From Phoronis australis (taxonomy: Eukaryota > Animalia > Phoronida), in assembly GCA_002633005.1 (NCBI GenBank), contig NMRA01000114.1, positions 147,570 to 211,569 of the forward strand: a DNA stretch of 64,000 bases, written 5' to 3'. Below are positions 1 to 64,000 of this stretch, one piece after another. The notes under the pieces were generated by a model. That model searched no databases. It had not been told where the DNA came from and saw only the letters and a list, made by a program, of their open reading frames with translations. Positions within the stretch are counted from its first letter, which is position 1; every line of letters starts with the position of its first letter. Position numbers and translations under genes: made by a program.

Positions 1-240
1 TTAAAACTTACATAAAATATTAAAAAAACACACAAATGAAAATATAAGAAATAAAAAATAAAAACCAATCAAACTATTTAAAAAATAACAAATATAAAAA
101 CTAAATAAAAACTGTATATTTAAAAAAGTAAAATAATATTAAACAAATCAATAAATAAAAAAATATTTTAAAATTTACATAAAATATTAAAAAACACAAA
201 TGAAAATATAAAAAAACTAAATAAAAATGTTTTATTAAAA
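1..240. repeat. A-rich low-complexity tandem repeat, unit about 170 bp
   Basis: ttacataaaatattaaaaaa..acacaaatgaaaatata recurs at about 8 and 175. Confidence 0.75.
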
Positions 241-1098
241 GAAATCTGCAATCTTTCTGTTCTCAGTACAATTTTGCAGCGAGTTTCCCTAACAGCCCAT
301 GCTTCCGTGTGAGGTCACTCCCCAGCCATTGTCACAACGCTTACCTCTTCTGGTACGCAAGTTAATTGTTCCACCGCAATACCAACACCTTCGCACATAG
401 GAACCTGAACGTCAGTTCTCTTCGGCTGCTCTACCCTAGCTCATATATGTACATGATGCATTAGATTCGTAATAATTGGGGGGGCACTAAACTTGGGGTA
501 CTAAAGTGTGCCCTAAACCGGCTGAATTTGGCTAGGATTTGCCGCGATATGAGTGAGGGTTAGTTGACCTTTGGGGGCGGCTTGGACCCGGGGAAAGCCC
601 GGCCGGGAGTGTAGGGTGGTCCTGTTCCAAGCGATGCTCGGGTGGGAACCACCGCAGGTCCAGGTAGGTTTGTGCTTGCACCGTTATGAGGTGCAATTTC
701 CCTTGTAGTTAAGGCATAGCAGTGTCTGCTAGGTGAGTGTGGTATGGGGTCAGTAGAGGTGCCTGTAATGTGCAGCAATCACAACTTTCTCTCGGCGACC
801 AGGGTGTGGCTGGGCTTCGAGCTTGGCGGGAGCGGTACTGTTCACCGTGAGGTATCCAATCTGTCCTCGTGTGCCGTGCCCCAAGTCTAACATCGTGCCT
901 GCATCCCGGAGGGCGGGGGGGGGCAGCTTCACTGCATATGGAGTCAAATCCGGGACTGGTATTAGTCCTTTTCTCATTGGTTGTGACTACCTTTTTCTCC
1001 CATCCCCTGTCACTCCCCTACCAGGGTCAGGGCCCCCACGTGAGTTGTGGCGGTGGACAGGATTGTTCATCCATGAACAACCCTGCCCATGTGGCACA

Positions 1099-1460
1099 TA
1101 CTGAGCCACAACACCACGTTCCTTACAATATCTCTTTTTATCACTCCGGCTGGTCTGCTCACTCAGCTTGTCCGGAACCTGCTTTGCAGGTTGTTATAGC
1201 CCAGTTGGCTGTTTGGTGTACCCACTTGGTACTTTATATGATGTTTGCCCCTTTGGCAGTTTGTACCCACTTGGTACTTGTTATTGAATTTGCCGCTTTG
1301 CTCGACCCAGTTGGTAGGCAATCGGCCAATACCCATTTGGTATTATGTACCCATTTGGTACTATGCTAACCTGTGCCACTTAGTATCCGATACTCAGTTA
1401 CACTTTGGGTATCGGAAATGTGTGTGTGTTATCTCTTGTAATTAAGGAACCCATCTGGTT
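1099..1460 (-). repeat. LTR-like interspersed repeat (other copies at 56349-56676 and, truncated, at 13414-13475)
   Basis: Shared tactgagccacaacaccacgttccttacaat...tcactccggctggtctgctca and ...ttatctcttgNaattaaggaNcccatctg. Confidence 0.65.
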
Positions 1461-1669
1461 CCTTCTGTGAAATTTTTATTTGTAGAGCTGTGACCCTGAA
1501 ATTCCCAATACAACTTAAAATATTGATTATTCTTGTTGTTTTATTTGTCCCCAATAAGGTATATATTAACAATGACGTAACCTGAACTTTAACATGGTTG
1601 GCTCAACAAAGGAAAAACGAATGAATACGCTATGCATTATATTATACTATAAGAAAGATCACATTACAA

Positions 1670-4565
1670 AGGGTCAGAATAAATATTGATTAAGTAATTA
1701 GTAAGAATAGATCCATTTTGAGTTGTCCAGAATTTGTGCATATGTGCTTCTAAATCATGGGGTCAAATGTGCTAACATGTGTTTTAACGGAAAATCTATT
1801 TTAAGACGGTGTTTACAACTTTGGGTTCTGGTGTCAAAGCACTCTAGAGACTCTAAAAATTTCTGAGAACAAATTGTAATAGCCAATGATATGATTAGAT
1901 AAGATCATGCGGTTTTTATAAGCCAATCACTAATTAAATAAGTAGAATATTATAATATGCGCTTAAGTCAAGAAGATATTCAGATGCGCTATAGTAGTTG
2001 AAGCATAAGGACTTGTTACAGTGTACACAGGAAATTGTACAACGTAGCCTTCCTGTGGATAATTCTAGAGAATATCTTGGCAAGGGCAAGGGTTAACGAA
2101 CAGGAAGTTAACTAAGAGCTTGTCACTATCATCGTGGGTAGTAAGATGCTGCGTGAAGTGTTTCGTCACCAGAGACTGTGACCAGCAAGAAGAATCGTCG
2201 GTAGAAGAAATTGCCTGCAAGTGTTGCATCATCAGAGACGGCGACCAGTAAGTACACGGTCGCAATACAGTGTGTGTAGTTCGAAGATTCACCAACAGGA
2301 CAGTCATCCAACAAGCGGAGAGTCGTAACTTGGATAGCAGATAAGAAATTTCATTATTTTATTGATTGATTGATTGATTGATTGATTAAAGTAATCTTTA
2401 AAGAAGGTGCTTGCGTAATTACTCTTCATTTAAGGTAGGTGTATACACTGATCAAATCTCCAGGTTCCTAACTAAAATGAGTAAAAAGGGAGTTTTAACT
2501 AGTTAGATATGACTCTGAAAGTGACAAAAATCGAAAAAAAAAGTTTTTTTGTAGTTCGTTTTTTTAAAAAATCGTATTTTTTAATTTTCAAAAAATCCAA
2601 TTTTACCTCGAATTTTTATTCAAAATGCACAAGGATCATCATCAACCGTTTCCTTACGCAATATTCTACTCATCCATACCAAATATATGTACAAAATCAT
2701 TATGGTCTTGATTTTGTTGCATTTTTTGTGTGTGAGTTGGGGCAAGCACGCCACTTTTTGTCATTTGGTCACTTTCCGTCTAATAACTAAAAATATGGTC
2801 CATTTATCAAAAAAACCCTGGCACGCGATTTTACTTCAGTCCTAGAGGATTTCAAATTTGCAACTTTCGTAAAAATTGACCCACGTGTTGTGGAAAAATA
2901 GGCCCGAGAATCTTGTCACTATCCTGAAATCACGAGCCGAGAAAAACGGCTTTGAAGTTAAGCGGTCATCGAATGCCACTTGAAATCAAATTTCGTTCAG
3001 AATGCTTGGTCATTATGTTCCAATTTTTGTTGAAGTACTAGAAATAATGCTGATATTTACTTTATATTTAGAAAATGTGACATACCTGTTTGTTTACAGC
3101 GTAATTTTAATCATTTTTTCGAACTTGTGAAGCACGACAGACGACCAAAACAAATATGGCTGTCACGTGGGCGGAGCTTAGCGTTGATCTATATTTTCTG
3201 CTGTACTTGTGTGCAGACCACACATTAAGACCATGTGTTGATTGTTTATACGATTCATCTGAACTCTCCACTCAGTTAGTAAAAGACTCTCTAACTATAT
3301 TACGCAGACCTATTTGTTACTATTCCAATATTGTCATCAACCAATATATGTGTTATATCAAATCGCCGCGTTAATGCCTACATAACAATATTGGCGACAA
3401 GGATAAAGAACTACTTTCATAGTATTGGTTCAATATTTTTACGTGCCTGTACCGAATGGACTTCGGGATAAGAAAATATCACTTTCTGCGCAAATAGCGT
3501 CGCTTGGGTGAGATTCCCAAGTTACTAAAGTTTCTTATATTGCTTTCCTCTTAAATCGTATAATATCATGAGTTTTAATTCAGGGTTAGGTTTGAATCTA
3601 TGCACTAGAAAATTTTTGTTATGTTGAACACTGAGTCATTTCTCTAATTCTTTGGCTTACGGCCAGTGGCAAGTTAAAAAATCCTCTGGGTTTGACAGCC
3701 TAGTTTCTCCACGGCGTGTTCCCAGCACAGAAGCACAGTTATATCTGCGAAGACTTTACTCTGACGGCATGTAGTTGTCCATGTGTCGCGCGCGCGGCTT
3801 GTCTTCACAGCGCGTGCATGCACTCTCACCGAATTGTGCAACACCACCCACGTCGACACTCAGCGTCCTCTCGCAAGACACCTGACCTTATATTACCGAC
3901 TTCTGTTATACATGCACAATTTCTGCACGGACTCCTCAAGCTGAGTGCAGTGATGGCTTCGGTAGGGCTTGGCGTACTCAACTTGATTTTTTTGCAGATA
4001 GACTAACAGGCTCAGCCTCGGAACAGGAGCTAGTTCACCATTTCACTACCAACTTCCACATGGTCAAAAATAGAATTATTTTATTCTTGGTCTTGCTTCA
4101 ACACCAATATCAGCTGGTACAGCGCTATCGATTGCCCGGTTACGCAATGCTTGTTGACAGGGTTAGATTAGAGCTAGTGTCCTTGTATATAAGCTCCGCC
4201 CCAGTTGTCAATCACTGAGCTGGTGAGCACTTAAGCCATATGACTTACTGAGGCTTGGTCAAATATAGCTAAAAAAAACAACTTTGGATTTTGAGAATGA
4301 TTTTATTTTTCTTCAGTATACTGTGCATCAAGAATTAAAGATAAGGATGACATAAAAATGTAAAAAACAGTCAAAATTAATTTTTTTGTGTATCCACCTA
4401 CCTTAAGTTTGTAATTGATTATTTTATTAACAACAGGGTTCACTAGTCGAATTAGTGGTTATCATACAATAAATTAATTCCTGGATTTAATTATTCACTC
4501 TCCATCTACGCACAATCTCAGAGCATAGCTATCTTTTAAACAAACCCACTGTCAATCTCTGACAC
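1670..4565. repeat. Interspersed repeat family, interrupted by the 2434-4402 element. Related copies at 9400-11480, 52700-52850 and, inverted, 54150-54490
   Basis: 1810-2350 matches 9400-9945 and 4405-4565 matches 11225-11385. The reverse complement of 1676-1760 appears at 11390-11480 and 54410-54490. Confidence 0.8.
2434..4402. mobile_element. Non-autonomous DNA transposon with TTAA TSD (Kolobok-like ends)
   Basis: TTAA-GGTAGGTGTATACAC ... GTGTATCCACCTACC-TTAA. Missing from the related repeat copy near 11225. No transposase ORF seen. Confidence 0.85.
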
Positions 4566-5729
4566 AAAGTAAAGCAAGAACTAAAAATCAAGAATAAAAA
4601 TGGCTAGGCAGGCGCAACTATATGGTTGTATGATTGAAGTTCATTATACAGCGCAGGGAAACAAGTATCGGGGATGAAAGGAAAGCCACATATCTCTGAC
4701 ACTTTTAAAATTTTAAAACTTTAGCGATGCTGAGGTGCACAGATTGACCATTTTTCTGAATATTTTTGTAACAGTGAATTTTTGTGGCTCAGGAAAAGGC
4801 GTGTATGGAGTGAGTAAATATCTTTTCAGTTATGTTTCGTGGAATAAATAATATAACTATTAATAATTTTTGGAAGAAAGTTGCTTAGGCTCTTGGCTTG
4901 AGTTAGTGGTATTGGTAATAATGGGTTGAGCGGTGGAATTAGTACAAAAATTGGCGTATCTTGAGGAGACATTTCGTTTGGGTGAATCAAGATTGATATC
5001 ATCATGAAAATCTGAGAAATATGGGGTAAGAGCTTATCACAAGACTTAAACAAAAATTTTAGACAGGATATATGAAAAATTTTGTTGAAGGAAAGAAGAT
5101 TCAGAGACTAAAATAACTGGTCAGTGTGATCTAAGAAGTATGATGAGGTATATTTCGAACAGCACGTTTTTGTAATGCTTGTAATCGAAGACAGTTGTGG
5201 AAATACCAGCATGTTACATCAAAAATAAAGTGTGGTAAAATGAAAGCTTCAGGTTTGTAGCTCCTCAGTTCGGTTTTAACCATACATTAATAGAGCATAA
5301 AAATATTTCCAGATGATCAGTGCAATGGGCCCACATGCGAGGCCTGCGCACGTCTGGTACAACGTGTATCAGTCGCCTGCAATTATTTTTTAAAGCTTCA
5401 TGAATCAAAACGAGAACATGTTGATGAAACGTTCCTTTTAACATGTGCAGTACTCCACATGTTTTATCAGTCTTGTAGATTCGTCCTCGTGCAACAATGG
5501 CAGGAAGTACAGTCATAAAGTCTTAGTCTTTCAAACACGGATACTACCCATTGACACACAATGTTGACTAAAGCACAAGAAACAGCTCTATTTGCAACCT
5601 TGGAATCGGATGCTTTCAGAGACAAGTTACAACAAACTTAATGATTCTGGGCGGATTTTCAAAAAACTCAACAATCTGTGAACAAATCCAGGAAAACTGC
5701 ATGAAGTAGCGGCCAAAAAACATAGGACA

Positions 5730-7760
5730 TTGACCAGCTAAATTACGAAAGGTCACAGCTTCGCGAGGAATTTAACCAAGATGCGGCATATTAAATGTAG
5801 CTTTGAAAAGCAGCAAATGTCTACAACCCAACGGACTGGGATTATTACATGTATTCCAAAACCGGACAAGCCGAAACAGTTTCTGAAAAACTGGGGACCA
5901 ATAACTTTATTGAATAGTGTACATAAACTGGCTTTGGAATGCGTTACAATTTGTTTAAAAAAATAAGACAAACCGATTACAAATACCCAAACTAAATTTA
6001 TTAAAGGAAGATTTACAGCTGAGAACACAAGACTAATGTGTGATATTATGAGTTATACAGACAAACAAAACATTACAGGACTACTTGTGTTCTGGGACTT
6101 TGTGTTCAAAGTCATGAATAATTTCAATCTATTTCAAAGCCAATATCATTCGATATATCTGAAGATTTCATAATAAAGCAAGTGTCCGTGATATAGAAAA
6201 GAGGATTTCCGTCAGACAACTTCATACTCGAAGGCAGATATGGACAAGGTGATCCTCTCTCCGCTTATATCTTTATACCATGTGCGGAAATTTTGTCGAT
6301 ATTGTTTAAACATGATCCTGAAGTGAAAGGTATTAAAATCGACAACGAAGACTACCAAATACGCAGAATACACAATCTTCACACTAGGCAGAACTCCAAG
6401 AACCCTGGCAGCACAACTTAGAGGTTGATGCATTGATATCAGGACTGGAGGAGTGTGAATTGGAAGTATAAAATTCAATCAAGTGTTTCACCGCACGCGT
6501 GGGGTGATGTTGATTTTAAGCTTCTGGGTATTAATTTCAATGTGAACTTGGAAACTATGTTCAAAGATAACTTTGATGCAAAAATGATGGAAATGAAGAA
6601 TCTGATTAACAAATGGTCTCGTAGAAAGCTAACTATCTTTAGAAAGGTCAGAGTATTAAAAACACTCTTGTCTTTAAACAATTCATGGATTAGAAGGTTC
6701 TTTTTAACAAAAACTTCATGGACGCTCTTGTTCCAAAAAGTTATCGGGCTTACAAGAGATGGGATACTGAGGTATGGAAGCTACAGGTTAACTTGATTAG
6801 ATACCTTTAATTCTTTTTGGAAAGGATTCTTCCAGTTTTGGAGCTTTTTAGTTCCCAAACAACTATTTCAGGACACGAAGATGCGGCATCAATTAATGTG
6901 TGGCCCAACAGTAATATTACGATGGAATACAGCCCTTAGATTTATGAGTCATTCGTTGAAAAATGTATAATACTTGTGAACGATTTTTGATTGGAATGGT
7001 TATTTATAAACCTTTCAAAGTTTCCAGACCATTCACCAGAATAATGCCAGCTTTCTCAACTACTACTCAATTGTTAGTGCAATGAATATATATTTGACTA
7101 CGTTTAACAAAAAAATCATTCTAAAAAGGTATATGCACCACTTTTACCTTCTACTATAAAAAAATTATTTTGGCGAAACAGGGATTTCTGAATTCTTACC
7201 ATATTTTGTGCAAATTAACACCATCGGCAGAAAAAAGCCAAAATATTGGGATTTTCGCTATCAGAGAAGATGTGGAATTTCTGTTACAAACTTCTTCATG
7301 AATGTTTGAACGATATAAAATTACTTTCTTTTCAGTTCCACTTGCTGCAGAGAATTCTACCTATTAACTATTTTAAGTAAGATTAGATATGTGCACTCAA
7401 ATGCTTGTACTTTTTCTAAATACTTCCCTCGATACTTTAGAACATTTAATTTTTGAATGTGAATATGTTAACTCCTTCTGACATGGGTTACGTCTCTGGT
7501 TTATGACTGCAATGTAAGTGAATTTTAAAATCGAAAAAACCTCCAGCATATTTGGTTTTCAAACTGAAGAGAATAGAGCTGGTTCCTTTTACAAACTAAA
7601 ATTTTCACTTTTAAATGAAATTTGCTAAGGTCAACCCTAATTTAATATGTTTAATTTTTTGAGGTTGTGCTTTTATGTAGAAGTCACTGCTTCTTTAGAC
7701 AAACGGAAATTTAATGATACAAACAAATGAGAGGATTGGAAATGTGTTTTTGAAACATGA
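5730..7760 (+). mobile_element. Decayed L1/Tx1-clade LINE ORF2 (reverse transcriptase plus C-terminal zinc knuckle)
   Basis: Motifs across frames: QRTGIITCIPKPDK..NWGPITLLN, FIKGRFTAENTRL, QGDPLSAYIFI..AEIL, KLLGINF, WSRRKLTIFRKVRVLKTL, LLQRILP and LEHLIFEC. Many stops and frameshifts. Confidence 0.9.
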
Positions 7761-8058
7761 AGGGAGCCAGAGAATTCACCAGATGCCCGAGCAGAAAGTT
7801 AGCTCGTAATTTCTAAATGCATGGAACTTGGAAGAAACATTCAAATGTTTTCTCGTTTTTGCACATATGTTGTTCTTTTGTGCATATTTGTGTATCTCCC
7901 TGTGTTTGTAATGGGTGTACAAAAGATGAAAAATATCCTAGCCCAATGATAAAATCAGACGATTTAGAACGGTATTTCCAATCTCTTCGTATTGCGTAAG
8001 TAATGTATCTGTAACAGACTGGCTCGCACTGTTATGGGCCTACTAACGTAAATACCTA

Positions 8059-8390
8059 ATGATTCCTCAACCACACTGGTGCATTGATATCATCTGCCTC
8101 CAGGAATCCTGGTTAAGCGAAAATGATAACCCGAATTCATTTCAACTTTCGTGGCATTCTATTGTACCAATGCCATTTCATGCGTCCTGTTCTCGTCAGG
8201 AAGGTCTCATCATATATGTTAAAAACTACTTGGAAATTAGAAAGCTCACTGGATTTAACAATTTTACTTCATGATCAGGACTAATAGCTCATGCAAGAAC
8301 TCCTGAGAATAAAACATTGACTATTGTTAATGTTTACTGACCGCCCGCAAATGACACGAAGACATTCTTCAATGAACATACAGTACAGCA
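8059..8390 (+). mobile_element. LINE apurinic-like endonuclease fragment (CR1/L2-like)
   Basis: DIICLQESWL, EGLIIYVK and TIVNVY*PP motifs of non-LTR retrotransposon endonucleases. Confidence 0.8.
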
Positions 8391-9945
8391 ACTGAATTAT
8401 TGGACTTCGTCTGTTCTGCCTCACGCCTGACCAGACCGGAGCGTAACCGTAACGGTCTTCTCACGTCTTCTCTTTTTTTTCAAAGTGATATATATTTATT
8501 GAAGAATACACAGAACATACAAAGAAATAATAACAAACCCAGAAACCGCGAAGCATTATATCTGGGTCTTCTCTCCGTTAGCTCTCACGCTTACCTGTGG
8601 TTTGGTTAACGCCTTCCTCGCGTAGTACCTTTTCTTCATAAAGGGATTACTTAGGAAGCTGTCAATGTTTTGTCTTGTTTCCAGTTTAAACAAATACTCC
8701 TGTTTTTCGAACACTCCGTCATTCAGTTGCCAAATCGATACTGTTTGCGAAAGCTGTTATACTGTGGGTGTGATTTTAAGTGCTTGAAGTCAAAATTTTA
8801 GAAGGTTAAATGGACTAGATGGTTGTAATCAAAATGCCCAACTGGTCGTCATCCCCCGCCGTATTCCTGGGACAGGGGGAACCTCTTCTCAATTTTTCGT
8901 AAATTTAATTACTTAGGAGGCTGCAATGGTAATTAAATTGAATTGCCTAGGTGGTCAGCTTCCCCGTCGTAATTTGAGGACAAGGAAAAGCCCCTGTCCA
9001 TTTGGTCAGACGTTGATTACCTTAAGCGTCAATCGATTTAACTATAGTATAAGTACGTGATAAAAAAAATCAATTTCAATCACTGAACTGGTATATCAGC
9101 TGACTTATTTTCAGTCTCATCAACCAATCTAATTGTTGGAAAGTCAACATTTTATGCGAAAGATCAGACGCATAAAAATTTGTTAGGCTGGTGGTGGATC
9201 AATTCCTGTTAAGTTGGTCTGAAAAAATTGCATGCCAACTCACTCGTAAATGTTAAATAAGTGTTAGCAGTTCGCGTTTTTTATCAGTTGGACTTGTTTT
9301 GCAGCTCAGTCCGGAGACATGAATATGCAAATAGAATATAAAGATAAAGACCTTTTGGCTTAAGAAGCAAGTACCACAGAACATGGATCTATTTTTATAT
9401 GTGTTTACAACTTTGGGTTCTGGGTTCAAAGTACTTTAGAGATTCTAGAAAATTCTGAGAACAAAGTGTAACAGCCAATAGTACGATTGGATATGATCAT
9501 GTGGTATTTATTAGCCAATCACTAAATAAGTAGAATGTTATATTATGGGCTAAAATCAACAAGATAATCAGATGCGCTATAGTAGTTGAAGAATAGAGAC
9601 TTGCTACGGTGTTCAGAAGCAATTGTACGACAGAGCCATCTCGTGGAAGACTCTAGAAAGGATCTTGGCAAGGGCAAGGGTTAACGAACAGGAAGTTAAC
9701 TAAGAGCTTGTCATTTGCATTGTGGGTAGTGAGATACTACCTGAAGTCTTGCGTCATCAGCAAGAGACTGTGACCCGCAAGAAGAATCGCCGGTGGCAGA
9801 AATTGCTTGCAAGTGTTGCATCACTAGAGACGGTGACCAGCAATTACACTTTCGCTATACAGTGTGTGTAATTCGAAGATTCATCAACATGACAGACATC
9901 CAACAAGTGGAAAATCCTAGTTTGGATAGCAGATAAGACATTTGA

Positions 9946-11172
9946 TTATTATTTGGCGAAATAAATTTCGCCAAGTATGTTGCTCTGTCACTAAGTTTTT
10001 TTTTTGTTTTTCGTACGATACAGGTTGCAATTTTCGTCCGATCATCACGAAATTTACACATAACACGTAGTTTTGAAAGTACTAGAAGCCTGTTGTTTTT
10101 CATCATAATCGGATCCAATATGGCGGTTGTGGCGGCCATTTTGTTTTTGTTTTAAGATTCAAAGGCTTCTGGAGGCTACAATTTTTTACGTACAAAACTA
10201 AGAATCGGCACAGTAAATGAACTGGAAGTGTGCTACGAGTATACCGGAAATTGTAATTTCCGGTTAAAAATGGCGGAAATATAGGCGATCGCGCATGCGC
10301 ATCTCGATTTTGGCCTAAAAGCGTTTTGTCCTGTAGAGGGCGCATCATAGGGCTAATTCCTTCAATTTTTTTCAGATATTAGTTTTTTATAATATGCTAA
10401 TATATAAAGCCAAAAAACCGGAATTTGGTTTCAAGATGGCGGATCTGGCCCATGTTGACCCATTTTCAGTCGTGCTGGAGTGCGATTTTAAACGGGAAGA
10501 AAAAAGACGTGATTTTTTGCATGCGGATTCTTTGAGGTACACTCTTTCAAATGACGTGTAATAATTTTTTTCAGACTTACCGTTTTCGAGTTATTTGACT
10601 TTGAAATTCTTAAAAAACGCAAATTTTTTTCGAAACATTTACGGAATTAGGCGATACCATTAGTTAAGATAGAACTTTGAACGGGCTTTCAGAAGATTTT
10701 TCCATTTTTTTCCAGGACGTCTACATTTTGACTTATTTGAGGTTTTCTGATAACGCTGTTCCCTGGTTGAGCGCTCTTGCTGCATTTATGTCGGTTTAGC
10801 TTTTATTGAACTGGAGTGTAGGCTATTTCTTATTGATTTATGACATCTAAGTTCGTCATATGAATGTTACTATGTTGTTCATCATCTCCACCACCATCAT
10901 CATTTTTGTCATCTTCGTCATCATCTCCGACGTCTTCTTTTCTTCAGTTAATTTCGCGAAGTGTCGCTCAAGACTGTAGCCTATTTCTTAGTGATTTCTG
11001 ACCTCTACATTCGTCATATGAATGATATCATAACTTGCATTGTCCGTCATCGCCACCATCGTCGTCATAGCTGTTATCTTCGTCATATCTCTGTCGTCGT
11101 CTTTTCTGGTCATCTCTAACAAGGTTTTTTTGGTTAATTTCGCCAAGTTTCGCTCTTCGGAGCGCTTTCATT
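9946..11172 (+). mobile_element. Non-autonomous insertion resembling a Helentron-associated (HINE-type) element
   Basis: Absent from the related repeat copy near 2350 and inserted in a T-rich site. 5' hairpin ttggcgaaataaatttcgccaa, partly repeated at the 3' end and followed by the short palindrome cgctcttcggagcg. Internal duplication of 10810-10980 at 10970-11160. Confidence 0.55.
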
Positions 11173-13826
11173 TTGGTTGATTGATTAAAGTAATCTTTAA
11201 AGAGGGCGCTAGTGTAGTTACTCTTCTTTGTAGTTGATTAATTAATAAAAAGCAGGTTTCATTTGTCTAATTAGTGGTCATCATGTAATAAACTAATTAC
11301 TGGGTTTAATTATTCACTCTCCATCTACGCACAATCACAAAGCATAGCTACCTTTTAAACAAACCCACAGTCAATCTCCGACAACCACATGGTTTAAAAG
11401 TACATACATGTATGCATAAATTTTGGGCAACTTAAAACGGAACTGCGTGTACTAATTACTTAATCAATATTTATTCTGTCAGTGAATGTTATTAACCAGA
11501 TGTCCTCAAAGCCATGTAAGTTTTTGTCATAATCGGATAAAAAATACATTTCTTCACAAGAGATGCATTCACGAAACTAACTCAAGTTCTTGTTAGAGGA
11601 ACTGATGCAGAGTCCATGCTAAGTTGTCACTGCGTCAGCCTCGTTTTGAAGTTGATATTCATAGGAGAGAGAAATGCAACAATAAAGACAAATAAGAGTC
11701 GATTTCACAGATCTTTATTTTGCTTTAGTCAGCAGTACACTTGTGTAAATGTCAGCAATGTCACTGGTCTTTCACTAGTCTGAAAAGGAAGTTTAAAACA
11801 GTCATTATGCAATTACAGTGGTGATATAGTCGAACACCGAATAAAAGACACTTAAGTACAGACTGACACAGAAGTATAGTAAAGAATTTTCAAAATACAA
11901 CTGAGAGCTATACATGTAGTTTTAGTTCGAAGAATAGATTTCTGGCCACAGTGTCGACATGTCTCAGTGTCAAAAAAATCAATCACAACTTTTGCATCTG
12001 ACTCAAAAAATCAATCACATCTTTTGGATCTGACTACAAAGTAATTTTCTTTCCGTTGAGAAGCCTCCTATGCCCATTTGCATGAAACAGTATGTCAGGG
12101 TTGACTGATTGATCGAGGAATTTTTTTGAAAACAAATACCAGGAAACTGATATACTTCTGTTTTTGAATAAGAAGTTTTTTAGCCATAACCTACTTTTCA
12201 TTCAAAACGGTGGCTGTCGTTTGCTTTCAACCCCTGTCGCCTGCTGTCCGAGAAACCGGCTGCGATTCCAGGTGGCGGTCAGACAGATCAAAATTGCCAA
12301 AAATGTATCTTTTAAGGGGCATACTATGACCACAATTTTAGAATCTAAAGAGTTCGAGCACTCTCAATCTGTAGTCGGATTGTTCCTAGCACTTGCAGGG
12401 AAGTTGCAATTCTGGGGAGAAAACTATCAAATTTGGTGTTTTTGGTAATATTTTAGTGTGCCGGGATTTTTTGCCGATGCGAATTAACTGGTTAAAAATC
12501 TGTGGCGTAAATAAGTTTGAGTTGTCACGAGTAGTGCTTGTGAGTTACAAAACCCTTTGTTTTTTCAGATACTCGATTAGCACGTGAGGAAAGGGCCCAT
12601 CTGTACTTTGATGTGTGTCGGCAGCCAAAAGTCTGTTGTACATGTAACTGTAGTTTGCCCCCTTGAGAACTGACTTATTTCCAAGGACTCGCAGCTTTCG
12701 TCTATGAACACCGGTAGGCAGTGACGAAATTTTCGCGCTAACCAGTCAGTCATCAATCTATAGTAGGAGGAGTAAAGCGGCTCTAACACGTCGAAAAAAA
12801 CAATTTCGCAGAATATTCCAGAAGTGGTGATTTATATTTTTTCCATTTTAAACTAGTTATTCACCAGGACGAATCCATGGTAATCTTCGTCGTCAGAAAT
12901 ATCCCCGTGTTGATAATAATAGCATTAACGTTTAAAATGATGAACAGATATTTCTTAAAAAACGACAATAACTCTAAGTTAAAGTATTTTCAATTTATGG
13001 ATCAGGGGAACTAACATCGTCTCAGACTTGGACTCTGAACTTAGTCAATCAACCCTGGCTGTTCAATAAGCCGCCACTAGATTCTGCACCACAAGATATG
13101 TCGTATGACTCCAAGGCTAGAGTTCAGTAACTCTCTCGGTGCTAAAGAAATCTAGCTAAAATCACGTGTTCTCATTTAAAGTACATTGCAATAGCCCGCA
13201 TAATCTCGCTACGTCGTGGTTTTCCATCGAGGCCTAACGTTACATAACTCTACCCAGTATTGGAAAAGTAGAACCTTTAGTCGTATGTCCAAGATTTGGA
13301 AGGATCTTGGTTAGGCTAAAAAAGCGTGACAGGCTCTAGTCTGTGTTTTTGAGATTTGATGCGGTTATACGGTATGCATGTAGTTTTACACGTTTAGAAG
13401 TCACATAATACGATGTACTGAGCCACAACACCACGTTCCCTACAATGTATTTTATCACTCCGGCTGGTCTGCTCAGACGATGTGGTAAACTGACTGACAG
13501 GGGGTGATTGTGGTCGTGGGTGTGTGGTGCTGACTGCAACCCAAACCAAAAATTGTTCAAAAATTAGAGTCAAGTGAAGGAGCAGCCTCGTTATTTTATG
13601 CGCAACTGATTGCCGCGGCGTATAAGTAATCTGTGTTCTGCGATCGTGTACTTCGCAGAGACCTACTGCAAAGCTTAAATGTCCACATCGACGTGGCGAG
13701 GACTACCGACATTTGCCACCAGTGAATGACTGTTTGGGAGCCCTCTTCAGTCAACATTCCTCTCCCCGCGATAACCACAAAGTATTTCAACCGAGTCACG
13801 TGAATTATGAGACAAAGGCTAGCACA

Positions 13827-16800
13827 CCCTTACAAAAATGAACTTAAGTTTTTCGCTGAAAACTTAAGTTTTTGGCAAAAAAAATTAAGTTTTTGGAAAA
13901 TAACTTAAGTTTTAGAGGAAAAACTTAAGTTCTTCCGAAAAACTTAAGTTTTTAAAAGAAACTTAAGTTTTTAAAAGAAACTTAAGTTTTTAAAACTTAA
14001 GTTCTTCGCCAAAAACTTAGGTTTTTCAACACAATGTTAAGTTTTTCAGAAAACTTAAGTTTTTCAGAAAACTTAATTTTTTTCAAGTGTAAAGTAAGTG
14101 TTTTTACAAATAAACTTAAGTTTCAAGTAATAACTTAAGTTTTCATGAAAACTTAAGTTTTTCAGAAAACTTAATTTTTTTCAAGTGTAAAGTAAGTGTT
14201 TTTACAAATAAACTTAAGTTTCAAGTAATAACTTAAGTTTTCATGAAAACTTAAGTTTTTTGTACTAACAAAACTTAAGTTTTTCTGATAACTTAAGTTT
14301 ATCACAAAACTTAATTTTTTTGTAATTTTAAAAACTTAAGTTTTCCTGACTTCTTAAGTTTTTCAGAAAACTGGATTTTTTCATTTTGTGGAAAACTTGA
14401 ATTTTATTAAAACTCTAAGGTTTCCATGCGATGAAAATTTACGATTTCAAATTTTTAAAATTTGAATATTGTGAGATATTTAATTTTTGGTTCGAAATTT
14501 TTCCCATTATTTTCCAACAAAAAATTATTGTTTGCTCATGCAAAACCCATCGTCTCATAAAAATGTTGCCCGAATGTTTCTTTAACATTGATATAAATAC
14601 AAACCATAAAACGACGAAGTCAACCTGGTCAGTACAGAATTAGTGCAGTTATGTAATCATTACAGCACGTCTTTGTGAACTAAATGTAGACGAACATCCG
14701 GTGACCAAAAGCAGTAAGAATGCACCCAATGTTTATCCCGAGACACTGACTTGGTCAGTACAATTTAATCAATGGAACTCATGCAATTCTTAAAAAAACG
14801 TAGTTATTGTGCAAGTTTCCTTTGTGTTGAGTTGTATTCGTAAGGCAGTTTCCACCGGAAGTCAACAGTTTGAATTTTATAACCGACAGTCAACTTCGAA
14901 GAAAAAGTCGTGTGTTGGCTAGCCCGCGACAATGAAGTTTATATTACTACGAGCAGAGCCAGCAAGAAGACATTTCAGAAGTTTTGGAAGTCAGGTTAGT
15001 GCCAGAGAGCGTTCTAAAATCGATTGGCCACAATCGGCGCTGTGATTTCCAACGAACGTGTTAAGTTCAGTTGTTATTGTCACAATGTCAGCGACTCACG
15101 AGTCATGCTGTCACACGGCATGGACTCATTCTGTGTGTGAATTATCTAAACTTCTAACGCGTAATATACATGTACTTCTGGAGGTCCATCAGAGGAAGCC
15201 ATAACGTTCACATCAGGCTATCACTCTATTATGTTTCTGTCTTCTGAGGTTGTGTCAGTGTGATCAATGCAAGGGGGGGAACTACCAAGGCAAAATGTAA
15301 TCATTTCCCAAGTTGGGTACATTTGGAATTGTGTGTGCTTATGTCTATGCTCGTAGTAATTCTTGGAAGCTCCTGATTTTGAAATCTCATATCACTACAG
15401 GTCAATGATTTGCAAGGTTCACTTGCCTCATCCACGCACCAATCCTAAAATATGGGGGGTGCTCAAATTTTTGGGAATGTTGACCTTTTACTAAAAAAAC
15501 GTAGTATGTTCAGAGCTGTGCGCAGTGCATTCCTGAACTACAGCTTTTTAGTGGACTCGTGTCTCGTTTTCTCAATTTTTTTTGTTTCTATGAGGCTGAC
15601 CTTTTCATGCCCACTTCGGCAAGAGGGGGCTGCTCGTTCGAGCCTCCCCTGGGTGCGCGCATGTGCCTGGCTCTCAAAATTAAGAATAACCAATGTAACT
15701 ATTGTATTGCCTATTTTGACTGATTTGCTCAGGTTTGTCGGGTGGATCTAGGTTATTGAATGCGAAAGGACATCCCGATCCCACTACTAGTACCCTATCT
15801 GGAATACCCCCCGGCATAGGTCACAATGTACTCAAGTGAACTCTCACCAGTTAACATGTTAACTATTGTTAAGCACAGTGAAACTTGCATAATTCCTATC
15901 TAATTGCACCAAATAATTAATCCAAATAAGGAAAATCTGTGTGACTTGACTTTGGGATTGAGTATGTGCTTTCGAATTTTTACCGGGTTGTGGAATACTA
16001 GAATGTCGCAAAAGTTTGCATATTCAGACTTAAAATTTTCATATTCAATGCGAGTTCGACTGGTTTTATTGAAATCAAATATTTCAGTGTCATGGTGAAA
16101 GTGATAGTTAATCTGGGTACAACTTTACCTAGGAGTTGAGTTGAGTTCAATATGGACTGACTAGAATGATCTCCTCATGTTTGTAGGGGCATATTCTTTT
16201 CCCTCTAGAAATTTGCTTGGAACCTCAATTTAATATCTTTGCAAATGTCAGCCAGTAAAGTGATTGGTAGGAGTACTGGATATAGTATTTTTATGTTTAT
16301 TATTAGTACATGAGATAATAATTTTATTTTTACTGTAAACTATTATGGTTACGTAAGACTTCTCGTGAAGACCATGCCAGTAACTTCAATGGTGGATTCA
16401 GAGGACAGCTAAGGGGCCATGGCCCCGGCCCCCTAAAACGCTACAAGATCAACTGGCAGTTGGGGTGGACGGGGTGAATGTCTGATGGGCAAAACCCTAC
16501 TCTGCCCTAACCCCCCAACTCAAAATCCTGGACCCTCCCCCCACCGCCCCTGATCTTTACATGGATAACATTCCCTGTAAATGGGTTATGTCTGTATTCT
16601 TAAGAAGCTATCACATACTGTTATGTTTGCTTATTTCTCATTGTTTTCAGGTCTCTATTAACTTGGCGGAGTACTTGGAAGAACTAAACATCCAAACATT
16701 TGCATCGAAACAATCACCCAGGGGTGGTATTGGGCTGTCTACATCGACGTGGCAACTTTAAGTTCGTTCCAAAAAACGTGTTCCAAAATACTTAAGTTTT

Positions 16801-16873
16801 CGCCAAAAGCTTAAGTTTTCGGGAATGAAAACTTAAGTTTTTCGATGAAAACTTAAGCTCATTTTTGTAAGGG
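13827..16873. mobile_element. Non-autonomous EnSpm/CMC-type DNA transposon with subterminal AACTTAAGTT arrays
   Basis: Terminal inverted repeat (TIR) CCCTTACAAAAATGA...TCATTTTTGTAAGGG with a 2-bp CA TSD. Many palindromic AACTTAAGTT copies at 13840-14360 and 16790-16860. An empty site is seen in an inverted related repeat at about 44575-44600. Confidence 0.85.
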
Positions 16874-17749
16874 CAAGACTGAGCGAAGAGCGTGACCGGG
16901 CGCGTGACACTTGCAAAAATAGTATGGGACGACATCAAGTGAAATTTGCAAGATTTGTTTCCCTTGGACTTTTTATGAGGATGTACTGTGGCCCCTGTGT
17001 GTCTTTGCGGTATTCAGGGCGATATAAATACCTAGTTCGGGTACACTTCCGATTTCAGTCCGTTCACAGCTTCGCACAACAGCAAAATCACCTTTTCTTT
17101 GTGCATTCACAGTTATTCCACGATCCATCAGCTAACTCTTAAGTTGTGGTAACGTTTTAAGTGTAAAATTCTTTATAAAAGCTCGCTAAGATTTCGCCCG
17201 TGTAGCAAAGACTCGGGAACAAAACTAGGGCAACATGGCGGGTTTTGCCCTGATTCTGGTGACGTCATATCTAATATCTGGAAACTCGCAAGTGAGCTAT
17301 TGTTTTCCGCCATCATCTTGCAGACGTCGCCTTGCTGTTCAATAAGCTGCTACTAGATTATGCACTAAAAATAGCGTAAATAGCGTGGTATGTTGGAATT
17401 GATGCAGTGATACTAAGTGCGTGTCGTTTTATAATTTTAGAGGTCGCATAGCACGCGTTAAAGTGGGGTGCAATTTTCTCCAACCCCAACGATCCAGTGA
17501 CGAGGAGGTGTACTGTGATTGACCGGGGGTAATTGTGCTCCTTGGGTAGGGGAGCTAGCCGAAAAAGACGATTCTTGCTAAGTTGCCATACATTGTTGTT
17601 TCATGCGTTTTTGTGGCTTTTGTACCAAAAATTGCCAAATTTACTGGCGTTGGGTACTGATTTTCTTTAAAGATTGAAGCGTCATTTTTGCAAAAAGTTT
17701 AGTCACAAACCGTAACCACTCATTCTATGTTCCTTTGTTTTGTATATTT

Positions 17750-17874
17750 TTACGTACAGCGACATGTACACCATAATCCCAGGCTGCAGTATCCGCCCTT
17801 TTTAGCGCCTTTTCCTTTGCAATCGTAGTAACAGATCCGTTCATAACAATGTGTGTACTCTCTTTCCTGTATAT
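17750..17874 (-). CDS. Defensin-like gene A, coding exon 2: (D)IQEREYTHCYERICYYDCKGKGAKKGGYCSLGLWCTCRCT*
   Basis: Acceptor tcctctatttcag| at 17875. The phase-1 join with exon 1 is in frame to TAA at 17752-17750. Cys spacing C-x4-C-x3-C-x10-C-x5-C-x-C-x-C contains the CxxxC, GxC and CxC motifs of CSab defensins. Confidence 0.9.
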
Positions 17875-17976
17875 CTGAAATAGAGGACATTATTCACTTG
17901 CAACACAGTCGTACTTCATTCTTACATTTCTAACGGTGAGTACGCATTTTCACCGATCATTATCAATTACATGTAG

Positions 17977-18154
17977 CAGGGGTGGATGCAGGATTTTGAG
18001 TTTGGGGGGCAGGCCAGATTATTATAGAGGATTTTTCCGCGGGAAAAACGCACCTTTCCAAACTGCCTTTTGGAATCTGGGGAATTTTTAGGGGGTGCAT
18101 TGCCTTCCTGCCCCCCCCCCCCCCCCCNCCCCCCCCCCCTTCATTCCGCCACTG
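17977..18154. mobile_element. Small MITE-like insertion with a poly-C tract in the gene A intron
   Basis: CAGGGGTGGAT...ATTCCGCCACTG ends. Absent from the paralogous intron near 57160. One N at 18128. Confidence 0.6.
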
Positions 18155-19294
18155 ATTACAGCATCCGTGCAGCTCGTGAAGCATACAAGTTGACTAGCAC
18201 AGTGTTGAAGCTTTCACTGAATAAACGTGTCCATGTTACTCGGGAAGGTCACGGAATCTGCGATGGATTTTTTCGTTTTAGATTCTTGGTGTACGTAGAC
18301 AACAGGTTTTATGGCTTAAGAAAAACCATCATTAATTCAATCTTAATTTGAAGAAGGTTTTGAACCTGGCAATTTTAACCAGGTGAACATCCGGTCAACA
18401 TAGCTTACCATAGGTAATTAGACAATTTGTTATCAACTCGTAATTTCATGAATATTTATTTACCTTTATAACGTAGGTGCATATCATTAATCGAGATTTA
18501 ATAACCAACAGATATCATCACGTATGTTATATAACATATTTTCACATATACCCAAACGACTTTCTGAGGTGCAGATTCGCCTAATCTGTCAGTGATAGTG
18601 AAGCGACGATAATTTGTTTCAATTCTTTTTTAAAGTTTCTTCGAATTAATGAAATAACCACAATCAATAACTTGTTTTAATTATTGACTGTTTATTCATT
18701 TTAAATTTTCAAACAGTGGCACTGTGTAACATTAGGCATTCTTTTTCCGTGTTGTCATGGTAACCTTGGATGTAAGATCAATCATTGTGTAAACAATATC
18801 TAGTACTTTTTTATGTTTTTATCATAATTTTTCATCACTTTTCAATTTCTATTAAAGTGTAGATTAAATGAGCGTCACGTGATATACCTTTTGAGTTTTT
18901 ATTTCATTTTTCGTTATTCAGTATTTCAGTATAAAAAACTCTGAACACGTTTTGAGAAGTTGATGGCTTCGATATTTTAGTTTGTAGGGGTAAAAGATTT
19001 CCATCTCGGTCAGAAATATTCTGAAACCGATTTGATTTGAGAGAAAGTCCCAATTCAGTTTTTGTTTTGGCCATCTATACCGTAGGACGGAATGCAGTTT
19101 TAAATTTGAACTGTTACCATTGTTTCACGTCATAAACTTGAAGAGACTCTTGTTCTTAAGACGCAAGGAACTAGCGAAAACGCGAAACTTCCCGAGATAT
19201 CCCGAGGCATTACAAATAATGCCTGTGATCACTTTAACTTTACTTGCGAAATTCTTGCAGAACCCGCCCCAGAGCACTGAGTTATTGTTCTCAC

Positions 19295-19376
19295 CGACGT
19301 CTTTGCCATCTATCGGCAGCGCCTGAAGGCAGCCCACAGCCAGCATCAATATAATGAATACCGCGATACACTTCAT
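19295..19376 (-). CDS. Defensin-like gene A, coding exon 1: signal peptide plus propiece MKCIAVFIILMLAVGCLQALPIDGKDV, followed by a phase-1 intron
   Basis: ATG at 19376, a basic residue, a hydrophobic core and an L-Q-A cleavage-type motif. Donor G|GTGAGA at 19295/19294 lies at the same position as G|GTAAGT in the paralog. 70 of 82 nt are identical to 61320-61239. Confidence 0.9.
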
Positions 19377-19690
19377 GACTTCTGGTTTTCTGTAATTCAG
19401 TCAGTTTCAGATCAAGTTCCGAGAAACAAGTATGTAAAAGAAGAAACAAGTATGTGACATTAAAACAAAATGCAAATAAACGTTTGCAAATCTTTTGAAA
19501 ATTACTCTTCCGTTTTATCACGTAGAAATTGAAACATATGCGGATACACAGTTTTCTGCATACCCTGTACCTAAGATTCAGTTGAAAAGTCAAGTATCTG
19601 CACGAGTCTCTGTGAACGGCCTACTTCCATCTTGTGAATTGCAGATTTGAAAAACGCCTTGTAACTTAACAACAAGCAGTTAGTAGAAAA
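19377..19690 (-). promoter_or_regulatory. Conserved 5' region of gene A: candidate 5'UTR intron, non-coding exon and promoter
   Basis: Aligns by eye with 61321-61650. Both copies have ctgaattacag|AAAAC(C/T)AGAAGTC-ATG, an acceptor-like site 13 nt before the ATG. Possible GT donors lie near 19570 and 61520. Confidence 0.5.
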
Positions 19691-20784
19691 TACATAATTT
19701 ATGCTAGTGTAAAATAACCTTTTAGAAAGTTGGTATTTCGGAACCTTTTAAAGGAGGTGAAGAAATTTAGACAGTTTGCCTCGTCTGGTGGCAGCAACTA
19801 GAAAATCAAAATTCCCATTATTTAACATTTGATTCCCAATATGCAGCGTATCTGGGACCAAATACTCACCTTTTCAAAGCCTACCCTTTTCAAACACAAT
19901 CCTGGGAAAGTGAGCCTTCTCTAAAAGTGTGCTGCAACAATTGAATCTTAGCCTTAAGCCTACTTTTTATTTCTCAAAATCGACGAAACTGACTGCAGTT
20001 TCCGAGACAGAGTGCCATCTATTCGCTCAAAGACGATACTGCTTTTCCCAGCACTTCTTCGGATTTTGCAGCACTACACGGAGCTTACGGTTTGACGAAG
20101 CTGAATTAATTTACGCTCACACACTCCCTATTAATGCTTACATTCCCGCAGGTCTTGGTATGACAATCGCAGTAGGGTGCATGTGAGAAACTGCTGTCTA
20201 GGGATGTAATCGGTGTCTAAGGAGGTACAAGTAGAATCAAATCATCTGTGGCGGAAGCAAAACTGCGGTCGACGGAGGGAGGTTGCACTCACATCTACTT
20301 CGCCCTCATCCACTTGACACATGTAAAAGCAAATTTCCTTACGCCTGTACGTGACTTATTCTGGCTACCATACTTACCCTGTTGTCTTCGCTCCTTACTG
20401 CAAGGTTATGGATTACTAATAATGTATCCCGTTGTATATTCTGCCAACTGTAATGAAGTAGAATACAGTAATAGAATTACTAATGTGATGGCGTTAATAA
20501 TGGTGTAATTTTGGTTGCATATATTGTCATTACCGGCTACACTTGACGATGTTGAGATAATTCCGGCTCATAAAGGTCCAAAAATTCAGCAGAACACATT
20601 CTGAATTTTAAATTTAGATATCAATATTTAAAACTGAAATTTAAACCAGTTTATTACAGTAGTTACGCATCTTTCACATATATAACCAGATACCAACACA
20701 CAAGACGAACATTTGGTTAGCTTCATCACCGAGTCCATACTTTAAACAATTAAGACGGTAAGTTGATGAAAGCAAAAACGGCAT

Positions 20785-22563
20785 AGACCCTATTCACGCC
20801 GACAGGAGGCGCGTTCCAAAACGAGGCTCGTTACGATAGCTCTGATAGCTTATCCGCGTAGTTGTACTCCGCGTTGCTCGAACAGCTAGAAAAAATACGA
20901 ACACTCTGTTTTACAATCCCTAACGACGCAGGGATTCGGAAGCGTTGAGTCCTTGCCATACACCGTGACGAAGGAAAATGTGTCCGTGTAAATTTCATAA
21001 CTGTTTTCGAATCATAATTTGTCGCATTTCGGAATGGATGCCGCCATATATATACGAGGACCGGAGAATCTTCGGCCAGCCAGGCTGTGTTTTCATGACT
21101 ATGGGTTGAAGCGCGATGCATTTTTCTTTACAAAAAAGGACAGGGCCCTCAATCCCTCAATTTTGGGGCCAAATATCGGCCCTATTCTCCTCTCAAAAAT
21201 ATTGAAAAATCACGCGAAATTCCCGGCCACGCGGGCCTAAAAATCCCCTATGTGAAAATTTCTCTCCAACGGTTCAAATCACCTGTGACCACAGAGGTGA
21301 CAATCTGAAAAAGTACAAAATCATAGGCGGATTTAGGGGGTTGGACAGGGACCCATCCCTCCCTCTTGACTGCCGCAAGGAAAGTAAACCAGCAAAGCAT
21401 GAAGCGAAAGGAAACTTGTACTCAGTGAGTTCGAGCTAGGACCGGCAGTGGACGAGGGGGGAAAACAGGTTCCGTTTTATTTTTTTTTTTAGTCCAACGA
21501 CAGATTTCCTGGGCATAAGGTATACATCCTCGGCGCCCGCAACTTCCGAGCCGCCTGCGTGCATACAATCGCGCTTTGCCCGCTTCTCCGAGGATGTTGG
21601 GCTCCCCCTCACAGTGGTATCCTAGATCAGCCATTGAAAATGCTACTTGAGACAGAGCTATGGGAACTTGCAAAAGGGCGGGGTGCTATTGATGGTGATC
21701 GGGAGGTCAGTAGAGTTTCACTGACCCGTCACTCGGCAAAACGTTCCTCTCTCAGAAGGCTGCACACTTATGAGGCACCTTTCCCCTCGGATGTGAACGA
21801 GGCCTCTGAAGAAACATGATAACTATACTTGTTCCAGAAGGGATCCAGGACTTTGAGTTGGGGGGCACGGCAGAGTATTAGCCAGGATTTTGCCCGTCAT
21901 AAATTCGCGCTCCTGAACTGCCAAATGGAATCTGGGAGAATTTTAGGGGGGGGGCTGGGGCATAGCAAATCAAAATATATATTTAATAACATCAAGTATT
22001 ATTTCAGATCAATGACAAAACAACTGACAGTCCCGGTAGTGCCTACCTCACCAGGACCTAGACTATGCTTGAAGCTAATAGGCCTACTCTTCATCAACAA
22101 ATTAAAGCAGATGAGACTAATTGCACATGACAGTAAAATGCTATGAGCCACCACTGTCGAATATATCTTCAACTCCTCAACAATACGACCAGATGACCTG
22201 GTTCGTGTAGAAAGCGTTTTTATCAAGAATTTATTGGAAGAAACGTAACCCTGCATTCAGCATGATACCTAATCCGTAACACTACGATCGCCGGAATTTG
22301 GTCATGTTTACTTTTCATGTTTCGAGCCTAGTTTTCCGGAAAAAACTATATCCTTTCGTCAGACAACTCTTTGGTGCATTGACTTGTTCTTGAACTGTAT
22401 TATCTACGTCTCTGTGGTTAATTATTGACACATTTTTTTAACATTTGATATTCATGTTGGACTCCAAAGACCGGTCATTTAACTCACACAATGTAAATTT
22501 CCGCTTTGTTTATCGCAGTGAGCCTCGCTTTGGATTTTAATGTCCGCCGCGTGAATAGAGTCT
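20785..22563. mobile_element. Non-autonomous TIR element with AT TSD (ISL2EU/Harbinger-like)
   Basis: AT-AGACCCTATTCACGC ... GCGTGAATAGAGTCT-AT. The superfamily is inferred only from the ends. Confidence 0.7.
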
Positions 22564-22629
22564 ATATGCAGCAGTACCATTAATCAATCTTGATATTTGC
22601 GTTGGGTGAAGAAAAGACGTGTGTACATG

Positions 22630-22633
22630 TGTG

Positions 22634-22678
<45 letters not shown>
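22630..22678. repeat. (TA)n microsatellite
   Basis: Directly visible. Confidence 0.95.
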
Positions 22679-23914
22679 CCCATACGCGTTGAATCTGTCG
22701 AGAGAAATACGGCCATGTAATAAAGTTTTCCGTAATCATCTCCCGCATTACTTCAACAGTGAACTCAGACATGGAAAGTTCAAAAGGTAGGTCATATGTT
22801 GACTCGACGTCTTCAGCCGGTTCAATACTCAAACTTTCCGAATATAGTTTAAAGTAATACAGTTGCGGCAGCGTAACTAACAGTCGCCATGCAACCAGGC
22901 CCTCAACGTAAAATCTGGAACAAAACTGTTAATTATAAAACACTTATGTCTCAGTTTTCAATTACTGAATACTATGTCGTCTGAAACTAAAACATCAAAT
23001 GTTGTTTTTTAACTAGTTGCAGGTTACACGTTCACTGAACAGTTGCCGTTGTTTAAATCTTTGTTAACTCTTTTCAAGTAATAAATCGTTATTTTTAAAA
23101 CTGTTTATTTTACAAGAGAAAACTTGCAACCTAACGCGCAAGTACATACATATGGGATGTGATCCGCCATGTGAACAGTCTGGGTGAAGTACATGTAGCT
23201 GGCTAGATAGGAAGGCTCTAGCTTCGAAAAATTTTTCACTGCGAAGTTGACAACAATTTCAGAATGATGATGGATGATGGATTACACTATAAACCGATCA
23301 CAGTCTTCCGTTTTCATGCGCCCATGATTTAATATCGGCGCTATGTTCAAACCATTGTTTATATTGTTCCTAAAATAAACTTGGGTTCTATTGCTGTACC
23401 AACATATTAAGAAATTATACAGAAATAAACAACAATTATCTGTGGTAAAGCGCAATATACAGCGTGACGAAGTGATGATCAAGAGCAATAACGGATGAGC
23501 GCAAATGCGTGCTGCTTGTTGAGCAATCCGCGGCATGAAAACATTTGAGGTCGTAAAATATCCAGTGTTGTATTCTGGTTTTTATGCAATTTTGCTGTAA
23601 ATTTCAAATTTCGTGCTTGTTTTTATGCATAATGCACTGCATAAAAAGTCTGATATCTAAATTTAGAAATTATTTTTCCGCTATATCACTTAACTTTTGA
23701 TTTTACCACGCCGTCATTAATTCAACATAAGGTATTCGGCTTGTGTAATGCCACGCACTTCGTATTTGTAGGTTGATTCGATTTTACCTCCATTTAATAG
23801 TTGAACAAAATTTGATAAACCGATGTCAAGACCGGAGTTGCCACTGGTAAACGAACAGCGAACAGTTAAATGTTTGTTTGTCCAAAGTTCACCCGCTAAG
23901 TCATAAAATGCTAA

Positions 23915-24110
23915 TTGCCGACCAAGGACACGCTTAATCCGAATTGGTCGTCTACGCTAGGCGACCAATTAGCCGACCCAAGTGCCGACCACAGAGGCGA
24001 CTAAGCAGACGGCTCCTAGCCGACCGTTGTTGCTCGGCTGGTGGTCGGCTAGACGACCGGTCGACGGCCGGTCGTCGACCAATTTCCGACCGGTCGGCCA
24101 AAAATTCGTG
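23915..24110. repeat. GC-rich palindromic MITE-like segment with (CGAC/GTCG) repeats
   Basis: Nested palindromes such as ccgaccggtcgg and accggtcgacggccggt. Confidence 0.55.
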
Positions 24111-24374
24111 ATGTGTGCTGTATTTGAAAAATCTGCCGAAAAATGTAAGACACTAAGGAATTCGAAGCGCATGGGATAAATACAAAACATACCTCGATTG
24201 GCGTACAAGAAGTAATATCCCACTCGACCTTATTCCGCGTATTGACCTCGACCTTCGCTCTCGGTCGATACGCGGAATAATGTCTCGTGGGACGTCACAT
24301 AACTTCATGTACATGTACGCCACTCTCGGTACCTTTTGTGTATACATACTTTGCTGTGCAACGCAATCTACATA

Positions 24375-24770
24375 TCACCTAAATAAGCATAGAGTACTTC
24401 GAACTCCAGTCAGCTGCTCATTCAAACTGGCTTTTTCAAACATTAGAAGCGACTCTAACGTTCGTAACCTGTGTACATCATTTTTAATGTATCTAATGAC
24501 TGTATTGTCGACAATCTCCTGACGAGTCATCTTGCGACCATGGACGAAATGGGCTTTTATGGAGCCGTTTTGTAAATGCATTGAAAGTCGTCGTGACAAG
24601 GAACATACAGTGTGCCCAATGTAATTTCGTTTCTAATGAGGAGGGAAACATTCGACCGCGGGACAAGTAAACTCATAAACAGCATTACATCAAGCAACAG
24701 TGCGGACCTACTCACTACTAATATTGTTTCTCATTACTAAATTAGAGGTCTTCATATTCTTGTAATTCTA
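24375..24770 (-). mobile_element. Penelope-like retroelement GIY-YIG endonuclease 3' fragment
   Basis: Manual translation gives YKNMKTSNLVMRNN..AVYEFTCPAVEC..NYIGHTVCSLSRRLSMHLQNGSIKAHF..RLRTLESLL..SLNEQ, with in-frame stops. VYxFxC..YIGxT..RxxxH is the Penelope GIY-YIG signature. Confidence 0.85.
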
Positions 24771-25150
24771 CTGGCAAACTAGATGTAATTATATTATTAC
24801 ATAATGGTCTTATTTATTATTACTCTACTTTTATTTATGTAGTGAGTGTTATTTATTAATTCATACTTACTTTATTAAATCTCTTTCAGCCCCAAAAGCA
24901 ATAATATAAATAATACTTTTTAACTAAACATCATTCAAGAATGATTGGACTGTCTCCGGTCAGTCCAAGAGTTATTACCTCTGCTGCTTGGTTTAAGATC
25001 TTTTATAGGCCTAACTATCAGCAATTCCCGTACCAGGATGAATTTCAAAACTATCTTGACTTGTTTGCGTCACACGTGATGTGCGACGTCTATATTGAAA
25101 GTGCGCCATATTTTTACGTTGATTTCCTTTGTTGGATTTCGGAAGAGAAA

Positions 25151-26000
25151 TATAGATCATTACATGGCGAAGTCGTCATCCCCCGTTATCTAGAGCCCGA
25201 TTGGATTTTGGAGAATTATCGCCCGAGGAGCGTTAGCCCCGAGGGTGATAATTCTCCAAAATCCACGAGGGCCCTAGATAAGGGGGATAACGACTGAGAA
25301 CATGTAATAAACTATTCATACCACCATAGATTATAGACAATGATACCACATACTAAACGAGAAACATTGCATTGAATGGATATACCTTTCTCGACTCGCC
25401 TCGGCTTTGTAACTACTTTCTATGTCAGAGGCCCGGAGTCGGAGGTCGTGACCTTTTAAGAAAAGCCGAGCTATTTTTGTCAAAAAATGCTTGTACTCGA
25501 AACCTATTGGAAATTTAAACAAAATAGAAATGAAGTGAATCTGTAAATTAAGGTTTAGCAACAATTATAGCTTACTACACATTTTATCACGCCAAGCTTC
25601 GACCGGGAAAATATCGTCTGCTAAAGTAGGTTACCACTAGTAACTGACTATAATACTCAAGTCAAAATGATCCCGCGACACGATACCTGCATTCAAATTG
25701 GAGATCGGTGATTTACAAGTGAGAGAACACGAGAGAAAAATTTCACGGAATTAAAATATCGTTTTTATGGAAATTATGCGTCATATTTTTCATAGCGTAT
25801 AAATGTCGATGCAATGTCCTTTGCTGAACATGCGATTGTTGCGCGTGCTCATTTAAGTATTCTATTTTCACGTTCGATGACGTCAGCCGCTGAGTGGTGT
25901 AGTGGTAAAGTCGGCGACTCGAAACTCTTGAGGCCCGGGTTCGAAAACGGCCTCGGTTTCCCAAAATGTTATCTCAATAGTGAGATAATTTCTTCAATAA
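25151..26000 (+). mobile_element. MITE-like composite element with a long palindromic left part (25155-25310). An internally deleted copy lies at 57470-57630
   Basis: tacatggcgaagtcgtcatcccccgttatctagagccc ... gggccctagataagggggataacgactgagaacatgta is an imperfect inverted repeat. 57470-57630 joins the same start directly to the 25870-25990 segment. Confidence 0.7.
25886..25960 (+). repeat. tRNA-derived (SINE-head-like) segment, second copy at about 57526-57600
   Basis: A-box-like TGGTGTAGTGGT and B-box-like GGTTCGAAA at tRNA-like spacing. The stems are degenerate. Confidence 0.65.
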
Positions 26001-27804
26001 CGTTTCCATTCAAGTCATTGTGAAAAACTAGCTTGATAAAGAAAACCTAGATTATATCCACCATTATTCGAACACGTACTGTTCAGAAACCCGTGGTGGA
26101 ACCCCAAGGCAGTGTTCTCTATGTATAACTCTTCACGAGGGCTTTAGGCCACGCTCATTTGACACAACTCGTAATTTTCCGTACCACGTTATTAAAACAT
26201 GTAAGTTAAGCTTTAGAAACGAATTCCCTGCAAATGGAAATTTTGTCTTTTCTTCACTAGCCTAAAATCATGCAGCCGTATATAGTGAGCAGTAATGTTC
26301 TTACCTGCTCAGTCAGTAACCACTGTTGCGTAAGCTGTATGAAACAATCCTTAGACGATGCTTTTATTTAAAGAATATAACCCCTCCTCCACTTTTTGAT
26401 TGACTGATACTTGGAGCATCAATCCTAATCTAGGAAGCACATTGTTTAACCAATCACACATCTCATTCATCATGAACGATTCAACATTTTCTCGACGTTA
26501 TGCTTTTCATCGCTTCGTAAAGTTTTCTAGAAGTTTGAACATGTCACCCAAGCGAGTACCTTTCTATTGCCAAACGCACATAAATTGGGCGGCGCAGCAC
26601 TGAAAAAAATGGGGACTAAATCCTCCCAGCCACCTTGTGGCGCACCGCCTAAAGACCTTGGGCCACGTAGCACTGAAAAAGTGGAGGGGCTATAGCCTCC
26701 CCGCCCACCCCCCTATGGTTCGCCGCACATTCTTAATTTTGCAGTCCTACAGTCTAAGCAGCGCTTGATAAGTTGGTCATGTTCTTAGAGTGGCTTATTG
26801 GGTTGGTCGTGTGGGAAATTGGGAACACCGAAATAATATGAATTCTGACATAAAACTTGAAAAATATGTCTTTTATCTGACCTTGTAAATATTGGGAAGA
26901 GTATAAAGCTTTGGTTTATTTATAGTCAAGATTGGTTGAGTTTCATCAGCTTTAGAAACACTCGATTTCAACCATAATTCAACTGAGATTTTTTTTCCAA
27001 TCAGCGAGCTGCTAGGACAAGTGTGTGGTTCGAATTGTGTAAACTGGACAATCTCACAAGAATCTTTAATACAATCAACAGGACATGCGATGGAGACGAT
27101 TGCAAATATGGCAGTGACTATCCACAGATCATCGAACTTTGGAGCGATAGCCCATTTTATTTTGTTTCAGTTTATTTTCAAAGTATGGTTAACCCTCCAA
27201 GGTTTTAGCACACTCTGGTATTACTATATGGAGTAATGGTTACGGTAGCGTCGCACTTTGATAGACGAACATTTTATTGAACGAGCTGGCGTTTGGCGGC
27301 CGTTCAACTATCCGCGCGTATTCCTTCCGGAATGGTGTGCAATTGATTAATCGGAAATAAGGATTTTAAAAATCGTTTGATACTATGAGGCAGCATGACA
27401 AAAATGATATGTCGTTTACCGGGCACGTTGTGTGTTGTAGCTAGTCACATTCTATCGCAAGTTATGTAAGGACTCGGCTTGCCAACGTTAGTTCCTCGCA
27501 AGAGGATCGGGTGAGTTTTTAATTTGTATTACTCTGTTATCGAAATCTCTTGGAAATTTTAGTTTATCGAAGATTCCGCCAATTTTAAAAAGTTGCAAAT
27601 ATATACAATCAGATAAAATATTACTTCAAGTCATTTCCCGACTGAATAGATGTATTTCCGTCTGAGTTTGTAATTATGTGAGCTCACTCACTTATAAGCA
27701 CGCCTGATTTGAAAGTTCGGTAAGAGGTAACCTGAGAACGTTCTCTTTCTTATCACGGGCCGCTCTGGTTACAATGTAGCGTGTAAGTACGCTCTCAATC
27801 AAGA

Positions 27805-27985
27805 ACAAGACTTCGCTCGTGTTTTGTGACCGAAATCATTCGCCCCTAATTACTCTCGTGATCACGACCGAGACTTTGTTCGTGGTCACGACCGAGACTT
27901 CGCTCGTGTTTTACCACCGTAGTCGTTCGTTAATAGTTAAGCTCGTGATTACGACCAAGACTCCGTGTGTTACGACCGAAATTTC
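27805..27985. repeat. Short degenerate tandem repeat, unit about 23 bp (gtgatcacgaccgagacttcgctc)
   Basis: Several adjacent units, plus one inverted unit at about 30187-30211. Confidence 0.7.
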
Positions 27986-28259
27986 TATATCCAATAAAGT
28001 AGTTTGTAGGTTACATGGGCTCTAAAAAAGTTTTACGCTCGCATTTTTCACTTGTAATTCGAGCAAGTAGTCATTTTATCCCATAGGCTTTGAACCAGTC
28101 GAGTGCATACTGCCATGTAATAATGTTTTCCGTATTCACCTTCCATGCTACTTCTACAGTAACTTCTGATATGGAAAGTTCAAAAATGTAGGCCAATGTC
28201 AACTCGACGTCGACCTTCGGTCTCAGACGAAACGCTGAATAATGTCTCTTGGGATTTTT

Positions 28260-29225
28260 CTTCTTATCCCATATATATAAAAATATGGCCATTGTATATG
28301 TGACGTATTCAATTGTGATATACGGGAAAGTAGAGCCAATCTGTATATCGTGGTAGAAGCCGTATTCAACGGTAGAACCTGTATTTCACGGTTGGTGTGC
28401 AGTCTGCTGGTGGAGTAAATTCACGTGCACAACCCCAATTTTTATTGTGCTCTATCATTTCGGTTACCTAAATCATTAATTCAAGGCATTGTTACTGCTC
28501 TAAAAACAGAAAACATTTAACGATGAAAATTGTGACGCACGGAGATCAGGCGGCTTTTATAGGGCCTCGCTGAAGTTTCAATCTGAGTATCACATATGTA
28601 AATATATCAAACTGAGTAACGTCACCGGCTAGTAAAATTTGCCAAACTCTAATTCAAATTCAACGTTTCGTTATGGATGCATACAATATATCTATCCTGG
28701 AATCTAAGGTCTTTACAGGAAATCAAGACCTAATAATGAGTATGTGTTTTTACTGAAGCAATCGTCTGCTCGCAGCGTTCAACTCACAGTCGCCGGCCGT
28801 GGGGTAAAACGTTTGCTTTGCGATAGTCCTTACCTCAAGTTCTGCATATCAGCACAATTTCTGCTGTTATTTTCCAATGCTGTGATCAACACGAGGAAAT
28901 GCTTCTATTGCTATGTACAGTCCAGAAGCTAAGACATGAAAATAGACCAAGAAAACTAAGAAATTCATCGAAACTGACAACAAGTTGCTGCAGACTCAGT
29001 TCGGGGAATGTTTCAAACGTTATATTCCCGGACGGATTTTTTTAAGTTTCCGACAAACTTTTGATATAATTGAATGGTTCAATGCTTTAACTTGTATACT
29101 TCACAATCGAAACATTCCGATGAATTTATTACGAAATAAAATTTTACTGATTATTCAACACTTTCACAGATTGTCTTGTAGCTTAACCTGTTTTGGTACC
29201 GTATTGCCATACCTGTGACGTCATG
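28260..29225. repeat. Interspersed repeat of about 0.95 kb with an inverted copy at 57930-58815 in the gene B intron
   Basis: tatcccatatatataaaaatatggccattgtatatgtgacgtattcaattg matches the reverse complement at 58760-58813. Colinear inverted similarity throughout. Confidence 0.85.
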
Positions 29226-30779
29226 TAGAAACAAGCCGTATCACACTCCAGCAAAGTATTGCCACGGTGGTTCAAATCTCTCTGGGACATTCCTAGATGA
29301 AATGAATTCTTGATAGGATATGACAATAGTATTCCTATGCATGTGTGATAACCTATACATGTACGCTACTCTCGGTACGTTTTGTATATACATTTAAGTT
29401 CGAGTCCACGAGACCACCAGTCGTTAAATTAATAATCTTTTGACATTGTTTTTGTGATGCAAATGGTTTGTTATTAGAATGTCTTGAATAAAGAGTGTCG
29501 TGAGTGAATGAACACCAACATTTAGAGTTTCTACTGCATAACCCCCTAAAACAGTTATGAACCAGTGTTTTTTCAAATGTGATATGTCATCTGCAAAGTA
29601 AGAGAATGAAACCTAAATGCATGAAAAAGCATGGTTATTTTAACAAATAGTATAAAAGTGTCAGACAACCTGCTAGATATGCATTTAAACATATCAATAT
29701 GTACTAAAACGAACCACCTTAAGATGCCTGGGATTGTCAGGGCAGCAAATAAAAGCATTTCATTCGGTCTTTAACAAAAATTAACTCCGAAACTAAAAGA
29801 GGCAATCCAGATCCTCTAAAGGATACAAATGTCTGTACAAAAGTACATATGTAGAATAAATGTACGTAAATAAAACAACAAGAATGGATCACTGAAATTC
29901 TCGGATGTAATAACATCCTTGACAATTGTCATCAAGTGATTCATTTTCTTGTTTTATTTGCGTATATTTAGTCAGTCTTTGATGTTGTTGACCTTTTGAA
30001 ATTGTGCAGTTTGCACATGAGATCATATTTTATGAATATTTCATAACACGTGAAATTACGAACGTGTAACTACGAACGAAAACTATGAGTGCAAAATTAC
30101 GAGTGTGCAACTGCTTCAGAGCTCAAGTACCCAACAAACCAATTTCTCATTAGATATAATGATTTCGGTGGTAAAATACACTGTACAAGCGAAGTCTCGG
30201 TCGTAATTACGCGCGATACTTTCACCCGTTCGGCCTGCGATATTATTGTGGACCACATTACATTCGAATTTGAGCTCCTTTCTTTGCCTACAACCGTTAC
30301 GGCATCCTGACGTCTGGTATTGAGAATTTCGTCTTATCTCAAGAACGTAGAGCTGAGAGCCTCCTTATTAAGCTGTGTCAAAGGCCATACTGAGAAATCT
30401 ACAGTCTGTGTCGACGTTTGCAAAATATCAAAGGTCCACCGTTACAGAAATTCTAACTCCCCCTCGCAATGCTGGCTACGAGTTTGTAATAGTATTTCTC
30501 TAGAAGATCGTTACTAGGGGTTGTTGATAAAGAATACGCACATGTCGAACAGACTGTTAGGACTACGATTTATGATGACCGTGCACATGTCGAATGGGAA
30601 TACTTAAAAATTAGTCACTCGCAATCATAAACAAAGATTTTAGAGTTGTTTTGGGTTCAAGTTTAACTCCTTAATCGCTGTGGGTACCTCTAAAATGAAC
30701 AAAAATACACCTTACAACCAATGCCCCATCTCGTGAGCATGCCTGTGGAAATTGCTTATAGCATTCTGTTTTGATAAAA

Positions 30780-32290
30780 AAATTCATCGGTTTCTGACTT
30801 ACGTGCTTATGTATCTTCGAAAGTTGACAAATTTATAGATTTTTTTGACAATTAGAAGCTAATTTTGTAAGAATTAATGATGCTTCACTGAATTTAATTG
30901 CAGGCGGAAGCTGGAAAAATCTCTATAATCCGGTCTCCAAATAATCAATTACACGTCTTTTGCTTATATCTAAAATAACTCTCAAAGACATAAACGAATT
31001 TCGACACTTCCCAAAAATACGCTTCCAATTCAAATGACAATAGTTGCATAGCTTTTAGGCTTAGGTACAACATTTGTCGTTTAAACTCACAAAAGGTGGT
31101 CAAAAAGGAATAAAGTCATTAAATCGAGGTAAAAGCATTGCTCATGGAATTGATTTTAGGTTTCTGATTTAATTCCTTATGTAATCTTCGAAGATCGAAT
31201 TATTGATAGATGATTTTTGACAATTAGAAGGTAATATTGTAAAAAATTACATTGCTTTACTAAACTTAGTAACAGGCTGACACTATTATCAGGTCCCTAA
31301 AATAGCAAACTATACTTAACGGTTTTTGTAAATCTGAAATAAATCTCATGGACATTGATGAATGTCGGATAGATCTACAAGTGTCTCAAAATGTTCTCAC
31401 GTATCAAATGACATTGAATTGTTAACTGACTAAGGAATTAGATTAGTGGTTTAAACTGTAGATTTAAAAAGAAATTTAAGTCATTCAATAAATAACTCAT
31501 TCCTCATTAACTTGGAAAGGTTTTCTTTGCGCTTCCTTAATGTTTTTAGTTTCTAGAAGTGTTGCACAATGAATTGTTGTTCTCCAAACTGCAATTTTCA
31601 TGCTTACTACACAGACAGAGCACGTCATGACTGTCGCACTGGCGTTACAAATAAGGTGCAATCATGCAATAGGCCTGCGCAGAATCTCAGCCTTCCACGT
31701 CAACTGAATTTTAACTTCAAGCGTTAAGTGTGTACATTTTTGGGAAGCACTCTGTATCATTTTCTCCAGCCACCAGAAACTGGACTACCACCCATTTTTC
31801 AACAACGGATTTTAAAACAGCCCCAAAGGCATTATACCAGGGACATCATCTTTTACAAAAAATCCTTCAACGAGTGATCATAATAAAATGAACTTTTCCC
31901 GAAACTGGATCATAATCAGACGAATTTTGACTTCAGACCCAGCGCAGACGGATAGGTACGTACGAGCTAAGCTGCCAGTCTCAAGTGAATCATAGCTGAG
32001 CTGACAAGCGACTAGCTTTATTTCATCGAATTTCATTTTTTTTACATTTACATCTCAGCTGCAGTTACTTGAAGCAACTCCCAGCTACTCGTCCATAAGC
32101 TTGCCCTAGGCCCATTCTTTCTCTCCGTGAAACCTTGTTCGTTCACGGTTACATAAATCCTGATGGCTGCATCCTTGGGATTGCACCTCACCAATGGCGG
32201 ATTCGGTACAAATATGGAGGCATCCAGAAAGCGAGGAGGATTAGGGGACAGAAGTGATAGGAAAGGGGCGTCAGATGGCACAGTCGAATT
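30780..32290. repeat. Diverged local duplication, unit 1 (internal repeat period about 370 bp)
   Basis: Matches 33710-35105. The motif ttttgacaattagaagctaat..tgtaagaatt recurs at about 30840, 31215, 33760 and 34280. Confidence 0.85.
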
Positions 32291-33709
32291 GATTTGTACC
32301 CCTAATAATTGTTTGCCTTCGTACGGACCGTAGGAAGCGGAGGACAGAGGTGCACGTGCCCATCCCCAAAATCTGGCTTAAGCTGGGTTGCAACCGACAT
32401 AGGAGTGGGAGAGGTGACAGTCTAGGAAAGAAAGACTGCTAATAAGGAGAAGACGGGAAATTCAAGGGAAAATTTGACAACTCAGTATCAGTGCATAGTT
32501 TACCCTTTGAGGAGACTGGCCAAGATATTGGTGTTGGGCTGGGTCTCCGTTTCTTCAGTATAGGTCCACTAAACACACCTGAAAACGCGCACCTAATCAT
32601 TCATACATATATTTCGAAATTTCGAGAAAATTGTAAATTCAATAAGACAATTTTGAGAATGCAAACTATATTTTTCCAAAGGCCCCTCTCTGGCAAAGGA
32701 TGACAGTGACAATTGTAGCAGTATTTTTTTCTCAAAATTGTATATTACTTGAGAAAAATTATTGACCTGACACATAACATCAATTGCTGCGCGCTCTCTG
32801 ATCTATGAAAATATTTATCTTTTCGCATATAGGGGCCCAGCCTACAAAGGGGGCCACTGATGACATACAAGTGGCCACCCGTTTCGTCTTTTTATTGATA
32901 AATTCTGAAAGAGCGGCTCACGGAGAGAGGGCCTAATGTTGGAATCAGTTTCCGTCTTTCATGTTGAGTAACTTCACTTCTTGCGGCGCCACACGGCGAT
33001 GCAATGAGCTATTACATGTTTAGCCTTCTATCTTAATGTGTCCGACCACGGACGGGACCCTATCTCGGTGATTCGGTTGGGGCAATTGTCCCTTTGTCTC
33101 TCAATACATGTGAATTTTACAATGCCAAGTACTCACGAGGGGAAGCTGAGATTCCAAATTTATCAAAAAACAAAACATTCATTCACGGCACAGCAGTATT
33201 AATACATTCGACTCAAACAACCAAAAGTGTGAAAATACAATGGCAAGTGGCCGCCATCTTAAAGGTAGAATTTTTAAGTAAATGAAGACCAATACATGTA
33301 AATTACACTAAAGGATTTTTTCCGATTGGTTGTTTACCAGATATAAAATATTACTTTATCCCAAAGTATCACAAGTACAATATTTCTTTTGAAGATCGTT
33401 ACTTACGTGTCGGAGTTGTTTGTAAAGAATTCGCACAGGTCGAAAAGATAGCCGGGGCAACGATTTGTGATGATCTTTACCTTTCGTATGGGGGTACTCA
33501 AAGTGCTTGCAAACATATACAACGTTTACAGCGTTTTTAGAGTTCATCTTTAATTCGTGAATTGTTATAGGTACCTCTGAAATGAGCAACAATTCACCTA
33601 CATACGAATATCCCTTTTCCCATGTTTCTCCGGTTACCTGCGTCAAAAATCTGAGAGCAATCCCGCGGAACTTCCTTACAACATTCCGTTTTCATCCACA
33701 AATTTGTTG

Positions 33710-35105
33710 GTTTAGATGTTTATGTATCTACGAAAGTTAACAGCTTCGTAGAATAGTTTGACAATTAGTAGCTAATCTTGTAAGAATTGGTGATGTTTCA
33801 GAGAACTTAAGGGGAACTTGAATAAGTCGATCCCTGAATAGTATTATACCGTAAACGTTCGGGTTAACGCCCATGCTCAGTTAACCGCCCACCCCCTACT
33901 TTAGGTGGATTTTCGATTTAACCGCCCACTGCTCGGTTAACTGCCCTCCCCCGATTTTTCTGATTCGCCAATTTAACCGCCCAGGGCGTTAACCTGAACG
34001 ATTACGGTAGTACAATTAGACGATTTTTGTCTATCTAAAACAAGTCTCAAGGACTTTGGTGAAATTCGGACAGTTCCCAAAATATACTCACAATTCAAAT
34101 GACAATGAAGTCATTGCTTTTTGACTTGGGTACGAGATTTGTCGTTATAACTCACAAACAGAAAGTCAAAGAGCAATGCAGTCCTTAAATCAATGTAAAC
34201 GCACTGTTCATGGAATCCATTTTTGGTTTAAGATTTACATGTTTATATATCTACGAGAATCAAATGATTGAGAGATGATTTTTGACAATTAGAAGCTAAT
34301 CTTGTAAGAAATTACGATGCTTCTATGAACTTAGTTGCAGGCTGACATTGGGAAAATTCGATATATCATCAGATCCCAAATATCAAAGTATACAAAGAAT
34401 TTAACCCATAATTCAAATGGAAATAGATTGTTAAATGACTTAGGAACTAGATTAGTAGTTTAAAATCACAAAACGTAGGTCGAAAAGGAAGTTTTTAAAA
34501 GACCTTAAATAAGTAAATTAAAATCCACTGTTCATTAACTTTATGTTGTTAGCTTCCAGTAGTATTGCTTGCATTTCCCTTGCATACTACACAGACGGAG
34601 CAGGTGATGACTGGCGCGCCCAAGGTTAAAATACGGTTCAACAATGTAGTGGGCCCGAGCAGAATCTTCTTGATCCCAGGAACTCAATTTGAACTCTAGG
34701 CTTTGAAGTGTGTATATTTTTGGGACACACTCTGTATCATATTCCCCAGCCACCAGAAACTGGACTACGGGCCATGTATCAAGAAGGGATTTGGAAACAG
34801 CCCCAAAGGGACCTCACTTTTATTAAAAAAAAACATTCAAAGAATGACCACAAAAATATAAACTTTCCTCGAAACTGGATCGTAATAAAACAAATCTTGA
34901 CCTCAGAGGAAGCTCCCAACTACTCGTCAGTGCGCTGGCCCCCAGTCCATTCTTTAACTCTTTGTGAAACCTTGTTGGTTCTCGGTTTCTCAAATCCTGA
35001 TGGCTGCATTCTCGGGACTGCACCCCCGCCTATGGCGGCATTCAGAGAATGGAGGAAGGGCGTTTGGAGGGCTGAGGTGGTGGTGATAGGAAAGGGGTAG
35101 TCAAA
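33710..35105. repeat. Diverged local duplication, unit 2
   Basis: For example cactctgtatcat..ccagccaccagaaactggactac is shared at 31748 and 34728. Confidence 0.85.
33849..34007. mobile_element. Tc1/mariner (pogo-like) MITE
   Basis: TA-CCGTAAACGTTCGGGTTAACGCCC ... GGGCGTTAACCTGAACGATTACGG-TA. Absent from the paralogous unit at about 30940. Confidence 0.85.
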
Positions 35106-35305
35106 GTTTGAAAACAGTCCTGCATGTCATTAATGTTCAACAAATTTTTGATACCGTCTATCCAACCATTTCTACAAGGAGCAGAGTACTCCTATGGAAT
35201 TTACTGTCATTAAAAATCTTCGCAACTACTCCGTTTTTCAACTGGAATTGCATCAGAGCCAAACTATTACAAAACCCTTACCAGAAACAAAATTTAATAA
35301 TTTAA

Positions 35306-37028
35306 AGGAGAATGCCAACCAAAAAAACAACCTATTTTGTATCAATTTAGATCTAGTAGTTCTACTCCATAACGGCACGTTCGGTTGCGTTACCTAACAC
35401 CTGACGGCAGACGGAGGTGTTGAAATTGTCCAATGACGTAGTTGGTTTCACACGCAGCCTGTTCAGCAGTTCAAAACACGGGTCAATGGTGTCAGTTTAT
35501 CGCGTGAATTCTTTGTTTAACACCAATAAATCATCAAACGTCGATGTAAAACCTTTAAAAATACACCGAGTTCTTATAAAAACGAGTTGTTTTATTTTCC
35601 TGTTACGGATTTACTGGTATTTGGACACACTGTAGCCTACAAATTTCGGCAGACCAATTTACCAAGGTCCGCAGCAGGAGTTTGGGGTATGTTCGGAGAT
35701 AAATTCAAATTATTCTTCCGTGAAATACAGACAGGAGAATCTAGATCTGTGTTGTTTATACTTGTGATTTTTTAAGCTCTAAACACACAAAACCCTTGCT
35801 CTCCCGGCCAGTAGCTCGGAACCCGAACAGGCCCGGCGTCGCTGCCGGACTGACTCGTTGGTCGGCCAGTGGCTCGGAACCCGATCAGTCCCGTCGCGGC
35901 CGCCGGGACTGGCACGAACATAAACCAGCTTGAGTTGGAAACTAAACCTTCAGTCACGAAAAGACTAAAATAATGAGCCAAAGAAATAATGTACACGTAA
36001 TTATTGATGTGAAATAGCCACGAAACTGAACATCTACTGACTTGTCGGGGGCCGCGAAGTCGGGTTCCCCTTCCACAGACCGTCATGGCAAAGGTTGTAC
36101 AGTAACAATGATTTTGAATAATGTATTTGTATTTCAAAATAAAGATTCCCCTAACATGTGACCATAGCATATAAAATCGAGTACTTGTTTCACAACAGCT
36201 TTCTGTCAGCGAACACTGAATTAGCATGCGCTCACACGGCCTCGTTGCCCGGTCAATTACGTTTATTGCCGGCATCAAAAGCCGATAACCCATTGGTTTA
36301 TTCATTGCTGCTCAACATTTGCACTCACGAATACTGCAAAGGCATTACAAATTGTATCTAATGAGACAGACTTTATTTCAGTTTTATGTAAGCATTGGTT
36401 AAGATGAGAAAAATTCATTTTGAAACATAACGCAGAATAATAAATGTCTACATGGCAACTCACCCGGCGCCAATCCCGACTTCGTTAGTCAAGAGCTCAT
36501 CCGACGAAGACTTAACGGGTCGGATCGTTAGGTTTCACAGGCTATCAATTCCAACCGGAATACACTGTTCGAAAAATACTAGAATGGCGCCGTGAACATC
36601 CATAGGAAACGGAACGTATGGATAGTTCTTTGGTAAGCCGGAATTTGTCAGATAAATCACTGTCGGCGAAATGCCGGTCACAGACACGGAGATGTTTCAC
36701 GGTCCCATACTTGCTATTAACAGCGTACGTTTCATTCTTCACCACCGCGAGCCGTTTCCTAAGCATTTCGGGCTCTCGAGGAAATCGAAGAAATGATATA
36801 CCCGCTTTCTTCGCAGCTTCGTAGTTCGGACAAGCGGGAACGATGCACCGCTATATAGCGGCATTCACTCTGCAGACGAACCATTGACGTCGCTACGTCG
36901 TTTCTCACCTTCCTCACAGGTTAACGCGACACCTCTTGGCAAAGTGAGGTCGACCGTATAAGAGGCAATGTGGATATAGGCCGATTAAGACGGTAAAAAA
37001 GACTAATTAAATCTGGTGGCATTCTCCT
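35306..37028 (-). mobile_element. Kolobok-like deletion derivative carrying a decayed THAP domain
   Basis: TTAA-AGGAGAATGCCA ... TGGCATTCTCCT-TTAA. Minus-strand 36600-36850 translates to RCIVPACPNY..ISFLRFPREPEMLRKRL..HLRVCDRHFADSD, a THAP C2CH pattern. Confidence 0.85.
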
Positions 37029-38479
37029 TTAATTCATAAGAATTATCATTAAAAATACGTTTTGTTGTCAAAACCAAGAGTGCTATCAAAATGCTATAAA
37101 TAACAGCGTACGCAACCTAAAAAGGATATGAAATAGAGAGGTTATATGAATAACCAGCTTAAGTGGATCATGGATCTTACATGCTAATGTCTTTTTCAGT
37201 GATTGCTTGTTCAAACTAGTTAGGAACACAACATATAACGACGATGTGAGTATGAAGTAAGTTGAAAAATGATAAATGTTTTAAGAACGATATTTGTGTC
37301 GAAAATGATCTGCCTTAAATCACTCCATCGTGTCCAGTAAGTATCGTGACGTGTTGTTTGGAAAAAACACTGGTTGATGCGGGTATTTTCCCCCACGGTA
37401 CATCATAAGAGCAACCCACCTGTTTGCAGATTTTTTGTTTTCACATTTACAAGTTGCTAATGAATACATCTGCACTTTGTTCAGAGGAGATTATGCTCAA
37501 ATGACATCGTCGTTTAGTTGCAGCTATGTATTAGCATAGTTAGGAGCAGTTAAATATATCTTTACGCCACTAGGGAAATTATTTCAATGATTCAAAAGAG
37601 TTCTACCATATAAAGGCAAACGTTTTTAAATGTGGAATTTAGTCTGATATTCATCCAACTTTATATATCTTTATATATTAATTGGACCTTTGGTGCTTTT
37701 CGATACTGTTCTTCAGTAAAACTTCAGGACGGAGTAACATATGACAAAATGCGATAAACTAATTACTATTTATCCGGAATTTGCACATAAAGACATTGTT
37801 GTGGGTAAAAAATTAGCAAACATCTGTTGTGCAGTTTCGAAACGTACTTTTGATAATAGATCAGTACATAGCCTGCAGTCGAGGACTTTTACGTAAACAA
37901 GAGACAATGGAACACATCATTACGATTGTAATGTTACTAAAAAGTAGGCTTTGGAAAATAAGCATATTCACAGTCATAAGAGAGACAAATGAACACTTGT
38001 TCCATAGTTGTCAACATTCGATAATGAAAAATATACAACTGAATTGAAAAGCGGAATTTCCGGATCTGGGTCTATGCCAGAACGCAAATGTTTGCCGCAA
38101 CAAACAAAAAACTCCCTTCAGTCTTTTCGTCGAACGGCGATTTTTTATTTTTGTAAATGGAATGTACAATTGCAGGTGCATTAAAAACTCATGAAACGAC
38201 CCGTTTATATTTTTAGTTGAGCGTGAAGTTGTGCTATGTCGCGTGGGAAATTACAGTAGCATATGATAATAAGTTATTGTTGCCGTTGGTCAAAAAGCAG
38301 GACATTTCCATTGTCAGGAGACATGGCGAGAAAAAGTTCAAAAAGTGGTGTCGTCCTCCAAGAGCGGGACAATAGGCAAATACAATGTCCACACAAAGTA
38401 TTGGATTTGATTTTTACTATGTAAATTTTTCATTTTTAATATTAACTCACAATATATAAGATACATTCCATGTTCTGAA

Positions 38480-39130
38480 CTCTTTACTTGTCGCTATAGG
38501 GTCATCTACTAGATAAAAATTGATACATCCAATATATAAGATGAACATCGATTTCATATACTGGCCGCTAGATCCTCACGCGCAAGACTTTCCCATTATT
38601 AAATCACGATACATCGGATACATTTCATACATACATTCTGATCTCCTAACTTGGCAGTGGAGTCTACCAAATAACTCCTGATATATCGAATACATGGTGT
38701 ATTGACTACCTTATTGGCCAATAGGCACGCATGACCTCCTCTTTATTGACTCACGATATATCGGATACAGGTACAATCTGGTTTTTTTACTTGCCACTAT
38801 GGGCGCCAATTCTAACTCATGATATATCGAATATATTCGATGCATCCCTCTCATTGCCCGCTAGGCTCGCATGCAAGACCTTCGTTTTATAAACTCATGA
38901 TCTTTCGGATACATTCCATAGCTCTAAACTCTATACTTGCCTCCAGGGTCACCTATTCTACCACATAACACAGTATACCGTATGCATTGCCCTTATTGGC
39001 AGCTAGGCTCGCACCCTAGACATGGGATACGTTTCATATTCTGAACTTGCCATTACGGTCGTCTAACAGAGATTTTACCAAATAACTGATGATCGGATAA
39101 ATTCAATGCATTGAGTCCCTTATTAAGACT
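38480..39130. repeat. Degenerate minisatellite, period about 58-60 bp
   Basis: Recurrent gatatatcggatacat motif, with ttattggcc..taggctcgc and ttacttgcc..atggg sub-variants. Confidence 0.75.
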
Positions 39131-40008
39131 CTTACTCATTAGATATAATTGACTGTTCTCATTTATGATATCATTTGCTCAGAATAAAATTCAACCCAAC
39201 AGCAGTCATAAAAGAAGACAGTAAATTGTCGCATTCACAGTTGTTAGTGAAGACGTTGACTTTTTTTAGACTCAGTTACGATTTCCACACGTTGGGTGCA
39301 GGAACAAATGTATTTAAAATTTAATAAAAAAGAGATTATTCTAAGCAGACAATATCAGACGTTTCAGATAAGGGATATCTAAAAGCTGGCATGTTAAAGT
39401 ATTTGTGGGACTCTCCCACGCGTGATTATAGAGCTCACATACTATAAACAAACAACTTCATTCACTATTAAACTATAAAGACAGCAATTGTACGTCAAAG
39501 AATTAAATCATTTGCTAGCAAAGTTGGTCGAAAGGATACAGGCTCTGTGACTTTAACTAAATAACGAACAACAAATAGTTTGTAAAACATAATTTTGCTT
39601 ACTTTTGCTTATTTTTACTTAAGGGCAAACAGTAGTTTCCAAACTACTGACTAGCTTAGAAATACAACATGTGGCATGGATGTAAAGATTTAGTTATCGT
39701 CAGCAATTTGCAACTAAGTATACTACACATAATTAGCTGGTAAAATTTAGATAATGGACAGTCATTAATTTATATATACAAATGTGTGAGTTAATTTATA
39801 CAAAATAACTGGCAAAACACAGGCTTTGTAACTTTTTCTAAATAACAGGCGATCAAAAAAGCACATCGAAACTTAGAAATACAACATGTTATCGCATGGA
39901 TATCGCAGCAAAGTTTCAGTTATCTTCGACAAAACACGCTAATTGCAACTAACTAAATAGTGGGCATGAATAAAATGCAAACAGTATTTATATGTTACAA
40001 CTAACCTT

Positions 40009-40253
40009 CCCAGTAAACATGCAGGTACTGGGCCAATACTGGCCCTGCACTGTCCTCTGTATTGGCCCAATGGTGTAGTCCAGTATTGACAGACTGTGTT
40101 GGCCCTGTACAGGGCTATTGATGGACTCATATTAAGCCAGTATACTAATTACAGCACCTAGGCGAAAGTGCAGTGGTGGGCCAGTACAGTGCCAATATTG
40201 AACCACTTGTGTTGCCTTTACAGGCTCGATGCAGGAATGTTAATGTTTGTGGG
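40009..40253. mobile_element. Small CCC...GGG MITE (EnSpm-type ends)
   Basis: CCCAGTAAACAT...ATGTTTGTGGG with internal palindromic tactggcc/ggccagta repeats. Confidence 0.55.
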
Positions 40254-43200
40254 TATAACGAAACAACAGGTTTGTTTTTTTTTTTCAATGCTTCAGGTTT
40301 TTAACTGTTGGAACGTTCACTTTGTTTGTCATTTCAATCCTATTGCCTTGTTAGTGGAGTGGCAGCTTCACACAGTCTCCGCCCTCCTTCCCTGTCTCCA
40401 GCGTTTCGGAACCTGGTGCCTGTCTCTTTTACTATAAAGCTTGCATTAGCATTGCTGTGTTCCTTGATCACAATCCCTGAAATAAAACAACGCCTGCTTA
40501 GTATCTTAGAGTACAAACTAACAGACTCCACTATACATTTTCTAGATAAGTTGTGCATAATAATATTTACCTAAAGACATTATACCATTCCAACACAAAA
40601 CTTATTTGAAATGTATAATCTGTAACATGTTTCATCCTTTGTTAAAACAGCTGGTCGAAAAAAACTAAGTTTTTGAAATAAATATATTCAGAAGCGACTT
40701 TTTACTCACTCGTTTCTTAACAAAATGCCTATTTCGTTACCATTTCAAGATTCCTAAAGAAATACTTCACAATCTGTTACAAAATTTCTCGTGAGCATCT
40801 ATTGATGGTTTTGCTCTGTGTTTACACGCAATTGACACTGATGAGGCCTTTTCAACTTCGTCCGCAAGCCTCAAGATGGCGCTGATCGGTTTAGCCATTT
40901 AAGGCTTTGTTATGGGAATTACTTTCTGCGCAGTGATTGACCTATGCCTTGACCTCATTGAACAAAGGCACATTGTAATGGTTTTCACATTGCAGCCATT
41001 CATGCGACAGAAGGCATTGTTTTAGTTATTGTCTGAAATAAAAGTTGTACTTATATCCTATTCTTATTCATGAATAGTATTAATCTGTTTTCGAATGAAA
41101 TCAAAATACATCAATTTTGCAATAATTTAGACAGAAACTGCTGCAATATACCGTTGGTTTTTATTTTTATATAAAACTGCAGAAAATTTCAAAATGACTT
41201 GTGATATTCCCGAAATTTCAGTAAAAATTCGAATAAATTTTATTTCCCATTACCAAGTCTGATCAGCACCATCTTGAGGATTGGAGACGAGGCTGAGTGC
41301 TGCTTATATTGTACGATGCTGCTCGTGCACAATGTTGTCAAAGAAGTAAACACAGCAACAAAACGGGGATTTTTTACGTTTCGTAAGATCACCAGTAGCC
41401 TGCATTGTTTTGGATTTTGATATTTGGACGTATGGAATTTCGTTGTGAAACAACTGAAATGGTAAAGAACATGTAAAATGGGTACAAAATAAATAGATCG
41501 AAGTTCATTGAAGTCTTTAAAGCCCCATAACACAGTTTCGGAAGTCGAATTCAAACTTAAGTAAAGCAACTTTACATGGTAGAAACGGTTTGCAGAAGTA
41601 AATTTTCAACTCACTTGATCCCTAGAAGAGCTACCTAAACTCTGTGTACTAAACTTGTGTTATAGAGAAAGCCCTTAAAAGTTACGCAAATAAACAAAAA
41701 TTTCAATCAAAGAGGAACTCCCTCTAGGTAAAGGCACACACCTTTAGAACCGTTAGGGTCTGTGTCTCTCCTTCGTAATGTTCTCAACTTTTCTATACTA
41801 GCAGGTGTTTCATAAAAACTGATGCTCAGCACCAACTATCAATTGCTTACCAAGAAGTATTCTTTCGTTACCATGCTTAAAAAAGCCAAGTAGTCATTCT
41901 GGCGCAAAACTGACAAATATGAACCAGACACTTCAATTTATCTTTCGTCGATGACCACTGACGTCACTCACGAAGCTACTTAATACCAAATAAAGGTTGG
42001 ACTACAAATTGGTTTGCTCAGAATTTTTTCAATTGTGCATGGAACTTTAAAAAATCAGCACCACACAAATTTTTGAATACTTCTTTCACTTTATCATATT
42101 AAACTGCCTTAAGTGGTGCTTTGCAAGCAAAAATGTTGAAACCCATGAAGAATATTTATTGACGTTCATGGCAGATGACCTTCGTACACATCCAGATTTT
42201 TCATATACAGTACTGAAGCAATTCCGAAGCTCTGTTTTAGCCCGCCCACGAAAGCTATTTGAGGTTCCTTTACAGAATTTAATTTCGGTATGAATCTATG
42301 GAAACTCTGGGTTTGTAAAATAACCTTGCTTAAAACTGAAGAATCACTAAGTTAGGATTACTGCGAAAACCGGCAATGGCCGATAGCTAATGTTGTACAA
42401 TTAAATGCATGGTCTGGCATAAGAAATCTCCACCAAAGCCAAGTGTTTGTTGCGCTTTAAACAAGAATAGTCCACAAATAAATTCAAGATTTAAATTTTA
42501 AGTTATAGTAAGTGATAAAATGAGCTATAAGCTGAAGTAAATTACACGTAAATAGAAGTCCATATTGCAGACGAATTTCTTGATTTTGACACAGGAGTTG
42601 CTTGCACAAACTCAAAAATTGTTTAATCTTTGATATAAATAAGTAAATAAAACACCAAGAATGGATCAACTGAAATTTTCGGATATAATAATGTCCGTTG
42701 TCAACAGAAACAGAAATATAGTATAATCAAACACTTTAGCTTTGACAAGCGTACAAGTTAAAGCACAAGTAAAATCCGTCATAATAACAATTTAGCCTCC
42801 TTTAAATAAGACTTTTGTGTTTCCATTGGAAATTCTATAACCAATTAACCTTCACAACTTGGACAATTCAATGGGATCAAGGAAAGAAGGCTTCTGATCT
42901 TTATGCAGGGATATTCCTGAATGAGCATTTCTGAAATTAGTGTATACAAAAAGGGCAAAAGTACATAGCAGTAGTTCCGCCCCCAGGCGCATCTTTTAGA
43001 ACGAACTCTTCCAAAAATCCAAGATTCTATTAGTTAACTTACAGCTGTACAACTTACGGGTAATATATAGGCATAAGCGAAAAGGACGTTAACATTATCC
43101 AATATTTGATCGTACATTACCATTCCTGTTTACAACTTTTACAAGAGCATGACGGTGTTCTAATTTTCAATGCCATTCAGGTTTCTGTTTCATATGTTAC

Positions 43201-43479
43201 CACTTAATTACACCAAGTCTGCCTGACACAACTTTTTGAAAAAAAAAACTTTTTATCATCAGAGGCACCCAACGGGTACGGGGTCCAATGTGGTCAGGAA
43301 TATGCCTGTTTATGTAATACTATTCGGAGGGAGGTGCACACAGATTTTAATTAGACTTAGAACAGTTGAAATTGGGAACCTATGTTGGCAAAGTTTTAGT
43401 GGCCAACATTTATTTTTGTACGGTTAAAACTTATGGGTCACCGGGAAATTTTTGGCCGTGTTGTAAACCACAGGCATCC

Positions 43480-44200
43480 TCAACTTCTGATCATCCTCCA
43501 CAAGCCATGGCGATCGGAACTCAGAATTCCAGGAGTGCTTCACTTTACACAAAAATCTTCCCAAAAGCTGATATTAGACTTTTTACTAGTATTATAGTGT
43601 ATTAGGGACGATCAGACTCAGAGGCTGAGGATGTCTGTGGTATGGCTCAGAGACGTCCTCAGCGGCTTCTGACCCTACCTATTACATTATTAATATATAC
43701 CACAAGATATGACACCCCTGACTAAAAATTTCATGGGTGCTTCACTAATTCACTACAGGCGTCCATATCAAACGCAAAACTCAATAAATTTACATAAACA
43801 GGGGTTCAGCAAACCATGAGCAAATGGGCTTTTGTACTTCTTTCTGATAACATTGATAGTGCCTTGCTCTGGACAGCGAGTGCGCAAAACATTCGCGGTC
43901 AAAGCACAAAATTCTGTCCGGAAACCAGATGCTTACTATCAATGTGCCTCACGTGAGTCGATACTGAATTATCCGTATTTCGTATGGATTGCACTTGCCG
44001 ATTTATCACGTAAGTTTCAGAATGGTCTGGATAAGTGTGGAGTTCGTGACAGTCCAAAATGAATCCGCAATTTCCATGCAGCACATTGATAGTACGCATC
44101 AGCTTTTTGGGAACATTTTTTAGCTTTGATCGCGGACTTCTTGCGAACTTGATGTAGCAGAGCTACGTAAATGCTAGACAATTGCACATACCCACAAAAA
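43480..44200. repeat. Repeat with internal inverted arms, related copy at 50385-50870
   Basis: gtgcttcact..gtccatatcaaacgcaa and aatggtctgg(a/c)taagtgtggagtt are shared. The arms 43850-43950 and 44070-44170 are reverse-complementary. Confidence 0.7.
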
Positions 44201-44663
44201 GTTACGAATTTCAAAATACAGCAAATAAAATCAAACGAGACATGCACATATACACATGGAGTTATAATTAAGTCTGGAGACTATTAATTTTATTATATTA
44301 TTTTTTTATAATATTTATTACGAAATCTTCGATACAATGAATATACATAACCCAGAAAACGCCAAGAGGCATTATATCTTGACGATTAGGTCAAGACAAT
44401 TTGAATGAATCGATGAAAATCTGTCGTGGTGTGCTCGAGTTTCGCTTGCCAGGTGCCATTTTGAGGGAGTTAAATGAAATCACGCATGTTGACGAATAAA
44501 ATGTCCAAAGGACAAAAATTACAAATTTTACCTGATACCTTCTCATGCTATTGTGTAAGTGTGACGTGTCATCCTCACGCGCTTCACTCAGTCTCGCGCT
44601 AGCCTGACTCACGTGTCTCAGTTGAAATACTTAGTGGTTATCGCGCAAGTGGTTAAAATTTTA

Positions 44664-46691
44664 AGGAGAATGCCACTCAAAACAGTCAAATTTTGCGTAC
44701 TTCCACATCAAGATTACTGTGACAAAATCTAACAATTGGCAAACGCTGGCATTCTTCTTCAATTAGAAAGACTGCAATACCAAGCAGCTTTAGCAATAAC
44801 AGTGGCATACAAAGGGTCCAACACAATCAAGGTTCTAAATAGTCTCAACTGGAGCAAACAAGCAACCCGTCGTAAAATCCACCTGTACATGTATACATTC
44901 AAAGTCTTAACCAACATAATTAATTTTTCTAACAAAATCCTCTTTGACTCCTACAAAAGACCAAACACGAAACCAGGACTATGGCAAAGCAATATGCACA
45001 CTATTCCATCTTCCCTCAGCCAAACCTTCAGGAGATCAACCATATTAGCTAGTACTGACAACTGGAATTCCTTATCATCCAAAATAAAAGAAAGCACTTC
45101 AATCGTCATTTTCAAAAATAACTTTACACGGCATACCACTACTCAAGACTTGCCAGTCCCATTGGCATCATTCCAACTTCCTCACAACCATGAAAAACCC
45201 TTATACAGATCTCAAGATGCGGTCTATTCCTAAGCAACGAGAAAAATAGACATAATTTTAATAATATTTCGCTTCTGTATTCCTGTGGAGACAGCCAGAC
45301 AAATGCTCATATTTTCTTTCCTTGTGAGGTATGCAAGGAGTAGAGGGTACAGGTTTTCCAAATACTCGAACAATACCCCAATGTTTACAAAAAATATTCT
45401 GAAATTCCACAATTGAGTAACAAAATTAATGTTTTTTCTACGTTTATATGGAGAGAACTCAACCCAAATGAAAATAAGGTGTTATTCAAAATAGTATCAA
45501 AATTTCTTTATAATATTAAATCTCTTTGTTTGAGTAAATAGAATTGTATGCATGTCTTTGAAAATGCATTATTTACATTCGTAATCATATATCATTGTAA
45601 TTCTTACATCATTTTTTTAACTTATGTATTCGTGTATAATAATTGTATATAGACTTCTTTGTAATTTCCTCCCAGATGTAATCCCTCGTTGCGCTTTCTG
45701 GGTTATGTATATTCATTGCATTCTGAAGATTTCGTAATAAACATTAATAAAAAAACTGCAAATCTACTTATATGTCGGGGGCCGCGAATTCAAGTTGCCC
45801 TTTTACAGAACCGTCAGGGCGGAAATTGCACCCGATGTGAATAATGAATTTGTATATTTAAATAAAAATTCCCCCTAACATGTGACAATAGCTTTTAAAA
45901 TCGAGTTATTGTTTCACACCAGCTTTTCTGTCAGCAAACACTGAAATAGCATGCCCTCAAATGGACTCGGTGCCCGGTCAATTACCTTTCTTGCATCTGA
46001 AACCGGTAACGCAGTGCTTTATTCATTGCTGGCTTCTCAAAACATTTGCTCTCAAGAATACTCTATAGGCATTACAAATTGCATCTAATGAGACAGACTT
46101 TGTTTTAGATCTATACAAGCATAGGTTAGAGTGAGAATAGTACATTTTGAAACATAACGCAGAATAATTAACAAACGTCAACTCGCAATCCCGACTAAGA
46201 CGAGAGCTCATCCAACGAAGTCTTCGCAGGTGGATCGTTAAGTTTCTAAGGCTTTCAGTTCGAACCGGAATACAGTGATCAACAAATACTAGAGAGGCGC
46301 CGTGCCGGCATTCGTCAGACTCGCTGTCGACGACTGCCGGCCCCAGACATGGAGATGCTTTACGGCCTCATACATGCTATTAACAGCGTTCTTTTCATTC
46401 TTCACTACCGCGAGCCACTTCCTGAGCATTCCGCACTCTCGAGGAAGTCGAAAAAGAGATATACTCGCTTTCATCGCAGCTTCATAGCTCGCACAAACGG
46501 GAACGACGCACCGCAGCATAGCGGCATTCACTCTGCAAATGAACCACTGACGTCGCTGCATCGTTTCTCACTTTCCTCACAGGCTGAAGCGACACCGCTC
46601 GGCAAGGTAAGATCGACCGTATGCGAAGTGATGTGGATATAGACCGATTAAGACGGTAAAAAAGACTAATTAAATCGGGTGACATTCTATT
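44664..46691 (-). mobile_element. Second Kolobok-like THAP element, interrupted or partly replaced by a LINE fragment
   Basis: Left end ttaaGGAGAATGCCA and right end TGACATTCTATT-TTAA. 45770-46690 aligns with 36040-37028. THAP relic MLRCVVPVCASY..ISLFRLPRECGMLRKWL. Confidence 0.8.
44736..45755 (+). mobile_element. 5'-truncated CR1/L2-like LINE (ORF2 C-terminus plus 3'UTR)
   Basis: LERLQYQAALAITVAYKGSNTIKVLNSLNW..RRKIH..WNSLSSKIKESTSIVIFK and an A-rich tail. The 3' end also appears inverted at 44310-44380, with a related piece at about 8490-8570. Confidence 0.85.
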
Positions 46692-46742
46692 TTAACAATG
46701 ACCAAAAAGTGGAGATGGAATTCTTCTCTAAAGTCACTTTAA

Positions 46743-49700
46743 GAGACAGTCCATATAAAAACCAGTAGATTTTCAAAAATCAGTCTATACGTCAAAATTT
46801 AAAACAACTTCATTTTTTCTACATGGGTAGGTATCCTAACAAAAACCCAAATGCCAAATTTTGTGCACTCAATGACCCCTAAATTCGCCGCTGGAGCATG
46901 ATAACATAAATTGGCACAATTGGGCATATTAGCCGTCTCAAAAATCGCATGTTTTCAGCAACAAAAATGAGTAACATACAAAATAGATCGAAAGCTATAT
47001 TTTAGTGGCTGAAATAACCAACGTATACTGTACATAATTCTGTGCCATTTTTTGAAATCTGACAGTTTTGTGCTAGACAGGGGAGATAATCCACAGACCA
47101 CTTTTTGGGGCTAATTTTAGTGGCCATTTTTGTGACCTTCTTACTGCCATAAAACACCTTGTAGCCTTATGTGACGTTTTGAACGTACAGTTAAAGAGTT
47201 AGTCTTGATGACTGAGCAATAAAAAATCTTGCCTCAACTTTGCACCTTAGTGAAAATTGTCTTGCAAAACTGTCTATTTTCATAGTTTGGAAATGACGAG
47301 CAGACTTTACAGACCATTTGAACAAACTTTTAGGCAAGAAGTCTGCTTTAAATAGTTATAGAAACCAAGTCTAAACTCTTTCAAATGAAAACAAGATGTT
47401 TTCCGGGTTTATTACGCGACCACTATCAAACCTGAACCCGAAGACCTTTGCCCACTGAGGGAGTCAGTTGAGGTTAAGCTTGAGGATATATAAAAAATGT
47501 ACGTGTAACCCTCTTGTATTCTTTCATTTCTTTTACATTATCAGGTTAATTTAAACACTCTGTAGAAATTTTAAATGGAAATAAATGCCTTTAAGATTAA
47601 ACGAGAATGAATTGATAGTTGTAATGACTGGTTTTGAGAGAAGCAAGTGCATTTTAAAAAGACAAAATGGCGGACGATGTCGATGGGCCTTCATGTTCCT
47701 TTAGAGTTTATTCTGCAAAAAATCCGATCACAAAAGCTTTGTGCTTTAGTGAGTTATGTCAAAGACACCACTGAACATTTGAGATACAGGAAACTACCTC
47801 ACAAAGCAAGGCCTGTGCCAGAGTACGCACTCGTACTACCCAGAGTCGGTGAATTTCTGACTGAACAGGACCAGTCATGGAAGAGTCAGGTAATGCTGGA
47901 TGTTACCACTCTGCTCCTCTCCTCCTGAACGTAGCAGCCTTGTCAAATTCTACCGGCATTTCTGTTTCGAGATATGACTTTAGTGAAAGTCAGAATGGAA
48001 AGGATCTCTGTGATCGCAAGATCGCTCCACTCAAACAACATGCAAAGTACTTTGTAGCCGAAGGTAAAAATATCATAAAGTTTCTGGATTTTAAAGAAGC
48101 ATTACTTTCCAGTGGCCATGTGAAGGGATGTTATGTGTCTGCATGTTCAGTCAATGCAACAAAGTCTTTTCCAAAATACCCAGTTCCTGGTATAAGCACA
48201 TTCCCAAATTCCCACTATTCCACCCAAGGAATTCGCGTGTGGAAATCATTCCATGTAGGTGACGGTAAGTTCGTACAAATACTGACAAAATGGGAAACCT
48301 ATTTCTCTAAAATACACTAACATCTCTAGACATGGCGGAGTTTCAACACCAAGAGTTAAGGTTGGCATTGTATCTAGTGAAGAGCCTCAACAAAGTTCCC
48401 TTGTACCCAGCAAGGTTACTCGAAATTTTTTGCTACAGACGCAGAACTAGGTCAGCATTTGGATGTGGGTAACTACACTGAACATTTTACAGAGGGAAAC
48501 CACGTATGACCACATCGCACGACAGTGGTCAGAAATGCAAGAACCGGAGCGTCATTTGAGGCAGCCTCAGAGTACTATTTTAATGAGACGAATGCTGAAG
48601 CAATAGGTTAGGCATTGAAAAAAAGAAAAGTGTCAACAAGATTTTCATCAAAGGTTAAAAACTTTCTGACGAACATATTCGATGAAGGAGATAAGTCAGG
48701 TAAAAACGTTCACCCTCGGAAGAGCCAAAATGGAGAAAACATTACGAGAACCCACTGGTAAAGTATTTACCTGTGATATTAAGTGAATCGCATATTGGTG
48801 GATTTTTTCGAGGTTGTCTGCAGCAATGTTTATGACGATGCAATTTCTGCTGAAGATGCTGTTATATCGTATTTACTGAATGAAGTGGTAAATGAGCTCA
48901 ACGTTTAGCCTAGTTTTGTAGCATACCAGTCAAAGGTGTGTGATACATGAAGTCGAGACCGTTACTTCTGTTTACTTCATGTCTGTCATGAATGAGTCAT
49001 TAATAAAATTGTCTCTCGTGAATTATATTCTATTGACTGTGAATGTGTACCTTTTTATACCACTGATGATCACACTGACAGAAATATTCAGCGTTAGGGT
49101 GCCCGGTGTGTGGAGGGAACACCAGATTACTGGCGACTGGTGGCGACTAAAATTTGTAGCAACCAGCAGGGACATTACAATATGAACCCAAAGTTACAAT
49201 GACTATTGACAAGTTGAAGGATTTTTTGCACTGAACACTAGGGGGCCATATCCACCTTGGGTGCCTTCCTTTGCTTGTGGCACCAACAAGGCAAATAGAA
49301 AACAAGGCAGGGGTGAGTTCAGTAACACTAGAACCTCTATAAAATTTATCCAAAACCAAGTGTTCTCATTTAAAATGCAGGGCTATATCTCGCGAAGTCT
49401 TGAATTATAGCAAGGTCCTCGTGTTAACTGCTCTTATTCTAGATGCGTCTTCAGTCTCTACGTAAACAAAAGCAGCGCCATCTACTCATTTAGAACCACG
49501 CATGCCAGTTGATTTACGTTACATATTTTTTGTAATAAGCAATAATCATCAATGCCGTTTTCAGAGAATGGTAATTAATAATGCTGTCTGCCTTTTCTCC
49601 AAAATACAAGGTTTTTATGTCGTGTTTCGCAAGCTAATTATATGTTCCAAGAGCCCCCTATTGGCAGCAGAGGCAACTGAGAACATGCAAAAGGACGAAG

Positions 49701-50223
49701 TGCAGTTCGTGTAATGTTTCGTACGCATAAACTACATTAGAGGCAAGATTTTTTATTTTAGATTATGAACAGGTTAGGAATGACTAAACAAATTATTATA
49801 AAGTCAATTTCAGGAAAGGTGCGTTATGGCTTCTACAGAGTGCCAAATTTGGCCGAAAATGGCTTCAGTGAAAACCTGAAAAATAGCCGTTTTTGCCTCA
49901 CAAATTCATAACGTACAAATTTAAAAATGGATTTTGAAAGTTATACCATTAAATTATTCAGCCACTGCGCTTTCAATTCGTATTATTCATTTGTTTTGAC
50001 CTTACCACACATGCTAGTAAAATGCATTCAAACATGCCTACTTCGACGCCCAATTTTGTTGCAAAATGGAGGTACAGGTCATAAAAAGAAAAATAATGAA
50101 TGAAAATTCTTAAAAAGTGAGCTTTTTCTACATCTCAACAAACCAAACTCATGTGCTAAGTTTCAAAAAAATCGGTGATTTTGGGTATAGACTCTACCTG
50201 TTGGTTTTTATATGGAGTCACTC
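46743..50223 (+). mobile_element. Sola3-like DNA transposon with a decayed transposase
   Basis: TTAA-GAGACAGTCCATATAAAAACCA ... TGGTTTTTATATGGAGTCACTC-TTAA has GAG..CTC termini and a TTAA TSD, as described for Sola3. The internal ORF 47877-48320 has SGNAGCYH...YDFSESQNGKDLCDRK. Confidence 0.8.
47877..48900 (+). pseudogene. Transposase relic of the Sola3-like element
   Basis: 147-aa ORF followed by frameshifted coding-like sequence (GCP/C2H2-like segment, ALKKRKVSTRFSSKVKNFLTNIFDEGDKSGK). G occupies the position of the expected catalytic D in SDNAGCYH. Confidence 0.7.
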
Positions 50224-53200
50224 TTAATTTTCATAACTAAGCTTCATCGAAGACATGTGTAGAAATAGAAAGGACCATTGAAGAAAGTAAGCACTTTTAA
50301 GTCATAACTTTAAGTGTGGAATGAATTTTTGACGAGGTGAAAACTCTTAAGTCGGTGACCGGACATGGCCTACCGCCTGTTAAAAACACAGGCGTCCTCA
50401 GCCTGTGACCGTCCCCAATACACTGTATAGAATACTACAAGAACTAGAAATTCCACGGGTGCTTCACTTCAGCCGTCCATATCAAACGCAATTTACACAA
50501 AACAGAGAATTGCTCTTTCTTCGAATACTATTTACAGTGTCCTGTTCCACTGAACAAATTCGAGGTCAAGGCACAAAAATCTTCTCAAAAGGTCGCTGCG
50601 TACTAACTTCACGTGATTCATATCAAGGTCAAGTAGGGTACGGAATAATCCGATGAGTTACAAATCGACGGCAATAGCCTGTTCATCACGCAGAACGTTA
50701 CTAAATGGTCTGGCTAAGTGTGGAGTTATTGATGTCGTGACCTTCCGTGACAAACCGCCAATTTCCGTGTGGCATACTGTATTGCAAGTACGCAGCGACT
50801 TTTTGGGAAGGTTTTTGTGCATTGACCTCGAATTTGTTGCGAACTCGGTGTAGCAGGACACTGCAAATGGTATTGGGAGAAAGAGGAATAAACTGTAAAT
50901 GTGCTTAAATTTTCGTTTCATCACGTGACGGTATCCAGTCACAGTGATCTCAACATGTTACCACGTGCGGTATTTTCAGGGTTTAGGTCAATGATTTATT
51001 TTTCGATCTCGGACATCAAAAGCAATGCCAAGCGACAATTCATCCTTTTGATAACTGAGCTTCATCAGCTCTTCTACTCGTAAATTGTCTTTCTATAGAT
51101 TTTTTTAGTGGACTCACAAAATGTCGATTTTCCATAAATTATTTGAAAAATCTAACGCGTCGACTTGTGGTCGAGCCAGTCTCGCAAACTGATGACTGAA
51201 GTAAACTCTACGGCCATTCTCTGAAATTTTGTTACTGGCAGAGGCACAGCTTAATAATAGGCCTTTTATTATAATGGCGAGAGGCCAAAGCAAATCTATC
51301 TAAGCACACGACTACTAGGCAGAAGTTCAAGCACATGTTGTGGACAACGAGAACGCGTCATACGTAGGCAGTGTATGCCGTATACTGACAGGAGAAGCGT
51401 GCATACAATATCAAGAGTGTATTTTTGTTACCCGTATCCATGTTAAAGACGGGGTAACTGCATGGGAGTCATGAGAAAACTCCAACGCTAACAGTTGGGC
51501 TTTTTGTTAATCCCAACGCCTAAGCGAGTCTAAGACAGACTATGGATAACCCTAGCTAAGCGATTCACAAATTAATGCTCGTGGCTTAGCCGGGATGCTG
51601 AAGAAAACCTTGTCGTTAATTTCTCTACAGATGCATCGGTTATAAAAATTCAGAGACGGTTGTTGTTTACTTTTCATTTTTAGAAGCTTTCTTTGTCATG
51701 TTTTGCAGGTGTCAACTTCAACAGCACTGACTTTGGACCTCTGGAGCTCTTCCCATAGAAAGGGTGCACGAGACATGTCGTTCAGTGGAGGACTTTTTCA
51801 GTTCGTAACAACTTTCTTTGCGAAAGAGCTTCCTTCATAAACAATCAATATGGGAGCTCAAAGAAGTCCAAAAGGTTTCTTTTTTCAACAGCACTGATCT
51901 ACACTAAGGGTTTTGTAATTTTTAAAACATTACGGTGTTTTCCCGTTGCTCCCAACTTGTTCTATTCTATAGTCCAACAACGAGTTGGGAAGATCACCCA
52001 TGTAGCCAATATCTTACACGACTGATAAACACCACTCAGGCAATCATGGTTCGATGGCCGGCTCTATTTTGTTCGATAATTGCTCTAATCTCCGGTCAGA
52101 TCGTATCAGCCTGACTGGGCTGTGCTGCTAAAAATGAAAGCTGAGTTATAACATATTTGAACATAAACCACTAGTATTTCTGAATTCCTTGTCCAATGCT
52201 GATCATATTTAGTTTTTGAATCACCCCAATTAGCCCAACAACAACAGAAGTTAAGACAATCTACATGTATTCTGCCAGGTTTCAGTAACCAGTAAAGTCT
52301 GGGAGATAATTGCCCTGCTTGTTGTCATAAGGGACAAAAGACTGAGCTGGGCAGTAAACAAAGGAGTCAGATGTTATCAGAACCCCTTACGTCTGGAAAA
52401 GTTGCTGAACGACAGAATGCCGTCATGACTACTTATTTTTCTCAACTTTGGTTGCAAAAGCTATACTCGTAAAACACGGCACCTCTCCTCGTACAGTTTT
52501 AAGCTAATGGATTAAACATTTATCTGTCAAAAATCATACGTACGAACGAGTTAGGTTTAAAGAATTAACCCTCCACAAAGGATTAAGTTTCAGGAACAAA
52601 CCTCTACGAAATGACGACTTATCCATGGAAAGGCCCTACAAATGGGTCCCTCTTTTTCGAATCTACACTCTAATTATGTGGGTGTGCTAATGTCAAAATA
52701 TATATCGATTAAATAATTAGTAAGGATATATCCATTTTAAGTTGCCCAAACTGAAAACATGTAATTTTAAGTCATGAGGTCAAACTTGTTTTCATGTATT
52801 TTAACACCAGAATCTATTTTTAGATGATGTTTACTACTTTGGTTTAGGGGTCATAGGCGGTGGGCCAGATCTCACGGCATTCATTCTTGTGAGTACTTTG
52901 GGGGCAACCTAGTTCTTTTTCTACACTTATAAATCAAATTCCAAAAAGTTCCCACGTTTACACTTGCACATTTTTTTATAAAAGGCGTTTTGGTTGCAAT
53001 GAATACTGTGCACATTTCTGCCACTTGGTGGCGCTTTTCTATTAAATTGACCAATCAGAGAGCCAGATTGTATTGTTGTACTTAGTAACTTCAATATGCC
53101 AGGTCCCATAGAGTCTGATGCCTTTATAATTCAAGTTTTGTCAAATAGCACTTAATTACGATAACCAGAACTTGAAGAATTATAGAGAAGCATCCTGCCG

Positions 53201-56200
53201 AAAGCTGATGAAATGTGGAACTCTGTAGATCAGTAGATCGAAAAGAAGGAGAGGTGTCACAAAAGTTTGTGCAGAAAACAGCTGCTTTGCCCAACTAACA
53301 TATGACATGTCCTGCTATACTGCTGAAAGGACATAGATAAAAATTAAAAGGACATAGAAACGCATAGCAACGTTTCAAGGCACCAGCAGTAGTACTAAAG
53401 CTGAAGTTGCTGAAAGTGACACAGATGTTATCCAAGATTTCCCTACAAAATCAATTATACTTTCAAAATCTAAAACACGAAATTAACCAGAACAAGATTG
53501 GAACAGTCTGACACATGAGTAATGGTTACATCATTTGTGAGCAGGAAAAATGTTTTATCAAACACATTCCAAGAAAGAGGAAAAAGTAATAAATTTACAG
53601 CTTTTTAAAACAGGTATGTGTGTTTTTGAAAGGTACATCTCAGTGTTTTCCAAGTGTGTTCAGTATTTTTATCAATAGATTTTCTACTTGTTCAGCCCCT
53701 TGTCTGCACATGCCTTAGACAATACCGCTGGCCCAGTAAAGGTTGTGATCATACCACAAGTCCACAATATGCCGGATGCTTTTCGGCAAATTTTGCACCA
53801 CACTAATTAAGCCATCAGTCATGTTGCTATGAGTTTAGAAATAACTTTTCAGCATAGAAGGATGCCTTAGGAGGCCGTTAATGTTTTTATTTGTTCCCAG
53901 TTTCTACAAATACTCCTGCAGTCCTGTTTTTCGAACACTCCGTCATTCAGTTGCCTAATCAACACTGCTTGGGCCACGGGATAATCATAAGGCTTTATAG
54001 TGTGGGTGCGATTTAAGCACTTTAAGTCAAAAATTTTTGAGAATGCTAAATGGAGTAGATGGTAGCAATAAACATGCCCAAGTGGGGTAACCTCTTCTAA
54101 ATTTTTCGTAAACTTTAATTACTTAGGTGGCTGCAACACGTATAGGTACTATCTTACTACCCATGATGCAGGTGACAAGGTCTCAGTTAACTTCCTGTTT
54201 GTTAGCCGTTGCCCTTGACGAGATCCTCTTTAGAATCTTGCAAGAGTTGGACCTGTTGTACAATTTCTTCTGTACACTGTAGAAAACATTTTAGCTTCAA
54301 CTACTTTAAAATTCTTTTTGAGTATTTTGCATTGACCCCAGAACCAAAAAGATAAACATCATCGAAAAATAGATCTTGACCTCAAACATACATGTAAGCA
54401 AGTTTAACCCCATGGTTTAAAAGTACAAATGCACAAAGTTTGGGCAACTTAAAACGGAACCACGTGTACCAATTACTTAATCAAAAAATATTCTGTCAGT
54501 GTATGTTATTAATCAGATTTCCTCAAAGTCATGTAAGCTTTGTCATAATTGATATAAATGATATTTCTGCCTACGCGCTACTTCGGTGGGCACTTACATA
54601 TAGTCAGAAACTCGGCATATTGTGAATAGTTCAAGTTTGTCCACAACAGATGCATTCACGAAACTAATTCATGTTTTTGCTAGAAGAACTGATGCCGAAG
54701 CCTTTCAATGCTAACTTGTCACTGATTCAGCCGCGTTTTAAAGTTGATATTCATGGGTAGAGAGAAATGCGGCAATAAAGAGACAATTAAGATTCGCTTT
54801 GACAGATCTTTATTTTGCTTTAGTCAACGGTACATTTGTGTAAATGTCATCAATGTCATTGGTCTTTCACTAGTCTGAAAATGAAATTTAAAACAGTAAT
54901 TATGCAGTTACAGTGGTGATATGCTCGAATACAGAATGAAAGACACTTGTGTTGAATACAGACTGACCGAGTGGAAGAGTAAAGAATTGTCAAAATACAA
55001 GTCAGAGTTATAAATGTAGTTTTAGTTCGAAGAATATATTTCTGGCCACAGTGTCGACATATACCAGTGTCAAAAATTCATTCACAACTTTTAGAACTGA
55101 CTACAAAGTAATTTTCTCGCCTTTGCCAAGCCGACTATGCCCATTGGCATGAACCGGTCCCAAAAAGGACGGACCCAGCTAAGTTCATTTAATTTTTTTG
55201 TATTTGTGTCCCTATTTACTCACAGATGTAACTTTTCTCACTATTTGGTTTTGATAATGAGGTCTTTTTTACTAATAACATAATCTAATAATATACTTTC
55301 AAATTGCGCTCCAACGTCAATCAAAATAAGTAGAGACTTGGTCCTTAATTTAGGGACGCTGCATGAAAACCACACTACTTATTATCAATAATACTGGGAA
55401 TTTAACGTAGACCTCACTCTAGATTTGTATCAAATCCAACACTTCACTTAGTAATGAAACTAAAATAACACAAGAGAGGACAATAAGTGTTTTCAGAAAT
55501 TCACAAATACGCAGTAAACTTTTCTCAGGTGAGTCCCTATTTGGGACTGTTTCAGGTAACAGGGGACTTGCTCCTGGAGATCTGGCTCATTTTCTAAGGC
55601 TTTGCAGCTTTCGTCTATGAACACCGGTAGGCAGCAACGAAATTTTGTCGCGAAACATTCAGTCATCAATCTATAGTAGGAAGAGTATGCATAAAGCGGC
55701 TCTAAAACGTCGAATAAAAGCAATTTCGCAGAATAGTCCAGAAGTGGTGATTTTCCATTTTAAATTAGTTGTTCATCAAGATGTATTCATGGTTATCTCC
55801 GTCGTCAGAAATATCCCCGAGATTGTGGGGTCAAGTTAAGGATAATAACATTAACGTTTAAAATGATGAACAGATATTTTTTAAAAAACGACAATAACTT
55901 CAAGCTAAAGTATTCTCAATTTCTGGATCAGGCGACCTAACATCCAAACTCAGATTGGTCTAAGACTTGGACTCTGAACTTAGTCAATCAAGCTAGCTTG
56001 TCCAATAAGCCGCCACTAGATTCTGCACCACAAGATATGTCGTATGATTCCAGGCTAGTATTCAGTTACTGTCTCGGTGCTAGAGAAATCTTGCCCGAAT
56101 CACGTGTCCCCATTTCAATTACATTGCAATATCACGCGTAATCTCGTCGTGGTTTTCCATCGAGGCCCTAACGTTACATAACTCTACCCAGTATTGGAAA

Positions 56201-56348
56201 AGTAGAACCTTTAGTCGTATGTCTAAGATTTGGCAGGATCTTGGTTAGGTTAAAAAAGCGTGATAGGCTCTGGTCTGTGTTTTTGAGATTTGATGCAGTT
56301 ACACCGTATGCATGTAATTTTACACCTTTTGGAAGTCACATAATACGA

Positions 56349-56676
56349 TGTACTGAGCCACAACACAACGTTCCTTACAATATATTTTTATCACTCCGGC
56401 TGGTCTGCTCACTCAGCTTGTCCTCAATATGACTTGAAGGTTGTTATACCCCAATTTTCTCTTTGGTGAACACACTTGGTACTTTATGCATTGATGATAT
56501 TTCACAATTTGTTTTCCTCAACCTACTTAGTAGGCAATCGGCTATCACCCATTTGGTATTGTTTACCATTAGGTACTACAGTAACCTATACCACTGAGTA
56601 TCCTACACTCAATTACACAATGGGTATCGTAAATTTGTGTTATCTCTTGGAATTAAGGAGCCCATCTGTTGTTACA
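56349..56676 (-). mobile_element. Solo-LTR-like element just 3' of gene B
   Basis: TG...CA termini (minus strand TGTAACAAC...GGCTCAGTACA), 328 bp, three copies in the window. No clear target-site duplication (TSD). Confidence 0.5.
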
Positions 56677-56808
56677 TGTGTTTGTGGAGCTTTTGGGAAA
56701 AAATGCCAAAATTAATGGCGTTGAGTGCTGATTTTGAGACGTAAGCTTCAAAAATGTTTAGTCACAGCCCGAATCAATTTTTCTAGGTTATTTTGTTTTG
56801 TTCGTTTT

Positions 56809-56930
56809 TTACTTACGGTAACATAAACACCCGGGGGGAAATCCGGCGCAATATCCGTCATTATAGTTCCAACGTTTGCAATTGTCCGAGCAAATAGAAG
56901 GAGCACATCTGCGGAATCTTTGCAGTGCAA
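56809..56930 (-). CDS. Defensin-like gene B, coding exon 2: (V)ALQRFRRCAPSICSDNCKRWNYNDGYCAGFPPGCLCYRK*
   Basis: Acceptor tcctctgtttcag| at 56931 is homologous to the gene A acceptor. The phase-1 join is in frame to TAA at 56811-56809. Canonical six-Cys CSab spacing C-x4-C-x3-C-x9-C-x6-C-x-C. Confidence 0.92.
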
Positions 56931-58829
56931 CTGAAACAGAGGACATTATTCACTTGTAAAATACAGTCGCATTTCATTCTTACCGCTCTAGTGGTAATCG
57001 TGTGCAGTTTCACCCCGTGGCTGAGAGTCGGATCGGGGTGCAACGATGGAATAACAGGACCACAATGTAGAAAGTGACGGAAATACAGCTTGTTGCATAA
57101 CATTGTTGGAGGGCATGTTCTGAGAAGGAAAGACACGTGGGACTGTCAGATCATTATCAATTAGAGCATCCGTGCAGTTCATGAAGCATACAAGTTGACT
57201 ACCACACTGTTGAAATATCTCTAATTTATCTTAATCTGAAGATGATTTTAAATATGACCATTTCTGTCAAGGCGAAGTTGCGGTCATTAACATATAATAT
57301 GGATAATTAGACAAATTGTTGTCAAATGATAATTTCATGAGTATACATGTACACCTGTACACCATGTATACTTGCCTTAATATAGTATTAAAAATATCTG
57401 TCATATACTGTAGGTGATGATAACTGCATATCACGAATCGAGATTGTGATAACCCACAGATATACATATATAGATTATTACATGGCGAAGTCGTTATCTC
57501 CCGTTATCACGTTCGATGGCGTCAGACGCTGAGTGGTGTAGTGGTAAAGTCGACGACCAGAAACTTTTGAGGTCGGGGTTCGAAACTGGCCTCGATTCCT
57601 GCCAAAATGTTATATCACTAGTGAGATAATTAAATGGGTTATTACACGGTTGTATTGGCCATCCGAGGCTAATATTGTGGTATAAATATAGGTTATCCCA
57701 CATACATTGGAATACTGCTGCCATATTCTATCGAGAACACAGTTCATCTGGGAATGTCCCAACGAGACCCAAGGTCGCCAGTGGGGACACTCGCAGATGG
57801 AATGAATTCGAGATAGGATATCGCAGAAGTATTCCTATGTATGTGGGAAAACCTATTTATCCCTTATATTTGGACTTATTTGCATCATCGAGGCAATACC
57901 TTGTTGCCGTGTGATCCGACTTGTTGTTATATGACGTCATCTGTATGCCAAGTACGGTACCAAAATTGGTTAAGCTGCAAGACATTCTGTGAAAGTGTTG
58001 AATAACCAGTAAAGTTTTATTTTGTTATAAATTCATCGGAATTTTTAGATTGTGAAAGTTAAAGCATTGCACCATTCAATCATATCAAAAGTTTGTTGAA
58101 ACAATCCATCCGGGAATATAAAAATTGAAACATTGCCTGAACTGAGTTGTCTGCAATGGAGACCTTGTTGTTAGCTTCGATGAATTTCCTGGTCTATTTT
58201 CGTGTCTTAGCTTCTGAAATGTACATAGCAATAGAAACATTTCCCCGTGTTTATCACGGCATTGGGAAATAACGATGGAAATTGTGCTGATTTGCAAAGC
58301 ATGAGGTAAGGACTATCGCAAAGCAGAAGTTATACGCCACGGCAGGCGACGGAGAGTTGAGCGCTGCAAGCAGACGATTGCTTCAGTAAAAAAACACATA
58401 CTCGTTATTACGTCTTGATTTCCTGTAAAGACCTTAGATTCCATGGTAGATATACTGTATGCATCCATAACGAAACATTTTTGTAGGATTTGAATTAGAT
58501 TTTGGCAGATTTTACTAGCCGGTGACCTTACTCAGTTTGACCTACTTACATGTATGATGACCCAGATTGAAACTTCAGCAAAGCCCAAAAATAACCGCCT
58601 GATCACCGTGCGTCGGAATTTTCATCGGTAAATCTTTTCTGTTTTTAGAGCAGTAAAACTGCTTTTTCAGGAACGATGCCTCGAATTAATGATTTAGAAT
58701 ACGGCCTCTACCGTGATATACAGTGTACATGTGCGGATTGGCTCTATTTTCCCGTATATCGCAATTGAATACGTCACATATACAATGGCCATATTTTCAT
58801 ATATATGGGATAAATAAATTTAAAAATCT

Positions 58830-59190
58830 GGTGTTCAGATTACAATGATATGTGATTACGAATGTAAACAATTCATTTTCATTCACATGTACATGTATAC
58901 ACGTCTATCCACTCACACAAAGAGATTTAATATTATAAAGAATTTCATTTGGGTTGAGTTCTTCACATCCATATAGCAAAAATATAATTTTGTTGTACAA
59001 TTGCGGAATTTCAGAATATTTTGTTAACACTGGGGTGTTGGTTAAGTTTTTGGATGTATCCATGGACAGGTGGAGTTTACGACGGGTTCCTAGTTTGCTC
59101 CAGTTGAGACTATTTGGAGCCTTGATTGTGTTGGACCCTTCAGTGCATGCCCCTGTTATGGCTAAAATTGTTTGGTATTGTCTTTGAAAG
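58830..59190 (-). mobile_element. Deleted CR1/L2-like LINE fragment, same family as 44736-45755, in the gene B intron
   Basis: QYQTILAITGACTEGSNTIKAPNSLNWSKLGTRRKLH matches the 44736 ORF. Confidence 0.85.
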
Positions 59191-59837
59191 CCCTCCTCCA
59201 TCAGCTTTTACCGCGTCAGTAAGGCTGTTTTGAGTGTAACATAGTCCAGTGCATCAGCCATTGGCAGTCTGGTACAAACATGTAGGCCTTTACCTGTTAA
59301 TTGCCCATTCACTCTGATCCAACCCTGACTCTTGAGTATCTTTCAAACCTCTCCACGAAGTTGTCCATGTCCATGTCCTGCTTTTTATCAAACTTGGTTA
59401 GCTTCGACTTGACGCCACCAGTTGATCTAACATGGCTACCTTCGCTTCAACGTGGTCAGCTTTAAGTGCCGCTAGCATCCTCTCGTGTCCCACTCTTTCT
59501 CTCTCCATTTGCTGTTCAGTTTCGCGGGCTTGCCGCCGCTCGTCAGCCTCAGACTCTCGCGCTTGCCCTTTCCCTTCAGCCTCAGGATCTTGTTTTCTCT
59601 TCTCAGCCTCACGAGCTTCAGCTTGTTGTTTTTCAACGAAATGTCTAAGGCCGTCTCCCTGCAGACCCATTTCTGGTCCGAGGGCCATCAACTCTGTTAG
59701 TTGAGATCTTGTCTCCATAGTGAGTCGCTAATTCCAACAGTCCACTTTATCACGCCTTATTACCCGTCAGTAACCTCCTGGTGTGCTCCCCGATTAGCAC
59801 GCTTTTCCCCGCGTGAGGGTGAGGGCAGGTTGTTACA
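59190..59837 (-). mobile_element. Ty3/Gypsy gag 5' fragment in the gene B intron
   Basis: METRSQLTELMALGPEMGLQGDGLRHFVEKQQ plus an E/R-rich coiled coil, then KFDKKQDMDMDNFVERFE and QLTGKGL, typical of Gypsy gag N-termini. TGTAACA lies upstream at 59837. Confidence 0.75.
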
Positions 59838-61238
59838 GACCGGTGCTAATACATGTAGCTTTCGGCGCGACGATAGACTGAAGACTGGTTCGAATTAATC
59901 CGCGGCCAGAAATATTCTGAGACCAATTACATTAGAGATAAAGTCCTAATTCGATCTCCTTTCAGCCTGCTAAACCGTAGAACGGAATGTATATGCAGTT
60001 TTAAATTCGAAGTTTTAACAAAATCCAAATTTTATCCACTTCGCAAGCGCCACCAGACTCACCTTCGGCAGACGTAAGAAACTAGCAAAAACCCAAAACT
60101 TCGCGAAACATTGGAAAGCATGCAGTGTTTCCCCTGGGTTTTGAAAGGAGCGTGGTGGTGAATGCTTGATGCGGATGCGGAACCCGGCGCCACATGTGAG
60201 CATGGGATGAAGTGAGATCCACCCATCGGGGGCTGGGGGGGGGTTGGGAGACCTTCCCCAGGCAAAATTTGAAAATTAGATGTAACTGGATGCAATTTGC
60301 TCACCAAAGACAAGACCATAACTCGAGTCATGTAGTTGAAGTATCTGGGTAAAGGACACTTTTCAAGACAATTGGCAAAGTGTCCATAGTGTGATTTCTG
60401 TCGCAAAAAAACAGTCTGTGTTAAAATTCAATTATCTACGAAGTGGCAAACATAGAACAAAAACTATTGAACTTTGTAGACGTAATAAACTAATTCGTGT
60501 AACGAAACTTCCGTTGACATCGTCTTGCTATTATAAATCAGTGATAGTGGATTGGTGTTGGCCGGCGTCGCCGACGAATGCAGACGAATCTGAGACTGTT
60601 TAACATTCAATATCGTCATTTTGGCGCAGGGCTATGGTTGATTAAACTGTTGGATGTCACGCCCTGCAGTATATTTCACAATGTCTTTTGTAAACTCGGA
60701 CACGATGAAATGAATGAAGCAGAAATCTTACTGTTTCTTACCTCATTAGCGAGCCCTGGCGCTTTCCCGTTTTAGAAAATTCGCATCTAGGTCGTTGCAT
60801 GGTCCCCGGCTAAATTAAGTTTATACGCATTGTCGGATAACCAGGCAGAAAGGAGGTACAAACGGGAATTGGGATTCAATGATGGTGCGTAACGGGGGTC
60901 ACAATTCAAGATCCCGTTGTAAAATTATTGTTTTTCACTTTCGATCCACAAACGGCGAACGGTACCGTGTGACTTCTACTTATTCATTAGTACTAGCGAT
61001 CGTCTTCACTAGCGATCATTTTTACTAGCGATTTTTGCGTGGCGATGAAGTTTCGCGTCACGATTAGGTGTGCGGCGGTCAATTCGAGTGTGATTTACGA
61101 GTGGCGGGGCCAAAAAGGAGCGTGGCGGGCCGCCCAGAAGTTTACACGCAGGGGAATCTGAGCATTACAAGGACTGCACGTGATCACTTTAAATTCTTGT
61201 GGAACTCGACCCAGAGCACAGACATTTACTGTACTTAC

Positions 61239-61320
61239 CATCGTCTTCGCCATCTACCGACACCGCCTGGAGGCAGTTCACGGCCAGCATCAATAGAATG
61301 AATACCGCGATGCACTTCAT
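61239..61320 (-). CDS. Defensin-like gene B, coding exon 1: signal peptide plus acidic propiece MKCIAVFILLMLAVNCLQAVSVDGEDD, followed by a phase-1 intron
   Basis: ATG at 61320 and consensus donor G|GTAAGT at 61239/61238. 20 of 27 aa are identical to gene A exon 1. Absent from the ORF track because read-through stops early. Confidence 0.9.
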
Positions 61321-61650
61321 GACTTCTAGTTTTCTGTAATTCAGCGTCAGATATGTTACGGGAGACAAGTATGTAAAAGGAGAGACATGTATATGAGATT
61401 AAACGAAAACGTGAATAAAAGTTCGCAAATTTTTATGTCCTCTATAGAACAACTACCCTTCCGTATTATCTCATTGAAATTGAAACATATGGGGATACAC
61501 CGTCTTCTGCACACCAAGTACCCCAGATTTCTAGGTACAGTTAAAGAATCAAGTATATGAGCGCGTCTCTGAGAACTGCCTAACTCCATCTTTTGAATTG
61601 CGGATTTGAAAACGTCTTGTAACTTAACAACAGGCAGTTTGTAGAAAATG
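61321..61650 (-). promoter_or_regulatory. Conserved 5' region of gene B
   Basis: Paralogous to 19377-19690. Similarity ends at about 61650. Confidence 0.5.
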
Positions 61651-62559
61651 CGTACCTTAAGCTTTTATGTTGAGTTGACATGTTACGGCAAAAGAAGTTC
61701 GAGCATTTTTATGGTCAACTACCAACTGCGGTTTTGTTTCTTTGCATAAGAAAGTCTACTTATTCAGTACAAATCTTGACTACTAGGCCATAGGAAGCTT
61801 AGAAAATCATTTCCGTGACTACTTTCTTGGGGCAAGATAATTTTGGTGTTTTTAATGTCATTAAGTACTATATTATGAGAATTTTAAATAGTTTGAAAGG
61901 TTTGACTTGCAAGTTTTTGAGAACTTCGACCTCAAAAATTTGAATTTTTGGAAAATTTGGCCCAGCAAACCAATTTCCAAAAACCATTAACACTAGACAA
62001 AATGTGAATGACACTTTGACTGGATTTTGTTCATTTGCACAAGAAAAGTGATAATTATTATGACAATAGGTGGAAAATTTTCCAAAAAATGAAAATGGAA
62101 AATTTTAGCAGCACCTTTAGGTGGAAAATTGTTCAAAAAATGAAAAGAGAAAATTGTAACAGCCCCTTCTGTTGGCCAGAAAACATGCCACTATATTCTA
62201 AACTCCTACCAAAAGAACTATTTGGTGCTTGAAAAAGATTTCACATTACAACCTACGTATGAGCAACACAAATTTCGAATATTTCTGCAATGAATTCACT
62301 GCCATAACTTTAATTAATTTTCACAATTTAGTATCATCATCGACATTGTAGTATATTATCATCTGTCATAGGGAACGATACACCACACCATGTAGTCCTG
62401 ACGGCCACAAACATGATAAAATGTTGTCAATATTTTCCATTAGAGTACAAATTTAACTTCCTTTAGCATCATAGCACACACTGTTTATCCACTTCATTAT
62501 CATTCATATCATCATTTATGTCATCAAAAGTTATTTCTTGCGACACCGTGTATACACAA

Positions 62560-63110
62560 TCTCGAGAGTCACACAACTTAGAACATGGCATGCCTGACTT
62601 CAAACAATAGACCATTTTTTATACTGCAACCACTCTTTTCACACTTTCAATTAGCATTTTTCCTGATATCTTCTGGAGCTAAAGACAGAGTCATCCAGTG
62701 GAATTTCATACTACCCTGCTCAAAGCCTCCCATTTCCAACAGGAGATTGTGCACTGAAATGTTGTTGCAAGGCCTGTCTGTGAATGGCACGCTGTTAGTT
62801 TGCTCTTCTGGCACGTAACAGCAAATAATCATGACTAGGAGGCAGATATAATTCCATCACAGATTTTAATCTGAATAGGTGGTAGTGTGCTTTGTCAACT
62901 GTTGATGATTAGACGCCATACAGCTTGCTTGTTAAATGTCTTCCTTGAGTTTACCAGGAAACACAAATGTTGAGCCCAACTTTAATGGCAAAGCTTAAAA
63001 TCTCTCTGCAAGCTTGCACTACCTGGAAATATTTTTTTAATCAATCCCAGTACCGCTTCATCTAAACACTTCAGCCTTGTTACAGTAATTCTTTTAAGCG
63101 AAACAGATAA
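62560..63110 (-). pseudogene. Unassigned decayed coding relic, probably transposon-derived
   Basis: Protein-like pieces across frameshifts: QAVWRLIINS*Q, HYHLFRLK and MIICCYVPEEQTNSVPFTDRPCNNISVHNLLLEMGGFEQGSMKFHWMTL. Family not recognised. Confidence 0.35.
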
Positions 63111-63825
63111 CCATAATGCTCTTCACTTTAGCACACAGAAGGGGCAACAAGTGAAATTTTATTTTGTCAAAGTGCTCAGCAAAATTAAGCATTAAGAGAA
63201 AGTAGCGTAATTACTAGCATTGACTGCACTGTACAATTGACTTCAAACAATTTAAGACATAGAAAAATAGTTCAGACTTCAAAAATAGAGGAGTGGTCAT
63301 TTTGGCAATTTTTTGCGTGAAATTCAAAAGCGTCTTATTAACCGCTTCTTGTTTTAGAAAGCACATATTTGGAAAAGTAAAAGTTTTCCTATGCTAAAAA
63401 TTCTCCAATGCAAGAATGTCAAAAATGTGAGACACTGAAATCTGGGCAACTTTTGAATTTTCAAGAATAATGAATTAGAGGACATGGAAATATTTGCATT
63501 TTATATCTAATTGCAAACACTGCTCATGTTTTTACATAAAAGGGTTTGAAAACAGACTTGGAATTTCATAAATAGCAATGCTGATCATTCACATGAATGT
63601 AAGAACTACTGGCAGTACGTTGGAGATTGGGACGGCTAATAGTGCAAGTTTATCATACATAGTCTTTCTTTTTTCACTGGCCTAAACTAAGGATTTTTTA
63701 CAGTTAAAACACCTTCTCATTTGAAATGAGCTTTTCTCAAATAAATGAGCTTCGAAAAAAGGACTTAAATTAAATACTTAATAAGGTACTTCCCAGACAA
63801 TGCCACACTTGCAAATTCATTAATC

Positions 63826-64000
63826 GGTCTATCCTATATATATATAAGGTATACCACTAGCCTCATTCGCTTGAGTGGTCTATCCTATATATATATATAT
63901 AGGATAGACCACTCAAACGATTGAGGTCAGTGGTCTATCCTATATATATATATAGGATAGACCACTCAAACGATTGAGGTCAGTGGTCTATCCTATATAT
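63826..64000. repeat. Tandem array of palindromic units of about 52 bp, running off the window end
   Basis: gtggtctatcc(ta)n ggatagaccac tcaaacgattgaggtca is repeated. Confidence 0.9.

Follow-up and report, generated by a model that had tools for sequence, protein, structure and literature searches.

Two minus-strand genes of a probably invertebrate animal, lying in the window analysed here (the whole stretch of DNA, 64,000 nucleotides in length) and called A and B below, are transcribed and spliced paralogs of a larger family and encode predicted secreted prepropeptides. We consider these products to be likely CSab defensins that likely serve as innate-immune antimicrobials, a reading to which we give a probability of roughly 0.6. 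Its established part comprises the gene structure, the splicing, the paralogy, the presence of more family members in RNA and the greater divergence of the mature region.

Gene A encodes 68 aa (CDS 19376-19295 joined to 17874-17750, minus strand). Its signal/propiece exon (19295..19389, ATG at 19376) is followed by an intron of 1420 nt (17875..19294, GTGAGA...TTTCAG) and a terminal coding exon (17750..17874) holding the rest of an acidic propiece and a seven-Cys domain. Gene B encodes 67 aa (CDS 61320-61239 joined to 56930-56809, minus strand) and is built alike from a signal/propiece exon (61239..61333, ATG at 61320), an intron of 4308 nt (56931..61238, GTAAGT...TTTCAG) and a terminal coding exon (56809..56930) with a propiece ending in RFRR and a six-Cys domain. 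The coordinates, translations and splice sites given for both genes by the first-pass annotation were reproduced to the base, and its phase-1 GT-AG intron was confirmed on the sequence of each. The signal/propiece exon had been put at 82 nt, which is correct for the coding part, but the whole exon is probably about 13 nt longer at its 5' end, where a short stretch of UTR would begin at a TTACAG acceptor 13 nt before the ATG. We regard the phase-1 intron as weak evidence, since the available text of PMC5308243 presents it as something common to secreted proteins in general.

Gene A probably also has an upstream non-coding exon ending at 20378. The candidate (20378..20420, minus strand, 5' end approximate) is flanked by a GTAAGT donor at 20377, has a TATA-like AATATACA upstream of it at 20440 on the same strand, and is similar to the 5'-UTR loose-end consensus seen in reads from paralogs; the low sense-strand depth over 19400-19800 is consistent with an intron upstream of the signal exon. 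A trans-spliced leader was considered as the source of this shared 5' sequence and dropped, because the genome itself carries a copy, followed by a GT donor, 988 nt upstream of the gene A acceptor. No counterpart of this exon was found for gene B within the 64-kb window, and the first exon of B may lie beyond position 64000.

Their earlier description as a tandem locus is to be read as two genes on the same strand with approximately 36 kb between them; no third copy is present in the 64-kb window. The intron of gene B has been enlarged by repeats and contains blocks homologous to the gene A intron. Scanning the window for Rfam families and for tRNAs gave 0 matches. The window also carries a THAP ORF, for which no match was found in phages.

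Transcription was assessed on three raw-read RNA runs (X5, X6 and X7), with approximately 18-19% of every run covered. Spliced transcripts joining 19295 to 17874 and 61239 to 56930 had been proposed as a check, and junction reads were found for both. Reads skipping exactly the 1420 nt of the gene A intron numbered 43 in X5, 81 in X6 and 0 in X7. The depth over the gene A terminal exon was 45-94 in X5 and X6 and 0 in X7. The exact gene B junction was seen 0, 2 and 6 times in the same runs, a thin total of 8, and X7 has no sense coverage in the bin containing the last 43 coding bases of B and its UTR. First mates fall on the plus strand, as is consistent with a minus-strand transcript in a usual stranded library. 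The contig-only RNA run X8 contained neither junction. Genes A and B are therefore transcribed and spliced.

A and B are moreover paralogs within a larger multigene family, whose other members were counted from RNA reads alone. Paralogs that lie outside the window are the source of most signal-exon reads and show at least 5 other terminal-exon starts, and one abundant paralog accounted for 1001, 1740 and 2329 loose-end reads in three runs of 11-13 million records. Between A and B, 70 of the 82 coding bases of the signal exon are identical, and at the protein level the signal retains 17 of 19 residues while the mature region retains 10 of 31. At the level of DNA, 43 of 93 bases differ in the mature region, compared with 102 of 561 in introns and UTRs. 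Families of defence peptides usually combine a conserved signal with a divergent mature region in this way. A claim of positive selection on the mature region was nevertheless dropped, as pS (0.62, from 18 synonymous sites) is not below pN (0.42). A conserved prepro region with a variable mature region is also described for lineage-specific Cys-rich families in the available portions of PMC4558851 and PMC3164099.

Both reading frames are intact. By hydropathy alone each product has a predicted signal peptide with Lys2, a core whose 7-residue mean reaches 3.7, and LQA ahead of the acidic propiece; the RFRR closing the propiece of B we take to be a furin-type site. The cysteine spacing is C-4-C-3-C-10-C-5-C-1-C-1-C in A and C-4-C-3-C-9-C-6-C-1-C in B, such that the mature region of A contains seven cysteines and not the six first attributed to it. 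No alternative letter is listed in the reads at the seventh Cys codon. The CSab-type framework C..CxxxC..GxC..CxC, present in A and B as originally described, occurs 2 times in the six frames of the window versus 0 in all 200 of 200 order-2 Markov simulations, and it agrees with the defining CSab framework in the accessible part of PMC5234102. The gamma-core GxC is GYC in both peptides (GYCSL in A, GYCAG in B), GYCAG being the Leiurus defensin motif quoted in the available text of PMC5116183. Depending on the cut assumed, the predicted mature peptides have a net charge of +2 to +4 and a pI of 8.3-8.9, with B at +2 after RFRR.

Profile searches, also suggested at first pass, gave weak matches of the terminal exons that were all to CSab families, but neither peptide reached the Pfam or NCBIfam cut-offs. 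For B these were Gamma-thionin (E 1.4e-4, 22.5 bits against a cut-off of 25.1) and Toxin_3 (E 0.03), with no match to Defensin_2; for A, Defensin_2 (E 0.12, 12.7 bits against 20.4). An actinodefensin profile matched the terminal exons under its cut-off (E 0.014-0.087). With a combined A+B profile, the PDB yielded 11 sequences at E<=10 (best E 0.064), and every one is a defensin. Against 1.84 billion representatives, a full HMMER search with this two-sequence profile returned 0 at E<=0.001, although a profile of 43 positions has little power at that scale and distant kin could escape it. Word-indexed protein searches gave no candidate for the A terminal exon (proteins of 22-72 aa), the B terminal exon (22-70 aa) or the signal-exon pair (23-88 aa); exact look-up of exon-derived sequences gave 0 of 4, and the signal-exon DNA pattern was found 0 times in metagenome contigs. 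A search of open-access paper text for five 7-letter peptide motifs found 0 papers. The first-pass suggestion of a probably unannotated family was addressed through these protein collections, in which no homologue was found. A and B represent a real, lineage-specific and apparently undescribed CSab defensin-like family.

Structure prediction, another of the suggested checks, gave the expected helix plus hairpin for B but not for A. Peptide B is predicted to adopt a CSab fold, a helix (11-20) and then an antiparallel hairpin (strands 23-29 and 34-39), in a model of mean pLDDT 69.7. Foldseek returned 158 matches to this model at E<=10 and none at E<=0.001 (best TMq 0.69), the top rows being short toxins of scorpions together with defensins from plants, insects, fungi and mussels. 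In VIA-align the joint top matches, both at Z 4.2, were NsD7 (35 aligned, rmsd 1.9) and BmBKTx1 (31 aligned, rmsd 1.0), with no Z reaching 5. The single-sequence model of A is all-beta (pLDDT 66.6, pTM 0.39), a pLDDT of about 67 being unreliable for such models; 16 of 48,161 chains matched it at Z>=2 (best 2.7), with no CSab chain among these. For A we infer the CSab fold. The original idea of a secreted CSab family with putative antimicrobial or toxin-like activity is partly supported, by the spliced paralogs, the framework and GxC core, the B model, the lack of a database homologue and the larger family; the A model has no helix.

Among known systems, A and B resemble the six-Cys short n-loop defensins of invertebrates and fungi (ancient invertebrate-type; plectasin, the scorpion defensin BmKDfsin3, ARD1; Defensin_2) in framework, GYC core, cationic mature peptide and signal-propiece-mature order, and these were the sole match group of the A+B profile in the PDB. 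They differ in that the best E is just 0.064, the Defensin_2 cut-off is missed and A has an extra seventh cysteine; their n-loop, with 4 residues, lies at the lower limit of the 4-16 range. With the defensins of mussel and oyster, the myticins and the mytilins the B model shares the CSab fold (MGD-1, TMq 0.69), and A and B also have in common with that eight-Cys group tandem paralogs with variation greatest in the mature region, as the available part of PMC3164099 describes them. Unlike that group, A has seven and B six cysteines, and an acidic propiece precedes the mature peptide, which lacks a C-terminal extension. Eight cysteines are in fact the criterion for mollusc defensins, myticins, mytilins and nematode ABFs in the text available from PMC5116183, and neither A nor B has that number.

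In the mechanism we propose, a hydrophobic leader of approximately 19 residues would be removed first and the acidic propiece then cleaved off, in B-type members after RxRR, to yield a cationic peptide of 32-35 residues with three disulfides (C1-C4, C2-C5 and C3-C6). The seventh cysteine of A may be unpaired or link two chains. As the net charge is modest, binding to a specific component of the envelope, for instance lipid II, would be likelier than membrane lysis driven by charge alone. Lipid II is bound by plectasin and by oyster defensins.

It is possible, though unlikely, that the secreted CSab-fold peptides serve a role other than killing microbes, such as enzyme or protease inhibition, immune signalling, anti-parasite defence, or gamete or tissue recognition. 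A net charge as low as that of B (+2 when cut after RFRR) would suit such a role, as would weak matches to tick RaCI2 and, in VIA-align of the B model, to AtLURE1.2; RaCI2 is a complement inhibitor and AtLURE1.2 a pollen-tube attractant. Mussel CRP-I, a lineage-restricted multigene family whose prepro region is conserved and whose six-Cys mature peptide is hypervariable, offers a precedent, in that the accessible parts of PMC4558851 and PMC10138031 describe the same prepro/mature pattern without antimicrobial activity. Its C-C-CC-C-C array and likely knottin fold (same sources) differ from A and B, which have no adjacent cysteines. More broadly, families with the same pattern or framework have shown no antimicrobial activity, or a loss of it is suggested for them (PMC4558851, PMC10138031 and PMC5234102, as far as their available text goes). 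Against this, the nearest profile matches are antimicrobial defensins, of which GYC-type cores are typical, and nothing positive points toward any particular alternative target.

A toxin or ion-channel-modulating family on the CSab scaffold, deployed in venom, mucus or an anti-predator secretion, is decidedly improbable. Six-Cys spacing alone cannot separate a toxin from an antimicrobial peptide (Tarr, PMC5116183, available text). Scorpion short toxins are closest to the B model in shape and come first among language-model feature matches in the Atlas (0.83-0.84, leads only); the short-chain potassium-channel toxins BmBKTx1 and cobatoxin superimpose with rmsd 0.8-1.2 over approximately 31 residues and share the short n-loop and the phase-1 intron near the leader, some scorpion toxin genes having a 5'-UTR intron as well (PMC5308243, in part). 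We attribute the likeness in shape to the short loops. The only PDB sequence match of A, a defensin-like peptide of fly venom (E 0.24), the very high expression of one paralog and a sub-cut-off match of the signal exon to a conotoxin family profile (E 0.008-0.036) also lean this way, but the last spans just 13-16 signal residues. Moreover KCxN, the toxin criterion in the available text of PMC5116183, is missing from GYCSL of A and GYCAG of B, identity to the scorpion toxins is approximately 28-36%, and no Toxin_2 profile match was obtained.

It is highly improbable that A, with its seventh cysteine, loop changes and helix-free model, has left the CSab fold for another disulfide pattern and that B, with its 8 junction reads, incomplete X7 coverage and no first-exon counterpart in the window, is a weakly expressed decaying copy, given that the six framework cysteines and GYC of A stay in register with B, that the A model is of an unreliable kind, that both frames are intact and that the B first exon may lie outside the window.

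Returning to the antimicrobial defensin reading, a more far-reaching form of it, which we hold to be rather unlikely, would see a large CSab defensin family independently expanded in a lineage without reported typical six-cysteine defensins. One leader would serve two processing classes (RxRR-cut B-type and IQER/K A-type), not every individual would have or express every member, and seven-Cys A would be a disulfide-linked dimer or a free-thiol defensin. Annelids are named as a lineage without reported typical six-cysteine defensins in the available part of Tarr 2016 (PMC5116183).

A and B extend the known CSab superfamily, and involve no new mechanism or new kind of molecule; what is new is the seventh cysteine in A, the paralogs outside the window, the candidate upstream exon of A and the divergence of the mature region. 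Both are expressed, and no relative was found, at the sensitivity tested, in collections drawn from approximately 15 billion proteins, a case that shows small multi-exon immune effectors slipping past ORF-based surveys. The CSab scaffold has provided antibiotic leads, plectasin among them, and A and B are short enough for synthesis and assay, while the conserved leader exon offers a probe for the entire family. The finding would carry greater weight if the host phylum has no reported CSab defensins, or if the odd cysteine of A proves to form a covalent dimer.

Both genes lie on the minus strand, about 36 kb apart. In gene A the coding part of the signal exon (the first coding exon) runs from an ATG at 19376 to 19295 (82 coding bases), followed by a 1420-nt intron (donor GTGAGA, end TTTCAG) and a Cys-rich terminal coding exon at 17874-17750, giving a product of 68 aa. 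Gene B comprises a signal-exon coding stretch at 61320 (ATG)-61239 (82 bases), a 4308-nt intron with donor GTAAGT and a terminal exon at 56930-56809, for a product of 67 aa. These boundaries and lengths, read in the sequence, are the same as those of the first-pass annotation, which had also rightly stated that neither product is in the ORF list (ORFs of at least 100 aa). A six-frame scan of the window found A and B to be the sole sites of the cysteine motif, and the motif including GxC (C..CxxxC..GxC..CxC) occurs twice in the window versus not at all in 200 of 200 simulated windows. Profile searches returned A and B only, with no third family copy in the window.

Four RNA runs that share one species label were mapped to each gene, with approximately 18-19% of each raw-read run (X5, X6 and X7) covered. 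The proposed A junction (19295/17874) was borne out by 43 spliced reads in X5 (28 start places) and 81 in X6 (43 start places), with none in X7, where the terminal exon of A has zero depth. For the B junction (61239/56930) we found 0, 2 and 6 reads in X5, X6 and X7, respectively, and X7 holds 51 further reads with B's jump but two changed letters at the joint (short side of at most 24 letters), which therefore derive from an allele or close paralog. At the 3' end of B, the bin that contains the final codons and the UTR has no sense coverage in X7 and a depth of 1.15 in X6, so B as a full transcript is weakly supported. First mates fall on the plus strand, as expected of minus-strand RNA, and neither junction is present in the contig-only run X8. 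Splicing of both genes is real. A repeat just 3' of gene B (56351-56668) gives strong plus-strand RNA (depth ~150 in X5 and X6), which is mostly from copies elsewhere.

Read depth on A was 1150-1680 over the signal exon versus 45-94 over the terminal exon (X5, X6), and 93-99% of the raw-read-run reads mapped to A run on into unlike sequence. Consensus of these loose ends, translated by hand, gave at least five other terminal-exon starts (30 letters of each, short of the cysteine pattern), some of which may be alleles: VALQRTRRI (1001, 1740 and 2329 reads in X5, X6 and X7), DIQERNSGN (326 and 207 reads, none listed for X7), and DIQEKNYEST, VATREFERC and VAVQRYRR (single X8 contigs each). Two groups can be told apart among these starts: one is B-like and in most cases has RxRR, a furin-type site, and the other is A-like and has IQER/K. 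The family is therefore bigger than the two genes of the window. A and the DIQERNSGN paralog are present in X5 and X6 and missing in X7, whereas the abundant paralog is found in all three, a pattern that could reflect either tissue, condition, or gene presence/absence among individuals.

At their 5' end, the paralog reads have a short sequence that in the window does not directly precede the signal exon. A look-alike and the GTAAGT that follows it span 20395-20372 (minus strand), with a TATA-like AATATACA at 20440, from which we infer a candidate non-coding first exon of A and a 988-nt first intron ending in TTACAG (19390). No counterpart was found upstream of B within the window, where likeness to A's first intron ends at ~61663. 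By eye, 62300-62900 (minus strand) looks like the frame of a Cys-rich transposon, whose insertion may have displaced the first exon of B past the window end; at the end itself (63826-64000), copies of a palindromic 53-nt unit with (TA)n cores stand in tandem.

The A-B interval looks like mostly repeats and transposon remains. Two diverged copies (36023-37032 and 45753-46695, 77% identical) of an element with a THAP-domain frame (36548-36850, E 1.9e-10) are likely a P-like transposon relic, and a weak GIY-YIG match at 24378-24632 (minus strand; E 0.02, below cut-off) is possibly a Penelope-like retroelement relic. A 97-codon open stretch at 26876-27166 (minus strand) contains a hydrophobic segment, two cysteines and the string 'ISVELWLK'. 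It looks like part of a LamG-like secreted protein, either an exon or a relic, and has no Pfam match. A palindromic satellite (18-20 nt unit around AACTTAAGTT, ~25 copies) occupies 13830-14405 and 16758-16873.

The first-pass annotation named a predicted structure without a helix plus beta-hairpin as grounds against its call. The single-sequence model of B has a helix at 11-20 and two strands (pLDDT 69.7). In Foldseek it had 158 matches at E<=10, of which none reached E<=0.001; short toxins of scorpions ranked at the top together with defensins from plants, insects, fungi and mussels. VIA-align placed 53 chains out of 48,161 at Z>=2 and none at Z>=5, NsD7 and BmBKTx1 scoring highest (Z 4.2). 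The model of A is all-beta at low confidence (pLDDT 66.6) and matched no CSab chain in the structure search, which on that criterion counts against A. All of the cysteine framework is nonetheless retained in A and lines up with that of B, the weak matches of A by sequence and by features are to CSab families, and we infer a CSab fold for A as well.

Intron and UTR blocks are common to A and B. Mismatches number 102 in 561 aligned bases of the non-coding flanks and 6 in 57 of the signal regions, compared with 43 in 93 between the first cysteine and the stop in a cysteine-anchored alignment (Fisher p 2e-8 versus flanks). This divergence is uneven, as in a free nucleotide alignment identity over 30-base windows falls to 47-63% where the propiece ends and in the helix, and the C-terminal hairpin is at a UTR-like 73-83%. 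Positive selection on the mature region was considered and dropped: pS (0.62, 18 sites) is not below pN (0.42), so that what is shown is rapid divergence, or else flanks that have undergone conversion.

In the alignment Cys63 and Cys65 of A stand opposite Cys62 and Cys64 of B, and an extra Cys67 (TGT) in A faces an Arg codon (CGT) in B. No alternative letter is listed at this codon in X5 or X6 reads, so Cys67 is not an assembly error. The odd count is unusual, as CSab peptides are described with six, eight or ten cysteines (excerpt of PMC7203481), although it has precedent in some macin-like peptides and scorpion LVP1, for which dimerisation is suggested (excerpt of PMC5116183); closer seven-cysteine cases may stand in the latter's supplementary alignment.

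From the sequence we would expect a secreted precursor whose leader, judged by eye, is cleaved close to LQA (position 19), and an acidic propiece that would balance charge (whole propeptide net +1) before removal. The most likely predicted course is that the released peptide (+2 to +4, three disulfides) would act on microbes. Binding to one particular component of the envelope, for instance lipid II, the target of plectasin and oyster defensins, would be likelier than charge-driven lysis. An antimicrobial role is uncertain, because six-cysteine spacing cannot separate toxins from antimicrobials (in the part of PMC5116183 consulted) and similar families lack activity or are suggested to have lost it (excerpts of PMC5234102, PMC4558851, PMC10138031). 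The toxin motif KCxN, a criterion from PMC5116183, is absent from A and B. The phase-1 intron carries little weight, since secreted proteins commonly have one (PMC5308243, in excerpt).

No homologs of A or B were found by word-indexed searches, a full HMMER search or looking up exact sequences, nor in contigs from metagenomes or the text of papers, using single exons of ~40 residues, queries by which distant kin could be missed. At E<=10 a joint A and B profile matched 11 sequences in the PDB, every one a defensin (best E 0.064), including plectasin variants, ARD1 and BmKDfsin3. The window has spliceosomal introns, ~39% G+C, a CpG o/e of 0.87 and the THAP transposon remnant, a combination compatible with an invertebrate animal as host. 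The family appears to be undescribed and lineage-specific, inside the known CSab superfamily, and the finding would weigh more if the host lineage were without known defensins and A were a covalent dimer.
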